Below are positions 1-64,000 of a DNA stretch of 64,000 bases, in pieces. The notes below the pieces were generated by a model. That model searched no databases. It was not told the origin of the DNA and saw only the letters and a list, made by a program, of their open reading frames with translations. The position numbers and the translations under genes are program-made. The stretch is from sequence record PV740454.1; one strand, given 5' to 3'. How positions within the stretch are numbered: position 1 is the first letter of the stretch; each line of letters begins with the position of its first letter.

Positions 1-206
1 AATTGATTTTCTCGGGTGGTGATGTTCATCTTTACGAAGATCACGTGATTCAAGTTCTACAGCAAATACGTCGTGAACCACGTAAGCTGCCGCAAATTGA
101 ACTTCCTGAATTTGATACGTTGTCACAACTGTTGACTAAACGTGCAAGTGATTTCGTAATTTACGACTACGACCCATACCCGACACTGAAAGGTAAAATG
201 TCATGA
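1..206 (+). CDS. td: Thymidylate synthase, C-terminal end (partial)
   Basis: GGDVHLYEDH matches the TS GDxH(I/L)YxxH motif; ends with the TS-like YDPYPTLKGKMS. Confidence 0.85.
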   Translation, partial: LIFSGGDVHLYEDHVIQVLQQIRREPRKLPQIELPEFDTLSQLLTKRASDFVIYDYDPYPTLKGKMS

Positions 207-400
207 TCAGTAAAACAGATTATTTTGATTTGAAAGTAGGTACGCCAATCATTGTGATTGAGCGTATTGACACTATCGACGGCGAGCTTCTAAAGCTCCC
301 GTTTAGTAAAGTTGTTGCAGCAGACGATCCAGAAATCGGATACGCACTAGCTGACGGTAAAATCCACTATCTTTTTGACTTTGAAATTGGGGAACGCTAA
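203..400 (+). CDS. Hypothetical protein
   Basis: ATGA overlap with td stop; coupled to next ORF. Confidence 0.6.
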   Translation: MISKTDYFDLKVGTPIIVIERIDTIDGELLKLPFSKVVAADDPEIGYALADGKIHYLFDFEIGER

Positions 401-690
401 TGGCACTGCATATTTACGTAGAAGTAGACACCAACGACGGTGATTACGTTGGTTCGCTGACTGCTGCATCAAGTGAAGAAATCGAACGATTTGAAACGCT
501 TGTACACAAGTCTGGTGATAGTCTAGCAAGCTGGACAGAAGGCGAATGTCAAGAGCGCCCGAATTCAGAAGTATATCCTGAGTTCAGCGAAAATGACATT
601 GAGTTCATTTCTGACAAAATGCCTTACTGTGAATACGGGTTTCACACAGTTGAAGTAATTAAAATCGTGGACGTGTTGAATACATTATGA
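400..690 (+). CDS. Hypothetical acidic protein
   Basis: TAATG coupling; 96 aa ORF. Confidence 0.65.
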   Translation: MALHIYVEVDTNDGDYVGSLTAASSEEIERFETLVHKSGDSLASWTEGECQERPNSEVYPEFSENDIEFISDKMPYCEYGFHTVEVIKIVDVLNTL

Positions 691-1010
691 TTAATGAAGT
701 ACTAGAAGTAAGTAAGCGCGTCGATAACGGTCGTTGTGTTCGTGATGTATTGGCGAGCGCCGTTGAAGAGCAAGGCGAACTGGCAACTGAAGTTCGCATC
801 AAGTACGGTACATCGTACAAAACTGCTGATGTTGATGGTATCATAGGTGAAGCAGTAGACGGGATTTTGTGTCTACTTGACTTGATTTACGTTGATAACC
901 CAGACGTAACAGAAGCTGAAATCATGCAAGTTGTTCGCACTAAGCTAGCCAAATGGGAGCGCAAAGAAAGCGAACATAAACTCAAACAAACTGAAGAAAT
1001 GGTGAAATAA
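687..1010 (+). CDS. MazG-like NTP pyrophosphohydrolase
   Basis: VEEQGELA...GEAVDGILCLLD matches the EExxE...ExxD all-helical MazG pattern. Confidence 0.7.
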   Translation: MINEVLEVSKRVDNGRCVRDVLASAVEEQGELATEVRIKYGTSYKTADVDGIIGEAVDGILCLLDLIYVDNPDVTEAEIMQVVRTKLAKWERKESEHKLKQTEEMVK

Positions 1011-1307
1011 ATGACACAACGTTACTCTTTTGAAGAAATTCTTGGCGAAGACTACGAAGAAAAAGATTATCTTGACTTTCTATTGGATGGTTATGGTGAT
1101 TATGGCGACGCGAAATTAGTAGACCAAGACGGTGGTGGTGAAGGCGGCTCAGAATACTGTTACTCAATTATTGAGAAAGGCGGTCGATTCTTCAAGACTG
1201 AATACAGCTACTACAGCTACCATGGTTACGACAACTACGGGGATCACTTCGTCGAAGTTTACCCAAAGCAAGTTACAATCACGCAGTACGTGAGCACTCC
1301 TCAGTAA
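1011..1307 (+). CDS. Hypothetical Tyr/acidic-rich phage protein
   Basis: 98 aa ORF abutting both neighbours. Confidence 0.65.
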   Translation: MTQRYSFEEILGEDYEEKDYLDFLLDGYGDYGDAKLVDQDGGGEGGSEYCYSIIEKGGRFFKTEYSYYSYHGYDNYGDHFVEVYPKQVTITQYVSTPQ

Positions 1308-2068
1308 TGCGTATTGTTGTCGGGTCAACTGCGTTGCATCATAATGGAATTCGACTGCGTAAGACCATTAAAGATCTAGATGTATTCGTAGACTCTCCCG
1401 ACTCGGCTAACGATGGGGATGATTTCATTGTCATTCCCGTTGAAATCTTGCAGATGTTCGACGGTGAGATAGCAACTGCTGACGAAGTTTACACGATTAA
1501 GTGCAGTCATCTTGGTTGGGATGAGCATAAAGTCGGGTATAGTCAGTTTGGTGGGTCAACATTGTGGGACAAGCATAAGCGTGATGTTATCGCGCTATCA
1601 AGATTCTGCAAGATTAAGCCTGAGCTATACGCAGCGTTGACCAATCACTGGCGAAGTGAACTTGGAAATAAAGATTATCTGTCATTGAACAAAGATGCAG
1701 ATGATTTCTTTAATGACAAGGTTCGATACGTGTACGATCACGATGAACTACATCGAATGGTTGCTGCGCCAAATCGCCCGTTGTATGAGAAAATTCTCAA
1801 AGACGAATGTGATGTATTCGTCAGTAAAGAAAAGTTCGAACAGTTGTCATTCGAAGACAAAATCAATTTGTTTCACGAAGAAATTACGGTTATTGCTATT
1901 GAGCGTTACATCGTTCATGGTATGATGCCGTTGAATGCGTGGAATCATGCGTTGAAGAAGACAATTACGAGACTTACCAAGAACTGGGCATGTGATTTCA
2001 TTTGTGCAAACATGAGTCATTACATCAAGCCGAAATACAATTTGAATATTTTAGAAGAAAAGGGTTGA
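1307..2068 (+). CDS. Putative Pol-beta-like nucleotidyltransferase
   Basis: N-terminal VVGSTAL...KDLDVF (GS...DxD motif). Confidence 0.6.
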   Translation: MRIVVGSTALHHNGIRLRKTIKDLDVFVDSPDSANDGDDFIVIPVEILQMFDGEIATADEVYTIKCSHLGWDEHKVGYSQFGGSTLWDKHKRDVIALSRFCKIKPELYAALTNHWRSELGNKDYLSLNKDADDFFNDKVRYVYDHDELHRMVAAPNRPLYEKILKDECDVFVSKEKFEQLSFEDKINLFHEEITVIAIERYIVHGMMPLNAWNHALKKTITRLTKNWACDFICANMSHYIKPKYNLNILEEKG

Positions 2069-2138
2069 CAGATGTCAGCCCTTTTTTGTATTATAGCTTT
2101 ATCGAAACGACATCGACTAACAAAGAGAGAACATTATG
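2062..2138 (+). promoter_or_regulatory. Terminator-promoter cassette with conserved leader (copy 1)
   Basis: GGGTTGACA-gat-GTCAGCCC-T6 hairpin contains -35 TTGACA (2065); -10 TATTAT (2089); leader ATCGAAACGACATCGACTAACAAAGAGAGAACATTATG. Confidence 0.85.
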
Positions 2139-2462
2139 AATGACTTAACTAAATTCGACATCAGATTTTCTGAAATCAAAGTTGTTTACTCTGATGCAGA
2201 TCATCAGAAAGTAGCAATGCGTATCGAAGATGGTACAATTATGTTGCATGAAGTTTTGTTCATGGATGCGAAAGGTTCATGTTGTGAAACTCGTAAACTT
2301 TGGAGCACTAAAGTTGAAAAGAAATGTGCATGGCCAGGTTACGAATCAGCTCAATTAGTTGATAAAATCAAAGCAGCAGGTAAAGTGTCACTTCGTCACT
2401 GGCGTGCTGCATCTAAAGCAGATTACGAACTATTTCGTTTAACAGAAGCATTCGAGGGTTAA
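2136..2462 (+). CDS. Hypothetical early protein
   Basis: Directly behind promoter cassette and GAGAG RBS. Confidence 0.75.
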   Translation: MNDLTKFDIRFSEIKVVYSDADHQKVAMRIEDGTIMLHEVLFMDAKGSCCETRKLWSTKVEKKCAWPGYESAQLVDKIKAAGKVSLRHWRAASKADYELFRLTEAFEG

Positions 2463-2464
2463 TC

Positions 2465-2869
2465 ATGTCTGAAGTTTACCAAATGTGGGAAAAGAAAATC
2501 GAACGTCTTGGCGAAATGCACAAGAAAATCTATGACATGGGTCAGCTTGCTGCTGGTGACGAAGGCAAGTATATTTTCAAAACTGAAATGAAGCGTGAGC
2601 ATCTATCACGCGAGATTTCGCATGATATTGACCACAAAGGTATAGACTTGCACCATCTTATGTACAAAGGTTTGTACGAGACAGCACGCGAATATCAAGG
2701 TGCAATCATGATTTTCTGTAAAGAAATGCCGTTGAAACAGCGTCGAGAACTGTTCGACAAGATTCGCGCCGTGTTTAACATTGATGCTTATACAGACGAA
2801 GCATGGGAAAAGGTACTCAAGCAGTTCAAAGGTTCATTGGTAGATCAGGGATTCATGTCAGGAGAATAA
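2465..2869 (+). CDS. Hypothetical protein
   Basis: 134 aa ORF in operon. Confidence 0.7.
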   Translation: MSEVYQMWEKKIERLGEMHKKIYDMGQLAAGDEGKYIFKTEMKREHLSREISHDIDHKGIDLHHLMYKGLYETAREYQGAIMIFCKEMPLKQRRELFDKIRAVFNIDAYTDEAWEKVLKQFKGSLVDQGFMSGE

Positions 2870-2871
2870 TT

Positions 2872-3579
2872 ATGAGCAGTTATCGTGTAAAGAAAGAAGA
2901 GTGTCAGAAACGTGGTATCGCGTTCAATTTCACTGAAGAGCAATGGAAAACATTACAAAACATGAAAAATGGTGGTCGTTGTGCATACACGAATCATCCA
3001 TTCAAGTCAGGCTGTGTGAAAATGCGTGCGACTGTTGAGCGAATCGACGAGTCAATGCCATATGAACCGACGAACTGTGTTCTTGTGACTCAACTTGCGA
3101 ACAATGTAAAGTGCAAATACATCGAGCAGAATCAGCCAATCAGCAGTGCAACACCAGAACAAGCGCACACACTGAAAACGATTAAGAAATTTCTTTCTGA
3201 CAGCAAGCGTGTTAAGCGAGTCGTTCAATCATATGTTGACAAGTACAAAGGGTTGGTTATTGAAACACCGACGAGTGATTTAGACATCACTAAACTATAC
3301 GTGAAATATGCGACTGAAGCACAGCGCAAAGGTAAGCACTTTGAAATCACGATAGGCGACTTCAAACGCACTGTATCGCGTAAACAGTGTCAAGTCAGTA
3401 AAGTACTACTGCCTAGCATCAAACAGCGCGTAGTGCGCGTTATAGACGATTCTAAGCCTATTACACGTGATAACATTCAAGTAACGTCGCAGCAAATCGA
3501 CGAAATCATGACTTCTATTGAAGAATTAGACATGACACCAGCGCAGAAACGCGCATTGATGAAGAACTTGGGGGCATAA
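2872..3579 (+). CDS. srd: T4 Srd-like protein
   Basis: KRGIAFNFT...CAYTNHPF...TVERIDESMPYEPTNCV resembles T4 Srd (KRRSKDFNL...CAYSGEPF...SLERFD); second degenerate repeat RKGKHFEIT; start after GGAG RBS. Confidence 0.6.
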   Translation: MSSYRVKKEECQKRGIAFNFTEEQWKTLQNMKNGGRCAYTNHPFKSGCVKMRATVERIDESMPYEPTNCVLVTQLANNVKCKYIEQNQPISSATPEQAHTLKTIKKFLSDSKRVKRVVQSYVDKYKGLVIETPTSDLDITKLYVKYATEAQRKGKHFEITIGDFKRTVSRKQCQVSKVLLPSIKQRVVRVIDDSKPITRDNIQVTSQQIDEIMTSIEELDMTPAQKRALMKNLGA

Positions 3580-3580
3580 T

Positions 3581-3835
3581 ATGGCTAAATTAGTAGAAGT
3601 TTACTCAACACCTGCAAAGAAAGTTAATATCGCTGGTGTCGATCTTGTTGTAGAGAATCGATTCAATTACGTGACTATCGACCAATCAGGTGCTGTATGG
3701 GCTTATGAAGATTCTCCTATTCTTTGCAACGATGGTGATGGGGCGTATTGGGATGCTTGGTCTGGTGAGACTGATGGTATTGCGCAATTCAGTGATGTGA
3801 CTGAAGAAGAGTTCACTAAATTATACGAGGTGTAA
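3581..3835 (+). CDS. Small hypothetical protein, paralog 1
   Basis: YVTIDQSGAVWAYEDSP motif shared with next ORF. Confidence 0.7.
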   Translation: MAKLVEVYSTPAKKVNIAGVDLVVENRFNYVTIDQSGAVWAYEDSPILCNDGDGAYWDAWSGETDGIAQFSDVTEEEFTKLYEV

Positions 3836-3836
3836 T

Positions 3837-4097
3837 GTGAGTAAATTATTAACAATGCACAAGGGTTGCATGACAGTTGTGATGGTTAGTGGTGTTCCAA
3901 TAGTCGTTGATCATGAAACTGAATACGTAACTGTAGACCGAAACGGTTATGTCACTGGGTGGACTGATCGACCATACTTCGACGAAGAAGAACAGACGTG
4001 GTCGTGTTTTGAGCTTTACGGTGAAGAGTGGCATTTAGCAACAATCTCAAATCCAACAAAAGAAGCAGTCGAAACGCTAATCGAGGTGTATGAATGA
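3837..4097 (+). CDS. Small hypothetical protein, paralog 2
   Basis: YVTVDRNGYVTGWTDRP motif. Confidence 0.7.
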   Translation: MSKLLTMHKGCMTVVMVSGVPIVVDHETEYVTVDRNGYVTGWTDRPYFDEEEQTWSCFELYGEEWHLATISNPTKEAVETLIEVYE

Positions 4098-4462
4098 ATA
4101 ATATCATGCAAGAGCTTGCTAGGGAATATCGCAAATCTGATAAGCATAAGAAAGATCTACACTGTGACATCTTTCTAATCCCTTGTGACAAAGATGGTGA
4201 CATTGAATCGAAATACATCAAAGAAACACTGCTTGAGGTGTATGACGAAATCAGGCGTTTCACTGGTCTTAGTCACGATGAAGTCAAAGAATGGTTTAAA
4301 GAACAGCCGTGCGATACGTGGTTTGGTAAGAAAATCACACATGAAGAAAAAGTTTATCTTTCGTTTTACGTGCGATACGATATACCTAAGAGTATGTTAA
4401 AGACATACGACATGAACAATTGGACTCAGGGTCCATCATTCAAAAATAAGGAAGTAACTTGA
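4094..4462 (+). CDS. Hypothetical protein
   Basis: ATGA overlap; 122 aa. Confidence 0.65.
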   Translation: MNNIMQELAREYRKSDKHKKDLHCDIFLIPCDKDGDIESKYIKETLLEVYDEIRRFTGLSHDEVKEWFKEQPCDTWFGKKITHEEKVYLSFYVRYDIPKSMLKTYDMNNWTQGPSFKNKEVT

Positions 4463-5220
4463 GAATTTTCATTTTTAGCGGTGCTGGTCTTGATGCAGAA
4501 TCAGGCATCAGCACGTTTCGTGATGCAAATGGTTTGTGGGAAAATCACGACATTATGCAAGTGTGTAATATCAACACATTCCGTGATAACTACGAGCTGA
4601 CACACAAGTTTTACAATCAGCGTCGTAAGCAATTAGCAGATGTACACCCGAATTCGGCGCACTTCAAAATCGCTGAGCTTTGCGAGAAGTACGACGTTGA
4701 TAACTACACTGCAAACGTATCTGACCTACTTGAGCGTGCGGGTTGTAAAGACGTGAAGCACATTCACGGTGAACTGACTAAAATCGAGTTGGATTACGCT
4801 AAACGTGATGGTAAAACAATCGACGTTGGTTACAGTGAGTTTGAACTGCGTGAAGGTCATTACGACAAACCAGCAGTTGTGTTCTTCAATGAAGGCGCAC
4901 CGATGTATACTGAATTCTGGGGTGCAATTGACACTTTATTGCCGACTGATATCGCGATTGTTGTTGGCTCGACACTTGAGATCAACCCAATTCATTGGGA
5001 TTTAGGTACGACTGGTTGTAAATTTATCTTAATCAACCCGACTGGTATTGATACTGAAAAACATTCTGCGTTGAACGAAGCAATTCGCATGTGTGACGTA
5101 TTCATCAACAAGCCAGCAACTGAGGCGTTCGATGAAATTGATAAGCACATTGAAGAACATATTTCTGTTCATTTTCCACATGGTCTCCCTGATCGCGGGA
5201 GCAATCGGGATAATTGTTAG
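4459..5220 (+). CDS. Sir2/CobB-family NAD-dependent deacylase
   Basis: IFSGAGLDAESGISTFRDANGLW, HPNSAH, TANVSDLLERAG, HIHGEL, VVGSTL. Confidence 0.92.
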   Translation: MRIFIFSGAGLDAESGISTFRDANGLWENHDIMQVCNINTFRDNYELTHKFYNQRRKQLADVHPNSAHFKIAELCEKYDVDNYTANVSDLLERAGCKDVKHIHGELTKIELDYAKRDGKTIDVGYSEFELREGHYDKPAVVFFNEGAPMYTEFWGAIDTLLPTDIAIVVGSTLEINPIHWDLGTTGCKFILINPTGIDTEKHSALNEAIRMCDVFINKPATEAFDEIDKHIEEHISVHFPHGLPDRGSNRDNC

Positions 5221-5354
5221 TGGTAGTGGCGCTGTTGCATCATTTGTAGCAGCGTTTTTACTCATTCTAGATAAGTTGTATATTTTAGCAGTATGCGCGT
5301 CTATACTAGGTGCATTGCTGACGTACTGCTATATTAAATTGAGTGAGGAACAAA

Positions 5355-7148
5355 ATGTCTAAGCAAGACGCATTTCAAATTTTATCAGACAAACAACACG
5401 TGCTTAAACGTCCCGGTATGTATATCGGGTCGGTTGACAGAGAAGCACATGACAGATTTGTATTAGGCGAATACAAGCAAATCGAATACGTCCCAGGTCT
5501 TGTTAAGATCATCAACGAAGTTATCGACAACTCATTAGATGAAGCGATTCGTACGAAATTCAAATTCGCAAACATCATCGAAGTTAAGATCGAGGGCAAT
5601 AGAATCACTGTCAGCGATAACGGTCGAGGTATTCCACAAGACACAGTAATCGATCCTGCTGGTAAAGAACTTCTTCGACCTGAAGCTGCATGGACTCGAA
5701 CTAAAGCAGGCAGTAACTTCGACGACGACAGAACAACAGTCGGTATGAACGGTGTTGGTGCTGCGTTGACAAACTATTTCAGTCATCAATTCATTGGTAA
5801 AACGTGTGACAGCAAAAACACAGTGACAGTAAGTTGTTCGAACAACGCTGATCGTATTTTTGTTCGTACGATGAAAGGTGGTACGCAAGGCACATCAGTT
5901 GAGTTCATTCCTGATTTCAATCGATTTGGTGTATTTGGTATTTCACCACAAGACGAAGAGATAATCAAAGATCGACTTGCGTCATTATCTGTTGCATTCC
6001 CTGAGATTACATTCAAGTACAACGGGAAGAAGCACGCACCAACATTGAAGCAATACGCAAAAATGTTCGGTACTGATGTTGCATTTGAATTTGATGACGT
6101 TGCGATTTTTATTGCAGCATCTGACGAGTTCAGACACAACAGCTTTATCAACGGTGTGAATACGAAGAACGGTGGCACTCACGTCGATTACTTTTCAAAT
6201 AAGTTAGCTGATGAGCTAATCCCGATGATCAAGCGTAAGCACAAAATCACAGTGCCTAAGCCACAGTTGAAAAACGGCTTGACAATTGGGTTGTTTATTC
6301 GTAACTTTGTAGATCCTAAGTTCGACAGTCAGACGAAAGAGCGTCTAACAAGTTCGCAAGGTGAAGTTTCACCATACTTGAAAGACATCGATTACGATAA
6401 GATTGCTAAGAAGATTCTAGCAGATGATGACATCATCATGCCGATCATCGAAGCATTGCTTGCAAAGCAACAAGCAGCAGAAGCACGCGAGTTAGCACGT
6501 AAGCAAAAGAAAGCCCAAACTGCTAAAGTTGCAGATCATATCAAAGCGTCGATGCCTGGCGGAACATTGTTCTTGACTGAAGGTAAGTCAGCGATTGGTT
6601 ATCTGATCAAAGTACGTGACAGTAAGAAACATGGTGGTATTCCTCTACGTGGTAAAGTACTGAGCACTTGGGGCAAGCGTCCCGCTGAGATTATGAAGAA
6701 CAAAGAGCTGAGTGATATCATGTCTGTATTGGGTCTTCAGCTTGGCAATGACGACATTCGAGATATGTACTATCATGATATTGGCATTTTAGTAGATGCT
6801 GATGTTGATGGTAAAGGTTCGATTTTCCCATTGTTGCTTGCGTTTTTCTACAATTGGCCAGAGCTATATAAACAGAAGCGAATCAAATTTGTACGCACGC
6901 CTGTTGTAATCGCCGCGAATAAGAAAGACACTAAGTGGTTCTACTCTCTTGAAGAGTATCGCAAAGCGAAGTTGGGAAGTACATGGAAGATTCGATACAT
7001 CAAGGGTCTGGGTTCTCTCACTGAGAAAGAATACAAGCGAGTTATCAACGAGCCAGTATTTGACGAAATTGTAATTGACGATCCAGATTTGTTTGAATTA
7101 TTGTTCGGTGATGATGCCGACAGACGTAAGGATTGGATGACCCAATGA
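5355..7148 (+). CDS. 39: DNA topoisomerase II large subunit (fused gp39+gp60, GyrB-like)
   Basis: HVLKRPGMYIGS, EVIDNSLDE, DNGRGIP, GMNGVG (GHKL ATPase); LTEGKSA, PLRGKVL, DADVDG, RYIKGLGS (TOPRIM). Confidence 0.97.
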   Translation: MSKQDAFQILSDKQHVLKRPGMYIGSVDREAHDRFVLGEYKQIEYVPGLVKIINEVIDNSLDEAIRTKFKFANIIEVKIEGNRITVSDNGRGIPQDTVIDPAGKELLRPEAAWTRTKAGSNFDDDRTTVGMNGVGAALTNYFSHQFIGKTCDSKNTVTVSCSNNADRIFVRTMKGGTQGTSVEFIPDFNRFGVFGISPQDEEIIKDRLASLSVAFPEITFKYNGKKHAPTLKQYAKMFGTDVAFEFDDVAIFIAASDEFRHNSFINGVNTKNGGTHVDYFSNKLADELIPMIKRKHKITVPKPQLKNGLTIGLFIRNFVDPKFDSQTKERLTSSQGEVSPYLKDIDYDKIAKKILADDDIIMPIIEALLAKQQAAEARELARKQKKAQTAKVADHIKASMPGGTLFLTEGKSAIGYLIKVRDSKKHGGIPLRGKVLSTWGKRPAEIMKNKELSDIMSVLGLQLGNDDIRDMYYHDIGILVDADVDGKGSIFPLLLAFFYNWPELYKQKRIKFVRTPVVIAANKKDTKWFYSLEEYRKAKLGSTWKIRYIKGLGSLTEKEYKRVINEPVFDEIVIDDPDLFELLFGDDADRRKDWMTQ

Positions 7149-7375
7149 TTACAGCAAAAGAAGCACGAGCACGCAGGAAGAAACTTCCTGCTGCTGTTCA
7201 AAACGCACTAGATGACTTGAATTTAGCGATTCAAGTCGCATCTCCGAGCAAGAATAGTGTAATGTATAAAACTGACAAATTGAGATCGACTGAGCGAGAC
7301 ATGCTGCGAGATATTCTAATCAGTCTTGGATACGATGCGTTCATTGTCGGTGAGAAACTAGAGGTTGTGTGGTGA
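7145..7375 (+). CDS. Small hypothetical protein, MITAxxAR family
   Basis: ATGA overlap with topoisomerase stop; similar to 8263..8523. Confidence 0.65.
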   Translation: MITAKEARARRKKLPAAVQNALDDLNLAIQVASPSKNSVMYKTDKLRSTERDMLRDILISLGYDAFIVGEKLEVVW

Positions 7376-7590
7376 TGGGCAATTTTGTAAGATCAACAGA
7401 AGATATGTGTCGCGACTTTCGCGCTGAGTTAAATCAAGCTGCGTGTTCACGTTCTGACTACTATCTTGTTCAGTTATATGCTGCATTTTTGACATTTGGA
7501 TTTGCATGTCAAATCGCGATATTCATTGCATTTTATGTCGTTTTTTGCATACCAACAACTGCGTTAGCTCGCTTGTTCGGGATTAAATAA
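7369..7590 (+). CDS. Hypothetical membrane protein
   Basis: Hydrophobic C-terminal half. Confidence 0.55.
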   Translation: MVMGNFVRSTEDMCRDFRAELNQAACSRSDYYLVQLYAAFLTFGFACQIAIFIAFYVVFCIPTTALARLFGIK

Positions 7591-7608
7591 CAGACGGAGG
7601 TGGCAATT

Positions 7609-7869
7609 ATGCTAAAGTCTTTTATTGAACTGAACGAAATGACATACCAAGAGTTGCGTGATCTCACGATCAATGAGATTCACGCACTTGTTAAGAAGCT
7701 GAAGCGACAGCTTCCTAAAGAGTACAAAGACATTATCGATCTACTTGAACCAGACATGTACGAAGATCTGATTGCAGAAATCGCATATGATGGTGGGTTG
7801 AAAGGTAAGAAATTTACAAATTTGAAGATCCCAAAGCGAATCTTAGATAGGTACGCTGACTACTTTTGA
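7609..7869 (+). CDS. Candidate internal head protein
   Basis: N-terminus MLKSFIELNE resembles the capsid-targeting sequence; ATTAAATA at 7582; GGAGG RBS. Confidence 0.55.
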   Translation: MLKSFIELNEMTYQELRDLTINEIHALVKKLKRQLPKEYKDIIDLLEPDMYEDLIAEIAYDGGLKGKKFTNLKIPKRILDRYADYF

Positions 7870-7879
7870 GAGAAATATT

Positions 7880-8266
7880 ATGTTTGACGCTGCTAGTGTT
7901 CGCGGTAATTATCACAGGAAGCAAAGTCCAGAACATCAAAAAGAAATCAACGAACTGCAAGATTTTTTGTTTAACACGTTGATGACTATTGATAAGATAT
8001 CTAAAACAGAGCTTGAAACTAATTTTGGTGTTCCTGCGAAATTTTATGAAATAGTTGTTGACGAGTTAGAGAATTTAGGTTATCATGTTAGAGCAGTGCA
8101 AGATACGTATCATTTAGATAACATGCTTGACTTGCGAAAACCATCAAAATTCGAATACATCACGTACAAATCACACGAAGACGCAGTAAGACACGTCAAT
8201 AGTGTTCTTCGTGCCGGTGACAATACTCGAATGATACTAACACGAATATCTTGGAGACGAGCATGA
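7880..8266 (+). CDS. Hypothetical protein
   Basis: GAGAG RBS; 128 aa. Confidence 0.65.
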   Translation: MFDAASVRGNYHRKQSPEHQKEINELQDFLFNTLMTIDKISKTELETNFGVPAKFYEIVVDELENLGYHVRAVQDTYHLDNMLDLRKPSKFEYITYKSHEDAVRHVNSVLRAGDNTRMILTRISWRRA

Positions 8267-8523
8267 TTACAGCGGAAAAAGCAAGAGCGAGAGCAATTCG
8301 CAACCTGAAGTTGCAATTCGATACTGAAGATCTCGAACACGTCGAAGACAAAATTTACGAAGCTGTTGATGAGTGTCGTTTCGCAATCACAATCAAAATG
8401 AATGATGAAATGCCGAACACAACGAGTCACAAGCACAAACGTCTTCTAATCGAGTATCTACGACTGAATGGCTACAATGCGTTTTATGTCGCTGACATTT
8501 TGGAGATTCGATGGCAGATCTAA
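8263..8523 (+). CDS. Small hypothetical protein, MITAxxAR family
   Basis: MITAEKARAR...YLRLNGY...LEIRW parallels 7145..7375. Confidence 0.65.
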   Translation: MITAEKARARAIRNLKLQFDTEDLEHVEDKIYEAVDECRFAITIKMNDEMPNTTSHKHKRLLIEYLRLNGYNAFYVADILEIRWQI

Positions 8524-9239
8524 AAGTTTATTACTGTAGTGACATTCACAACGATTATCACGAAACAAACGCGCTAGAAACGCTTGTAGGCGACAAGAAT
8601 GCTGTACTAGTAGTAGCGGGTGACATTAACAGCAAAGGGCGCACTGTGCGCGATTTAGAAGCTGTTGCTGATCGCTGGCGTGCTATTATAGCAGTGCCTG
8701 GTAATCACGACTGGTGGGGTCTTGCTATTCACGAGACTCACAAGTTCGAAACTACGCTTGACAATGTGCATGTGCTAATGGAAGACACTGTTGTTATTGA
8801 CGACGTGACATTCTGTGGTACTACACTGTGGCATGAAATCAACGACTGGTTTGAAGGTCAGCGTTGGAAAGAGACAATGAACGACCGTAAAAAGATTCGG
8901 GGACCTCAGTGGCGCGGATTATATGGCGAAGACGTTCATGCAATGCATAAACAAGCTGTTAAGTTCATTGAGAAATGTCGTGATATTGAAGGCAAGAAAG
9001 TGCTTATTACGCATCACGCACCGTCACGCAAGAGCATTTCGTCGTATTATCTTTATTCGCCGACGAATAGTTTTTATTGCACTGACCTCGAACACTTGCT
9101 AGAGGGGTTTGATTTTGCAATTCATGGTCATGTTCATCAAGAATTTGACTATCACGTAAATGGCTGTAATGTAGTGTGTAACCCACATGCATACGGCTCA
9201 GAAAACCCAGAATATGGGATTAGGATTTTTGACATATGA
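8511..9239 (+). CDS. Calcineurin-like metallophosphoesterase
   Basis: SDIH, AGDI, PGNHD, THHAP, HGHVH motifs. Confidence 0.9.
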   Translation: MADLKVYYCSDIHNDYHETNALETLVGDKNAVLVVAGDINSKGRTVRDLEAVADRWRAIIAVPGNHDWWGLAIHETHKFETTLDNVHVLMEDTVVIDDVTFCGTTLWHEINDWFEGQRWKETMNDRKKIRGPQWRGLYGEDVHAMHKQAVKFIEKCRDIEGKKVLITHHAPSRKSISSYYLYSPTNSFYCTDLEHLLEGFDFAIHGHVHQEFDYHVNGCNVVCNPHAYGSENPEYGIRIFDI

Positions 9240-9451
9240 TGTTTTTGACACTGTACATTCTAATTGGTGCTCTATTGACAATTGCAATGGGTGACCGTCT
9301 TGATGACAACTTTAAACAGATCTCTGATGGTGAAGCTTCAAATACTGCGATCAAAATCTTTTCGGTATTTGCATCACCGCTGCTTGCAGTAGTGCTGATC
9401 ATCGTATATATCGTTAAATTTGGTATGCTTATTGTGAAAAAAGCTGATTAA
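9236..9451 (+). CDS. Hypothetical two-TM membrane protein
   Basis: Two hydrophobic segments. Confidence 0.55.
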   Translation: MMFLTLYILIGALLTIAMGDRLDDNFKQISDGEASNTAIKIFSVFASPLLAVVLIIVYIVKFGMLIVKKAD

Positions 9452-9496
9452 ATTGTCATTAAATACGTGCGTCAATTAATAATCAAAAGGTAAAAT

Positions 9497-9742
9497 ATGA
9501 CGCACGATTTGAATATGCTTCTAGAGCAGTACAACCTCGCGAATTACGAATGCGACGGTGATTTTGAAGACTATTACTGGTCGGTTGCAGAATGGATTGG
9601 TCAGACTGTATTCAGTCATGGAACGATTCGCAAGCACGATATCCTTGAATTGCTATGCGATTTACTTGAAATATCAGAAGATGACATCAATGTCGATGAC
9701 GTTGATGAGTTTCTTTCTGAAGCTTATGAGGTACTTGATTAA
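9497..9742 (+). CDS. Hypothetical acidic protein
   Basis: AAGG RBS; 81 aa. Confidence 0.6.
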   Translation: MTHDLNMLLEQYNLANYECDGDFEDYYWSVAEWIGQTVFSHGTIRKHDILELLCDLLEISEDDINVDDVDEFLSEAYEVLD

Positions 9743-9801
9743 TGAAGAAATTTCATCGTAAGGAGTTGTTTCACTGAGTAACTTAACTTGGAGAAACAAC
9801 A

Positions 9802-10314
9802 ATGACAGAACCAAAACTGTACAAAGGCGTAAAAGAAAAAGATCTACCTGTTTACACCTCGCGTGAATTTGGCTACAAATACATCTACAAAGATTATGAA
9901 GGTGGTTGGGTTCCTGAGTGGGCAAGAACTTACGTTCGCTATGAGAAATGGCTGACGATGCGCTTAGCAGTCGGATTTTACATTTCTAGCGAGGCAAACC
10001 GCATCATTCGTCTGATGCGTACTGGTGAGCGCCTAGCACGTCACAAAGGCAACTACGTGTTTCGTTACACGCCAGTTCCACACACTGGTGGTCGCAAACA
10101 ATGGGTTTCAGCTAATCGCGGAAAAGGCTTGATGTCTCAGATTCACCACGATCAAATGTGTGTTGATGAGATTGAAACAGAATACGGCAAAGTGGTACGT
10201 AAAAAGCGTGCTCTTACCGTTCGTCGTCTTCGCGATTGGGATGGGCTTACTCATTACGACGCGCCTCAGCGTAGTTGGAAACGCTCTAAAAAGCGTAAGC
10301 AGTGGATGAAATAA
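9802..10314 (+). CDS. Hypothetical basic protein
   Basis: GGAG RBS; Arg/Lys-rich C-terminus RSWKRSKKRKQW. Confidence 0.7.
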   Translation: MTEPKLYKGVKEKDLPVYTSREFGYKYIYKDYEGGWVPEWARTYVRYEKWLTMRLAVGFYISSEANRIIRLMRTGERLARHKGNYVFRYTPVPHTGGRKQWVSANRGKGLMSQIHHDQMCVDEIETEYGKVVRKKRALTVRRLRDWDGLTHYDAPQRSWKRSKKRKQWMK

Positions 10315-10320
10315 AGAAAA

Positions 10321-10353
10321 GGGTTGACAGATGTCAGCCCTTTTTAGTAATAT
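10321..10353 (+). promoter_or_regulatory. Terminator-promoter cassette (same GGGTTGACAGATGTCAGCCC hairpin as at 2062)
   Basis: TTGACA 10324, TAATAT 10348, U-tract after the stem. Confidence 0.75.
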
Positions 10354-10377
10354 AGATGTTTTCATAGGAGAATATCT

Positions 10378-10578
10378 ATGTTATATCAAATTTTAATAGC
10401 GACATTTTGTGTTATTACAATATTCATATCAGCAATACCGCTGGTATATGTGATTGACAAGATCATTGAAGATAAATTCGATTCAACTGCAAGCGGAGCA
10501 CTCGCATTATTAGCAACCGTTGCTGTGTTTTGTTTAACTTTTATTTCAGTTGTCTTTGCTGGCGCTGAGTACATGTAA
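10378..10578 (+). CDS. Hypothetical two-TM membrane protein
   Basis: AGGAG RBS; hydrophobic. Confidence 0.6.
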   Translation: MLYQILIATFCVITIFISAIPLVYVIDKIIEDKFDSTASGALALLATVAVFCLTFISVVFAGAEYM

Positions 10579-10591
10579 CGAGAAATATATT

Positions 10592-11188
10592 ATGACAGAT
10601 AAGAAACAAAAACCGACTCTAATTTTTGACGTAGACGGCGTGCTAATCGATTGGGCAAGTCAGCTACCGTTATTCTGCAAACGCTGTGGCATTGATCCAG
10701 TACTTGCATTGAAGCACTTCACAGCTAAAGAACACGTAGATGTTCGAGATCTATTTGGTGTTGAGCAACGTTCAATTGCATTCGATTTACTTGAGCGTTA
10801 CAACTTAGAACACGGCAAGTACATGACTGCGTTCCCTGATGCAGTTGAGAACGTACACAAAATCGCCAAAGAGTACAATCTAATTGCACTAACGAAGTTT
10901 GGTGACACGACTGACCACTGGTTAGTTCGCAAATTCAATCTTGAAACGTTCTTCCCATCTTGCTTCAGTGAATTGATTACCATTCGCGGTGATGAAAGTA
11001 AGGTTGGTTATGTCGCGTCGATTCAAGCAGACCACAATGTAGTTGGTTTTATCGACGATCAGCTTGAAAACATCGAAGCGATTTCACGAGCAACAAAGCT
11101 GAAGACGATTCACTTGAATCGATACGATGAACGAGCTGATGTAAATCACATGTCTAAATTGCTTGAATTCTTACACCAAGAAGTTTAA
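10592..11188 (+). CDS. HAD-superfamily phosphatase (T4 30.2-like)
   Basis: LIFDVDGVLIDW motif I; FIDDQLEN motif IV; near ligase as in T4. Confidence 0.8.
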   Translation: MTDKKQKPTLIFDVDGVLIDWASQLPLFCKRCGIDPVLALKHFTAKEHVDVRDLFGVEQRSIAFDLLERYNLEHGKYMTAFPDAVENVHKIAKEYNLIALTKFGDTTDHWLVRKFNLETFFPSCFSELITIRGDESKVGYVASIQADHNVVGFIDDQLENIEAISRATKLKTIHLNRYDERADVNHMSKLLEFLHQEV

Positions 11189-11212
11189 GACAAACTGAAT
11201 TCATAGTACAAT

Positions 11213-11236
11213 AAAGCTCCGACGGGAGCTTTTTTT
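11213..11236 (+). terminator. Rho-independent terminator
   Basis: AAAGCTCC-gacg-GGAGCTTT followed by T-tract. Confidence 0.75.
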
Positions 11237-11247
11237 ATGAGGTCTAT

Positions 11248-11547
11248 ATGATTAAACGAGCATATATTATTCATGCTGATAGCGCACTTGCAAAGCGTGC
11301 AGTTGTGTTAGATAAGCGTGAAGCAAAAGGCAAGCCATTATTCACAAACAAAGAAGAATGGGAAGCTGAATTGCAAACAGACTGGCAAGAATGGAATAAA
11401 GAAATGTGTGACTACATTGTTCACATTTACGGCGATCATATCGCTGGTAAAACGTTCTTAGCTACGATTCAAAATGGCAACGTATATCTTGAGGAAAATG
11501 ATGTTTGCTATACTAATGAAAAGCAACCAAGAAGTGGCGATTATTGA
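11248..11547 (+). CDS. Hypothetical protein
   Basis: GAGG RBS; 99 aa. Confidence 0.65.
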   Translation: MIKRAYIIHADSALAKRAVVLDKREAKGKPLFTNKEEWEAELQTDWQEWNKEMCDYIVHIYGDHIAGKTFLATIQNGNVYLEENDVCYTNEKQPRSGDY

Positions 11548-11731
11548 TATCGGTGACGTGACAATGCCTGCATTGTACATGAAAGAAGATGACGCACTTC
11601 GTACACTGTACAAAAACGACTTAGACGAACAATGCTTTGTGGCGCGTGTTCGACCTGAAATTTACATAGATGGTGGTAATAATGATTCTGGACATTCTGA
11701 ACAAACTAGCAGCGACGACGAAAAGAACTGA
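11498..11731 (+). CDS. Hypothetical small protein
   Basis: GAGG RBS before the ATG at 11498; overlaps both neighbours. Confidence 0.45.
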   Translation: MMFAILMKSNQEVAIIDIGDVTMPALYMKEDDALRTLYKNDLDEQCFVARVRPEIYIDGGNNDSGHSEQTSSDDEKN

Positions 11732-13016
11732 GAAAGAAGCAATATTGAAGTCTGAGAAAGACAACGAATTGCTTAAACGTGTGTTTGAACTAGCATACAC
11801 GCCAACGTATCAGTTCAATATGAAGAAACTGCCTGACGTTACTACGGGCGGTGCATATGTTCACGAATATCAAGAACTCGAAACAGAGCTTGAACGTGTA
11901 TTCAGCACACTTGTATTGAATCAGATGCGCGGTCACGCTGCACAAGATTTTGTAGCTAGAACACTTGCGTCCGTATCTGAAGACGATGCTGAAGTCATTC
12001 GTCGCGTTATCTTGAAAGACTTGCGCACTGGTTGTACTGGTAGCACTGCGAACAAAATCTGGAAAGGTCTGATTGCAGAACAACCACAAATGCTTGCAAG
12101 CTCGTTCAAAGAAAAGCTAGTTGACGACATTCTAAAGAAAGAAGCATTCGCAGAGCTTAAAGCTGATGGTGCGCGTTGCTTTGCTCACATCGACAAAGAA
12201 GGCAACATCACATTCACGTCGCGCAACGGCAAGCAATACACGGGCTTGATTAAGTTAGAGCGTGAAATTGCAAAGCTAAATGCAAACGGGTTTGTTATTG
12301 ATGGTGAACTTGTATACGCCCCAAATGGGCTAGAAAACGTCGAAGATCGTTCGACTGGTAACGGCATCGTAAACAAAGCAAGCAAAGGCACTATTACTGC
12401 TCAAGAGCAAGCAGATATCGTGTTTCAAGTGTGGGATATCATCCCAGATGAAGTGTATTTCGGTATTTGCAAGGGATTGAATTCGCCGTATCGTCTACGT
12501 AAGCAATTCTTAGCTGATTTAGTAGTCGATGCAGTTGATATCGAGCCGATTCCGTGGCATGTTGTTCACACTAAAGAAGAAGCAGGTAAAATCTACGCTG
12601 AGTACGTAGCGCAAGGTCTAGAAGGGATTATCTTGAAAGACCCTGAAGCACTATGGGAAAATAAGCGAAGCAAGTCACTTGTTAAATTCAAAGAAGTGCA
12701 TGACGGTGATCTTGAGATCATTGAAGTACTAGAAGGCGACAAGAAGAACAAAGGTAAGCTTGGTGCTCTTCTATTGCGTTCAGCTTGTGGTCGTTTGATT
12801 ACTAAAGTTGGTAGTGGGTTCACTGACAAAGATCGCGAAGAAATGTGGGCACGACGCGAAGAATTGATTGGCATGATTGTCGAAATCAATTATAATGCAA
12901 TCACCCGCGCACGAAACAAAGATACGTGGTCTTGTTTCTTGCCTATCTTTGTGAAAATACGTGATGATAAAGACGTTGCAAACACGCTTGATGAAATGAG
13001 CGGGTTCAATGGTTGA
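11682..13016 (+). CDS. 30: ATP-dependent DNA ligase
   Basis: AELKADGAR (KxDG), VIDGELV, EGIILK, LVKFKE, TKVGSGF, FLPIF. Confidence 0.96.
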   Translation: MILDILNKLAATTKRTEKEAILKSEKDNELLKRVFELAYTPTYQFNMKKLPDVTTGGAYVHEYQELETELERVFSTLVLNQMRGHAAQDFVARTLASVSEDDAEVIRRVILKDLRTGCTGSTANKIWKGLIAEQPQMLASSFKEKLVDDILKKEAFAELKADGARCFAHIDKEGNITFTSRNGKQYTGLIKLEREIAKLNANGFVIDGELVYAPNGLENVEDRSTGNGIVNKASKGTITAQEQADIVFQVWDIIPDEVYFGICKGLNSPYRLRKQFLADLVVDAVDIEPIPWHVVHTKEEAGKIYAEYVAQGLEGIILKDPEALWENKRSKSLVKFKEVHDGDLEIIEVLEGDKKNKGKLGALLLRSACGRLITKVGSGFTDKDREEMWARREELIGMIVEINYNAITRARNKDTWSCFLPIFVKIRDDKDVANTLDEMSGFNG

Positions 13017-13018
13017 AT

Positions 13019-13042
13019 AAAAGGGGCGAAAGCCCCTTTTTT
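13019..13042 (+). terminator. Rho-independent terminator after ligase
   Basis: GGGGC-GAAA-GCCCC-T6. Confidence 0.85.
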
Positions 13043-13044
13043 CG

Positions 13045-13052
13045 TATAAATA
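13045..13052 (+). promoter_or_regulatory. T4-type late promoter
   Basis: Exact TATAAATA 24 nt upstream of ORF 13076. Confidence 0.8.
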
Positions 13053-13075
13053 CTTTCATTTAAGAGAGACGATAA

Positions 13076-13963
13076 ATGATTATTTTTGAACATCACGACT
13101 CGCTTGTTGAAGCTTTTACTACACCTGCTCCGTATCGTTGGGCAGATGATAATAATATTGTGTTCAGAGTCGGGTCAACGAATTACCAGGCTAATATCAA
13201 CTCATACGAGAACAGAAACACGCAGAGTCGAAATATAGACGTGTCATTTCAATGGCAGACTGAAAGCGGTAGATGGACGTTCACATTGAAAAAAGGTGAC
13301 AATCCGAAAGACGCACTTACAGTGATCAGTACAATTCTAGCTGCTACATTTGAAAAGGAAGCGAAAGAGAAGCCAGATACGATTTCGTTTAGTGCGTTCA
13401 CCGATGACAATGATAGAGACGCACAGAAGCGTTTCAAACTTTACAAACGAATTGCTGAGCGTTATGCAAAAGAGCGTAATTACACACTACAAGTTCATGA
13501 TCGTTCTTTTCTTCTAACTAATAACGCGAAACCAAGTCAGATGAGAAGATTCCCGAACGACGGCGTTATTGAAGAAGACGGTCTTGTTTATGCTGAATTC
13601 CCGCGTGTCAATGCGTTCACATGGGCTAAAATGTTCTGGCTTGACAATGCAGGTGATTACATCGACTTGTCTCTACCACATGGTCGTGTTAAGGTGACTC
13701 GAACATCAGAAGATGTAGTCACTGTCGATGGGCGCAACGCAGAAGGCAAAATCGATAACTTAGATAGCTCTTATGTATGGCTGAGTATGCTTGGTGAGAT
13801 TAAAGTTCGTTCACGAACCGGTCGAGAATTCACATTGCCTGAAAGGGGTGTTATGCTTGACGCTGGTGACATGATTTTGTGTGACGATAAGACAATATAT
13901 TACTTGTCAGATGAAGAAATGTTCGGTGATATTTGGGGTTACGACATCGTAGAAATCGTATAA
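13076..13963 (+). CDS. Late protein, paralogous family member A (candidate internal/injected protein)
   Basis: Shares DALTV..T...ISFSAF.D..D.DA.KR..LYKR.AER with 50359 and 51282. Confidence 0.7.
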   Translation: MIIFEHHDSLVEAFTTPAPYRWADDNNIVFRVGSTNYQANINSYENRNTQSRNIDVSFQWQTESGRWTFTLKKGDNPKDALTVISTILAATFEKEAKEKPDTISFSAFTDDNDRDAQKRFKLYKRIAERYAKERNYTLQVHDRSFLLTNNAKPSQMRRFPNDGVIEEDGLVYAEFPRVNAFTWAKMFWLDNAGDYIDLSLPHGRVKVTRTSEDVVTVDGRNAEGKIDNLDSSYVWLSMLGEIKVRSRTGREFTLPERGVMLDAGDMILCDDKTIYYLSDEEMFGDIWGYDIVEIV

Positions 13964-13991
13964 AAAAAGGGAGCAATTTGCTCCCTTTTTT
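13962..13991. terminator. Bidirectional terminator between convergent genes
   Basis: A7-GGGAGC-AATTT-GCTCCC-T6. Confidence 0.85.
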
Positions 13992-13993
13992 GA

Positions 13994-15652
13994 TCATGGT
14001 ACTAGAGGACTACGCTCTTTAACCAATCGTTCTTCGTCAACCGTTGGTTCGGCTGCACGCATGAAGTCAGCGACTTCAGTTAGTTCATGAATTCGTTCTT
14101 GTCGTTTACGTTCAGAAAGAACACTGAATTTTTCATGTTTGTTCTTTTTCTTCAGTCTGATGACTGCATCGAATTCAGAAAGTTGAATCAGCTCAGCTTC
14201 AAACAATGTATTGCGATTGATGATGAATTCGCAATCACCTTTCTTCCCATGCTTACCTGTTGCAAGAATCGGCAAACCTTCAGCTTCGATAACAAACACA
14301 ACGTTCAATTTCTTATCAGATTCAATCATATCTCGCATTGACGATTTGCTATTTTTATCGATTGCATTCACGATAGTTTTCGATGATGATTCAACGAAGT
14401 TACATGCAACAATGGGGTTTGTGGATGATGAAATAAACGCAGTAGACGCGAATACCCCAGATTCAAGAATCGCACCGACTCGCTTGCTGCTCATTTCAGC
14501 ACCGCGATACAATGTCATTTCACTAGAAATCTTACCAGCTTCAGCAAACGCATGATCTAGACGTTTAATGATGTCTGATGCTTTATCAGATTCAACGCCA
14601 TGTACTAGTGCTTCGTTTACTTTCCACGCATATCTAGACGCCGAATAGCGAGAGATTGCAGCTTGTGTAAGTGCTCCAAGCCCAGCGAATGAATCTTCTT
14701 GCATCAATAGAATAGAAAGACGCTCATATTGCGCTTCAAGAGCACGAGAACGCGATTCAAGTAAGCAATTGAATACATCACTAGGGTTTTTAGATTCGTG
14801 TATGTACGAGTTTATAGAGTTAGCAAGAGCTGGTAGCTCAAGATTCATGTCAATCAATCCTTGTGCAGCCATTGCGATTTTTGACTCAGATTCGTTTAAT
14901 GCAATTTCAGTTAAACGCGCATTGTGTGATGTACTGTAATGTGATTCGAGTTGTGGCATTTGAAGAACCGCGTTCGGAACACGAGCAGCAGGATTATCGC
15001 CAACCCACGTATCGAGAACAACATCGTCATAGTCATCATATTCAGCACCAGCAGTAACGATGATTGTTTTCTTGCTTGAAATGTCAGTTTCTTGGGACAT
15101 TTTAGCAGCAATCATGTTTACCGTTTCTTCAGACGCTTCAAATAGCTTGTCAGCGTTGTAGCCTGGTTTTGTGATGACGAAGTAGCTGAAGTCATCAACC
15201 ATTTCAGATGAACCATCGTTGACGATTTTAGTCGTTTCACATCCGTAGCGTAGTTTTTTGAATAACGTTTTTACGCGCATATCAAACATTTTACCACTAC
15301 CTAGCTTTTGAATACGCATCGATACAACGTTAGCACGACGACCGAGCATGAATTCGTAAACAAGAGTTACAATAGTTTCAATTAGTTTTTGCTGGTCACC
15401 CATTTCACGAATGGTTAACCCGCCTTTCTTTCCGCGCATTGCAGAAACAGTACAGAACCAGCTACGTTTTCCACGATTGCCGATGTCTGATTTAGTTTTA
15501 GTAGTGAACGAAACAACGATGTCCCTAGCTTCGCCTTTCATATCGATCACAAAGAATTTGTTTTCTTTGGTCGAGCGAGCCGGATAGAAGTCGTATGTCG
15601 CGCTCATGTTTTCTGTTAATTGTTGATATCCAATCATTTTGTATAGACTCAC
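13994..15652 (-). CDS. alt: Alt-like ADP-ribosyltransferase (start may be the ATG at 15637)
   Basis: TLYRG, FISSS and DCEFII (R-S-E clade ART); N-terminus resembles T4 Alt; LTE cleavage-like site; CATAAATA on minus strand at 15671-15678. Confidence 0.75.
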   Translation of the reverse strand: MSLYKMIGYQQLTENMSATYDFYPARSTKENKFFVIDMKGEARDIVVSFTTKTKSDIGNRGKRSWFCTVSAMRGKKGGLTIREMGDQQKLIETIVTLVYEFMLGRRANVVSMRIQKLGSGKMFDMRVKTLFKKLRYGCETTKIVNDGSSEMVDDFSYFVITKPGYNADKLFEASEETVNMIAAKMSQETDISSKKTIIVTAGAEYDDYDDVVLDTWVGDNPAARVPNAVLQMPQLESHYSTSHNARLTEIALNESESKIAMAAQGLIDMNLELPALANSINSYIHESKNPSDVFNCLLESRSRALEAQYERLSILLMQEDSFAGLGALTQAAISRYSASRYAWKVNEALVHGVESDKASDIIKRLDHAFAEAGKISSEMTLYRGAEMSSKRVGAILESGVFASTAFISSSTNPIVACNFVESSSKTIVNAIDKNSKSSMRDMIESDKKLNVVFVIEAEGLPILATGKHGKKGDCEFIINRNTLFEAELIQLSEFDAVIRLKKKNKHEKFSVLSERKRQERIHELTEVADFMRAAEPTVDEERLVKERSPLVP

Positions 15653-15724
15653 CCTTTAGAAATATATGAGTATTTATGGTAGTTAGTGAAGCTTGATTAA
15701 AAAAATACCACTTTTTGTTTAAAA

Positions 15725-15775
15725 AGTGCTTGAAATGTCCATCGGATGATCGTAATATGTGTTCATCGAAACGAA
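15725..15775 (+). promoter_or_regulatory. Sigma70-type early promoter
   Basis: TTGAAA(15730)-N17-TAATAT(15753), then CATCGAAACGAAA leader. Confidence 0.7.
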
Positions 15776-15800
15776 ATACACAACTCAGAGAGTACAAATT

Positions 15801-16313
15801 ATGAATGCACAAACAATGACTAACGAACAAATTGCTAACCTATTCGACATGAAACTTTCATCAAATGGGTTTCAAGCGATTGACAAAAAAGGTCGTGGTC
15901 ACTTTCTAACAGATTTGCGTCAACGAGTCATGAAAGCTGAGAAGACCAAAGCGAAAGCAGCAAAAACTCGTAAAGTTCGCGAAGAGCAAGAACCGTCAGT
16001 ATCGGCTGAAGATTTGCTTCACGAACTTCAATCAGAATCGAGTGATTACTGGTTCATTCGCGACACTCAACCTGGCATGGATGCTATTGCTCATGGATTA
16101 AACGTGTATGTATCTGCTGGTAAACCTGATCATCATCGACTAATTGTGCGTAGTTCTCAACTATCAATGAAAGAAATTGACCGTGAACTAGGTTATTTGA
16201 ACCCTCGCAAACAAGAAGAAGGTCATCATCGTGCGAAAACAACTGTGTTTTTCTCGAACAAAACAGCGAAAGAGATCGTTGAGATTGTTGAAAAACTTAA
16301 AGAACTAAGTTAA
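15801..16313 (+). CDS. Hypothetical early protein
   Basis: Behind early promoter; basic linker KAAKTRKVREE. Confidence 0.75.
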   Translation: MNAQTMTNEQIANLFDMKLSSNGFQAIDKKGRGHFLTDLRQRVMKAEKTKAKAAKTRKVREEQEPSVSAEDLLHELQSESSDYWFIRDTQPGMDAIAHGLNVYVSAGKPDHHRLIVRSSQLSMKEIDRELGYLNPRKQEEGHHRAKTTVFFSNKTAKEIVEIVEKLKELS

Positions 16314-16341
16314 TTGTGAACTAACTCACAAAAATGTGGTA

Positions 16342-16378
16342 ATCGGATATTGACAATAACACGTTAATATCCGATAAT
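16342..16378 (+). promoter_or_regulatory. Promoter embedded in a 13-bp inverted repeat
   Basis: ATCGGATATTGAC-N8-GTTAATATCCGAT; TTGACA(16350)-N17-GATAAT(16373). Confidence 0.7.
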
Positions 16379-16424
16379 AAACACATCAAGACGAGATACA
16401 CAAACTACTTAAAGAGAGAACATT

Positions 16425-17240
16425 ATGACTATCACTAAAGCAGAAATGACAGCAATCGCAAACGACATCATGAGCGGCAACAATCTTCTAAAGCGCGATC
16501 TTAAAGCTGAAGGTTGGTTCTTCGAATTCGGTTCAATGGCTGCTCTAGGCGACTGTCATTACGGCAAGAAAGTTCTACGTCTTTCTGACAAGTACTTGAA
16601 CGCACGTACTAAAGCTGAGCAAATCAACACTATCACGCATGAAATGGCACACGCTATTGCATACACGGATTACAGCGAACGTGGTCATGGTGCAATCTGG
16701 AAACGTGTTCATCGTCAACTAGGTGGTACTGCTGAGCGTACTTCTCGTGTATCAAATCTAGAAGCTGTTGACAAGAAATACGTAGTTTTCTTCGAAAACG
16801 ACAAAGGCGAACTAGAAGTTATTCACAAAATGGATCGTCTGACTGCTAAATTCCGCGGTTCTCGTATTACTAGTCTTTACGTTCCAAGTCGTAAAGAAGA
16901 AACTCAAGGTAAACTACGTTGTGTGTCTTCAGTTACTTTCAACGCAATGAAAGCAAATCTTGAAGAATCTCGCACTGAAGCGAAACCAGTTGAAGTTAAG
17001 CCAGTTGTTAAGCCAACTCAAAAGACTGAAACTAAGAAAGTTGAAAAGAAAGTATCAGCGCGTGGTCAAGCTGCTCGTGATGCAATCGCTAAAATCGTAA
17101 CAACTGAGATTTATAAAGATTCGACTGTTACATTTTACAAGCGTCGTCCAACTGATAGCATTTTCTTCATCAAGATTGAAACTGCGACTGACACAATCGA
17201 ACAGCGTCTAGACGTGTTCAAAAAGAAACACAGCTTGTAA
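16425..17240 (+). CDS. SprT-like zinc metalloprotease domain protein
   Basis: ITHEMAHAIAY followed by HGAIWKR; LGDCHY N-terminal strand. Confidence 0.85.
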   Translation: MTITKAEMTAIANDIMSGNNLLKRDLKAEGWFFEFGSMAALGDCHYGKKVLRLSDKYLNARTKAEQINTITHEMAHAIAYTDYSERGHGAIWKRVHRQLGGTAERTSRVSNLEAVDKKYVVFFENDKGELEVIHKMDRLTAKFRGSRITSLYVPSRKEETQGKLRCVSSVTFNAMKANLEESRTEAKPVEVKPVVKPTQKTETKKVEKKVSARGQAARDAIAKIVTTEIYKDSTVTFYKRRPTDSIFFIKIETATDTIEQRLDVFKKKHSL

Positions 17241-17250
17241 TTCTCTCAAT

Positions 17251-17272
17251 CAGCCCCGAAAGGGGCTTTTTT
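17251..17272 (+). terminator. Rho-independent terminator
   Basis: AGCCCC-GAAA-GGGGCT-T-tract. Confidence 0.85.
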
Positions 17273-17279
17273 AGGTTGA

Positions 17280-17353
17280 GCGGAAAATTCCGCATCATCT
17301 TAGTAGTATTAGTAGTTTTAGTGATATTAGAGATATTAGTAAAATTAGTTTAA
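17280..17353. repeat. Palindrome plus six 9-bp TTAG iterons (copy 1)
   Basis: GCGGAA-AA-TTCCGC, then TTAG at 17300, 17309, 17318, 17327, 17336, 17345. Confidence 0.85.
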
Positions 17354-17395
17354 CAAACGCCTTGACAATCGTATAATATACGTCGAGGTGATGAA

Positions 17396-17635
17396 ATGAT
17401 AACGATATACACAATTCCTAACTGCGACGGCTGTCGCCACGCTATTTCCCTCTGTAAGTTCAAAAACGTCCCGTACACTGTAATCGAGTTGCAGTCTCAA
17501 TCAGACATCGATAAATTGCATAAACGTCTTGGTGGTGTTCGCAATATACGAGTGCCATTAGCAATGCATGGAGATGACTACATTGGTCATTTACCAGAAT
17601 TGAAGAAATGGATCGATGCTAATCTGTATAAATAA
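17396..17635 (+). CDS. Glutaredoxin (NrdH/NrdC-like)
   Basis: ITIYTIPNCDGCRHA (CxxC); VP...YIG. Confidence 0.88.
   Translation: MITIYTIPNCDGCRHAISLCKFKNVPYTVIELQSQSDIDKLHKRLGGVRNIRVPLAMHGDDYIGHLPELKKWIDANLYK
17627..17634 (+). promoter_or_regulatory. T4-type late promoter for the capsid vertex gene
   Basis: Exact TATAAATA. Confidence 0.8.
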
Positions 17636-17692
17636 AAGAAATTACGTACATTCTTCCGCTGAAATGCGGCAATAAATTAAAGGAATCATACA

Positions 17693-18586
17693 ATGACTGT
17701 ATCTACTAGTAACGGTTTACCAGACATTGTGACTGTTCAAAAACGTCTTTATCCGTTAATCTTTACGGAGATCGTTTCTGAGCAGGTAACAAAACAACCA
17801 GTAGCAACCGCTTACGGATTCAAAGCTGTATCTGAAGCTGACGACGGTAGTGGTTGGACTCAATTCGGATTCAGACTTGACCGTTGGTATACTGAAGTTA
17901 AATCTTCAAAAATGAAGACTGAAATCTCACTTGAAACAATTCAAGATCTGCAAGCTCTTGGTGTTAATACTAACATCATTGCTGGGTCATTAGCTGACCA
18001 AATTGCAGATGAGATCAATACTGACATCATCAATGCACTGAACGGCATTTCAACAGTTGGGACAGCTCTTGTACTTGCTGGCACAACAGACTTTGACAAA
18101 GGTCAAGATCTGTATGCTAAAGTTCACGTGTCTGCTGCTGAAATTGAAAAATCAACTGGATGTCAAGGCACTTATGTAGTTGCTGGCGGAAAATGCTTCG
18201 GTCTACTTACCGGATGTGGTGTTGTTAGGAAAATCAGCGATACTGTTTACCAGGCATGGTCTGGATTGTACATCGTACACGATAAATATGCAACGTCTGA
18301 TTATGTGACAGTTGGCGTTAAGAAAGAACTTGGTGATTATGAGATCTCAAGTATCGTATTCAGCCCATATGTCTTTGACAGCGAAAACGAAGGCGCAATT
18401 GCTTATCAATACAAGGGAACTGATCCAAAATCATTCCACTCTGTGTATGGTGTTATTTCACGATACGCACTGACAGTTGCTCCACTTGAAGAAACTCAAA
18501 CTGGCGCAGTGGAAATCGATTGGGACAACCTTGGCGCATTAGCGAACAGTTCTAAGCTGTCTTACACTCATGCAGTGACAGTATAA
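17693..18586 (+). CDS. 24: Capsid vertex protein, gp24-like (short form)
   Basis: gp23/24 family signatures (LIFTEIVSEQVTKQPVATAYG; LADQIADEINTDII; VVAGGK; SIVFSPY); late promoter upstream. Confidence 0.75.
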   Translation: MTVSTSNGLPDIVTVQKRLYPLIFTEIVSEQVTKQPVATAYGFKAVSEADDGSGWTQFGFRLDRWYTEVKSSKMKTEISLETIQDLQALGVNTNIIAGSLADQIADEINTDIINALNGISTVGTALVLAGTTDFDKGQDLYAKVHVSAAEIEKSTGCQGTYVVAGGKCFGLLTGCGVVRKISDTVYQAWSGLYIVHDKYATSDYVTVGVKKELGDYEISSIVFSPYVFDSENEGAIAYQYKGTDPKSFHSVYGVISRYALTVAPLEETQTGAVEIDWDNLGALANSSKLSYTHAVTV

Positions 18587-18594
18587 GGTGTGAC

Positions 18595-19110
18595 ATGAAA
18601 AATCATTATGTAGATAATAAAGCTCTATACGCATCGTTGTGCGAATGGAAAGAAGAAATGAAAACGGCACCTGAAGATGTTCATGTGCCTGTACCAGATT
18701 TTGTAGCTGAGAGTATTTTGAAAATCAGCGAAAATCTATCGAGACGTTACAACTTTAGCGGTTACACAGCAACGTGGAAAGAAGAAATGATTGGTGACGC
18801 AATCGAGCACTGTTTGCGTTACATCAAAAACTTTGACACTGAAAAATACAAAAATCCACACGCTTATATAACTCGAATCTGCTTTAACGCATTTGTTCAG
18901 CGTATCAAGAAAGAACGCCAAGACACTGCGATTAAATATAAAGTATTCTTATGCGATTCGTCTAACTATTCAATGGACGGTGAAGAAGCTGATTATGAGT
19001 TTCTTCAACAGATGCTGGAACGTGTCAACTCTTACGAAACGAGTAAGAAAGACAAGGCTCAACCAGACGAAAAGAACGAACCACTGAACTTACAAAAATT
19101 TTACAATTAA
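18595..19110 (+). CDS. 55: Late-transcription sigma factor
   Basis: HYVDNK...NFSGYTATWKEEMIGDA...NFDTEKYKNPHAYITRICFNAFVQRIKKE. Confidence 0.95.
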   Translation: MKNHYVDNKALYASLCEWKEEMKTAPEDVHVPVPDFVAESILKISENLSRRYNFSGYTATWKEEMIGDAIEHCLRYIKNFDTEKYKNPHAYITRICFNAFVQRIKKERQDTAIKYKVFLCDSSNYSMDGEEADYEFLQQMLERVNSYETSKKDKAQPDEKNEPLNLQKFYN

Positions 19111-19119
19111 GGAATTAAC

Positions 19120-20565
19120 ATGTTAGGTAACTTTGACTCATTTCTGAGTGAAAATCGCCGTCAAACTCAGGGTGGTAAAATCTACCCTAAGTTTGGTCAA
19201 GTTATTGTTGAGCTAGGCACTGCATCTACTGAGTTCAGCAACGGCAAAGGCGTTGAAACAACTATCGGCATGATGGAAAAGGCAAATGAGCTTAAATCTA
19301 TCATGGAACAAAAGCTATGTGAAGATCCAAACGTTAATCATAATATGTTTGACATGAATCTGAGTGAAAATGTAAGCACCGTCAACTTGCTTATGGAAAA
19401 CGAATTCCTAGCAATGCCAGCGCATTCACTACAGCAAGTTAAGTCGATGATCATGTGTACTGAAGCGCGCCTTCCGAGTCTTGTGATCAAAGGCGGCGAC
19501 TTGAATAAGGTTGTGACTGAAGCAACTAAGCTTGGGTACAAGCAAAAAGACATCCACGTTGTTATCCCAATGAACGAAATGAAAATCGTTCTTGCAGATT
19601 CGGATAAGTTGATCATCGAATCACTTTCATTTGATGATAAAACAGCGTCTGAAGTTCTTGCACAAGCTGCTCCGATCAATCTTGGTGACATTTACGTTAC
19701 AGTTGAAAACGTAGTAAGTGAAGCACAACTTTCAGAAATGAAAGAGATCAAGATCAAGACAGCGAATCGCGCAATGACTCTAGGGTCTCTTAATCGTCAT
19801 GTCATGGAGCACTTCGTTGTTAAAGAAGCGAAAGAAGTTTCATATGCGCGTGAAGTAGCAAAAGACACTGGTCTACCAATGCTAGAAGGGTTCAAAGCAT
19901 ACGACTTCAAGCGTAACGTCACTATGTTCGAACATGCACAAAACGTATTCACTAAAGAAATCGGACGTGCGCCGATGACTGCGACTGCATGGCAAAATCT
20001 AGTTGATGTTAAAGAAGCGTATTTCGACAACGGTTGGAAGCTAAAGCATAACAACACTAGCATTGTTCTTACAAATGCTCGTGACGCAATGCGTGCTAAT
20101 CGTGTGTGTGAAGAATATCGCGTTGAGCTATCAGAAGCTGGCTACCCACTTCTTGACATGGTAGCAATGATGGAACGCAAAGGCGTTAGACACTTCGATT
20201 GTCAGTCATTTGCTAAAGCAATGATGGAATTTGATGGTTGTGTTACACCAGAGCGTCAGACTGTGACTGCATTCGTTACTGAATCTGCCGCGAATCGTGT
20301 ATTCCACCCGCAATTTATGTCTAGTCTACGTCCAGTGACTGAAATGGTTGATAGTGTCGATGAGCTTGTACGCGCACTTGCAAATGACCAGTTCAGTGAA
20401 TTTCGTGTTTCTGAGTCGATTGCTGAGTCAATGCTAGATAAAGAAACTCTTTACAGCATGATGGAGAAAATCATCAGTGAAGGGGTTGACGTTAATATCG
20501 ATGGTAAGCTAGTTGAATTCACTGTTGCTGATACTAAATACAGCATTAAAGTTGATATTAAGTAA
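19120..20565 (+). CDS. Hypothetical 481-aa protein, candidate internal head protein
   Basis: MLGNFDSFLSE capsid-targeting-like N-terminus; KIYPKFGQVIV recalls a degenerate P-loop kinase start. Confidence 0.6.
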   Translation: MLGNFDSFLSENRRQTQGGKIYPKFGQVIVELGTASTEFSNGKGVETTIGMMEKANELKSIMEQKLCEDPNVNHNMFDMNLSENVSTVNLLMENEFLAMPAHSLQQVKSMIMCTEARLPSLVIKGGDLNKVVTEATKLGYKQKDIHVVIPMNEMKIVLADSDKLIIESLSFDDKTASEVLAQAAPINLGDIYVTVENVVSEAQLSEMKEIKIKTANRAMTLGSLNRHVMEHFVVKEAKEVSYAREVAKDTGLPMLEGFKAYDFKRNVTMFEHAQNVFTKEIGRAPMTATAWQNLVDVKEAYFDNGWKLKHNNTSIVLTNARDAMRANRVCEEYRVELSEAGYPLLDMVAMMERKGVRHFDCQSFAKAMMEFDGCVTPERQTVTAFVTESAANRVFHPQFMSSLRPVTEMVDSVDELVRALANDQFSEFRVSESIAESMLDKETLYSMMEKIISEGVDVNIDGKLVEFTVADTKYSIKVDIK

Positions 20566-20573
20566 GGTGTGGC

Positions 20574-21221
20574 ATGAAAAAATTCAATGCATTTTTGACT
20601 GAAGTTCAGAAATACAGCTCAGCGGCAACGTCTATCAAAGGTAAAGAAGTAGCAGCGTTAGTTAAATTGTTTAAGTCAGGCATGTTCGTGCCTGACGGAA
20701 CTGCACTTGACTACGGTGCGGGTAAATACGGTCGTAACGCTGAATTTTTGCGTTCTCAAGGTATTCGTACTTACGCATATGACAAGTTCAACGGTACGTC
20801 TGCTGACGGTTGGGATGCAGTTAGCTTGTCTGTACCTTCTGGTATGACATTCGACACTGGATTTACTTCATACGTTCTTAACGTTGTTCCAGAGTCTGTT
20901 GAAGCTGAAATCATTCGTGAAGTCGAGTCGTTAACAACTGGCAAAGTGTTCCACATCACTCGTGGTACTGACATTACACAAACTGTGTTCAATGTGATTT
21001 CTGGTAAATCTAAAAATGACGTGATGATGCAGTTCGTTGCTCAAGAATATCCAGAGATTTATGGTCAGATTGTCGCTAACGGCGGTACTAAAGAATTAGC
21101 TAAAGAAATTGCAACTCGTGGTGTTGTAACAGCTAAAGACAGCTTTCAACGTATTCCAGACTTATCAAAGTACGGTTACAGAAAGTCTGGTTCAGGCGCA
21201 TCTGTCGTGTGGACAAAATAA
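20574..21221 (+). CDS. Class I SAM-dependent methyltransferase with capsid-targeting-like N-terminus
   Basis: ALDYGAGKYG (motif I), AYD (II), FTSYVLNVV (IV); N-terminus MKKFNAFLTE. Confidence 0.8.
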   Translation: MKKFNAFLTEVQKYSSAATSIKGKEVAALVKLFKSGMFVPDGTALDYGAGKYGRNAEFLRSQGIRTYAYDKFNGTSADGWDAVSLSVPSGMTFDTGFTSYVLNVVPESVEAEIIREVESLTTGKVFHITRGTDITQTVFNVISGKSKNDVMMQFVAQEYPEIYGQIVANGGTKELAKEIATRGVVTAKDSFQRIPDLSKYGYRKSGSGASVVWTK

Positions 21222-21242
21222 TTTCGATTATTTTAAAGAAAA

Positions 21243-21318
21243 GGGTTGCTTCGGCAGCCCTTTTTTTGTATTATAGCTTTATCGAAACGACATCGACTAA
21301 CAAAGAGAGAACATTATG
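21243..21318 (+). promoter_or_regulatory. Terminator-promoter cassette with conserved leader (copy 2)
   Basis: GGGTTGC-TTCG-GCAGCCC-T7; TTGCTT(21246)-N17-TATTAT(21269); 52-bp leader identical to 2088..2139. Confidence 0.85.
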
Positions 21319-21585
21319 ATGATTACTGAATCAATTCGCTTAACAACTGTATGTGATATGCTAGACTGCGAAGCTACGTCTTTCGCTTTCTGGTCAAACG
21401 AGTTCATGATCTTCCCAGACGAAGACTTGACTATCAAAACTGATTATCATGCAAAAGAAGTTCTATTCATGCTCAACGAGAATTGCTTAGTTACTGTGTC
21501 ATTTGATGATACGCTAGAAACACTAGAATCGAAATTCTCTGCTGCTCTTACTGCAAGCGTAGAACAAATGAAAAAACGAGTTTAA
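21316..21585 (+). CDS. Hypothetical early protein
   Basis: Behind promoter cassette. Confidence 0.7.
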   Translation: MMITESIRLTTVCDMLDCEATSFAFWSNEFMIFPDEDLTIKTDYHAKEVLFMLNENCLVTVSFDDTLETLESKFSAALTASVEQMKKRV

Positions 21586-21632
21586 CTTATAGATTTACTG
21601 AGCTATAATTCTCAAACATTGAAGGAAATATT

Positions 21633-22094
21633 ATGATCTACATCGAAACAAGCAATATCTTATCAGATGACAATCTTGGTTTTACTATGGGTGGTGCACC
21701 AGACATCGAAAACGCTGACGAAAAAGAGCGTAATCGAGTTCTGAACAAAGCACTCGAAGTGAAGCTATACGAACGTCTCCCATCGACATCAGTACTTGAT
21801 TTCGCGCTAAATCAACGTATTCCTTTCATTGCTATTTTAAGCAAAATCAAACCTATTGCTGAGCAGCAACGTGTTTGGTTTGATGCAATTGGTAAGCACA
21901 TGAATGTTGACATTATGTTCACTGAGTTTCAAGACGTTGAACACGATGCTGACACGCTTCTAATCACTGAAGATCGCGACGAGCTTGTTGCTCATGCTAA
22001 AAAAGGTGGTAAGATTTTACCATACACGCATCTAACACAATACCCATTCATCATCGACCAACTGAAACTATCGGTCGACAATAAGGAGCAGTAA
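21633..22094 (+). CDS. Hypothetical protein (possibly degenerate HAD-like)
   Basis: GAAGG RBS; LLITEDR...KKGG resembles a HAD C-terminus. Confidence 0.6.
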   Translation: MIYIETSNILSDDNLGFTMGGAPDIENADEKERNRVLNKALEVKLYERLPSTSVLDFALNQRIPFIAILSKIKPIAEQQRVWFDAIGKHMNVDIMFTEFQDVEHDADTLLITEDRDELVAHAKKGGKILPYTHLTQYPFIIDQLKLSVDNKEQ

Positions 22095-22444
22095 TGCAAG
22101 AAACACCAGATTTACTTCAAGACGATGAGATTGTTGACGTTGTTGAAGATCAAGAAGTGCTAGACTATCTTGATGAAATGCAACTACGTCGCAAAGCTCT
22201 AATCGAGAAAGAAGCTCAGCGTCGAATCAAAAAGAATTCACGCGAGATCAAACGTCTACGAAAGCACGCTGAAAAGTGTCTAATCGAAGACAATAAAGAT
22301 GGTTACATCTATGCGATTCGTAAGCTGCGTTCGATTACTGGTCAATCCGTCGCTGACGATGTGCTTGAAACTCTTTGGAAAACTAGTCGAGATCAAGTGC
22401 TAACTATCATTCGTTCATTCGCTGAATCTAAAGCAGACATGTAA
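22094..22444 (+). CDS. T4 a-gt.4-like protein
   Basis: KKNSREIKRLRKHAE...YIYAIRKLR...LWKTSR; position between 55 and 47. Confidence 0.7.
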   Translation: MQETPDLLQDDEIVDVVEDQEVLDYLDEMQLRRKALIEKEAQRRIKKNSREIKRLRKHAEKCLIEDNKDGYIYAIRKLRSITGQSVADDVLETLWKTSRDQVLTIIRSFAESKADM

Positions 22445-22908
22445 TGGACATTAAATCAGGCGCTGGCTATCCAGCTAGTGCGCTGTCAAACTTCGCGCCA
22501 CACGCATTTACTGTGCGTGGTGTTGAGTGTGCATCAATGGAAGGGTTTCTTCAGGGACTGAAGTTCAAAAACCCAGATATGCAACGTGAAGTCTGCAAAC
22601 TTGTAGGCAAAGTTGCTAAAGCACGCGGTGCAAAGAAGAACTGGCAACGTACTCAGACACTGTATTGGCAAGGTGAGCCTATTCAACGCGCATCAATTGG
22701 CTATCAGACATTACTTGATGATGCCTACGCAGCGTTAGCTCAGAACGTCAAATTTCAAAAGGCATTGCTTGCTACTGGTAAAGCTACCCTTACTCATTCA
22801 ATCGGGCGTAAGAAGCAGGCAGAGACGGTTTTAACTGTACAAGAATTCTGTAGCCGATTGACAGAGATTCGGGATTATCTACAAAAAGATGCTAATGAAC
22901 GTAGTTAA
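22444..22908 (+). CDS. NADAR-family ADP-ribose hydrolase (T4 30.3-like)
   Basis: LSNFAPHAF...SMEGFLQGLKF...FQKALLATG. Confidence 0.8.
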   Translation: MDIKSGAGYPASALSNFAPHAFTVRGVECASMEGFLQGLKFKNPDMQREVCKLVGKVAKARGAKKNWQRTQTLYWQGEPIQRASIGYQTLLDDAYAALAQNVKFQKALLATGKATLTHSIGRKKQAETVLTVQEFCSRLTEIRDYLQKDANERS

Positions 22909-23395
22909 ATTGATGATTCGTGCGATCAATCGTGCGAAGAACACAGATAAGCCTATCGTCTATATCGACATGGACAACGTACTCGTTGACTTCCAGAGCG
23001 GTATTGATGCGCTTTCTATGTGGGAAAAGAATCAATATCAAGGTCGTTATGACGAATGCCCGGGTATTTTCACTCACATGAAGCCATTGAAAGGTGCAAT
23101 TGCTGCATTTGAAGTGTTGAACAAACACTATGATTGCTATATACTGTCAACTGCACCCTGGGATAACCCAGGGTCATGGCAAGATAAGCGACTATGGGTT
23201 GAGCGTTACTTAGGTAAAGGTGCTTATAAGCGTCTGATCTTGTCGCACAACAAACAGCTAAACTTCGGTCATTATCTCATTGATGATCGCACTAAGAATG
23301 GTGCGGGTGAGTTTATGGGCGAACACATTCACTTTGGTACCGACGAATTTCCTGACTGGCATTCTGTCGTGACCTATCTCACGAGTAAGAAATAA
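22889..23395 (+). CDS. 5'(3')-deoxyribonucleotidase, HAD family
   Basis: IVYIDMDNVLVDF; ILSTAPW; KRLWVE; YLIDDR. Confidence 0.85.
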   Translation: MLMNVVKLMIRAINRAKNTDKPIVYIDMDNVLVDFQSGIDALSMWEKNQYQGRYDECPGIFTHMKPLKGAIAAFEVLNKHYDCYILSTAPWDNPGSWQDKRLWVERYLGKGAYKRLILSHNKQLNFGHYLIDDRTKNGAGEFMGEHIHFGTDEFPDWHSVVTYLTSKK

Positions 23396-24435
23396 TGAAA
23401 CTTGCACTATTAGGTGACTTGCACATCGGCATTAAAGATGACGATCTGTGGGTTCAAGATTATCAGCGCAAATTCTTCGACTTCATGTTTTCTGAACTTG
23501 AAAAGCGCGGTATAACTGAGATCATTCAACTAGGTGACTGGTTTGATGTTCGACGCGGTGCTACTCAAGAAACGTTGATGTTTCAGCGAACGTATCTAAA
23601 CGGTATGCTAAACGGGTATAACACTCATGTACTTGTCGGTAACCACGACATGCACTTGCGTGAATGCATTGTTCCGAACACGCCGTATGAAGTTCTGAGC
23701 ATTGTACCTGATGTTGAAATCTACGAAAAGCCAAGAACTGTCAAGTTTGGTGATGTTGCGATTGATATCATCCCGTGGATTTGTAAAGAAAATGCAGTCG
23801 AAATCGACGAATTTATCAAACGAAGCGAGTCAGAATACTGTGTTGGTCACTTTGAACTAAATGGGTTTGAATTTCACAAGGGTCAGAAAGCAACTGGTTG
23901 TTTAGATGCTGGGTTCTTGAAGAAGTACAAACAAGTTTGGTCTGGTCACTTCCACACTCAATCTGAAGCAGGCAATATCAAGTATCTTGGTACTCCATAT
24001 ACATTGACACTTGCTGATGCAGATGATAAACGCGGGTTTTGGATTTTCGACACTGACACTCATGATCTTGAGTTTGTTGAAAACCCAGATTGTTGGCACA
24101 CTAAGCTGTACTTTGATGCTGAAACATTCGATCCAAAGCGAATCCCATCGTATGAAAATCGCAATGTTAAGATCATCGTTGAGCGTCGTTCAAGTGACAA
24201 ACGTGAAATCTCGTTTGATGTCGTCGAAGAGCGCATTGCACAAATTGCACATGCTTGTCAGACTCTAGACGAATTAGACATCAAAACTGACGTTGCAGAC
24301 GATATCAAGTCTATTAAAGACATAGGTGATTACGTTGAAGAATACACGAACACGCTTGATGAATCTACTGCGGTGAAAGAGCAAGTAAACGCTATTTTCT
24401 CTGCACTGCGTGCTGAAGCTATGGAGAATGCGTGA
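23395..24435 (+). CDS. 47: Recombination endonuclease subunit (Mre11/SbcD-like)
   Basis: LGDLHIG, LGDWFD, VGNHD, GHFE, SGHFH, YLGTP. Confidence 0.95.
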   Translation: MKLALLGDLHIGIKDDDLWVQDYQRKFFDFMFSELEKRGITEIIQLGDWFDVRRGATQETLMFQRTYLNGMLNGYNTHVLVGNHDMHLRECIVPNTPYEVLSIVPDVEIYEKPRTVKFGDVAIDIIPWICKENAVEIDEFIKRSESEYCVGHFELNGFEFHKGQKATGCLDAGFLKKYKQVWSGHFHTQSEAGNIKYLGTPYTLTLADADDKRGFWIFDTDTHDLEFVENPDCWHTKLYFDAETFDPKRIPSYENRNVKIIVERRSSDKREISFDVVEERIAQIAHACQTLDELDIKTDVADDIKSIKDIGDYVEEYTNTLDESTAVKEQVNAIFSALRAEAMENA

Positions 24436-24662
24436 TGACAGAACGTGAATTGGTCAGTCCTTGTAAAATCTGCGGTAAAATGCCGTTCATTCACAAATCG
24501 CCAGTAATGGCGAATGGATGTTCATTCACTGCGTGGATTGTTGAATGTGACAATGATGACGATGATCAGCGTACACCTCCGTTTGTTGAACATAGCTTAG
24601 TCGTCTATGGTTCAACTAAAGAAGAAGCAATCGACCGATGGGATGAAATAGCAAATGATTGA
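24432..24662 (+). CDS. Small Cys-containing protein (Lar-like?)
   Basis: PCKICG...WIVEC...EAIDRW pattern. Confidence 0.45.
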   Translation: MMTERELVSPCKICGKMPFIHKSPVMANGCSFTAWIVECDNDDDDQRTPPFVEHSLVVYGSTKEEAIDRWDEIAND

Positions 24663-24852
24663 GTTAATTAGAGCGTACGTCGATCATCGAAGGGGTAATA
24701 CTGTGCTTGTTAGGAATCGTTTTAATGATGAAATTGAACTATTGACTGTGAAGGCACTATTTCTATACTCGGTATACCACTTGATGTTCACAGTTAAGGG
24801 GTGGACTATTATAGGGGTGATTATTTCAATGATTCTTCTTATTCTTGCTTAA
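24655..24852 (+). CDS. Hypothetical membrane protein
   Basis: Hydrophobic C-terminus. Confidence 0.45.
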   Translation: MIELIRAYVDHRRGNTVLVRNRFNDEIELLTVKALFLYSVYHLMFTVKGWTIIGVIISMILLILA

Positions 24853-24891
24853 CTTTGCATTTATTTCCATACATTTATAAGTGAACATTTT

Positions 24892-27129
24892 ATGATTAAA
24901 TTCAAAGATGTAACGTATAGCAATATCATGTCGGTTGGTAACACATCAATCACAGTTAAGCTAGACGAATTTAACAAGACATTGATTACTGGTGTTAATG
25001 GTGCTGGTAAATCGACGTTCATCGAAGCAGTCTGTTTTGCACTGTACGGGAAGCCATTCCGTAATATTAAGAAAACGCAGATTGTCAATGCAGTGAACAA
25101 GAAAAAGCTATTGGTTGAAATCACGTTTCAAGACAATAAGCACGTGTACAAAATCATTCGCGGAATCAAACCGAATAAGTTCGAAATCTACAAAGATGAT
25201 GAGCTAATTCCACAAGAAGCAGCGGTTGCAGATTACCAAGACATGCTTGAAAAGAGCATCTTGAAGATGAACTTGAGCACGTTTAAGCAAATCGCTGTGC
25301 TTGGTACTGCTGGTTACACGCCATTCATGCTCTTGCCTGCTGCAAAGCGTCGTGAAATCGTCGAAGATCTGCTTGATATCGGCATTTTCAGTGATATGGC
25401 AGCGTTGAACAAAGTTGCATTGAAACAACTTAATGAGAAGATCAAAGACACTGAAGCTGACATTGAACGTCGTATGGGTGAATTGAAGCTTCATGTTCAG
25501 TTCCAGAAAGAGCAGCAAGATAACCGCGACGGTGATTTGGCTCAACTTGAAACACGTAAAGCTGAAGCTGAAAAAGAGCTTGCTCCACTCGGTGAGCAAA
25601 TCGCAGAGCTTGAAAATCAGATCAGTGCTGATAGCAAGATCTTGCGCGAGTTGAAAGAAACTCTTGCTGCTGAATTAGCAGAAGCTGAAGCAGAGCAAGC
25701 AACGGTTCTGAGTGCGCTTGATGCTGAACATAAAGCAAACGTCGAACAGATTGAAGCTGGTCAAAAGGCTGATATTGATGAGCTGAAGGCGAAGCAGACT
25801 AGCGAACAAGATGCACTAGACGAATTGCATGAGCAAGAACTGCTCGACATTGACAAAGAACATAGTCAAGCGTTGATTGATTTCGATAAAGAGACTGAAG
25901 CGACTACTCCAGAAGCACCAAACGCTGACGAAGTAGCTGAATACACGTCTACTGTTCTTGGCAACAAGAAAGAAATCGCCAAGCTTAAAGAGAACAAAGA
26001 ATTCTTTGAAGCTAATGGCGACTGTGAGTGTGGAACGTGTAAGCAAACAATCTCGTCTGACTTTGCTCAGAGCGTCATTGATATGGCTGATAAGCAGATT
26101 GCAACGCTGACAGCCGAGTCGAAAGAACTTGCTGACAAGATTCGTGCTGCTCAAGCGCAATCTAAAGCTCGTAGTGAGTTTTTAAGCAATCGCACGAGCG
26201 AACGTTCAGCTTTAGACGAAAAACAGCGCACAGAGCGTTCTACGCTTGTTAAGAAGCATTCTGCTAAGCGTTCTGAAGTTGTTGATGCTCAGCGTGAAGC
26301 AATGTCGCGTTTGACATCTGTGTTTGGTGATACTCTATCGCTATTGCGTGAGACGCAATCGAAGGTTCGTTCTGATGCTGTATCTGAACATGCAGATATC
26401 AAAGCAGCACTGACGAAGAAAGGTGCTAGTGAACGAGAAGAGCTAACAGCTAACATCGGTAAAGATAAAGCTGACCTTGCTACTATCGTGACAAAAGAAG
26501 ACTCTTTGATCAAGACAATTGCTACTATCGTAGCGGATATTGAAGACGTTAAAGCGAAGGCAGCTACAGAAGATCGCACGGCATTGATCAAGAAATTGAC
26601 TGCTGATGTTAAATCGGTTAAATCTGGTATGCAAGTTGACTTGCAGACTAAGCATTGTCGCAATATCGTTGGTACGCTGTTGAAAGATGACGGCGTGAAG
26701 TCTATGATCGTTCGTCAATACATTCCGATGATCAACAAGTACATCAATGATTACTTGAAGACGATGAATGCGAACTACAACTTTGTTCTTGACGAAGAAT
26801 TCAACGAGACAATCAAATCTCGCGGACGTGATGACTTTAGTTACACGTCATTCTCTCAAGGTGAGCGTTGTCGTATCGACTTGGCGTTGCTATTTGCATT
26901 CCGCGACTTGGTAAGCGCACGTACTGGTTCAATGACCAACTTATTGGTACTTGATGAGGTATTTGATTCTGCTGCTGACACTGACGGTGTTGACTCGATT
27001 AACCAGATCTTGGGCACTATTGATGACAACGTGTTTATTATCTCACACAGTGAGAAACATGAACAAAGCATGTTCGATAAGCACATCAAATTTACGAAGA
27101 AAGGTAATTTTACCAGAGAGGTCAAATGA
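24892..27129 (+). CDS. 46: Recombination ATPase subunit (Rad50/SbcC-like)
   Basis: GVNGAGKS Walker A; long coiled coil with CGTC zinc hook; FSQGE signature; LVLDEVFD Walker B. Confidence 0.95.
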   Translation: MIKFKDVTYSNIMSVGNTSITVKLDEFNKTLITGVNGAGKSTFIEAVCFALYGKPFRNIKKTQIVNAVNKKKLLVEITFQDNKHVYKIIRGIKPNKFEIYKDDELIPQEAAVADYQDMLEKSILKMNLSTFKQIAVLGTAGYTPFMLLPAAKRREIVEDLLDIGIFSDMAALNKVALKQLNEKIKDTEADIERRMGELKLHVQFQKEQQDNRDGDLAQLETRKAEAEKELAPLGEQIAELENQISADSKILRELKETLAAELAEAEAEQATVLSALDAEHKANVEQIEAGQKADIDELKAKQTSEQDALDELHEQELLDIDKEHSQALIDFDKETEATTPEAPNADEVAEYTSTVLGNKKEIAKLKENKEFFEANGDCECGTCKQTISSDFAQSVIDMADKQIATLTAESKELADKIRAAQAQSKARSEFLSNRTSERSALDEKQRTERSTLVKKHSAKRSEVVDAQREAMSRLTSVFGDTLSLLRETQSKVRSDAVSEHADIKAALTKKGASEREELTANIGKDKADLATIVTKEDSLIKTIATIVADIEDVKAKAATEDRTALIKKLTADVKSVKSGMQVDLQTKHCRNIVGTLLKDDGVKSMIVRQYIPMINKYINDYLKTMNANYNFVLDEEFNETIKSRGRDDFSYTSFSQGERCRIDLALLFAFRDLVSARTGSMTNLLVLDEVFDSAADTDGVDSINQILGTIDDNVFIISHSEKHEQSMFDKHIKFTKKGNFTREVK

Positions 27130-27587
27130 AATTAGTTCCAATGACCGTTGATTACAGCGAAGATATTTACACTATGAGTAAGTATCTTCTGCTCAACGAA
27201 ACTCACCCAGACTGTCCAGAAACTAAGATCGGGCGCTTTATGCTCGGTCGTGCGACTGGTCATACAACTGCATTGAAGCAAACTGCTGATAGACTTCGTA
27301 AAGAAGGCTACAGAGTACTTGAAGTCTATTACAATACGGCAATGCTGCATACGAATCGACCGAATAATAAAGATCGACGCATTGCAATTACGTATTCGAC
27401 GCTAGTTCAAGATAGTAGCAATCTATACCGTGGCATGACTCGTGATTCTGTGCCAGATATTGTATTGTGCGACACTTATTCTATTGCTGAGCAACGCATA
27501 CGAGGTGTTCAAGAAGTCATGGATGAACTGCAATACACGTTCAGACATATTTTCAACAAACAAACTGCGTTTTTCTTCATTCAATAG
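27126..27587 (+). CDS. Hypothetical protein with P-loop-like remnant
   Basis: GRATGHTT followed by a beta strand IVLCD. Confidence 0.55.
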   Translation: MKLVPMTVDYSEDIYTMSKYLLLNETHPDCPETKIGRFMLGRATGHTTALKQTADRLRKEGYRVLEVYYNTAMLHTNRPNNKDRRIAITYSTLVQDSSNLYRGMTRDSVPDIVLCDTYSIAEQRIRGVQEVMDELQYTFRHIFNKQTAFFFIQ

Positions 27588-27644
27588 TGTTTAGAGACTT
27601 AAATAGCTGTGTTAACATAAGCACAGCTATTGAGGAAACACAAA

Positions 27645-27854
27645 ATGAACTTAGACAATCATCAATCTTTGCCAGATGTGAAACACTGGGTCATTATTGA
27701 CGGCTTCACTGGTCAAGAAAAAATACTCCCAGAAGTACAATTAATTGAAGCGTTCGGAGAAGAACGTTGGCGAAAAATAACTTCTGGTTTAGATAACTAC
27801 TTCACTGCGTACGAGTATAACTACGAATATACTGAACGCGGCTTTAAACTGTAA
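27645..27854 (+). CDS. Small protein, possibly T4 45.2-like
   Basis: GAGG RBS; position between 46 and 45; FGEERWRKI. Confidence 0.55.
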   Translation: MNLDNHQSLPDVKHWVIIDGFTGQEKILPEVQLIEAFGEERWRKITSGLDNYFTAYEYNYEYTERGFKL

Positions 27855-27887
27855 TTGAAAACTATATCATTATTTGAAGGTAAAAGA

Positions 27888-28550
27888 ATGAAACTTAACA
27901 AATCTACAATCGAAGTACTAAAGAACTTTGCAGGCATCAACAACGGTATGGTTATTCACCAAGGCGCGCGAATTCGTACTCAAGACAACTTAAACAAGCA
28001 AATCGCTTATGCTGATATCGAAGACTCGTTCCCAGTTGAATTTGCAGTTTACGATCTTGGTGAGTTCCTAAGCGCACTGAATCTACTTGACAACGCTGAG
28101 CTTGACTTTCAAGAAAAATACGTTGTTGTAACTGGTGATGGTGGCGCTGAGCTAACATTCCAATACGCAAACGCTGAGTTTGTAACTGAAGCGCCAGAGA
28201 AGTTGAACTTCCCTGAAGACTCAGACGTTGTACACTTTGACTTGAAAGGCGAAGCTCTTCAGAAAATCAAGAAAGCATCTGCGACTCTTGGTCTGTCTGA
28301 TATCTGTGTGAGCACTGCTGCTGGAAGTGATGAAATCATTCTTTCTGCGACTGATGCGCAAGGTTCAAGCAAGCACAAATTCGGTATCAATGTGGGCGAA
28401 GTTGGCAACGACGTTGAGTTTAAGTTCTTCTTCAAAGCTGAGCGTTTGAACATCGTTGATCAAGACTACAAAGTATCGATTCACCCAGCAGGCATTTCTC
28501 GCTTTACTGGTCTATCACTTGAGTACTTCATTGCTACTGAAGCACTTTAA
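27888..28550 (+). CDS. 45: Sliding clamp
   Basis: MKLNKSTIEVLKNFAGIN; FAVYDLGEFL; LEYFIATE. Confidence 0.93.
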   Translation: MKLNKSTIEVLKNFAGINNGMVIHQGARIRTQDNLNKQIAYADIEDSFPVEFAVYDLGEFLSALNLLDNAELDFQEKYVVVTGDGGAELTFQYANAEFVTEAPEKLNFPEDSDVVHFDLKGEALQKIKKASATLGLSDICVSTAAGSDEIILSATDAQGSSKHKFGINVGEVGNDVEFKFFFKAERLNIVDQDYKVSIHPAGISRFTGLSLEYFIATEAL

Positions 28551-28620
28551 TACTGTTTTTTTGTAAGTTGCGGGGCGTAACAGCCCCTTTTTTGATTATT
28601 TTATTATGGGAAACGCTTAA

Positions 28621-29574
28621 ATGAATTTCGATCCAAAAGAACTACTATGGGAACAACGCTACCGTCCACAATCAATCAAAGAATGTGTTCTGCCAGAACG
28701 TGTTCGTTCTGTCTTTCAGAAGATGATTGATGACAACGACATCCCTAACATGCTTCTAGCAAGTAGCTCGCCTGGTACTGGTAAGACTACTGTTGCTCGT
28801 GCATTACTAGCTGACTTGGGCTACGACGTTCTATTCGTCAACGCTTCATCTTCTCGTGGTATCGGTCTAGTTCAACAAGAACTCCCTGCATTCTGTTCAA
28901 CTGTTTCATTCTCTGGTAAGCCTAAAGCAGTTATTCTAGATGAGGCAGACAACTTAACACCAGATGCTCAGAAAGCATTGCGTGGTCTGATTGAGCAGTT
29001 CAGCAAAAACGTTCGCTTTGTACTGACTTGTAACTACCCACAGAAAATCATCACTCCGATTCGTTCACGTCTACAGCTTTTCGAGTTTGTATATGACAAG
29101 TCTGATCGTTTATCGTGTGTGAAGCAGATGATTATTCGCTCTATGGCAATCTGTAAGCAAGAAGGTGTTCCCGTATCGAACGCTAACGTGCTTAAAGAGC
29201 TTGTAAAGCGTAATTACCCAGACAATCGTAAAACTATCGTGTCATTACAGAACTATGCACGTAGCGGCGGTATTGACGAAGGTATTCTGTCTCAGATTAC
29301 AGCTAATGATGACATTTCAGAAGTTATCAACGCACTGAGATCACGTGATTTCAAAACTGTGCGCGGTCTAGTTCCGAAATACACTGGTGACATTGCAGCA
29401 TTCTTGCATAATCTACACGAAGCGGCATACACTCAGCTTGATCCTAACAGTGTTTACACTGCTATTCAAATCATCGGTGACGCGAACAACAACGTAACAA
29501 GCTGTGTCGATCTTGAGATACTTCTAACGTATACACTTGCACAGTTGATGTTTGAATGTACATTTGCATCGTAA
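28621..29574 (+). CDS. 44: Clamp loader AAA+ subunit
   Basis: LWEQRYRPQSI; SPGTGKTT; ILDEAD; SRL; YPDNRK. Confidence 0.95.
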   Translation: MNFDPKELLWEQRYRPQSIKECVLPERVRSVFQKMIDDNDIPNMLLASSSPGTGKTTVARALLADLGYDVLFVNASSSRGIGLVQQELPAFCSTVSFSGKPKAVILDEADNLTPDAQKALRGLIEQFSKNVRFVLTCNYPQKIITPIRSRLQLFEFVYDKSDRLSCVKQMIIRSMAICKQEGVPVSNANVLKELVKRNYPDNRKTIVSLQNYARSGGIDEGILSQITANDDISEVINALRSRDFKTVRGLVPKYTGDIAAFLHNLHEAAYTQLDPNSVYTAIQIIGDANNNVTSCVDLEILLTYTLAQLMFECTFAS

Positions 29575-29583
29575 GGGGTCTTG

Positions 29584-30072
29584 ATGGATATTTTTGATCT
29601 ACTAGCGAAAGGTGAAGAAGCAGAAAAGCAAGCTAAAGCAGCAGAAGAAGATTTCGAAGCTGAAATGAAAGCTGCAAAAGTCAAGAAACTATCACCTTTT
29701 GACTTTCTCAATAGCTTGTACGAGAAAGACTACATTTTGACAGATGATAATGTCTCTCAATACAATGCATTCATGGTGAATCGAGGTATGTCTAACGGCA
29801 CTGATACTTTGGTTCACGCTTACATTATGGATCGATACGGCAGTAAATTGCCAGCGAAAATGCAATATGATTATTACTTTCATGCAGTTCGCAAAGGTAA
29901 GCGATACAACGGTTGGGCTAAAGAGCCGAAATACGATTCGATTGACATGATCATGGAAGTCTATGAACTTAGCAAGCCGAAGGCAATTGAAGTTCTAAAT
30001 CGTCTAACAGTTGAAGAGCTTGAGCAATTGACTACGTGGTTTGATTCCCGAACAGGGGGCTTAACACGCTAA
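29584..30072 (+). CDS. 62: Clamp loader small subunit
   Basis: SPFDFLN; YNAFMVNRGMS; YDYYFHAVRKGKRY; synteny with 44 and regA. Confidence 0.9.
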   Translation: MDIFDLLAKGEEAEKQAKAAEEDFEAEMKAAKVKKLSPFDFLNSLYEKDYILTDDNVSQYNAFMVNRGMSNGTDTLVHAYIMDRYGSKLPAKMQYDYYFHAVRKGKRYNGWAKEPKYDSIDMIMEVYELSKPKAIEVLNRLTVEELEQLTTWFDSRTGGLTR

Positions 30073-30106
30073 TAAATATGTTTTTATTATGCTGTTGAGA
30101 TTAATC

Positions 30107-30487
30107 ATGGACATTATTAACAAACTTGAAATTCAATTACCTGATGACGATGCTTTTCTAAAGATTCGCGAAACGTTAACGCGAATCGGCATCGCCAATA
30201 ACAAAACTAATACTCTGTATCAGTCATGTCATATTCTGCAAAAACGCGGTGTGTATTTTCTGGTGCACTTTAAAGAACTACTAGCACTTGACGGTCGCTG
30301 CGTTGAAATTACTGACGAAGATATTGAGCGTCGTAATAACATCGCCAAGCTTCTTGAAGATTGGAACTTGTGCAAAATTGCCCATCCTGAATCGCATGAC
30401 TTCAGTGGCGACAATAAGTTCCGCGTTATTTCGTTTCGTGATTCGAAAAACTGGAATCTACGTTACAAGTATCGCATAGGCTCTTAA
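30107..30487 (+). CDS. regA: Translational repressor RegA
   Basis: FLKIRETLTRIGIA...LYQSCHILQKRG..YFLVHFKELL..DG. Confidence 0.96.
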   Translation: MDIINKLEIQLPDDDAFLKIRETLTRIGIANNKTNTLYQSCHILQKRGVYFLVHFKELLALDGRCVEITDEDIERRNNIAKLLEDWNLCKIAHPESHDFSGDNKFRVISFRDSKNWNLRYKYRIGS

Positions 30488-30488
30488 A

Positions 30489-31115
30489 TCACTTAGACTT
30501 GCAATTGTCAAAGTGGTGACGAGTCATTGCACCGCCTTTTTTGCCTTGCTTTCCGCAATGCGGGCACGTGACAACTGGGAGATTCAAAAGAGCCTCGCGT
30601 ATTTTCCGTGAGTGTTCTTTTGATTTCGAGACGCCTTTTCGTGATTTTGACATTTTTTCTTTTGTTGCATCACTAGTCGGTTCTCTATTCTCCCATGCTT
30701 TTTTAAGATTTTCACGATGTTCGTCGCTGAATGGGCCGCGCACGATACCTGTCAGAGTTTGGGATATGGCTTTTGCATGAGCTTCGCGTGCATAACGATA
30801 GCTATGGGAATTATGTCTCTTATCGTTAGCGAGACGATGCCACGCATGTGCCATTTTGTTATTGTTATAAATTTTAAACAAGAGCCAATGGACTAAGAAG
30901 TGTTCTCTTGCAGTGAGTACTACAAGATTGCTCTTATCTTCAGAATCAATGTCAAATACGTAATCATCACGTTCGATACTCTTTGTATATCGACACATAG
31001 ACTTGGGTGATATGTGATGGAGTTCTACGTAGACTGGTGCAGTTGACTTTGTCCATGCTCTTTCTAACGCTCGATTTATAATCTCGTCGTGTATTCTTTT
31101 GTAATTCATATGCAT
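30489..31115 (-). mobile_element. Free-standing HNH homing endonuclease gene
   Basis: ELHHISPKS...NLVVLTAREHFLVHWLL; NUMOD3-like tail; CPHCGK; own TATAAATA (minus strand, 31134-31141). Confidence 0.88.
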
Positions 31116-31182
31116 TCCTAAATGGTTTCTTTGTATTTATAACGGACGAGTCGAAAATTCGGTTTTATTTGAGGAAAATATT

Positions 31183-31794
31183 ATGGCAGAAGCAAGATTC
31201 GAATTAGGTTTAGTTGGAGAATTCTTAGCTGAAACAATAGTACCTGAACATCTAGGGTGTGAGCTAGTCGCTCGTACTGATGTGTTCAGAGACGAGCACA
31301 ATCGCGTCAATTACGACTACGACGTGGTTTTCAAAGACGCACATCGCTTTGGTGGCGACATCATTTATGGGCTTGATGCAAAGGTCAAGTCTCACATCTC
31401 ATATCATCCGAATATCGATAACGTAGAAATACTTTATATCGACCAGTTCAAATACCATGATTATATTGGTATTGTGAATGACGAGGGTCGAGACAACATA
31501 AAGTTTTATTTTCTATTTGTTGACCGTTCAGCATTTGACATTTATTTAATTGGCGACATGCCGGATTATACAAACTTGTATATTTCTGGATCTGAATATA
31601 ACTCGCATGGCAAGAATAAAGAAAACTTACATATTGCATGGGATTTATCTAAGCACTCTCCTATTGTTAAATTCAGTGAACGCGGCAAAGCAGCTCTTAA
31701 TAAATGCGTTGAGCGATACAAAAAGCATGAAATCAATAAAAATCAATATCGAGAATTAGTCAAAAGTGTTTATCATCGTCATTCTACGATGTAG
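31183..31794 (+). CDS. Putative PD-(D/E)XK nuclease
   Basis: LGLVGE helix, YDYDVVF, LDAKVK (D...DxK arrangement); GAGG RBS. Confidence 0.5.
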   Translation: MAEARFELGLVGEFLAETIVPEHLGCELVARTDVFRDEHNRVNYDYDVVFKDAHRFGGDIIYGLDAKVKSHISYHPNIDNVEILYIDQFKYHDYIGIVNDEGRDNIKFYFLFVDRSAFDIYLIGDMPDYTNLYISGSEYNSHGKNKENLHIAWDLSKHSPIVKFSERGKAALNKCVERYKKHEINKNQYRELVKSVYHRHSTM

Positions 31795-31828
31795 CATAGC
31801 AACACGTAACAACTTGTGAAGGAATAGC

Positions 31829-34381
31829 ATGACAATCTATACATCAATTGAACGAATCGGGTCTAATCTATGTGAGCGTTACATCGATGACGACGGCTTT
31901 GAGCACATGCGCAAAGTGAAGTACGAACCGACACTTTTTATTCATTGTAATGAAGAAACTGGTTACAAAGACATCTACGGTCGTAACTGTCGCCCTAAGT
32001 TGTTTGATACGATGGGCGAGGCAAGCAAATACATCAAAGATACTAAGCAGCATCATGAAGTACTCGGGATGGATGACTTCGTAGTTACTTACATTTCTGA
32101 TGTATACAAAGAGCGTAAGTTTGATATCAGTCGTATTCGAATCGCGAACATCGATATTGAGACTCCATCTGTGGAGTTCCCAGAAGCAGCACATGCTCCT
32201 GTGCCAATTACGTCAATCGGGCACTATGACAACATCGACGATAAGTTCTACGTTTATGGTATCCCGTCAAATACTGAATGGTCGCGTGAAAGTAGCATTG
32301 TTAAGCCAGAGCTTCTAGAAAAGACGGTTTATATTCGTTGTGCGACTGAAAAAGAGCTGCTGATCAAGTATCTTCAATTCTGGCGTGAGAAAACCCCAGC
32401 AATCGTAACTGGTTGGAACATTGAATCGTTCGATATGCCGTACATCGTTAACAGATACAAGAATCTGTTTGGCGAGAAGGTGATGAACAGCTTATCACCT
32501 TGGGGTAAAGTTCAAGTATCGACTACAGTCAATGACTACGGTCAAGAAATGTGTAAGGTGAATATTCTCGGTGTATCTGAACTCGATTATCTTCAGCTTT
32601 ACAAAAAGTTCACGTATGTTACTCGTCCGTCATATCGATTAGACTACATTGGCGAAGTTGAGCTTGGTGAGAAAAAAGTAGAATTCGAACAAGCGAACTA
32701 CCTAGAATTCTACGAGCAAGATTATCAGAACTTCATTGACTACCAGATTCAAGACGTTAACTTGGTTAAGAGACTCGATGACAAACTTCAGCTTATGCTA
32801 TTGACTGTCTCACTTGGCTATTACGCTGGCATCAACTATCAAACTGTACTTGGGACAATCAAGCCGTGGGATGCAATCATCTTCAACAGCTTGAAAGCTC
32901 AGAAGAAAGTAGTTCCGATGATGACATCACATGAAGGTGGTCGATTTATGGGTGCGTTTGTTAAAGCGCCTCAAGTTGGATATCATCGTGGCATTGGTTC
33001 TTTTGACTTGACATCACTGTACCCGTCGATCATTCGTGAGTGTAACATTTCACCAGAAACAATCGTTGGTCAGCTTGATTACGAAGGCACGCTTGAAGAT
33101 CGTATCGACAAGATTGTTGACATGGCAATTTCGTTCCCTGCTGATGAGATTTCAAACAGCGCGAACGGTATGCAATATCGCAAAGATATTCGCGGTGTAA
33201 TCCCGATTGAAATCGAGAAGGTGTTCTTCCAGCGTAAAGAAAACAAAAATATCGCGTCTGATTTCAAGAAGAAATCTCTTGAGATTCGTCATCATATGGA
33301 TGAGCACGGTGAAACTCCTGAACTTCTAGCTGAATACGAAGAAGCGAAGCATCAAGCTAAGATCTACGACGTGCAACAGATGGCAAGAAAAATTCTTATC
33401 AACTCACTCTATGGTGCGTTAGGCAACGAATTTTTCAGATTTTACGATCTGCGTAACGCTGAAGCAGTAACAGCATACGGTCAGCTTGCAATCAAATGGG
33501 TAGCGCGTGACGTTAACATCTGGTTGAACAAAGTTTGTAAGACAACTGACAAAGACTACGTGATTTACGGTGATACCGACTCAATTTACGTTAACTTTGA
33601 TCCATTACTTGAACTGACTGGTATCAACAAGCTTGAAGGCGATGACTACACAGATAAGTTTGCTAAAGTCTGTGAGACAGTTGAAACGAAAGTAATCAAC
33701 CCATCGTATGAAGCACTTCACAAGTACATGAACACGTACGAGCGTCAAATGTACATGGATCGCGAAGTTCTAGCGCGTACTGGCTTCTTTATCGCGAAAA
33801 AACGTTATGCGCTTGATGTGCAAGATAACGAAGGTATTCGTGAGCCTAAGCTGAAAATCATGGGTATTGAAACTCAGCGTAGTTCAACACCACCGCTATG
33901 TCAGAAAGGTCTTAAAGAATCGATTCGATTGATTCTGCAAGAAGGTGAAGACAAGCTGCAAGAATACGTTAAAGGCTACGAGAAGCAGTTCAAGTCAGCG
34001 CCATATCAAGAGATTTCATTCGTGTCTAGTGCAAACAACATGAACAAATACTCTGATGATAAAGGTAACCCAGGTAAGGGATGCCCAGGTCACGTGAAAG
34101 GTGCGTTGTACTACAATAAACTTGCTGAAGAGCATGGGTTTGACAAGATCAACGAGGGTGACAAAATCGCTGTTGTGTTCTTGACTCGTAACAAACACGG
34201 CATTGATCGTATCGCGTACCCATCTGGTGGTAAGCTGCCAGAAGCGTTGAACTACTTGATTGATCACGTTGATTACAATCGTCTTTACGAAGACAAATTC
34301 ATCAAGCCGTTGTCTGCGATTTCTGAAGCAATCAAGTTTGACTACAAGAAAACAATCACATTGGAGAGTTTCTTTGGCTAA
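31829..34381 (+). CDS. 43: DNA polymerase, family B
   Basis: DIET Exo I; [12 protein letters not shown]; KILINSLYG; YGDTDS; KKRYAL; uninterrupted 850 aa. Confidence 0.98.
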
Positions 34382-34676
34382 CATAGACAAAATAGCAATC
34401 GGTGGCGCAGAAATGCGCCCACCTATTGATGTATGTCGCGACCATTTCCCTAGTTCGAGAAATTGGCAAGAACCGTGGATTGAACCACAGACCTATGTAA
34501 CGCATAATCAAGACGTTAACTTGGACATTTCATCTTGGTATGTTGATCATAAGAATAATGTGTTGTCGATTACGCTGAAAAACGAAGAACCGTCTATTCA
34601 CGGTATCGTTATTCCGCCACGAGTCAATCTTGATCTATCAAAGGTCAAAGACATCATCAGCGAAATATTGAAATAA
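34260..34676 (+). CDS. Hypothetical protein (true start probably near 34374-34413)
   Basis: Fills the gap between 43 and rnlA. Confidence 0.5.
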
Positions 34677-34714
34677 GTTGTTGACAGTGTGCATTTATCG
34701 TGTACACTGTCAAC
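34677..34714 (+). promoter_or_regulatory. Promoter within an inverted repeat upstream of rnlA
   Basis: GTTGACAGTGT...ACACTGTCAAC stem containing TTGACA and TACACT. Confidence 0.6.
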
Positions 34715-34736
34715 ATCAATTCGAGAGGAGAGTAAC

Positions 34737-35876
34737 ATGAACGAACTATACAACAACTTAATGACATTAGCTGAATCTGCTGAAGGTAAGTTCTTCTTCG
34801 TAGACCATCTTTCACCGCTTGGTGAAAAATTTCGAGTGTTCAGCTATCACATTGCATCTTATTCAGATTGGCTGCTGCCAGATGCTCTAGAAGCACGTGG
34901 TATCATGTTTCAACTTGATGAAAACGACGAAATGATTCGTATTGTGTCTCGCCCAATGGAGAAATTCTTCAATCTCGGTGAGAACCCATTCACGATGGAT
35001 CTTGATTTGACGACAACTGTTCAACTAATGGACAAAGCTGATGGTTCGTTGATTAGCACGTACTTGACTGGTGACAACTTCGCGCTGAAATCAAAGACAA
35101 GTATCTTCTCTGAGCAAGCAGTCGCTGCGAATCGATACATCAAGCATGTTTCTAATCGTGATCTTTGGGAATTTTGTGATGATTGTGCATCACAGAACTT
35201 GACAGTCAACATGGAATGGTGTGCACCGAACAATCGAATTGTTCTTGAGTACACAGAGCCTAAGTTGATCATCTTGAACATTCGTGACAACGAAACAGGT
35301 GAATACGTTAGCTTTGATGACATCCCAATTGGTGCGTTGACTCGTATCAAGAAATGGTTGGTTGATGAATATGACCCTACAATTGCGCATGTTGATGACT
35401 TTGTTGAAACGCTGAAAGCGAAGAAAGGTATCGAAGGCATGATCTTGCGTCTAGCATCTGGTCAATCTGTGAAAATCAAAACCACATGGTATGTTGATTT
35501 ACACGCTCAGAAAGACTCTGTGAACTCTCCTAAGAAATTAGTGACGACTATCTTAAATAAGAATCACGACGACCTCTACGCGCTGTTTGCTGACGATAAA
35601 CCGACAATTGAGCGTATTCGTGAGTTTGATGAGCACGTGTCGAAGAAAGTAGTTGAATCGTTTCATGCTGTGAGTCAGTATTACGCTAAAAATCGTCATC
35701 TTTCGCGCAAAGATTTCGCGATTTCTGGTCAGAAAGCACTTAAACCGTGGGAATTTGGTGTCGCAATGATTGCATATCAGAATCAAACTGTTGAAGGTGT
35801 TGTTACGATGCTTATCAATGCTTATCTGAAACGACCAGAACTGTTAATCCCTGAAAAATATCTAAGCGAGGTGTAA
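34737..35876 (+). CDS. rnlA: RNA ligase 1
   Basis: YSDWLLPDALEARGIMF; RPMEKFFN; KADGS (KxDG); EGMIL; VKIK. Confidence 0.95.
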   Translation: MNELYNNLMTLAESAEGKFFFVDHLSPLGEKFRVFSYHIASYSDWLLPDALEARGIMFQLDENDEMIRIVSRPMEKFFNLGENPFTMDLDLTTTVQLMDKADGSLISTYLTGDNFALKSKTSIFSEQAVAANRYIKHVSNRDLWEFCDDCASQNLTVNMEWCAPNNRIVLEYTEPKLIILNIRDNETGEYVSFDDIPIGALTRIKKWLVDEYDPTIAHVDDFVETLKAKKGIEGMILRLASGQSVKIKTTWYVDLHAQKDSVNSPKKLVTTILNKNHDDLYALFADDKPTIERIREFDEHVSKKVVESFHAVSQYYAKNRHLSRKDFAISGQKALKPWEFGVAMIAYQNQTVEGVVTMLINAYLKRPELLIPEKYLSEV

Positions 35877-36143
35877 ATGCATCACTTTGTGTTTCAAAAT
35901 GGGGAGCCGATGAACGTCGGCAACCCACAAGAGTTTCTTGATAAATTTAACAATCAATTCATCCCAGAGCTGCGAAAGCGATTAGACAACGACTCACGTG
36001 GTGGTAAAATCGTTTATATTGGTGCTGCTCAATCAAATACCGTCCAAGGTATTGACATTCAAATTGAAGACAAGAACGGTGTAATTTCGACGTTCTTCGT
36101 TGACCCATTCAGACAGACGTTCTGTCCAGTCTTCTTCCAATGA
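35877..36143 (+). CDS. Hypothetical protein
   Basis: Abuts the rnlA stop. Confidence 0.55.
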   Translation: MHHFVFQNGEPMNVGNPQEFLDKFNNQFIPELRKRLDNDSRGGKIVYIGAAQSNTVQGIDIQIEDKNGVISTFFVDPFRQTFCPVFFQ

Positions 36144-36178
36144 TAAATACTCTCATGTGACACACATGGGAGTATATT

Positions 36179-36562
36179 ATGTTCGCACAGTACAAACTTT
36201 ACATTCTTTTAGCAGTTGCTGCTATTGTCATTGGCTCTATTGGTTACTTGAAGTACCAAAATGTCAGTCTTGAGAAAGACATAGCAAAGCAAGCAACTGT
36301 AATCGAACAGCTTACCAACGACAACGAACGTCTTTCTGAAACAATCAAGCTCAAAAATCAAACAATCGAAGACTGGCGTCTTGTGTACGAAGAGCAAACG
36401 AAATTTCGTTCAGATCTTCAGAAAGAGCTAGATCAGAAGAACAATACCATTGAAAAATACAAAGCTAGACAAGACGTTGTATTTGCAAAGCCAGGGTTAG
36501 TTCAGCGTTTAGAGCAGAAAGCACTAGATAAATTCTTTAACGAGGTGCGCAATGGTCAATAA
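36179..36562 (+). CDS. Inner-membrane spanin (pseT.3-like)
   Basis: N-terminal TM plus coiled coil ending AKPGLVQR; GATAAATA at 36142; synteny rnlA-pseT. Confidence 0.8.
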   Translation: MFAQYKLYILLAVAAIVIGSIGYLKYQNVSLEKDIAKQATVIEQLTNDNERLSETIKLKNQTIEDWRLVYEEQTKFRSDLQKELDQKNNTIEKYKARQDVVFAKPGLVQRLEQKALDKFFNEVRNGQ

Positions 36563-36881
36563 AATACTAGCAGTTGTTCTTGCATCGATGTTAGTCGGGT
36601 GTATTGGAACATCAAAAGAACCAGTACCAGTACCAACAACGAATGAAATCGTCCATCCGAGTATGCCGACAGCCCCTGCGAATCCGGGTGTTAAGATATT
36701 GGTAATTACGACTGATACGATTGAAGACAACACGGCGTATGTTGGATTTAAGTACGACGAATGGCTGAACTTTGCTAAGTGGATGCACTCGTATAAAGCG
36801 TATAATGATGATTTGCTTGAAGTTATTCGACTTTATAAAGAGCAAGATCCAGCATTACAGAAAAAAGATGAAAAAAATTAA
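36552..36881 (+). CDS. Outer-membrane lipoprotein spanin (pseT.2-like)
   Basis: Lipobox LVGC; Pro-rich HPSMP; overlaps the i-spanin. Confidence 0.8.
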   Translation: MVNKILAVVLASMLVGCIGTSKEPVPVPTTNEIVHPSMPTAPANPGVKILVITTDTIEDNTAYVGFKYDEWLNFAKWMHSYKAYNDDLLEVIRLYKEQDPALQKKDEKN

Positions 36882-36887
36882 AGAAAA

Positions 36888-36963
36888 GGGTTGCTTCGGC
36901 AGCCCTTTTTGCGTATTATAGCTTTATCGAAACGACATCGACTAACTAAGAGAGAACATTATG
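36888..36963 (+). promoter_or_regulatory. Terminator-promoter cassette with conserved leader (copy 3)
   Basis: GGGTTGC-TTCG-GCAGCCC-T5; TTGCTT-N17-TATTAT; leader 51/52 identical to copy 1. Confidence 0.85.
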
Positions 36964-37278
36964 ATTACATTCAAACGCAGAAACTTAATGGAAGACCATC
37001 CTGATTGTACACCAATTTGGGCATACGATTCAGTCGATAGACTTGCTAGTACAGATGTGATGATTCGAATCAACGAGCGTAACTTTTACAATAACGTAAC
37101 TGGTGAAAGTCATTCGAAACTTAGAATTACACGTGACCGTGTTGGTACTAAGTGGGTTCTTCGTGCAACATCAGCACACAATGCATGTAAACTTGTTGTT
37201 GTGTGTGACGACTTCAAGACGAAGAAAGAAGTAGTTGAATACGTAAATGAAGTTTACTTTAACACAAAAGGGCTGTAA
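36961..37278 (+). CDS. Hypothetical early protein
   Basis: Behind promoter cassette. Confidence 0.7.
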   Translation: MITFKRRNLMEDHPDCTPIWAYDSVDRLASTDVMIRINERNFYNNVTGESHSKLRITRDRVGTKWVLRATSAHNACKLVVVCDDFKTKKEVVEYVNEVYFNTKGL

Positions 37279-37279
37279 T

Positions 37280-37507
37280 ATGAAGCATCTAGAAATCGCT
37301 CAGAAAGAAGCAAGCACGCAATTTGAACAATACGGTGTATGTAGCACATTTCAGCTTGAGAGTCTTATTGAAGAGCTAGAAGCTGTTGTTCCAAGCAACG
37401 TCTTTGTAAAAGCAGCGCGAAATGAGCTTGATGCATTCAGTGCATTATCTGGTAATCGCACTGATCAGCTACTTGAAATTGCAAAATCTCTAGTAACACG
37501 ATACTAA
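37280..37507 (+). CDS. Hypothetical protein
   Basis: 75 aa ORF in operon. Confidence 0.6.
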   Translation: MKHLEIAQKEASTQFEQYGVCSTFQLESLIEELEAVVPSNVFVKAARNELDAFSALSGNRTDQLLEIAKSLVTRY

Positions 37508-37518
37508 TAAGGATTAAA

Positions 37519-38424
37519 ATGAAACTGATTGTGACAGTAGGCGTGCCAGCGTCTGGTAAAACAACATGGGCAGAAAAATACTGCGAAGAAAACAATGCAG
37601 TGAACGTCAATCGTGACGACACTCGACAAGAACTATTTGGTCCATTCAAATGGGGTGAATACAAGTTCGAGAAGAAAAATGAAGAGCTTGTGACTAAAGT
37701 CAACAAAGACAAAGCTCTAATGTCTCTACGCTTCGGTATGGACGTTGTTATCTCTGATACTAACCTTGTACCAGAGCGTCGTGAAGAATGGCGCAATATC
37801 GCTAAAGAACTAGGTGCTGAATACGAAGAGCGATTATTTCATATCTCGTTCGACGAAGCATTTGCACGCGATAAAGCACGTGAAATGTCAGTGGGTGGCA
37901 AAGTTCTGACTACAATGTTCCAGAACTACCACAAAAACAATCGCGACTTGATTATCAAGCACTTCAAAGAGCGTCTTGAATACTTGTGGAAGCACGCTAC
38001 TATTGCGGTTGTTCTGTCTGATATCGACGGTACAGTTGCCGAAATGCATAAAGGCGTTAAAGGTCGTCGTAGCCCATTTGAATGGCTTCGCGTTGAAGAA
38101 GATACCCCACGTGACACTGTAATCGAGATTCTTGATTACATGAGCTTTGATTACAAGATCATCTTTATGAGTGGGCGTGATGGTATTTGTGAAGAGCATA
38201 CACGTCGCTGGCTAACAGAACACATGCCATTTTGTTGGTATGATTTGGTAATGCGTAAGAAAGGCGATTCTCGCCCTGACTGGATTATCAAGCTAGAATT
38301 GCTAGTTGAACTAGCAGAAAAAGGTTATGTCCCGAAAGTTATGTTCGATGACCGTGACCAAGTAGTCAATACTCTACGTGAAGTGGGTGTTGAAGTGTTC
38401 CAAGTACAACCAGGTAATTTTTAA
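37519..38424 (+). CDS. pseT: Polynucleotide 5'-kinase / 3'-phosphatase
   Basis: GVPASGKTT, NRDDTR, ISDTNL (kinase); SDIDGT, MSGRD, FDDR (HAD phosphatase). Confidence 0.96.
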   Translation: MKLIVTVGVPASGKTTWAEKYCEENNAVNVNRDDTRQELFGPFKWGEYKFEKKNEELVTKVNKDKALMSLRFGMDVVISDTNLVPERREEWRNIAKELGAEYEERLFHISFDEAFARDKAREMSVGGKVLTTMFQNYHKNNRDLIIKHFKERLEYLWKHATIAVVLSDIDGTVAEMHKGVKGRRSPFEWLRVEEDTPRDTVIEILDYMSFDYKIIFMSGRDGICEEHTRRWLTEHMPFCWYDLVMRKKGDSRPDWIIKLELLVELAEKGYVPKVMFDDRDQVVNTLREVGVEVFQVQPGNF

Positions 38425-38436
38425 AAAGGTAAAATC

Positions 38437-39036
38437 ATGACTGAAACAGTATTAGCAGTAATTTCAATTTCGTTCGTAGCTCTTGTAGTCTACTTGTACA
38501 TTCGCGAACAAAACAAACGCAAAGCAGCAAATGCAGTATCGATGCGTGACCGCGCTGAGGGGCTTGCAGAGAAGCTTCCGACTAAAGAGCAACAAGAGCT
38601 TGATAAACTGAAAGAAGCAGCTACAGTTCGTTCACAGAACGGCTCACCGACTGGTGCTTCACGCATGAAGGCTACTGTAACTCATACGTCTCGACATGCT
38701 GCACCGTCACGCCCTGTAGCGTCTCGTACGCGACGTGATGACGATGACATCATCACTAACCCACTACACCCGTTGAATCCGATTACAGATCCACTAGATG
38801 TGTATGGCTCTGATGATACAGTATGCGGTATGCGTGATGACACACCAGCACCGACACGAAGCTACTCAGCGCCAGAACCAAGCTACCGCGAGCCAGAACC
38901 ATCACGCAGTGCAAGCGTTTCAAGCCCAGGTAGTTACTCATTCGGTGGTAGTTCAGACAGCGGTTCTAGCTCTAGCAGTTCGAGTGACAGCTACTCAAGT
39001 TCAAGTAGCGATTCAAGCAGTGGGAGCTTCGATTAA
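38437..39036 (+). CDS. Single-pass membrane protein with Ser/Asp-rich tail
   Basis: N-terminal TM; C-terminal SSDSGSSSSSSSDSYSSSSSDSSSGSFD. Confidence 0.7.
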   Translation: MTETVLAVISISFVALVVYLYIREQNKRKAANAVSMRDRAEGLAEKLPTKEQQELDKLKEAATVRSQNGSPTGASRMKATVTHTSRHAAPSRPVASRTRRDDDDIITNPLHPLNPITDPLDVYGSDDTVCGMRDDTPAPTRSYSAPEPSYREPEPSRSASVSSPGSYSFGGSSDSGSSSSSSSDSYSSSSSDSSSGSFD

Positions 39037-57642: not shown

Positions 57643-58250
57643 TGTGCGGTTTATTTGCTGCTAGAAGCAAGCAAGAGCTTATTGAATTATCAAAAAGCAA
57701 TCTACATCGTGGTTCGCGTACTCACTCTGTGAGTACGTTTAAAAACGGTCATGTGTCAGTGCATAAATTCACTGGTGCATTCGATCCAGTTAATGTTCCT
57801 GACAGTGCAGATTTCTATATCTGTCACGTACAAGCACCAACTGGAACTAGTGCGCAAGCACACCCAGCTATTGTAACAGTCGAAGAGAACGGTCAGTTAC
57901 ACGACTCACACGTGTGGCATAATGGTATTCTCAAAGATCATTACATGAAAAAGCAGACTCAAGATTGGGATACTGCACACATTGCTGAAGCTATTTGCTA
58001 TGGCAAATTGAATGAGCTTGACGGTACATTCGCGTGTTTTCACTTCATCAACGGCAATTTACGTGTGTTTCGTAATGAAATCAGCCCGTTGTTCATGAAC
58101 GAAGACGGTACAGCATTCAGTAGCACTAAGACGATTCTAACACCGTATCATGTTGATGCGAATAAAGTGTTTAATATCGACTTACGAACATTTAAACTAT
58201 CGGTAGTGAGTGAGTTCAAGACACTCGAAAATCCATATTTCTTTTTGTAA
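57642..58250 (+). CDS. Class II (Ntn) glutamine amidotransferase
   Basis: MCGLF (Cys2 nucleophile); HRG; CHVQAPT; HP; WHNGIL; GTFA; TAATG coupling to queC. Confidence 0.85.
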   Translation: MCGLFAARSKQELIELSKSNLHRGSRTHSVSTFKNGHVSVHKFTGAFDPVNVPDSADFYICHVQAPTGTSAQAHPAIVTVEENGQLHDSHVWHNGILKDHYMKKQTQDWDTAHIAEAICYGKLNELDGTFACFHFINGNLRVFRNEISPLFMNEDGTAFSSTKTILTPYHVDANKVFNIDLRTFKLSVVSEFKTLENPYFFL

Positions 58251-58259
58251 GGTAACATC

Positions 58260-58535
58260 ATGATTGAAGTGAACATCGACGACTTGCTGAAAAACGGCAA
58301 AGTCACATTTGAATTTGAAAAAGCAGATGGTTCTGTTAAGACTGTAACTGGTACTCGCAATCTTGACTTCATCCCTGCTGAGTTTCATCCGAAAGACAAG
58401 CCTTTAGCTGAAGGCGAAGCGCCGAAAGAAAAGACTGAAAAGCAGAAAGCTACTTGTGGCTACTTCGACTTAGAAGCTAACGGTTGGCGCTCGTTCAAGC
58501 GTGCTAATCTACGTGAAGTGAAATCGTTTGTATAA
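58260..58535 (+). CDS. WYL/SH3-like beta-barrel protein (DUF2693-like)
   Basis: VTFEFEKADGSVKTVTGT...YFDLEANGWRSFK. Confidence 0.75.
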   Translation: MIEVNIDDLLKNGKVTFEFEKADGSVKTVTGTRNLDFIPAEFHPKDKPLAEGEAPKEKTEKQKATCGYFDLEANGWRSFKRANLREVKSFV

Positions 58536-58737
58536 CGATCCTTTTGCTGAGCTATTGCGCGTTGGACAGTGGATTGTTCACAAGAAGACTGGCAATGTGT
58601 ATACAGTAATGGGTAAAGGCAAACTCAAGTTCGACGGTAAATGGTACGATGCTGTCACTTACTCGAACGAACTAGGCGACGTATACACAAGAACATACGA
58701 CGACTTCCGCGGGTTTGAACTAAATTGTCCGCACTGA
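58528..58737 (+). CDS. DUF1653-like small protein
   Basis: HKKTGNVYTV...VTY...VYTRTYDDF. Confidence 0.6.
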   Translation: MYNDPFAELLRVGQWIVHKKTGNVYTVMGKGKLKFDGKWYDAVTYSNELGDVYTRTYDDFRGFELNCPH

Positions 58738-58831
58738 GAGACATGTCGCAGTGCGCTGATAAAACAGCGATCAACAAATAGGAGTGATGGGCCCTAACTC
58801 ATCATTTATCAACTTTCGTGAGACATAGATA

Positions 58832-59038
58832 ATGGCTACAGACAAAGAATTACTCGATGACGTAAACAACTACTGGATTGGTTGGGATCAACGTGGTCCC
58901 GAGAGTCGTGATTACGACATCGAACATGGTAATATGCGCAAGAAATGTCGTGAGTTTGAAGAACGTAAGAAAGAAACAGACGCACGAATTGCAGCATTTG
59001 AAGAAGCACGAAACAAATATAAAAGGCAAGAACAATGA
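58832..59038 (+). CDS. Hypothetical protein
   Basis: 68 aa ORF coupled to gp31. Confidence 0.55.
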   Translation: MATDKELLDDVNNYWIGWDQRGPESRDYDIEHGNMRKKCREFEERKKETDARIAAFEEARNKYKRQEQ

Positions 59039-59367
59039 CACTTAAAGCATACGCACTAGGCGAACAAATCATCATCGACACTAAAGCGATCAAAGAAGGC
59101 GAAGAAATCAAATCTAGTGGCGGCATCGTTCTTGGACGAGCTACACAAGGTGAAGTTCCGTTATTCGGCATTGTGATTTCTGTCGGGGAAGACGTTGATC
59201 AAGACGTTATTCAAGTCGGTGACAAAGTTCTGTTGCCTCAAGGCAACATCAAAAACGTACCTGACCCTCGTATTATCTCAGGTGAAATGAAACAAGATGA
59301 CGCAGACCGCGCACTGTGGGTTCACACTCACTACAAAAACGTAGCTGCTGTTTATCGTGAGGAATAA
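59035..59367 (+). CDS. 31: Co-chaperonin for capsid folding (GroES-like)
   Basis: ALGEQII...EIKSSGGIVLG...GIVISVGEDV...VGDKV. Confidence 0.88.
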   Translation: MTLKAYALGEQIIIDTKAIKEGEEIKSSGGIVLGRATQGEVPLFGIVISVGEDVDQDVIQVGDKVLLPQGNIKNVPDPRIISGEMKQDDADRALWVHTHYKNVAAVYREE

Positions 59368-59371
59368 GTCA

Positions 59372-59761
59372 ATGAATGACAATTTGCGAATGATTGAAGT
59401 GTCTGCTGTAGGTTACTACAGCAACGCTACTGCTGCACACACGTGTTGGGTAACTGAAGAGTTCGTCGAGAAGTATAAAGACGACATCAAAGCATTTGAT
59501 TTTTACTTCAGCGATCTAGATGGTAAGCATTCTGAAACACATGCTGAAGTGAACATCCTTGAACATTCAAAAGAAATGGCACTTGCTTGGAGCGAGTCTC
59601 AAGGTGAATGTTGGGCAATCACAGAATGCATGTTTGATGAATTCGAATTCGATTCTGCTGACATTGAAGAAATGATCGCGTTGAACGAAGACATGAACAA
59701 CACGATTGAAGTCAAGACACAAACAATAATCACAATCGGAACTGAAACTATCGTTGTATAA
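59372..59761 (+). CDS. Hypothetical acidic protein
   Basis: GAGG RBS; 129 aa. Confidence 0.65.
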   Translation: MNDNLRMIEVSAVGYYSNATAAHTCWVTEEFVEKYKDDIKAFDFYFSDLDGKHSETHAEVNILEHSKEMALAWSESQGECWAITECMFDEFEFDSADIEEMIALNEDMNNTIEVKTQTIITIGTETIVV

Positions 59762-59790
59762 TCAAACGAAAAGTGAAAGCATAGTTACAC

Positions 59791-59817
59791 AAAAGGGAGC
59801 AAATTGCTCCCTTTTTT
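59791..59817. terminator. Bidirectional terminator
   Basis: AAAAGGGAGC-AAATT-GCTCCCT6; same stem as 13962..13991. Confidence 0.85.
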
Positions 59818-60322
59818 ATTCCTCTTCCTCATAACCATACTTGTTGCTTCTGAAGTCACAACGTGGGTTATTCAAGAAACTCTTTCTGTAAATCTTTTCC
59901 AAATCACTCTTCTTAGCACCATCTGGATATTTCAATCCAAGACTATCTAAATGATCTTTCTGCTCTTGCAGTTTCAATCGACTGAAGATCTTAGTTTGGT
60001 CTTTTGGATGCTGTGGATGATAGTCATTATCTGAATAATCAGCACTTAGATACTCAACTAGATTGGTAAGCCACTCAAGATAATCGATACCTTTACCTTT
60101 CAGCCCAGAGCGCGTGAACTTATGAATCAAAACACCCTCGTAAGTGTTACATGCTCGGCACAGAACACCGCGTATATGACCTGATTCGTGGTCGTGGTCA
60201 GTATGTGGTGTGCTTTTCTCTTCGCTTAGCTTAGTACCGCACAGAACGCATTTATCAAGCTGACTCATGATTAATTCATTGCGACATTCGGTAAGGTCTG
60301 ATTGTTTTAATTGTTTGCTCAT
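59816..60322 (-). CDS. 49: Recombination endonuclease VII (Holliday junction resolvase)
   Basis: CVLC...DHDHESGHIRGVLCRACNTYEG; YHPQH; HEH-like tail. Confidence 0.92.
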   Translation of the reverse strand: MSKQLKQSDLTECRNELIMSQLDKCVLCGTKLSEEKSTPHTDHDHESGHIRGVLCRACNTYEGVLIHKFTRSGLKGKGIDYLEWLTNLVEYLSADYSDNDYHPQHPKDQTKIFSRLKLQEQKDHLDSLGLKYPDGAKKSDLEKIYRKSFLNNPRCDFRSNKYGYEEEE

Positions 60323-60398
60323 CTTTTTCTCAAAAAGTTATTGACTATGCTATTGTTTATATGTACAATACGAAAGCAATTTCTAATAAGGAAATAAC

Positions 60399-60653
60399 AT
60401 GAACGCAAGACAACTAAGAAAACGACTTGAAGATCTAGCATTATGTGAATTTAGCCCAGTCGAAGTTCGATACTTCGAAAGTGGTGCTGAATCGTATAAG
60501 TCAAAAGACTTTAAGTTTGAAGTAAATCCAGACGTATCAATCGTATTGATGTCTGATTCTGAAGGTCGTGTTGCATACACAGATTCAGAAATTGAAAATG
60601 TAATCGCGAGTCTAGAAAAAGACGCGCACGTTGAAAGATTTTTAGGCATTTAA
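60399..60653 (+). CDS. Hypothetical protein
   Basis: Promoter TTGACT(60341)-N17-TACAAT(60364); AGGA RBS. Confidence 0.65.
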   Translation: MNARQLRKRLEDLALCEFSPVEVRYFESGAESYKSKDFKFEVNPDVSIVLMSDSEGRVAYTDSEIENVIASLEKDAHVERFLGI

Positions 60654-60662
60654 GGTAACATT

Positions 60663-61646
60663 ATGAGCTTTGTGAAATACACATCATTAGAAAACAGCTA
60701 CCGTCAAGCATTCGTAGACAAATGTGATATGCTTGGCGTTCGTGATTGGGTCGCACTTGAGAAAATTCACGGTGCGAACTTCAGCTTCATCGTTGAATTC
60801 GACGGTGGGTACACTGTAACGCCCGCTAAGCGCACTTCTATCATCGGCGCTACTGCTACTGGAGATTACGACTTCTACGGCTGTACGAGCGTTGTAGAAG
60901 CTCACAAAGCGAAAGTAGAATCAGTCGCAAACTTCTTGTGGATGAATGAGCACATCAATTTGTATGAGCCGATCATCATCTATGGTGAGCTTGCAGGCAA
61001 AGGCATTCAGAAAGAAGTCAACTATGGTGATAAAGATTTCTGGGCGTTTGACATCTTCTTACCACAACGTGAAGAGTTCGTCGATTGGGATACGTGTGTT
61101 GCAGCATTCACAAACGCTGAGATCAAATACACGAAAGAACTTGGTCGTGGCACACTCGATGAGTTGCTTCGCATCGATCCCCTGTTTAAGAGCTTACACA
61201 CGCCCGCAGAGCACGAAGGCGATAACGTAGCAGAAGGGTTCGTTGTTAAGCAATTACACTCTGAGAAACGCTTACAGAGCGGTTCACGTGCGATTTTGAA
61301 AGTCAAGAACGAGAAGTTCAAAGAGAAGAAGAAGAAAGAAGGTAAAACTCCTACTAAACTCGTTCTAACTCCAGAACAAGAGAAGCTTCACGCTGAGTTT
61401 AGCTGCTACTTGACAGAAAACCGTTTGAAAAACGTACTAAGTAAGTTAGGTACTGTGAATCAGAAACAGTTTGGCATGATTAGCGGGCTATTTGTCAAAG
61501 ACGCCAAAGATGAGTTTGAGCGTGACGAACTCAACGAAGTAGCGATTGATCGTGACGATTGGAACGCAATCAGACGTTCATTAACGAATATCGCCAACGA
61601 AATCTTACGCAAGAATTGGTTGAATATTCTCGATGGGAACTTCTAA
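60663..61646 (+). CDS. rnlB: RNA ligase 2
   Basis: YTSLEN; EKIHGANFS; YGELAG; FDI; AEGFVVK; ILKVKNEKFKE. Confidence 0.96.
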   Translation: MSFVKYTSLENSYRQAFVDKCDMLGVRDWVALEKIHGANFSFIVEFDGGYTVTPAKRTSIIGATATGDYDFYGCTSVVEAHKAKVESVANFLWMNEHINLYEPIIIYGELAGKGIQKEVNYGDKDFWAFDIFLPQREEFVDWDTCVAAFTNAEIKYTKELGRGTLDELLRIDPLFKSLHTPAEHEGDNVAEGFVVKQLHSEKRLQSGSRAILKVKNEKFKEKKKKEGKTPTKLVLTPEQEKLHAEFSCYLTENRLKNVLSKLGTVNQKQFGMISGLFVKDAKDEFERDELNEVAIDRDDWNAIRRSLTNIANEILRKNWLNILDGNF

Positions 61647-61649
61647 CAA

Positions 61650-61844
61650 TTGAAAAAACGTGCTTGGTTCTTTGTTTTTTGTGGGATTGGGGCAATAAGC
61701 TACTTCGGTGGCTTATTTGTCGCGTCATTACTCATATTCGAATCCGTTGAAGCATCTATATTATTCATCATTCTAGTGTTTTTAGCTCTATTAAATACAG
61801 TCAGAGCAGGCATCGAAGATGATGAAAATAACAAAGCTCCTTAG
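61650..61844 (+). CDS. Hypothetical two-TM membrane protein
   Basis: Hydrophobic; TTG start. Confidence 0.45.
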   Translation: MKKRAWFFVFCGIGAISYFGGLFVASLLIFESVEASILFIILVFLALLNTVRAGIEDDENNKAP

Positions 61845-61869
61845 GGAGCTTTTTTTATGGGTGAACGAA

Positions 61870-62409
61870 ATGGCATTTTTAAAGAAAGAATTAGACACGA
61901 AAGACATCACAGAAGCAGACATGCAGTACGCAATAGCAGTGCAAAGCGTGTGGATTCACAAGCGATACACGGCAGTTATACCTAACTGCTATACTAAATG
62001 GGATAACGAAGCAGACTTGTTTGCTATTAGACCAAGTGGGTTGTGTGATGAGATTGAAATCAAGGTGTCTAAAGCTGATTTTCGCATTGACGAACAGAAG
62101 TCTGTCAAGGTGATTGATGAAAGTACACCAAATCTTCGGTGGCATCGTTATGAAGACGTTCCAAAACGCACAGCATTACAAGATGGGAAGATGAGCAACT
62201 ACTTTTGGTATGCATTCCCTAAGGGTCTTGTAGACCATGCTGAAGTTCCAGAATGGGCAGGTATCATCGAAGTCGATGGTTTCTTAAATGCAAGAGAAGT
62301 TAGAATGCCAAAGAGACTGCATGGTGGCAAAATGACAATCGAAGAGCAGTTAAAACAAATCAAGAAACTAGGTTACAGATTTTGGAATCTGGTTAAAAAG
62401 AACCGTTAA
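61870..62409 (+). CDS. MmcB-like PD-(D/E)XK nuclease-fold protein
   Basis: EADLFAI...EIEIKVSKADF...NYFWYAFP...WAGII. Confidence 0.7.
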   Translation: MAFLKKELDTKDITEADMQYAIAVQSVWIHKRYTAVIPNCYTKWDNEADLFAIRPSGLCDEIEIKVSKADFRIDEQKSVKVIDESTPNLRWHRYEDVPKRTALQDGKMSNYFWYAFPKGLVDHAEVPEWAGIIEVDGFLNAREVRMPKRLHGGKMTIEEQLKQIKKLGYRFWNLVKKNR

Positions 62410-62422
62410 CAAGGAAACAACA

Positions 62423-62731
62423 ATGAAAACATTCAATGAATTTTTAGCAGAAGCACAACACATGTATGAGCTACCACCTGGGTATGAAGTATTCGGTCTG
62501 GTGGATGTAGATGGGAAAGAGGTTGAACTGCACTCAGACGATGTGATGCGTGACGAATTAACAAAAATTGCAAACGCACGTAACGTAGCTATCGCAACTG
62601 GTGGTGTTTCTTCAGAAGAAGCAGGTGTATTGATCACTAAAGGCGGCAAAGAAATTGATTACTTCCCACATGAAGATAAAGCTAGTGGCCCACGCTTTAA
62701 AAACTTCGTGAAACGTCACTTCAAGGTCTAA
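62423..62731 (+). CDS. Probable internal head protein
   Basis: MKTFNEFLAE closely matches the T4 IP capsid-targeting sequence MKTYQEFIAE. Confidence 0.7.
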   Translation: MKTFNEFLAEAQHMYELPPGYEVFGLVDVDGKEVELHSDDVMRDELTKIANARNVAIATGGVSSEEAGVLITKGGKEIDYFPHEDKASGPRFKNFVKRHFKV

Positions 62732-62746
62732 TCAGAAACGGATAAG

Positions 62747-62821
62747 GCGGAAAAATTCCGTCTCATCTTAGTAGTATTAGTAGTTTTAGTGAAGTTAGAG
62801 ATATTAGAAGTATTAGGAGAT
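62747..62821. repeat. Palindrome plus six 9-bp TTAG iterons (copy 2)
   Basis: GCGGAA-AAA-TTCCG, then TTAG at 62768, 62777, 62786, 62795, 62804, 62813; near-identical to 17280 copy. Confidence 0.85.
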
Positions 62822-62843
62822 TGAAAATAACTTGAAAAAGTTG

Positions 62844-62872
62844 TTGACAGTCTCCTTTTTTGATCATACTAT
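62844..62872 (+). promoter_or_regulatory. Sigma70-type early promoter
   Basis: TTGACA-N17-TACTAT, followed by ATCGAAAC. Confidence 0.75.
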
Positions 62873-62896
62873 ACAGTTATCGAAACAAACTATTGA

Positions 62897-63430
62897 GTGA
62901 AGATTATGAACTTGCGTGAACGTGAAGAAGAGCTAAAAGCACTATCAGTACATCCAGATGACGTTGAAATTGCTGTCACTGTATCGTGTGCTGGTATGAG
63001 CAATCACTACACTGTCTGTCCTTTCGAGTTCAAAGACTTTTTAGACGAACATGAAGGTACATCCTATATAGCATTTGAATGGCACAATTTCCCAAATGAT
63101 TTGCAAGACGAAGAACTAGACTTCGATGAGTTAGATGCATTGTTCAGCCTCGAAGATAGTCAGCGTGAAATCTGCGAACTGTTATATGATAATAGAGTTT
63201 GTATGTCTTATGAAGACGCTGCTGAGAAAGTCGAAGACTGTTGGGTGTTCGAAGGCACGAAAGAAGAATACGCAGAGCATGTAACATCAGAGCTAATGGG
63301 AATTCGAAGTGAAGATATCCCTGCAATCTTACGCAGCAACATCAATTGGGGTGATGTATTCATCGATTTAGATGCTGACGGTAGCATCTTTGAATTATCA
63401 CGAAACAGATACTTAACAGTGAATCAATAA
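62897..63430 (+). CDS. ArdA-like antirestriction protein
   Basis: Very acidic; WHNFP; EEYAEHV...IPAILRSNINWGDVFIDLDADG resembles the ArdA C-terminal domain. Confidence 0.65.
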   Translation: MKIMNLREREEELKALSVHPDDVEIAVTVSCAGMSNHYTVCPFEFKDFLDEHEGTSYIAFEWHNFPNDLQDEELDFDELDALFSLEDSQREICELLYDNRVCMSYEDAAEKVEDCWVFEGTKEEYAEHVTSELMGIRSEDIPAILRSNINWGDVFIDLDADGSIFELSRNRYLTVNQ

Positions 63431-63431
63431 T

Positions 63432-64000
63432 ATGAGTAGTACTAAAGGTAACGTCAACAAAGACGATTACTATGCTACACCATCTTGGATTGTTGAAGAG
63501 TTTCTACGCGAGTTTGAAGCTCGTATTCAACTCGATATGAGCATGGCAGAAATGTACGTGCTCGATCCATCGTGTGGTGGCTGTTCAGAACATGAAGCAG
63601 CGTATCCAGTAGCATACAAGAAAATGTATGGTGTTGACATCGACACGATGGATATTCGTGAAGATAGTCACGCTAATCTAATAGCGAATTATCTAGAAAC
63701 AGATATCCCGGTCAAGTATTATGACATGATCATGACGAATCCGCCATTCAGCTTGTCTGTTGACTTTGCTGAGAAAGCACTTGCTGAGGTGAAATATGGT
63801 GGTTATGTTGTGATGTTGCAGCGTCTGAATTGGCTTGGTAGCATTAAGCGCAAACCGTTCTGGGACAAGATGCCACTAAAAGCTGTGCTTGTGCATCATC
63901 GTCGTCCGTCGTTTCACGGTACAAAAGGTACAGACTCGATTGAGTATGCTCATTTTGTGTTTCAGAAAGGGTACAATCAGTCTGCTAAATTGGTGGTGAT
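63432..64000 (+). CDS. DNA N6-adenine (amino) methyltransferase, partial (runs off window)
   Basis: Translated by hand: DDYYATPSW...VLDPSCGG...MIMTNPPF...LQRLNWLGS..R. Confidence 0.85.
   Translation, partial: MSSTKGNVNKDDYYATPSWIVEEFLREFEARIQLDMSMAEMYVLDPSCGGCSEHEAAYPVAYKKMYGVDIDTMDIREDSHANLIANYLETDIPVKYYDMIMTNPPFSLSVDFAEKALAEVKYGGYVVMLQRLNWLGSIKRKPFWDKMPLKAVLVHHRRPSFHGTKGTDSIEYAHFVFQKGYNQSAKLVV

Follow-up and report, generated by a model that had tools for sequence, protein, structure and literature searches.

The internal proteins of phage T4 carry short leaders at their N-termini: as read from record NC_000866, ipII and ipIII start with MKTYQEFIAE↓A and ipI with MKTFKEF...ITE↓A (arrows mark cleavage sites, which are predicted ones in the phage described here), while alt (MELITE) and gp68 (MLLIPE) have a shorter N-terminus. 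The canonical leader of the internal proteins is carried by non-essential, injected anti-restriction proteins (PMC12373910), and Alt is also injected into the host (PMC9026906).

The DNA that we have analysed, a stretch of 64,000 nucleotides to which we refer as the window, is 100% identical to Vibrio phage CZ01 (GenBank PV740454.1), which is close to nt-1 and belongs to the KVP40-like Straboviridae; the window represents the region with the replication and early genes in this T4 relative. An earlier note on this DNA had claimed that about ten dispersed genes carry T4-like capsid-targeting N-termini. All ten quoted peptides have been found exactly, with coordinates and strands as claimed, and the start codons of nine of the ten genes are those annotated in the identical record; the tenth gene, 50359 (genes are named here by their start position), begins with a GTG that precedes the annotated ATG at 50383 by eight codons, a start that is supported because KVP40.0115 has an ATG there and the 4-nt overlap is the same in nt-1 and 6E35-1b. 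[quoted passage not shown]

Two types of N-termini may be distinguished. The first, M-K-x-F-x-(E/A)-F-x-x-E, would be a true T4 IP-type capsid-targeting sequence and is found in three genes. Gene 62423 (CZ01_418, 62423..62731, plus strand, 102 aa) starts with MKTFNEFLAE↓A, the best T4-like targeting sequence, with 8/10 residues identical to T4 ipII/ipIII, and is, judging from its sequence, a candidate small accessory internal protein; it is present only in CZ01, nt-1, VS1/VS2 and QD01, it was not found at its locus in KVP40, and the locus in 6E35-1b holds a different leader-bearing gene, B0176, a plasticity that resembles that of the T-even IP loci. Gene 20574 (CZ01_346, 20574..21221, plus strand, 215 aa, phrog_14016; MKKFNAFLTE↓V), whose FLTE is kept in nt-1 and 6E35-1b and is FLAE in KVP40, is a candidate internal head protein of unassigned function. 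Gene 40448 (CZ01_379, 40448..42112, plus strand, 554 aa; MKLFTEFYQE↓VRLDE↓I) is supported as a HEAT/armadillo-like helical-repeat protein by homologues that contain PF02985 or are named armadillo-like helical protein. A form of the same type that is shifted by one residue, MKFSEY...L/M-x-E, may be recognised in 50359 and 51282, while the second type, a short Alt/gp68-type propeptide that would end at I/L-x-E, is proposed for Alt, 13076 and 45143 (minus strand).

The strict pattern of the T4 ipII/ipIII type (^MK.[FYL]..[FY]..E) matches 20574, 40448 and 62423 among the 109 window genes, with an expectation of 0.01 for random N-termini, and none of 316 internal-Met decoys; on the 85 kb of T4 examined as a positive control it recovers ipII and ipIII and nothing else, and in the whole of CZ01 all six matches sit on annotated gene starts. 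A looser pattern (aromatic-x-x-aromatic plus cleavage site) is matched by 6/109 genes, against 1.5-1.7 expected (P=0.002), bringing in 19120, 50359 and 51282; on the same T4 sequence, it adds ipI and one internal false match. The short class, [LI]-x-E by residue 9, stays at chance level (9 matches against 6-8 expected among the 109 genes, not significant), and it is the sole N-terminal pattern that 13076, 45143 and Alt match; [LI]-x-E alone is a weak signal, because 27/109 genes have one in their first 15 residues. The proposed excess of the motif over background is thus borne out for the strict and looser patterns and not for the short one.

The phrog_6387 family is represented in the window by three paralogues with a DUF6934-type N-domain: gene 51282 (CZ01_399, 51282..52118, plus strand, 278 aa; MKFSEYQNELNE↓AFDRP), its tandem paralogue 50359 (CZ01_398 with the revised GTG start, 50359..51279, plus strand, 306 aa; (M)KFSEYQRMNE↓SLDRP) and gene 13076 (CZ01_338, 13076..13963, plus strand, 295 aa; MIIFE↓HHDSLVE↓AFTTP), which adjoins alt. 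Throughout the family alignment, Glu is invariant at the predicted site, as is a Pro five residues further on, the junction being E↓A-F-(D/T)-R-P; in the 6E35-1b orthologue, a deletion puts MIIFE directly onto AFSRP. In the AlphaFold model of 13076, residues 1-14 (pLDDT <50) are disordered, a propeptide signature.

The Alt-like ADP-ribosyltransferase (13994..15637, minus strand, 547 aa, phrog_802 with E=8.6e-85; MIGYQQLTE↓N) matches T4 Alt by BLASTP (E=3e-6) over the LYR and SxS motifs of the ART core, and its L-x-E at residues 7-9 is kept in KVP40, nt-1 and 6E35-1b. Gene 45143 (CZ01_384, 44088..45143, minus strand, 351 aa, phrog_15811, function unassigned; MIIFE↓SVQSQRALE↓Y) runs opposite to its neighbours. 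The enzymatic diversity that had been proposed for the payload is accordingly narrowed to the ADP-ribosyltransferase, next to the helical-repeat protein: searches of Pfam, NCBIfam, PHROGs and PDB sequences found no methyltransferase or peptidase among the ten candidates. The sole M12 peptidase motif of the window is located in 47254, whose product carries a signal peptide but lacks a targeting sequence.

Two members are doubtful. The membership of 7609 (CZ01_326, 7609..7869, plus strand, 86 aa; MLKSFIELNE↓MTYQ) is uncertain; in its orthologues, the linker varies in length but ends in every case with [LF]-x-E, just ahead of a conserved MTYQELRDL. Gene 19120 (CZ01_345, 19120..20565, plus strand, 481 aa; MLGNFDSFLSE↓N) is probably outside the set. 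It does match the looser pattern described above, and F5 and L9 are invariant in homologues down to 38% identity; against membership, the cleavage Glu is replaced by Ala in one homologue, strong conservation extends through residues 12-44, no late promoter is located upstream, where gp55 precedes the gene, and its orthologue has no virion signal (see below). Residues 1-21 have low AlphaFold confidence, and a fold search gave no significant match.

All six late-promoter-like sites that had been claimed are present. A perfect T4-type core, TATAAATA, is located upstream of 13076 (13045..13052, plus strand), directly after a terminator hairpin. The site upstream of 40448 (TCTAAATA, 40413..40420, plus strand) is kept in nt-1, KVP40 and 6E35-1b, as is that of alt (CATAAATA, 15671..15678, minus strand); ACTAAATA occurs upstream of both 20574 (20533..20540, plus strand) and 45143 (45176..45183, minus strand), CTAAATA being kept at the latter in KVP40 and 6E35-1b. 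The site of 7609 (ATTAAATA, 7582..7589, plus strand) is a weaker call, because it overlaps the stop codon of the preceding gene. NNTAAATA is found within 80 nt upstream of 6/10 candidates, against 9/99 other genes (Fisher P=4e-4); no late promoter was found directly upstream of 62423, 50359 and 51282, and T4 ipI-III likewise lack TATAAATA within 50 nt. Most candidate genes have a late promoter of their own, and their proteins would therefore be made during prohead assembly.

The presence of the proteins in particles has been assessed from the published mass spectrometry of virions of a relative, Schizotequatrovirus 6E351A (bioRxiv 10.1101/2024.12.24.630238, Suppl. Tables 3 and 8). Its orthologues share 42-81% identity with the CZ01 proteins, and the orthology is confirmed by agreement in PHROG number, length and mass of the proteins. 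In these tables, the spectral counts, given in pairs, are 122/233 for the orthologue of Alt, whose virion presence is also noted by the preprint authors, 58/109 for that of 40448 (VP6E351A_0134), 31/79 for 20574 (VP6E351A_0103, same PHROG), 37/51 for 51282 (VP6E351A_0154), 16/61 for 13076 (VP6E351A_0094) and 18/25 for 45143 (VP6E351A_0140). Strong detection is listed for 6/8 candidate orthologue groups, against 2/101 other genes of the block (P=4e-7). The 6E35-1b protein B0176 has counts of 12/17, and all four strict matches of 6E35-1b are listed as detected in virions. The orthologue of 7609 (VP6E351A_0082; 3/0) is within background, and no signal is listed for those of 19120 (VP6E351A_0102) and of 42181, another gene with a short L/I-x-E-type N-terminus (MIIQDLTE). 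No orthologue of 62423 or 50359 was found in 6E351A; for 50359, which has none in 6E35-1, the virion evidence is at the family level, all three phrog_6387 paralogues of 6E351A (A_0094, A_0154 and A_0242) being listed in virions. The sample was PEG-precipitated, gradient purification not being mentioned in the passages on preparation, and the listed non-structural proteins reach about 16-23 counts (nicotinamide phosphoribosyltransferase 16/23, GTP cyclohydrolase 13/7, spanins 12/10, dUTPase 7/10), so that the orthologue of 45143, which is near the highest background proteins, and that of 13076, in one replicate, are little above background. The T4-type N-termini occur on many diverse proteins, which are, by orthology and as far as these tables cover them, mostly virion components, with 7609 marginal and 19120 absent.

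By analogy with T4, the leader would bind the gp22 scaffolding core, the gp21 protease would cut after the predicted Glu to free the mature protein inside the head, and this protein would exit with the DNA at the next infection; the targeting role, the exact cleavage sites, and the ejection into the host with action before phage gene expression are all inferred from that analogy. The gp21 protease and gp22 of CZ01 are 49% and 33% identical to those of T4, and the gp23 cleavage site LTE↓A of T4 aligns with LNE↓A. The candidate payload is larger than the earlier note supposed, since at least ten further leader-bearing genes are found elsewhere in the genome, most of them next to the tRNA cluster, like T4 ipI; many of them are small genes with late promoters in the tRNA region that adjoins the 57B/57A/gene 1 homologues.

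A second reading, tentative but the best placed of the alternatives, is that the leader targets only the three or four proteins with the canonical form, while Alt, 13076, 50359, 51282 and CZ01_265 enter the head by means of the DUF6934-type domain located behind the propeptide, the short propeptide being a processing site only. It agrees with the lack of enrichment of the short class and with the distribution of the phrog_6387 N-domain, which is widespread (962 proteins at E<=1e-3, identified as DUF6934), is often repeated inside very large multidomain proteins, and is C-terminal in CZ01_265, a virion protein by orthology (9/14 in the tabulated counts). The link to Alt is where this reading is strained: Pfam DUF6934 aligns with residues 15-140 of the window Alt at E=0.046, below threshold, and has no match in T4 Alt at E<=1, while the profile-profile comparison of the phrog_6387 family with Alt orthologues is not significant (E=0.79). 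The model of 13076 does match Alt-type ARTs of other T4-like phages, and also phage Zeta-toxin or ParB/Srx-domain proteins (Foldseek BFVD, E 3e-5 to 6e-4), but Foldseek does not give the matched part of the Alt proteins and the model is only moderately confident (pLDDT 71).

It is unlikely that the candidates are virion-associated assembly or structural parts (extra scaffold or core, head-size determinants, or DNA-condensing filler for a larger elongated head) rather than injected effectors that act on the host. The T4 core proteins gp67, gp68, gp22 and gp21, and their homologues in CZ01 and 6E35-1b, do have short L/I-x-E N-termini of the same type, and most candidates belong to the core gene set of the group (18/18 phages have the six that were looked up in Suppl. 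Table 8), which fits assembly better than an arms race. Scaffold proteins, however, are largely degraded and lost from mature particles, where the candidates remain, and the small leader-bearing genes vary strongly among related phages, as is typical of host-interaction genes. The KVP40 head exceeds that of T4 in size (PMC3012670), as a filler role would suit; Alt, on the other side, is an enzyme with an injected T4 homologue, and the canonical T4 leader sits on the dispensable, injected proteins cited at the outset.

It is very improbable that the virion signal is a carry-over of abundant late proteins that co-precipitate with PEG, the likeness to T4 leaders being convergent or functionless. 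In favour of a carry-over, the sample was precipitated in this way, its list includes non-structural enzymes and membrane proteins, and high levels at lysis are to be expected for the products of genes with late promoters. Against it, the over-representation of the strict pattern is about 300x and confined to true N-termini, and the motif predicts detection genome-wide (9/11 motif-positive starts against 85/433 other genes of 6E351A, P=2e-5). The tabulated counts per kDa, calculated by hand, also speak against it: the orthologues of Alt, 20574, 40448 and 51282 reach about 1.3-2.8, near the values for portal and tail tube (about 2.8-3.7), with the contaminating enzymes well below (about 0.3-0.5). 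The 481-aa orthologue of 19120, moreover, was not carried over in the listed data.

The preferred reading, a set of proteins packaged into the head, amounts to the expansion of a known system. With the T4 internal proteins, the CZ01 set shares a leader of about ten residues (most closely in 62423) that ends in a gp21-type L/I-x-E site, often followed by Ala, mutually unrelated cargos behind the common leader, small leader-bearing genes that cluster beside tRNA genes and 57B as does ipI, and a conserved gp21 protease and gp22 core; gene content differs among close relatives, as in the polymorphic ip loci of the T-even phages. It differs in number (about nine genes in the window and at least ten elsewhere, against three in T4), in the size of several cargos (215-554 aa, against T4 precursors of 95-193 aa), in that many genes are scattered singly between replication genes, have a late promoter of their own and count as core rather than accessory genes in the phage group, and in that the cargos have no sequence similarity to any T-even internal protein. 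The host also differs, being a Vibrio. Since a gene cluster for 7-deazaguanine synthesis is present in the phage, its DNA is probably not modified like that of T4, and targets like T4's GmrSD-type enzymes are not to be assumed.

The window Alt resembles T4 Alt in its ART core and phrog_802 assignment, in the location of its gene next to DNA ligase gene 30, on the opposite strand and with a late promoter, in a short N-terminus ending in L-x-E, and in the abundance of its orthologue in the tabulated virions, T4 Alt being packaged as well; it differs in length (547 against 682 aa, with only about 100 residues aligned by BLASTP), in the weak DUF6934 match of its N-terminal region, and in its neighbour, a gene of the 13076 paralogue family where T4 has the alt.-1/alt.-2 fragments. 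The giant phages phiKZ, 201phi2-1 and SPN3US also have a large, diverse collection of proteins inside the head (ejection (E) or inner-body proteins), which a gp21-related protease processes after Glu (PMC9026906), as is predicted in CZ01; their sites, however, are S/A-x-E with long propeptides, the short conserved T4-type leader has not been described for them, and CZ01, which has the head genes of T4, is a true relative of that phage.

The ten candidate genes, which are named here by their start coordinates in the window, with (-) marking the minus strand (7609, 13076, Alt at 15637(-), 19120, 20574, 40448, 45143(-), 50359, 51282 and 62423), belong to a T4 relative (family Straboviridae), in its region of replication and early genes: the window corresponds to CZ01 183139-247138 (PV740454.1), an 8-kb megablast matches CZ01 at 100%, nt-1 at 97% and KVP40-type phages at about 80%, and its genes extend from thymidylate synthase, by way of ligase, alt, gp55, gp46/47, the polymerase accessory genes, gp43, rnlA, pseT, a 7-deazaguanine cluster, gp31 and gp49, to rnlB. 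Each of the ten N-termini that the earlier note had quoted is present, nine of them at annotated starts, and so are all six of its promoter-like octamers. Nine of the ten genes, i.e. all but alt, are listed as “hypothetical protein” in the records of CZ01, nt-1, KVP40 and 6E35-1b (the genome used here for gene matching), and alt is also listed as such in the KVP40 RefSeq record.

The start at 50359 is a GTG located eight codons upstream of the annotated CZ01_398 start (ATG 50383); it yields MKFSEYQRMNE and has a 4-nt overlap with the stop codon of the upstream gene. Since KVP40.0115 has an ATG at the equivalent position, and since the 4-nt overlap is also kept at the start of the single gene that nt-1 and 6E35-1b have here, GTG 50359 appears to be the better start, and CZ01_398 as annotated probably lacks its first eight codons. 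KVP40.0116 and 6E35-1b B0393, conversely, look as though they were annotated too long, with a leader-like methionine located 11 and 10 codons downstream, respectively.

The T4 N-termini, taken directly from NC_000866, read as follows (↓, cleavage position): MKTYQEFIAE↓A in ipII and ipIII, MKTFKEF...ITE↓A in ipI, MELITE in alt, MLLIPE in gp68, MEGLIE in gp67, MLKEQLIAE↓A in gp22 and MAKINELLRE↓S in gp24. The first ten residues of T4 IPIII are enough for packaging, with targeting depending chiefly on the aromatic residues 4 and 7 and processing on residues 8 and 10, and gp21 cleaves after L/I-x-E (PMC9026906). In T4, the leader binds the scaffolding core, gp21 removes the leader and the proteins exit with the DNA (PMC9026906, PMC3012670, PMC12373910); all three internal proteins disarm type IV restriction enzymes (PMC12373910).

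All ten candidates have an N-terminus that is closed by an L/I-x-E motif, conserved in their orthologues. The aromatic 4/7 leader is found in its strict form (^MK.[FYL]..[FY]..E) in 20574, 40448 and 62423, i.e. in 3 of the 109 window genes, versus 0 of 316 internal-methionine decoys and 0.01 expected from random N-termini; as a control, ipII and ipIII are the sole matches of this pattern in the examined 85 kb of T4, and it occurs at six annotated gene starts in the whole of CZ01 and in four genes of 6E35-1b. A looser pattern, i.e. aromatic-x-x-aromatic followed by a cleavage site by residue 20, adds the shifted or looser leaders of 19120, 50359 and 51282 (6/109 versus 1.5-1.7 expected, P=0.002). 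The remaining four candidates, 13076, 45143(-), Alt and 7609, are without the aromatic 4/7 leader and have a single aromatic residue and L/I-x-E only. By residue 9, [LI]-x-E occurs in 9/109 genes versus 6-8 expected, which is no significant excess, and within the first 15 residues it occurs in 27/109 genes versus about 14-20 expected, a weak signal when taken alone. Since the N-termini of 13076, 45143(-) and Alt offer only this short motif, sequence alone picks six genes, three of them very strongly; the claim that T4-like N-termini occur above chance holds for these six and not for the short [LI]-x-E of 13076, 45143(-) and Alt. Conservation of the first 12 residues relative to the rest of the protein is mixed: it is higher in Alt, 19120, 40448, 45143(-) and 51282, and lower in 20574 and 7609. 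Directly downstream of 40448, at 42181-42444, an 87-aa protein begins with MIIQDLTE (L-x-E at residues 6-8); its orthologue A_0135 is absent from the virion list of 6E351A, a related Schizotequatrovirus, which shows that packaging is not predicted by an N-terminus with a short L-x-E and nothing more.

The candidates are also linked to late promoters: the late-promoter-like NNTAAATA is located no more than 80 nt upstream in 6/10 candidates versus 9/99 other genes (P=4e-4), and among the nine others are two genes that one would expect to be late, a spanin gene and the gp24-like head gene. Both alt and 45143 read opposite to their neighbours; late genes that are embedded in the early regions of T4 often lie on the opposite strand. 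A different repeated element, ATCGAAACGA.AT..AC.AAC followed by a AGAGAGAACATT-type ribosome-binding region, is located about 35 nt upstream of several early-gene starts (copies at 2101-2121, 15765-15785, 16385-16405, 21281-21301, 36926-36946 and 52202-52222; 8 matches versus 0.36 expected), with three copies identical over more than 40 nt; these are probably the mobile promoter-stem-loop (PeSL) cassettes that are known from nt-1 and KVP40 (PMC4122927).

The head machinery that would act on such leaders is conserved. CZ01 encodes gp20, gp67, gp68, gp21, gp22 and gp23 in T4 order, the prohead protease and core genes (gp21, gp22, gp67, gp68) being CZ01_254-257, with identities to T4 of 49% for gp21, 33% for gp22 and 38% for gp68. 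The gp23 maturation site LTE↓A of T4 aligns with LNE↓A in CZ01, and the 6E35-1b proteins gp68, gp21 and gp22 begin with MKFITE, MELLIE and MQIKEQLLE; on the basis of the gp21 identity, the gp23 site and these N-termini, the specificity of the protease is conserved, and so is the use of short propeptides at the N-terminus.

Independent experimental evidence on virion presence comes from a Schizotequatrovirus preprint, which reports tandem mass spectrometry on PEG-precipitated 6E351A particles and whose only comment on these proteins is that Alt is in the particle (10.1101/2024.12.24.630238). Its Supplementary Table 3 reports, for 94 proteins, the spectral counts of two replicates, and its Table 8 gives length, PHROG and abundance per gene (10.1101/2024.12.24.630238); we matched the window genes to 6E351A through the near-identical 6E35-1b genome by tblastn, length, mass and PHROG number. 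The counts (replicate 1/replicate 2) are 122/233 for the orthologue of Alt (A_0095), 58/109 for that of 40448 (A_0134), 37/51 for 51282 (A_0154), 31/79 for 20574 (A_0103), 18/25 for 45143(-) (A_0140) and 16/61 for 13076 (A_0094); that of 7609 (A_0082) is marginal at 3/0, that of 19120 (A_0102) is not detected in the 6E351A virions, and 62423 and 50359 are without an orthologue in 6E351A. Enzymes and membrane proteins in the dataset reach up to about 16-23 counts, so the orthologue of 45143, and that of 13076 in one replicate, stand only moderately above the background, and the counts of the 7609 orthologue fall within it. In the block equivalent to the window, 6/8 candidate groups are strongly detected versus 2/101 other genes (P=4e-7), these two being the gp24-like head protein and B0176, which starts with MKKFNEFAKELEE; genome-wide, 9/11 annotated starts that fit the looser pattern are detected versus 85/433 others (P=2e-5). 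Virion presence, as judged by the 6E351A orthologues, is therefore found for Alt, 13076, 20574, 40448, 45143(-) and 51282, while the earlier proposal is not supported for 19120 and is marginal for 7609. The gp24-like gene itself (17693-18586) is remote from the head gene cluster, being flanked by glutaredoxin and gp55, and is preceded by TATAAATA at a distance of 66 nt. Its product is a short “gp24” head vertex paralogue of 297 aa with the Gp23 fold, whose 6E351A orthologue is abundant in virions (90/145).

Two members are doubtful. The protein of 19120 fits the looser pattern, with F5 and L9 invariant down to 38% identity. Against its membership, conservation is unbroken across residues 12-44, one homologue has an alanine where cleavage would occur, a late promoter is lacking and the 478-aa orthologue is not seen in virions; the N-terminus is modelled at low confidence. 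Probably this protein is not packaged, or its copy number in the particle is very low. In 7609, a linker of variable length, always ending in [LF]-x-E, precedes the conserved MTYQELRDL; the linker looks like a propeptide, but the virion signal is marginal.

The claim of an unusually large payload gains from a scan of the whole CZ01 genome, which yielded at least ten more leader-bearing genes outside the window: CZ01_014 (MKTFNQFVSE), CZ01_196 (MKTYNEFKKLNE), CZ01_200 (MKTFSEFQE), CZ01_210 (MKTFDEFVTE), and CZ01_184, _189, _183, _010, _015 and _162. TAAATA-type promoters are located upstream of 8/10 of these genes, and 6/10 lie at 90-100 kb amid tRNA genes, adjoining the homologues of 57B, 57A and gene 1, the same position that ipI occupies in T4. 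In the matching region of 6E35-1b, B0396 (MKTLQEFLAE↓A), B0393 (internal start MKTLAEFLGE↓A) and B0382 are detected in virions with 6/10, 12/13 and 14/15 counts, respectively. In both CZ01 and 6E35-1b, the tRNA region is dense in small leader genes, with precursors of 59-103 aa, near-canonical T4 leaders and TATAAATA/CTAAATA promoters, and its leader-gene content is almost wholly different between the two phages; it looks like the counterpart of the T-even ipI hyperplastic locus. Seven CZ01 leader genes have no orthologue in 6E35-1b, namely 62423, five genes of the tRNA region and one other gene, the last six all lying outside the window. The gene 62423 is found only in CZ01, nt-1, VS1/VS2 and QD01 (five phages, six records); KVP40 has nothing at this locus and 6E35-1b has a different leader-bearing gene there. 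This pattern in CZ01 and 6E35-1b matches the polymorphic ip loci of the T-even phages, where the leader is conserved and the cargo is swapped. At CZ01 73777-74883, a single 368-aa leader-bearing gene (MKNLKSFMEELQLVTE) is annotated in 6E35-1b as two overlapping genes, B0358/B0359, for whose counterpart the 6E351A proteome table lists a single 43-kDa protein; this suggests that 6E35-1b has a frameshift here or that its annotation was split.

The cargos show no significant similarity to each other, apart from the paralogues of phrog_6387. Alt matches phrog_802 (E=8.6e-85, residues 279-545) and T4 Alt by BLASTP (E=3e-6, with the LYR and S-x-S stretch aligned), while Pfam ADPrib_exo_Tox is reached at E≤1 by T4 Alt and not by the window Alt; judged by these alignments, it is an Alt-type ART with a predicted R-S-E type domain homologous to T4 Alt. 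The protein of 40448 is a helical-repeat protein, whose homologues carry Pfam HEAT or are named armadillo-like. For the nine candidates other than Alt, searches of Pfam, NCBIfam and PDB sequences gave nothing significant, and relatives of known function are not detectable for 20574, 45143(-), 62423 and 7609. The diverse payload described earlier accordingly retains its ART and its helical-repeat protein, and neither a methyltransferase nor a peptidase is found among the ten. We rejected a methyltransferase in 20574 (TIGR04096, 14.5 bits versus a cut-off of 150), a Zeta/PezT-kinase-like fold in 19120 (PDB fold search E=0.02, TM 0.12-0.3; not credible) and a phrog_6387 N-domain in 40448 (weak BLAST similarity, unconfirmed by a local HMM); the weak GNAT-like matches of the 13076 model (best E=0.014 in the PDB fold search, TM about 0.24) are a hint at most. 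The M12 peptidase motif of the window (Pfam, reprolysin-like metallopeptidase) is located near the C-terminus of a 451-aa protein at 47254-48609, whose N-terminus (MKKALLALALVCSTSASA) resembles a signal peptide; this protein is without a capsid-targeting leader, and by gene size and order no orthologue is seen in the equivalent block of 6E35-1b.

The paralogues 13076, 50359 and 51282 form phrog_6387, in whose alignment an invariant glutamate at the predicted cleavage site is followed by A/S-F/L-D/T-R/T-P; in 6E35-1b, the orthologue of 13076 has MIIFE joined to AFSRP by loss of the residues in between, with an I-x-E↓A junction retained. A profile of the phrog_6387 N-domain finds 962 proteins at E≤1e-3; the match covers the N-terminal 140 residues and is often repeated in proteins of 800-2200 aa with Pfam DUF6934, which in these large proteins reaches E-values down to 1e-48. 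When PF22028 (DUF6934) is searched directly, the gathering cut-off of 27 bits is exceeded by the paralogue B0243 of 6E35-1b, with 32.5 bits, while 50359 (21.2 bits) and CZ01_265 (19.3 bits) remain under it and 13076 and 51282 have no match, so that the DUF6934 membership of the paralogues rests on transitive evidence. CZ01_265, another protein whose orthologue occurs in virions, has the domain at the C-terminus. The AlphaFold model of 13076 (pLDDT 71, residues 1-14 disordered) matches, in a viral structure library, the Alt-type ARTs of other T4-like phages, as well as phage proteins with Zeta-toxin or ParB/Srx domains. Pfam DUF6934 also aligns weakly to residues 15-140 of the window Alt; hhalign of the phrog_6387 family against the Alt orthologues is not significant, and because of this negative profile-profile test a shared architecture of propeptide, DUF6934 and variable domain is a lead and not a result. 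We consider it rather unlikely that the leader and a DUF6934-type domain form a portable “head-loading” module common to Alt, the three phrog_6387 paralogues and CZ01_265, the domain being fused in other phages, often in multiple copies, to varied effector domains (ART, GNAT, Zeta-toxin-like, ParB/Srx) in very large proteins; if so, DUF6934 would mark virion-packaged injected effectors across many phages, and KVP40-like phages would deliver about twenty different proteins per infection, a far richer first-strike payload than that of T4.

Injected proteins, which enter with the phage DNA, act ahead of all phage gene expression. By analogy with T4, the CZ01 leader would bind the scaffolding core, gp21 would remove it after the predicted glutamate, and the mature proteins would leave with the DNA into the host, as the T4 internal proteins and Alt do (PMC9026906, PMC12373910), where they may act early on the host. 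The 7-deazaguanine (queuosine-precursor) cluster at 53030-58250 (QueD-like, DUF5591, GTP cyclohydrolase I, a 458-aa unknown, QueC and a 202-aa unknown) suggests a modified guanine in the phage DNA, which bears on the host restriction systems that injected proteins might counter.

In the full-text literature searched, no paper describes a capsid-targeting sequence in phages of the KVP40 type; such N-termini may be mentioned in the genome paper of KVP40 (Miller et al. 2003), which lies outside that search. The main value of our findings is a list of candidate injected proteins, in a phage whose host, Vibrio natriegens, is a tractable and non-pathogenic laboratory species: once the leader is recognised, some twenty hypothetical proteins in each genome become ranked candidates for injected host-takeover or anti-defence factors, and other relatives of T4 can be searched for such proteins by a simple rule on the sequence. 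The leader may also serve as a tag for loading foreign proteins into these large heads. What we describe is the capsid-targeting and internal-protein system of T4 in a distant relative, i.e. a known mechanism extended and not a new one; compared with T4, the system of CZ01 has many more members, larger cargos, and genes that are dispersed and read from late promoters.

Follow-up and report, generated by a model that had tools for sequence, protein, structure and literature searches.

The replication origins of phage T4 share no common motif and need no initiator, and the iterons of oriE have no proven role (PMC3016281). At oriF and oriG, the transcript from a promoter enters a downstream AT-rich unwinding element (PMC3016281). 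The intergenic PeSL/PmSL cassettes of nt-1 and KVP40 combine a terminator stem-loop and an AT-rich stretch with an early promoter, Shine-Dalgarno sequence and ATG, and have been connected with gene shuffling (Arbiol 2010; Comeau 2014). Islands of the PLE family, ~17 kb long, have their integrase at one end, their replication initiator at a constant position and, between divergent operons, a region free of ORFs (PMC9410903). We describe an element of the nt-1/KVP40 phage group that, judged from its sequence, appears to be a discrete, lineage-specific, cis-acting DNA module, which we have named the TTAG-9 module. Its sharing between phage and Vibrio islands is a new finding.

The stretch of DNA analyzed here (the window) covers the final 64 kb of the 247-kb genome of Vibrio phage CZ01, and it holds two copies of the module, both on the + strand. 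Copy 1 (locus C) lies directly 3' of the intrinsic terminator of an SprT-like gene, located by terminator scan and consisting of AGCCCCGAAAGGGGCT followed by a T-run (17252-17273, with the stem at 17252-17267). The copy opens with a GC-rich hairpin, the palindrome GCGGAA-AA-TTCCGC (17280-17293), which is joined by the invariant linker ATCATC (17294-17299) to an array of six head-to-tail 9-bp units of the form TTAGWRRWW (17300-17353). The TTAG starts are all 3' of the hairpin, at 17300, 17309, 17318, 17327, 17336 and 17345; a sequence-only reading of this DNA had described, behind the palindrome, six TTAG spaced exactly 9 bp apart, and its positions were confirmed. The last TTAG abuts the -35 element (GTTTAAC/TTAACA) of a sigma-70-type promoter, TTAACA-16-TATAAT (17350-17377), that is kept in KVP40, VH7D, F86 and 1.081.O and serves the downstream glutaredoxin gene nrdH (17396-17635, + strand).

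Copy 2 (locus D) begins 14 nt past the stop codon of CZ01_418, and the intervening DNA has no terminator. It consists of the hairpin AGGCGGAA-AAA-TTCCGTCT with one G.T/G.U pair (62745-62763), the linker TCATC (62763-62767) and an array of six 9-bp units (62768-62821) with TTAG starts from 62768 to 62813. A sigma-70-type promoter, TTGACA-17-TACTAT (62844-62872, + strand; also in KVP40), follows with its -35 hexamer 27 bp past the last TTAG and 22 bp past the end of the last unit, and leads to CZ01_419 (62906-63430, + strand), an ArdA-like (antirestriction) gene. The near-identical second copy noticed in the earlier reading is thus real, with ~92% identity over a ~60-bp core. The placement between a terminator and a promoter, also claimed there, applies to copy 1, which has both, and only in its promoter half to copy 2. 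Four TTAG at 9-bp spacing are expected 0.02 times per window and were observed at seven overlapping positions, all within the two copies, and Tandem Repeats Finder returned a period of 9 with 5.4-5.6 copies at both sites. The scarcity of C on the + strand holds for the arrays and is explained by the unit consensus TTAGWRRWW rather than by a general avoidance of C: regions with no more than one C per 54 nt number four on the + strand of the genome, three of them arrays, and three on the - strand, one of them an array.

Across the family, the module is a non-coding sequence of ~75-110 bp in which small hairpins are followed by five to seven TTAG units. It consists, in order, of a GC-GAA-GC mini-hairpin that may be missing, a GC-rich hairpin whose loop is A-rich, a fixed TCATC linker (family consensus (C/A/G)TCATC) and five to seven contiguous TTAGWRRWW units, with the GCGAAGC motif extending the module further 5' in most copies. 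The distance between hairpin and array is the same in every copy. TTAG is 99-100% invariant and positions 5-9 of the unit read W-R-R-W-W; the unit number is five, six or seven, and copies always differ by whole units. A profile of the module recovered exactly six copies in CZ01 (E <= 1e-18) and seven in phage 1.081.O, the next match being at E > 0.07, and degenerate, decayed or partial (3-4-unit) arrays are absent from the genome. The description of the element as twice-repeated, at two distant loci, was therefore an undercount; the whole CZ01 genome has six copies.

All KVP40-like phages carry the module, typically at six sites per genome, so the element is indeed conserved in related phages. 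Conservation reaches a relative whose nrdH locus is only ~70% identical, and the most distant relative has seven copies; at locus F, 1.081.O has a tandemly duplicated copy. Every copy is intergenic and, in each genome, co-oriented with transcription of their flanking genes (6/6 in CZ01, 7/7 in 1.081.O), with copies on both strands. Four of the six CZ01 copies lie in core regions. The genes downstream are an ArdA-like gene, nrdH, uvsY, gene 1, wac and a gene whose product is lipoprotein-like in KVP40, VH7D and 1.081.O. The gaps between CZ01 copies measure 25.8-54.0 kb, and a minimum gap at least this large has P = 0.007 under a uniform null and P = 0.004 with positions limited to non-coding gaps (P = 0.003-0.004 for the spread of gap sizes); 1.081.O has the same locus order and similar gaps, so the regular spacing reflects a single conserved gene order and counts as one observation.

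Beyond these phages, hairpin-anchored scans of IMG/VR found KVP40 and VH7D only, and a search of the same database for five TTAG at 9-bp spacing gave, among the matches listed, unrelated tandem repeats, mostly in giant-virus bins. Representative genomes of 185,579 bacterial species contained no true copy and six chance matches. Copies in bacteria were reached through metagenome contigs followed by protein look-ups, which led to ~14-kb chromosomal islands of V. alginolyticus, V. parahaemolyticus, V. cholerae, V. cyclitrophicus and Vibrio sp. Vb2235. The island compared in detail with the PLE family has its insertion site at the 3' terminus of an M32 peptidase gene, encodes a large serine recombinase and contains a 1.4-kb ORF-less region that separates divergent genes. 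In the islands the module lies in the ORF-less region and includes AGCGAAGCG and units 49/50 identical to those of KVP40. Where iterons were located (L164-L167, L169, L170), the module is ~500 bp from them; the iterons have a 22-bp period and, in the island compared with PLE, precede a 349-aa gene at the rep position, which has no RepA_N or other Pfam match. The module is retained in islands in which the iterons and the N-terminal part of the rep-position gene are swapped. Since the module stays while the iterons and the DNA-binding part of the initiator are exchanged, the module is distinct from the site of the island's own initiator. The islands also carry a phage-style promoter and encode either a homologue of the gp45 clamp (43% identity to that of the phage, E 5e-62) or a gp44-like clamp loader. 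Another island repeat, the 27-mer CTAGCTTACGCTATACAAGTC, is absent from both phage genomes.

The module resembles T4 origins in forming several dispersed, promoter-linked sites with an AT-rich, easily melted tract, in having one copy at the uvsY promoter, which is the position of oriF, and in its evenly spaced direct repeats, clustered as they are at oriE. It is unlike them in that all of its sites are one near-identical module, and its units are 9 bp long and contiguous, unlike the 12-nt iterons of oriE. The arrays fall within the least stable 0.002-0.8% of all 54-bp genome windows, copy 1 being the second least stable of these genome-wide. An R-loop arrangement, in which a promoter transcript runs into a downstream unwinding element, is not found at the module: oriF and oriG have a MotA-dependent promoter and a transcribed unwinding element, whereas at loci B-F the array is upstream of a sigma-70-type promoter. 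The downstream position of the T4 unwinding element thus speaks against reading the module as an origin of the oriF/oriG kind. GC skew follows gene strand only; the module copies lie away from its turning points, another observation that does not favor an origin.

Iteron origins of plasmids, lambda and PLE likewise have head-to-tail repeats beside low-stability DNA and inverted repeats, and the module, with its five to seven contiguous 9-bp units, has the same combination of direct repeats and an adjoining, easily melted region. It differs in unit length and packing, 9 bp and contiguous as against 17-22 bp, and in that no recognizable initiator gene accompanies the phage copies, which is a further point against an origin. 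The ORFs flanking the phage copies show no DNA-binding or initiator signature, CZ01_419 resembling ArdA, and for want of such a signature the flanking ORFs were ruled out as autoregulated binders of the array. A DnaA-trio was rejected because no DnaA box (<=1 mismatch) occurs within -150 to +200 of any of the 13 copies in CZ01 and 1.081.O.

The evidence favors, and partly supports, reading the module as a shared, cis-acting, protein-loading DNA site. In its fuller form, to which we tentatively give somewhat less than an even chance, the module would be a promoter-independent DNA site through which either a protein specific to infection or the replication/recombination machinery gains access. 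A protein synthesized or introduced in the course of infection may nucleate at the hairpin and linker and then coat the easily melted array, independently of the neighboring promoter. The T4-type replication/recombination machinery could enter there, by unwinding and then loading of helicase and clamp, making the module an origin-like or recombination-hotspot site, and the adjacent, outward-reading promoter may place negative supercoiling on the array (twin-domain model). PLE-like islands could use their own copy to attract the same factor, or could recombine with the six copies of the phage. The anatomy, copy number, conservation, spacing, instability and island sharing are observed; that a protein binds the sites, that they unwind, and that they take part in replication or recombination is what we infer from them. 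An origin-like role would fit the dispersed, even copies, the low duplex stability, the copy at uvsY and the island copy beside iterons. The island copy could serve as recombination homology only, and would in that case be silent on the module's role in the phage.

The best-surviving alternative is a promoter-linked operator or upstream activating array, in which a small phage or host protein binds the 9-bp units cooperatively and switches the adjacent early/middle promoter on or off, or insulates it from upstream transcription. At five of the six CZ01 copies, a sigma-70-type promoter follows the array within 0-27 bp, with a -35 of GTTTA(A/C/G/T) or TTGACA, N17 and a -10 of TATAAT, TATACT, TATTAT or TACTAT, and at nrdH and uvsY the last unit abuts the -35, a junction kept genus-wide. 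Every copy is co-oriented with its downstream gene, and at four loci (B, C, E and F) the array sits between an intrinsic terminator and the promoter, so that the gap is not normally transcribed. Ribbon-helix-helix repressors bind tandem 7-8-bp sites cooperatively (pSM19035 omega, MetJ), and the module is like the omega heptads and metboxes in its contiguous, head-to-tail short repeats near promoters and its whole-unit length variation; it is unlike them in its 9-bp period, its attached hairpin and its variable promoter position. That variability counts against an operator. Promoter distance and helical phase are not fixed, the last TTAG lying 0, 2, 13, 19 or 27 bp from the -35; locus A has no promoter past the array, its ATG following directly; locus B of 1.081.O has a late promoter only; and in the islands no sigma-70 promoter with proper spacing comes after the module. 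The first three of these features also indicate promoter independence. By eye, the array contains no internal sigma-70 or late promoter of its own (TATTAG is missing the final T, and TATTAGTA is not TATAAATA). Partial 3-4-unit arrays, such as graded regulon sites might show, are absent, the even genome-wide spacing is unexpected for a gene-specific regulator, and the downstream genes have no common theme. An operator is possible and, in our view, unlikely.

The same junctions invite comparison with PeSL. Those that host loci B, C, E and F have the terminator stem-loop, sigma-70-like promoter, Shine-Dalgarno sequence and start of a PeSL, and the nt-1 genome paper appears to have read a copy at ~53 kb as a degraded PeSL (Comeau 2014). 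The module departs from PeSL in that locus A is promoterless and locus D in CZ01 terminatorless. The nt-1 PeSL stem-loops, with the consensus A3-4 G3-loop-C3 T3-4, form a numerous family, whereas TTAG-9 has six loci only; and PeSL is enriched in hyperplastic regions, whereas four of the six TTAG-9 copies are in core regions. What PeSL conserves is its stem-loop and promoter; the conserved core of TTAG-9 is formed by the second hairpin, TCATC and the TTAG array, which have no place in the PeSL definition. TTAG-9 is an extra, sharply defined insert between the PeSL terminator and promoter, and it also occurs without a promoter, at locus A and in the islands.

The module could instead act as RNA, its hairpin and unstructured (UUAG-N5)n tract being transcribed by read-through or within an operon and bound by a repeat-reading protein; it would then work as an operator in a leader or between cistrons, as a site of processing or to enhance translation. 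Precedents are known: the operator of T4 gene 32 combines a structured nucleation site with an unstructured, repeat-rich tract, the TRAP site is 11 x (G/U)AG and the HutP site consists of UAG-N4 repeats. Like these, the module has a structured 5' element followed by a UAG tract at fixed spacing, and at locus A the array reaches the start codon and provides the Shine-Dalgarno sequence, AGGAG/AGGGA, in CZ01, KVP40, VH7D and 1.081.O. The orientation of every copy matches transcription, and a transcription- or RNA-level role is the simpler account of this strict co-orientation. In CZ01, loci A and D have a stop codon 5' and no terminator, and among the hairpin variants are changes that G.U pairing tolerates and a single G-C to C-G flip. 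Against these points, the period is 9 nt, unlike that of the repeat RNA operators, and only locus A places the module in a 5' leader; four to five of the six loci lie past a terminator and before the next promoter, outside the main transcripts. Hairpin pairing is retained in 77% of cells, with 16 variants, and its covariation, judged on very little variation, is weak and not significant (two double changes, both in one phage, a score equaled by 47 of 500 shuffles). The arms cannot pair in one metagenomic copy, the predicted folds of the array vary among copies with inconsistent z-scores (-0.7 to -3.9), and Rfam has no match at the module, phage or island. We consider an RNA element improbable.

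A repeat with no function of its own is also improbable, and clearly so. It would be a slippage-prone remnant of a decayed promoter or stem-loop, or a selfish module homogenized by phage recombination, and in the islands it would provide only homology for recombination-dependent replication or hitch-hiking. Signs of concerted evolution are present, the variable positions co-varying within a genome: of the KVP40 copies, 4/5 have TAGAA in the first unit, those of CZ01 have TAGTA there (6/6), and GGGTT occupies the second unit in four from CZ01. The tandem duplication at locus F of 1.081.O, the whole-unit changes in unit number and the breaks in CZ01-KVP40 synteny at loci A and D point the same way, although two breakpoints in five to six loci are not clearly above the background gene turnover between these phages. 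Set against this, throughout the genus the module keeps the same six loci, its TTAG core, its 9-bp phase and its hairpin junction while the flanks fall to ~70% identity, and decayed copies are absent. The phage genome is reportedly ~92% coding, which makes the retention of 100 bp of junk at six places unlikely.

A site for packaging or structural loading, at which six in-phase units wrap a ring-shaped protein such as the small terminase and mark preferred packaging starts, is highly improbable. Small-terminase sites are typically short regular repeats (SPP1, P1 pac), satellites characteristically copy the packaging signals of their helpers (cos in P4/P2, pac in SaPI/PICI), and on this reading a satellite would need one copy in order to be packaged; the regular array, the dispersed and oriented copies and the sharing of the module by phage and islands all suit such a role. 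To our knowledge, however, T4-type phages package by headful and use no unique pac site, and the copies lie on both strands. Helpers and satellites also share cis sites of other kinds, including the late-promoter activator sites of P2/P4, and the module is like these in being a short cis sequence common to a virulent phage and a host chromosomal island with homologues of phage genes. The pairing of KVP40-like phages with the islands as helper and satellite is putative, and the site matches no known activator, cos or pac.

A tiny hydrophobic ORF (L-V-V-L-V-V-L-V-I-L-E-I-L) has a negligible chance of being the conserved product: the TTA frame is open through every array and CDSs are annotated over three copies, two of them (CZ01_243 and CZ01_218) in that frame, but CZ01_277 is on the opposite strand, 8/13 copies in CZ01 and 1.081.O have no ATG, GTG or TTG before the array in the open frame, the start where present lies at a distance of 24-126 nt with no ribosome-binding site seen in the preceding 14 nt, stop positions vary, and none of the three positions of the TTA codon varies, a pattern of conservation at the level of nucleotides and not of codons. 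The three CZ01 genes annotated as hypothetical proteins over the module are probably not genes. The idea that the arrays are the rare 7-deazaguanine sites of nt-1 DNA was dropped because nt-1 DpdA2 modifies plasmids in E. coli that lack any array (PMC6884629, PMC10516641).

Returning to the module as a protein-loading site, its presence in the islands suggests, at the level of sequence, that a virulent group of T4-like phages is linked to PLE-like Vibrio islands whose partner phage was not previously identified. TTAG-9 may be a KVP40-type signal that recruits replication/recombination or clamp-loading machinery and that a widespread family of PLE-like islands has copied, along with gp45 or gp44 homologues and phage-style promoters, in order to sense and parasitize the phages; we regard this as a distinct possibility that is on balance doubtful. 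The sharing makes phage-island conflict or parasitism directly testable, and nt-1 or CZ01 on Vibrio natriegens are easily grown phage-host pairs. T4-type origins have been poorly defined for decades, and TTAG-9 offers a concrete sequence for mutation, pull-down and mapping. Should the recruitment and copying described here be true, the module would give a T4-type phage its first shared origin-like element defined by sequence, and the Schizotequatroviruses would be the helper or target of a satellite family that has had no known partner phage.

The window is identical (100%) to Vibrio phage CZ01 (PV740454.1, 247,138 bp) and 98.7% identical to phage nt-1; record positions are obtained by adding 183,138 to window positions, and the window and the record share their end. 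CZ01 is a KVP40-like, T4-type phage of the Straboviridae with Vibrio natriegens as its host, and its relatives are filed under Schizotequatrovirus. The two copies of the TTAG element were found as the sequence-only reading had described them. Copy 1 has the hairpin GCGGAAAATTCCGC (17280-17293), then ATCATC, then TTAG at 17300, 17309, 17318, 17327, 17336 and 17345, while the second copy, near 62.7 kb, has the hairpin AGGCGGAA-AAA-TTCCGTCT (62745-62763) and then six TTAG with starts at 62768-62813. Tandem Repeats Finder reported a period of 9 at both. Four TTAG at 9-bp spacing are expected 0.02 times per window, and the seven overlapping matches obtained all fall within the two copies. The reported near-absence of C on the array strand is also present and is accounted for by the unit consensus, TTAGWRRWW, with C only mildly under-represented among the minority bases. 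Placement between a terminator and a promoter holds for copy 1, which separates the terminator of a SprT-like gene from a promoter-like site for nrdH, but not for copy 2, which follows the stop codon of CZ01_418 without a terminator and has TTGACA-17-TACTAT downstream. Beyond copy 2 lies CZ01_419 (62906-63430, + strand), a "hypothetical protein" that resembles ArdA-type antirestriction proteins (feature score 0.91; an ArdA family is matched structurally at TM 0.71) and is followed by a DNA methyltransferase gene; a counterpart of CZ01_419 is also found downstream of the corresponding copy (locus D) in phage 1.081.O.

The element is not merely twice-repeated. The whole CZ01 genome was assembled from the record, and the genome-wide search that had been proposed for further copies was carried out with a profile built from 30 distinct copies; it returned exactly six matches (E <= 1e-18) and nothing more down to E = 10. 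These are, in record coordinates, locus A (52.8 kb, + strand, directly before CZ01_131), locus F (104.5 kb, - strand, between gene 3 and gene 1), locus B (130.3 kb, + strand, before wac), locus E (157.5 kb, - strand, between gene 35 and uvsY), locus C (200.4 kb, + strand; copy 1, before nrdH) and locus D (245.9 kb, + strand; copy 2). All six copies are oriented as the surrounding genes, and no partial array of three or more units occurs elsewhere in the genome. Three CDSs annotated over modules as "hypothetical protein", CZ01_243 (record 130296-130418), CZ01_218 (104424-104627) and CZ01_277 (157457-157666), are probably annotation artefacts; two use the open TTA frame and one lies on the opposite strand. 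The sequence-only reading, which proposed a replication origin or protein-loading site, had counted conservation in related phages among the points bearing on this, and BLAST places the module typically at six sites per KVP40-like genome. In the whole genome of 1.081.O, the most distant relative, seven copies occupy the six shared loci, locus F being in tandem duplicate (record 207126-207383, - strand); the two duplicates are 164 bp apart, which sets a minimum size for the duplicating unit. Elsewhere in 1.081.O (record 238315-238508), GenBank annotates "CRISPR spacer" ncRNAs within the gene for the tail-sheath stabiliser, which may be a coding tandem repeat under the wrong label. Scans of IMG/VR with hairpin-anchored patterns recovered KVP40-type genomes only, and a scan of one bacterial genome per species (185,579 species) gave only chance matches.

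Alignment of the copies defined a module with sharp edges, in which a AGCGAAGCG motif, a GC-rich hairpin, a TCATC linker and the array follow one another in this order. The AGCGAAGCG motif, able to form a GC-GAA-GC mini-hairpin, is located 13-22 nt 5' of the main hairpin in CZ01 loci A, B, E and F (reduced to GCGAAGC in E) and in 1.081.O loci B, D, E and F. All five of its genomic occurrences in 1.081.O lie within modules, against 0.6 expected per strand as estimated from CZ01 base composition. The hairpin has an A-rich loop and the consensus GAGGCGGAA-AAA-TTCCG(T/C)(C/A)TC, and the TCATC linker is invariant. Five to seven contiguous 9-bp units make up the array, with TTAG at positions 1-4 in 99-100% of units, T/A at position 5, purines at 6-7 and T/A at 8-9. 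Hairpin pairs are kept at 77% across 16 variants, among which phage F86 shows one G-C to C-G flip and one G-C to U.G change; this covariation is too slight to prove structure, and in one metagenomic copy the arms are unable to pair. The module matches no known RNA family, and a DnaA-trio element was rejected, there being no DnaA box nearby.

An intrinsic terminator immediately precedes loci B, C, E and F, and loci A and D in CZ01 come straight after a stop codon. Downstream of loci B-F is a sigma-70-type promoter with a -35 of GTTTA(A/C/G/T) or TTGACA, a 17-bp spacer and a -10 of TATAAT, TATACT, TATTAT or TACTAT. The last TTAG is 0, 2, 13, 19 or 27 bp from the -35, and the array-promoter junction at the nrdH and uvsY loci is kept genus-wide. 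At locus A, the array instead supplies the ribosome-binding site, with ATG immediately after it, in CZ01, KVP40, VH7D and 1.081.O alike, and at locus B of 1.081.O only a late promoter, TATAAATA, is found downstream. Given the variable distance, the promoter-less locus A and the late promoter alone at 1.081.O locus B, association with promoters is frequent, but neither obligatory nor phase-locked. Loci A and D are also synteny breakpoints between CZ01 and KVP40, at which the module and one flank are retained. The boundaries of gene replacement fall at these two modules: the gene 5' of locus D differs between CZ01 and KVP40 (KVP40 stretches L135 and L131), as does the gene 3' of locus A, where CZ01 differs from KVP40, VH7D and 1.081.O.

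The six CZ01 copies are separated by gaps of 25.8-54.0 kb. A minimum gap this large has P 0.007 for six random points (0.004 if limited to non-coding gaps), and a test of gap-size spread gave P 0.003-0.004. Order and spacing are kept in 1.081.O; since the phages share a conserved gene order, this does not count as independent replication. By duplex stability, the arrays are in the bottom 0.002-0.8% of 54-bp windows, and only one site in the genome is less stable than copy 1. Another very unstable tract, free of G, lies just upstream of CZ01 gene 32 (record 166261-166318) and may correspond to the translational operator of T4 gene 32. Cumulative GC skew in CZ01 follows gene strand and does not turn at any of the copies. 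The variable positions of the array co-vary within genomes: the first unit is TAGTA in 6/6 CZ01 copies and TAGAA in four of the five KVP40 copies retrieved, and GGGTT in unit 2 is common to four CZ01 copies. This pattern indicates concerted evolution, by which copies would either swap sequence or be held to a common standard.

A metagenome scan recovered true module copies on contigs with flanks dissimilar to CZ01 and 1.081.O, one of which (L152) encodes Thoeris and restriction-modification systems together with an M32 carboxypeptidase. The ORF adjoining the module has 83 homologues, all in Vibrio or Photobacterium chromosomes, including those of V. alginolyticus, V. parahaemolyticus, V. cholerae, V. 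fluvialis, V. vulnificus and V. cyclitrophicus; several of the Vibrio species concerned are infected by KVP40-like phages. Genomic contexts revealed an island of ~14 kb at the 3' end of the M32 peptidase gene in many Vibrio species, as in Vibrio sp. Vb2235 (CP150876.1; L164, 3314-17260), with related islands in L165-L170 and L152. A large serine recombinase is encoded at one end, and the island also has an HTH regulator and a small resolvase; an ORF-less region of 1.4 kb separates divergent genes, and the cargo slot is variable (Thoeris and restriction-modification in L152, a gp45 clamp homologue in L168, a gp44-like clamp loader in L164). In every island variant examined, the ORF-less region carries the TTAG module, 0.9-1.1 kb upstream of, and in the same orientation as, a gene of 338-349 aa at the replication-initiator position, whose protein has no Pfam match. 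The island module comprises AGCGAAGCG, CCGCATCATC and six units; a single difference separates the array's first 50 nt from KVP40 locus A, and in V. cyclitrophicus the 5' part resembles that of 1.081.O. Around it are short GAA-loop hairpins (L164 9000-9480; L152 3370-3745, - strand) of the forms GC-GAA-GC, GCACC-GAA-GGTGC or GTGCC-GAA-GGCAC, GCC-GAA-GGC and GGGC-GAA-GCCC. A 27-nt direct repeat, CTAGCTTACGCTATACAAGTCAAAGAC, flanks the module in L168 (3783-3809, 3971-3997 and 4093-4119) and similarly in L164 and L152, and is absent from both phage genomes, CZ01 and 1.081.O; the L164 module also lies between two direct repeats of ~150 bp.

Classic iterons of the ACAACTAC type, repeated four to six times every 21-22 bp, lie ~500 bp downstream of the module in L164-L167, L169 and L170. 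Another variant has GTACG-type 12-mer iterons and a different N-terminal part of the rep-position protein, yet retains the TTAG module, which argues that the module is not the site of the island's own initiator. The slot beside the rep-position gene codes either for a T4-type sliding-clamp (gp45) homologue (Pfam PF09116, E 4e-10; 43% identical to 1.081.O gp45 over the full length, E 5e-62) or for an AAA+ relative of the gp44 clamp loader (29% identity, E 2e-20). Just before the rep-position gene, a block perfectly conserved between two variants (L164 ~9835-9890; L152 counterpart at columns ~1246-1300 of alignment A3) reads GTTTAG-N17-TACAAT with TATAAATA within the spacer, and may be a dual promoter in which a phage-style early promoter overlaps a T4-type late promoter motif. 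The islands resemble, and are candidate members of, the PLE-like putative satellites of non-cholera vibrios, which are ~17 kb long and have a terminally placed integrase, divergent operons separated by an ORF-less region, and an initiator whose position is fixed (LeGault et al. 2022; PMC9410903). The family has the appearance of a PLE-like satellite or of a defence island directed at T4-type phages. The module might be retained in the island solely for its homology, over ~100 bp, to a sequence present six times in the phage, as in a T4-type infection homology alone could give the island recombination-dependent replication.

The fixed nucleating hairpin, strictly phased 9-bp sites and all-or-none copies, together with conservation across the genus and retention in an island otherwise mimicking phage signals, point to a cis-acting DNA site that would be read by something present during infection. 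We tentatively favor an origin-like or recombination entry site, the leading candidate at somewhat less than even chances. A role in DNA transactions is preferred to control of the next gene because promoter distance varies and some copies lack a promoter, because the copies are evenly spaced round the genome on extremely unstable duplex, because one copy is at the uvsY promoter, the position of T4 oriF, and because the island copy lies in an iteron region beside clamp or clamp-loader homologues. Under the twin-domain model, a promoter that points away from the array would load negative supercoils on it, so the usual placement would be sensible for an unwinding site. T4 origins are reviewed as having no common motif, with iterons without proven role at oriE and an unwinding element downstream of the promoter at oriF and oriG (PMC3016281), whereas the TTAG array is 5' of the promoter at loci B-F. 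None of the phage copies has an initiator linked to it.

A transcriptional or RNA role accounts for the strict co-orientation with transcription as well as a DNA role does, or better. A promoter operator is nonetheless unlikely, given the same variation in promoter distance, and an element acting at the RNA level is less probable still. Slightly below this we place a functionless repeat kept uniform by homogenization, which would accommodate the concerted evolution of the copies, and lower again a packaging site, which we consider improbable; a small share of the probability is given to none of the readings. A protein-coding gene is scarcely credible: the TTA frame is open, but 8/13 copies have no start codon in it, the starts that do occur are inconsistent, and the invariance of TTA is one of nucleotides.

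The nt-1 genome paper describes promoter/stem-loop cassettes (PeSLs) with a stem-loop consensus different from that of the module (PMC4122927); it very probably met locus A and read it as decay. The words "repeat", "intergenic" and "motif" are nowhere used in a 2025 study of Schizotequatrovirus genomics (PMC12028318). The literature searched, which did not cover the KVP40 genome paper, yielded no description of the module and no link between the islands and KVP40-like phages. The module is real, conserved and sharply defined, and would represent an iteron-like cis-acting array of unusual architecture and distribution, with a putative function. The link to the Vibrio islands raises its interest well above that of the two-copy repeat originally described.

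Follow-up and report, generated by a model that had tools for sequence, protein, structure and literature searches.

The analysed window, a 64 kb stretch of DNA, is 100% identical to Vibrio phage CZ01, a member of the nt-1/KVP40 group. [quoted passage not shown] The features considered here are listed below.

13994..15637, minus strand: Alt-like ADP-ribosyltransferase (PHROG 802, 8.5e-85), with L-T-E at residues 7-9
17627..17634, plus strand: TATAAATA, a canonical box of the T4 late promoter type with putative promoter function, 66 nt ahead of gene 24
17693..18586, plus strand: gene 24-like capsid vertex protein (Pfam Gp23, 2e-45; PHROG 138; annotated as gp24 in KVP40)
18595..19110, plus strand: gene 55, late sigma factor (PHROG 234, 2e-60; KVP40 annotation)
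19120..20565, plus strand: orf481, orthologue of KVP40.0065 (PHROG 14490), with the CTS-like leader MLGNFDSFLSE
20564..20569, plus strand: Shine-Dalgarno sequence AAGGTG, read from the sequence, 4 nt before the methyltransferase ATG
20574..21221, plus strand: methyltransferase gene (215 aa, 23.4 kDa, pI 9.1), orthologue of KVP40.0066 (PHROG 14016)
20574..20603, plus strand: leader MKKFNAFLTE (residues 1-10), a T4-type CTS-like propeptide with predicted cleavage after L8-T9-E10
20604..21218, plus strand: predicted mature enzyme, residues 11-215 (22.2 kDa, pI 8.9; AlphaFold, Foldseek and computed properties)
20628..20636, plus strand: T19-S20-I21 motif, where the conserved domain begins, invariant in 54/54 aligned relatives
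20709..20723, plus strand: motif I, D46-Y-G48-A-G50, the predicted glycine-rich SAM-binding loop, aligning to motif I of TehB (2xva)
20781..20783, plus strand: D70, the motif II acidic residue, aligning to the TehB equivalent
20868..20888, plus strand: S99-Y-V-L-N103-V-V105 at the end of strand beta-4, which is not a (D/N/S)PP(Y/F/W) motif
21236..21267, plus strand: intrinsic terminator 15 nt past the methyltransferase stop codon, formed by a GC-rich hairpin with a T-run behind it
40448..42112, plus strand: protein with the CTS-like leader MKLFTEFYQE (554 aa, PHROG 13195; leader score 20, rank 2 of 101)
62423..62731, plus strand: protein with the CTS-like leader MKTFNEFLAE (102 aa, no PHROG; leader score 35, rank 1 of 101)

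The open reading frame at 20574..21221 is a real gene: it has a Shine-Dalgarno sequence, 49 Vibrio phage records contain a full-length homologue, and metagenomes contribute another 230 homologues. The nt-1 orthologue is 97.7% identical, while that of 6E35.1a, VP6E351A_0103 (QZI87378.1, PHROG 14016), is 80% identical, and PHROG 14016 carries no assigned function. The Shine-Dalgarno sequence shares the last two bases of the orf481 TAA stop codon (20563-20565), and orf481 is translationally coupled to the methyltransferase gene. The short strings on which the original prediction was built all occur in the protein where they were placed, namely MKKFNAFLTE at residues 1-10, DYGAG at 46-50, AYD at 68-70, and SYVLNVV at 99-105.

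Sequence searches of Pfam, NCBIfam, PADLOC, and PDB with the window methyltransferase returned nothing significant; in Pfam, it had no match at E<=0.01 and fell below every curated cut-off. Among its relatives, 47 of the 54 that were aligned match Methyltransf_23 (PF13489) at E<=0.01, with four fusion relatives scoring above the model's 27-bit cut-off. Since the window protein itself lies below the curated thresholds, the family assignment is transitive and structural. The AlphaFold model (pLDDT 90.4, pTM 0.86) has an alternating beta/alpha fold with a seven-stranded sheet, and a Foldseek search of the PDB found 217 chains at E<=0.001, the best 50 of which are all class I SAM-dependent methyltransferases or putative ones, with a TM-score of about 0.58 for the best match at sequence identities of 9-18%.

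D46, G48, G50, D70, N103, and V104 are invariant in all 54 aligned relatives. In the model, D70 stands at the end of the predicted beta-2 strand (65-69), a position that in class I enzymes binds the ribose hydroxyls of SAM, which we take to be its role here as well. The end of strand beta-4 is the usual seat of catalytic or substrate residues, and N103 and V104 are found there. The protein shares the Rossmann-like fold, motif I, and the motif II acidic residue with Methyltransf_23/TehB-like enzymes, whereas the window family has invariant residues of its own (T19-S20-I21, R54, N103-V104, H127, R130, and Q192-R193), together with a family-specific helical insertion and C-terminal part in the model. 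A profile search against PDB sequences gave sub-threshold matches only, to TehB (E 0.13) and to flaviviral NS5 cap-methyltransferase domains (E 0.29 or worse); these cover the generic SAM-binding region and served only for placing motifs I and II. An identity as a TehB tellurite methyltransferase was rejected, as the scores were 11-20 bits against cut-offs of 218-303 and the alignment was limited to motifs I and II. The fold and the SAM-binding motifs stand on prediction and conservation, and they support the proposal that the window protein is a stand-alone class I SAM-dependent methyltransferase by predicted activity, as the original reading of the sequence had held on the basis of its motifs.

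The capsid-targeting-like leader claimed in that reading is likewise borne out by comparison with T4. In the T4 CTS, positions 4 and 7 serve targeting, positions 8 and 10 serve processing, and cleavage takes place at an L/I-x-E motif (PMC9026906). Against the T4 IPII/IPIII leader, read from NC_000866.4, the window leader has the same length and register, with F4, F7, L8, and E10 in place of Y4, F7, I8, and E10; four of the ten residues are identical, and four more positions show conservative changes. The gp21 cleavage motif L-x-E closes the leader as L8-T9-E10, where cleavage is predicted. In close orthologues, K2, F/Y7, L8, and E10 are invariant, positions 3, 5, 6, and 9 vary, and the leader is less alike than the core (54% against 77% identity). 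The positions conserved among the vibriophage orthologues coincide with those known to be functional in the T4 CTS. The leader has low pLDDT and lies outside the conserved domain, fusion proteins match the family profile only from position 10-13 onward, and at least 16 of the 206 stand-alone relatives lack it.

Scored against the T4 IPIII leader, the methyltransferase N-terminus ranks 3 of 101 window ORFs, at a score where 0.25 ORFs are expected by chance; three window ORFs score >=18, against an expectation of 0.25. As a positive control, the three internal-protein genes of T4 took the top three places among 39 ORFs. The same kind of leader is thus found on unrelated window ORFs, that of the 102 aa protein being identical to the T4 IPIII leader at 7/10 positions. 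N-terminal M-K-x amphipathic helices are common, and [LI]-x-E occurs near the N-terminus in about half of all family members and in 25 of the 101 window ORFs, so part of the resemblance of the leader to the T4 CTS could be generic.

The methyltransferase gene is the last of a unit whose order is conserved: TATAAATA, gene 24, gene 55, orf481, methyltransferase, and terminator. Only three exact copies of TATAAATA are present in the 64 kb window, and KVP40, 1.081.O, and 6E35.1a likewise have the box 62-67 nt ahead of gene 24, which suggests that the copy at 17627 is likely the late start of the unit ending with the methyltransferase gene. At the other end, the terminator hairpin has a predicted folding energy of -19.7 kcal/mol (z = -5.1, with 0/200 shuffles as stable; RNA fold) and is conserved in KVP40, 6E35.1a, and 1.081.O. 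The octamer ACTAAATA, to which the original prediction had drawn attention upstream of the gene, is indeed present at 20533-20540, but it is not evidence of a late promoter, because it is at chance level (once per strand in the window, with NNTAAATA occurring 19 times on the + strand), lies within the CDS of the upstream gene, and reads differently at that position in KVP40, 6E35.1a, and 1.081.O. No late promoter was found directly upstream of the methyltransferase gene at ten loci, and distant relatives have terminator-like hairpins just upstream and no late promoters. Late expression of the methyltransferase would need read-through over 2.9 kb, and the gene sits among early/middle-type genes (55, 47, 46).

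The orthologue VP6E351A_0103 was detected by mass spectrometry in particles of Schizotequatrovirus 6E35.1a, with 31 and 79 counts (PMC12028318 Tables S4, S8). This published detection independently supports the earlier suggestion that the protein is carried inside the head, on the understanding that the particles are those of a relative at 80% identity, not of CZ01, and that the values are spectral counts only. In the same particles, the orthologues of the gene 24 product (90/145 counts), the Alt-like protein (VP6E351A_0095, 122/233 counts), and the 554 aa PHROG 13195 protein (VP6E351A_0134, 58/109 counts) were detected. The particle list, of 94 detected proteins, also includes the head maturation protease and scaffolding proteins, whose genes lie outside the window.

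The particle preparation was PEG-precipitated only, with carry-over possible, and cytoplasmic enzymes appear in the list, namely dUTPase (7/10 counts), FolE (13/7), and a NAMPT-like enzyme (16/23). An ordinary methyltransferase of the cytoplasm without specific packaging, having an amphipathic helix for an N-terminus and a proteomic signal carried over from the lysate, would fit these facts, as well as the location of the gene among early/middle-type genes and the frequency of [LI]-x-E among window ORFs. Against this explanation, VP6E351A_0103, a protein of 24 kDa, has higher counts (31/79) than any evidently cytoplasmic enzyme listed, in the range of tail-tube and baseplate proteins, and the orthologues of the co-transcribed gp55 and orf481 were undetected in the particles. 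Leader similarity also tracks particle detection in 6E35.1a (Mann-Whitney p = 0.0019), and of the four N-termini nearest to the T4 leader among 100 genes, three belong to robustly detected proteins (hypergeometric p ~0.002). The comparison covers the 100 6E35.1a genes that are syntenic with the window; the similarity score was defined beforehand, while the top-four cut was picked after a gap in the scores had been seen, a choice that the Mann-Whitney test does not need. Testing a regular-expression definition of CTS-like N-termini against detection gave a Fisher p = 0.25; this definition was too rigid and was superseded by the similarity score.

The missing orf481 product bears on both sides of the question. 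Its leader is equally good and yet its orthologue was undetected, which favors carry-over as the source of the methyltransferase signal; therefore, the leader is insufficient for packaging or detection is incomplete. The coincidence of the conserved leader positions with the functional CTS positions speaks against carry-over, and so does the distribution of leaders among distant methyltransferase homologues: on each of two T4-like contigs, the top-ranking N-terminus is that of a homologue whose leader is closer still to the T4 one, and homologues lacking the leader come from contigs of a non-T4-like kind. On this evidence, we consider a non-packaged cytoplasmic enzyme unlikely.

The methyltransferase is likely a stand-alone class I SAM-dependent enzyme that the T4-type internal-protein packaging system carries as cargo, and it probably enters the host together with the DNA. 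We infer a course of events in which late expression, cleavage, ejection, catalysis, and target are all extrapolated. The methyltransferase would be made while proheads assemble, as suggested by the place of its gene at the end of a conserved late unit. The leader, with its aromatic or hydrophobic residue at position 4 and F7, L8, and E10, would bind the scaffolding core and bring the protein into the prohead, where a gp21-type prohead protease would cut after L8-T9-E10. The resulting mature enzyme, a mildly basic protein of 205 aa and 22 kDa, would be retained in the head with the DNA and exit with it at infection, and in the host cytoplasm, it may use host SAM to methylate its target ahead of any phage gene expression. 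Our best guess, which follows the logic of T4 Alt, is that this target would be a host protein or RNA rather than DNA.

Methylation of the incoming phage DNA before host restriction enzymes act had been put forward as a way of evading restriction, and it has a precedent in DarB of phage P1, which resides in the virion head, contains a DNA adenine methyltransferase domain, and protects DNA in cis (PMC5512222; PMC9024508). In the window family, a DNA target would be consistent with the mildly basic mature protein (pI 8.9) and with the invariant R54, H127, R130, and R193, which could bind phosphates. It would also be consistent with the weak similarity to TIGR04096, a DNA phosphorothioation-associated putative methyltransferase, which is the best specific NCBIfam model for 31 of the 54 relatives. 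The TIGR04096 identity was nevertheless rejected, as the window protein reaches 14.5 bits and nine relatives scanned singly reach <=27 bits against a cut-off of 150; these matches of 14-27 bits align at model positions ~14-87 of 478, in the SAM-binding part only, and no dnd genes were seen near the methyltransferase gene. Neither the (D/N/S)PP(Y/F/W/H) motif of DNA amino-methyltransferases nor the PC(Q/K) motif of DNA cytosine-C5 methyltransferases occurs in any of 261 family proteins, and the place equivalent to motif IV reads L-N-V-V-P instead of (D/N/S)-P-P-(Y/F/W). The best 50 of the 217 structural matches include small-molecule, protein, and tRNA enzymes and no DNA methyltransferase. Moreover, methylating a 247 kb genome within seconds would fall to some tens of enzyme copies, and the DNA of these phages is already shielded by 7-deazaguanines; LC/MS of 6E35.1a DNA was reported with dPreQ1, and the word 'methyl' is absent from the main text of that paper. 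As no DNA-methyltransferase motif is present in the 261 relatives, restriction evasion by DNA methylation is disfavored, and we regard it as an improbable function of the enzyme. Fusion partners among the relatives, DUF5661 (twice), a GNAT domain, and DUF5710, are uninformative on the substrate, and the gene neighborhoods of distant homologues contain no conserved partner gene, serving only to distinguish T4-like contexts from others.

A packaged but non-catalytic protein, its methyltransferase fold turned to condensing DNA or to filling the head in association with the scaffold in the manner of T4 IPII/IPIII, would agree with the mildly basic character of the protein and with the diverse folds of the T4 internal proteins, which have only the leader in common (PMC3012670). 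However, the SAM-binding hallmarks are invariant even though identity within the family falls to 35% and some of its members are non-packaged, without a leader, or fusion proteins, which argues for selection on catalysis and makes a role as head filler very unlikely. An enzyme methylating 7-deazaguanine bases in phage DNA (dPreQ1 to mdPreQ1) is hardly conceivable, for although Schizotequatroviruses carry such DNA modifications and mdPreQ1 was found in phi-Grn1 and phi-ST2 (PMC10516641), this reaction is that of DpdM, a DUF3109 metalloprotein rich in cysteines, as validated for the VH7D homologue (PMC10516641), the methyltransferase gene is present in all 49 matching Vibrio phage records whatever their 7-deazaguanine type, and nt-1 carries dPreQ0 and dG+, not dPreQ1. 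The window protein has no DUF3109 match, and the fold of DpdM is described as unique and non-Rossmann (PMC10516641), so an identity as DpdM was rejected.

A packaged enzyme acting on a host protein or RNA has a close counterpart in T4 Alt. An N-terminal propeptide takes Alt into the head, gp21 processes it, and after ejection together with the DNA it acts on host machinery by means of a host cofactor (PMC9026906). Alt is an enzyme with an N-terminal head-entry leader, as the window protein is predicted to be, and an Alt-like protein is encoded in the window itself; the chemistry differs, being ADP-ribosyl transfer from NAD in Alt and predicted methyl transfer from SAM here, and so do the folds. 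With T4 IPI, IPII, and IPIII, the methyltransferase shares the ten-residue leader on otherwise unrelated cargo, a gene position within a variable part of a T4-like genome, and a product, here that of the orthologue, that is found in particles. The mature parts are unrelated in sequence and fold, the T4 proteins being small non-enzymatic or inhibitor proteins, whereas the window protein has an enzyme fold.

The remark in the original prediction that a packaged methyltransferase is not a standard feature of T4 holds for T4, although phage P1 packages a DNA adenine methyltransferase, DarB (PMC5512222). DarB resembles the window protein in having a methyltransferase domain and an N-terminal head-packaging signal and is also thought to enter the cell with the DNA. 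However, DarB is a 250 kDa protein in which an EcoKI/TaqI-type DNA adenine enzyme is fused to a helicase, and the window protein is a 23 kDa stand-alone enzyme and, unlike DarB, is without a DNA amino-methyltransferase motif. The DarB signal, longer than 9 and at most 30 residues, is unrelated to the T4-type leader seen here, and DarB packaging needs other Dar proteins. The orf481 protein was considered as the partner in a DarB-like dyad and rejected: its homologues are confined to Schizotequatrovirus-like phages (12 clusters), a profile search was unhelpful, and a fold search with its mediocre model (pLDDT 70) gave no significant match, the Dam-like matches (E 8e-3, TM 0.14) being too weak as evidence.

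Injected phage proteins act before phage gene expression and decide the first minute of infection. The known T4 cargo comprises the restriction-enzyme inhibitor IPI*, the ADP-ribosyltransferase Alt, and two proteins of unknown role. The verdict reached here is that of a new enzymatic cargo of a known packaging system; if it is true, a small stand-alone SAM methyltransferase on a T4 address tag would add a new chemistry, injected methylation, to the cargo that phages eject. It would also give a function-level annotation to a core Schizotequatrovirus gene that is called hypothetical in nearly all records, and a meaning to a protein left uncommented in the published particle proteome. With some 200 clusters, among which both packaged and non-packaged members occur, the family offers a comparative route to the substrate question.

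CTS-like leaders are present on unrelated proteins in vibriophages and in uncultured T4-like phages, and the T4 capsid-targeting sequence would in this case be shown to be conserved and functional far beyond the coliphages. It is conceivable, if somewhat doubtful, that the CTS is a general and exchangeable address label in the T4-like phages of marine bacteria for injected enzymes as varied as a methyltransferase, an ADP-ribosyltransferase, and others of unknown fold, with the methyltransferase as a first-minute host-takeover or counter-defence effector that would draw on host SAM to methylate a host protein or RNA ahead of phage transcription. One of the two T4-like contigs on which the methyltransferase homologue ranks first by its leader also encodes a PARP-domain protein with the same kind of leader.

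A 3.5 kb query from the window matched Vibrio phage CZ01 at 100% identity and nt-1 at 95%; both are T4-like vibriophages of the KVP40 group in the genus Schizotequatrovirus. The gene under study is:

20574-21221, plus strand, MTase ORF, candidate methyltransferase of 215 aa

Its Shine-Dalgarno sequence shares bases with the preceding gene's stop codon, and its KVP40 orthologue is KVP40.0066 (91% identity). Full-length tblastn matches were detected in 49 phage records, every one of a Vibrio phage; the annotated records call the product "hypothetical" in all but one, 1.081.O, where it is a SAM-dependent methyltransferase.

The MTase ORF protein alone matched no Pfam family and no PDB sequence, and it belongs to PHROG 14016, an entry without an assigned function. 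The clustered protein collection contained 230 homologues, and an exhaustive profile search recovered about 200 family representatives at 50% identity (E ≤ 1e-10). Aligning 54 members, the most divergent at about 35% identity, left 18 columns invariant, including T19-S20-I21, motif I (D46-x-G48-x-G50), R54, the acidic D70 that ends strand beta-2, N103-V104 following strand beta-4, H127, R130, and Q192-R193. Scanned one by one, 47 of the 54 members matched Pfam Methyltransf_23, whose cut-off was passed by four fusion relatives. The AlphaFold model built from the family alignment is of high confidence (pLDDT 90.4, pTM 0.86) except for residues 1-20. In a Foldseek search, 217 PDB chains matched it at E ≤ 0.001; the 50 matches listed consist entirely of class I SAM-dependent methyltransferases, some of them putative, although all are distant (best TM-score about 0.58, identity 9-18%). 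A viral structure library contributed nothing beyond the VH1_2019 orthologue and AdoMet methyltransferases of a generic kind. The family matches, the model, and the Foldseek search bear out the methyltransferase call of the original prediction, and we conclude that the product is predicted to adopt the fold of class I SAM methyltransferases and to keep the cofactor site intact, in a family distinct from characterised methyltransferases.

The T4 capsid targeting sequence (CTS) comprises residues 1-10 of IPIII, with residues 4 and 7 serving targeting and residues 8 and 10 processing, and the prohead protease gp21 cleaves after L/I-x-E (PMC9026906). T4 IPII and IPIII start with MKTYQEFIAE (NC_000866.4). 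The MTase ORF starts with MKKFNAFLTE, of equal length and register, and shares the four functional positions (aromatic at 4, F at 7, L/I at 8, and E at 10), as the proposal of a capsid-targeting-like leader had anticipated; the other strings on which the prediction was built were likewise found where it had placed them. Close orthologues all keep K2, F/Y7, L8, and E10 and have F or L at position 4, while positions 3, 5, 6, and 9 are free to vary; their identity is 54% in the leader versus 77% in the core. The leader has low confidence in the AlphaFold model, the profile match begins at positions 10-13 in fusion proteins of the family, and at least 16 of 206 stand-alone relatives lack it and start directly at the conserved core.

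When every N-terminus was scored against the T4 leader (BLOSUM62, ungapped, offset 0-2 residues), three of the 101 window ORFs reached 18 or more, versus 0.25 expected by chance:

62423-62731, plus strand, ORF of 102 aa
40448-42112, plus strand, protein of 554 aa
20574-21221, plus strand, MTase ORF

The upstream neighbour of the MTase gene, orf481 (19120-20565, plus strand), was next at 15. As a positive control, the three internal-protein genes of T4 were the top three of 39 ORFs in their own region. A clade of MTase homologues of about 37-39% identity carries leaders even closer to that of T4, such as MKSFSEFITE, and these rank first by leader score on two metagenomic contigs that are clearly T4-like in gene content (SegE-type endonucleases, T4 RNase H, DexA-like exonuclease, Rnl2). 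The runner-up on one of them has a weak PARP-domain match, the enzyme type that T4 packages as Alt:

Contig L012, 1188-4637, plus strand, PARP-domain protein of 1149 aa, leader MKDFQEILKE with the second-best CTS score

Two further homologues, a small sample, lack a CTS-like leader and come from contigs of no T4-like appearance. The conservation pattern, the position outside the domain, the unrelated carriers, the T4 control, and the distant homologues together argue that the leader is a signal and not a coincidence, and a CTS-like leader of the MTase ORF is thereby confirmed at the sequence level. Just upstream of the MTase genes on the two contigs (L011, about 9910-10000; L012, about 8050-8129), a GC-rich hairpin is followed by a T-run. 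These hairpins are reminiscent of the promoter/stem-loop modules reportedly present in T4-like hyperplastic regions.

Packaging of the MTase is supported by independent published data from 6E35.1a, a relative of CZ01, in whose particles mass spectrometry identified 94 proteins (PMC12028318 Table S4). Among them, "Hypothetical protein VP6E351A_0103, 24 kDa" had 31 and 79 counts in two replicates (PMC12028318) and corresponds to QZI87378.1, MYOV011v1_p0106, and PHROG 14016 (PMC12028318 Table S8); QZI87378.1 is the MTase ORF orthologue at 80% identity. Since the particles were only PEG-precipitated, cytoplasmic carry-over has to be weighed. Evident carry-over was low (dUTPase 7/10, ligase 0/2, FolE 13/7 counts), while the tail tube gave 47/58 and the 25 kDa baseplate wedge subunit 42/89 (PMC12028318), so that VP6E351A_0103 lies above the former and within the range of genuine structural proteins. 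The products of gene 55 and orf481, co-transcribed with the MTase, are not among the 94 proteins listed, the latter although it bears a leader. The 100 annotated genes of 6E35.1a in synteny with the window had their locus tags mapped through Table S8 anchors and molecular weights, and the top four of their N-termini scored 18-21 (next best 13); three of these four were robustly detected in particles, versus nine of 100 overall, and leader score was associated with detection (Mann-Whitney p = 0.0019). As these data are counts only, leader cleavage remains predicted. The authors noted packaged FolE, Acb1, and NARP2 and did not discuss VP6E351A_0103 (PMC12028318). The idea of a head-packaged enzyme thus gains support from an orthologue in particles, and we regard a packaged methyltransferase as the probable explanation.

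The original prediction listed ACTAAATA at 20533; as a promoter it is rejected, since the match is at chance level, lacks conservation, and falls inside coding sequence. Of three copies of the canonical late box TATAAATA in the window, one stands 66 nt upstream of gene 24, an arrangement kept in KVP40, 1.081.O, and 6E35.1a. The same three phages conserve the gaps of just 8-9 nt between genes 24, 55, orf481, and MTase, and the strong hairpin-plus-T-run terminator after the MTase gene (-19.7 kcal/mol, z = -5.1). The late box, tight spacing, and conserved terminator make the MTase the last gene of a conserved unit that opens with a capsid vertex gene, a place that would fit synthesis during head assembly.

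Within this unit, the gene 24-like vertex protein (17693-18586, plus strand) is only 297 aa long, matches Pfam Gp23 from model position 126 onward, has no L/I-x-E motif in its first 16 residues, and is annotated in KVP40 with "may contain an internal deletion". The product of orf481, immediately upstream of and translationally coupled to the MTase gene, bears a leader (MLGNFDSFLSE) just as good. Its occurrence is limited to Schizotequatrovirus-like phages; it found no match in profile and fold searches and was flagged "Defense?" by the ISME J authors.

As to the substrate, methylation of incoming phage DNA had been one of the options proposed. The catalytic motifs of DNA amino-methyltransferases and of DNA C5-methyltransferases were both found in none of 261 family proteins, and DNA is disfavoured as the target. 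The most specific model matched, TIGR04096 (DNA-phosphorothioation-associated putative methyltransferase; 31 of 54 members), was rejected, with scores of 14-27 bits against a cut-off of 150 and alignments covering the SAM-binding part only. TehB gave alignments just as partial. The enzyme that methylates dPreQ1 in related vibriophages, DpdM, is a DUF3109 metalloprotein and has no relation to this family. Neither the fusion partners of relatives nor the gene neighbourhoods of distant homologues gave a clue to the substrate. Flaviviral NS5 cap-methyltransferase domains gave sub-threshold matches (E 0.29 or worse) to the family profile (window 20574-21218), spanning motif I and the stretch directly ahead of it, a generic SAM-site likeness that is not significant.

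In its working, the MTase protein is likened to T4 CTS cargo, and by analogy with the enzyme Alt it would be taken into the head and reach the host together with the DNA. The original prediction knew of no packaged methyltransferase as a standard T4 feature, but a packaged methyltransferase domain is already known from P1 DarB. DarB differs in being a 250 kDa DNA adenine methyltransferase-helicase of the EcoKI/TaqI type, with a longer signal and helper proteins of its own. Open-access papers and preprints yielded no previous account of a small class I methyltransferase that stands alone and carries a T4-type CTS, and the packaged MTase would bring a new kind of enzyme to a known packaging system.

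Further leader-bearing or packaged candidates were observed:

13076-13963, 50383-51279, and 51282-52118, plus strand, three PHROG 6387 paralogues
13994-15637, minus strand (opposite to the MTase), Alt-like ADP-ribosyltransferase
6E35.1a stretch L009, 3005-3598, minus strand, MYOV011v1_p0039, 197 aa, leader MKKFNEF..., best CTS score in that stretch

With a score of 35, the ORF at 62423-62731 tops the CTS ranking of the window; its leader, MKTFNEFLAE, is identical to that of T4 IPII/IPIII at seven of ten positions, and its product, without a PHROG match, may be a small internal protein of the T4 kind. The protein at 40448-42112 (PHROG 13195) has the leader MKLFTEFYQE, ending in Y-Q-E and not L/I-x-E; its 6E35.1a orthologue, VP6E351A_0134, had 58/109 counts in particles (PMC12028318). 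An exact TATAAATA lies at 13045-13052, 31 nt upstream of the first PHROG 6387 paralogue. In two window copies, residues 10-14 read L-x-E and then A-F, suggestive of a common protease site, and members 0094 and 0154 of 6E35.1a are present in particles. The Alt-like protein has L-T-E at residues 7-9, but its N-terminus otherwise gets a low score for likeness to the T4 IPIII leader; with 122/233 counts, its 6E35.1a orthologue belongs to the more abundant non-structural proteins of the particles. By synteny with 6E35.1a, a 7-deazaguanine DNA-modification cluster (queD, folE, tgt-like, queF, queC) is expected at about 53000-58300 on the plus strand. MYOV011v1_p0039 was detected in 6E35.1a particles (12/17 counts); its counterpart is absent at the syntenic window site 61646-61819, where the RNA ligase gene and the next ORF are just 173 nt apart. 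The set of leader-bearing cargo genes seems to differ from one related phage to the next, as with the internal proteins of T-even phages.
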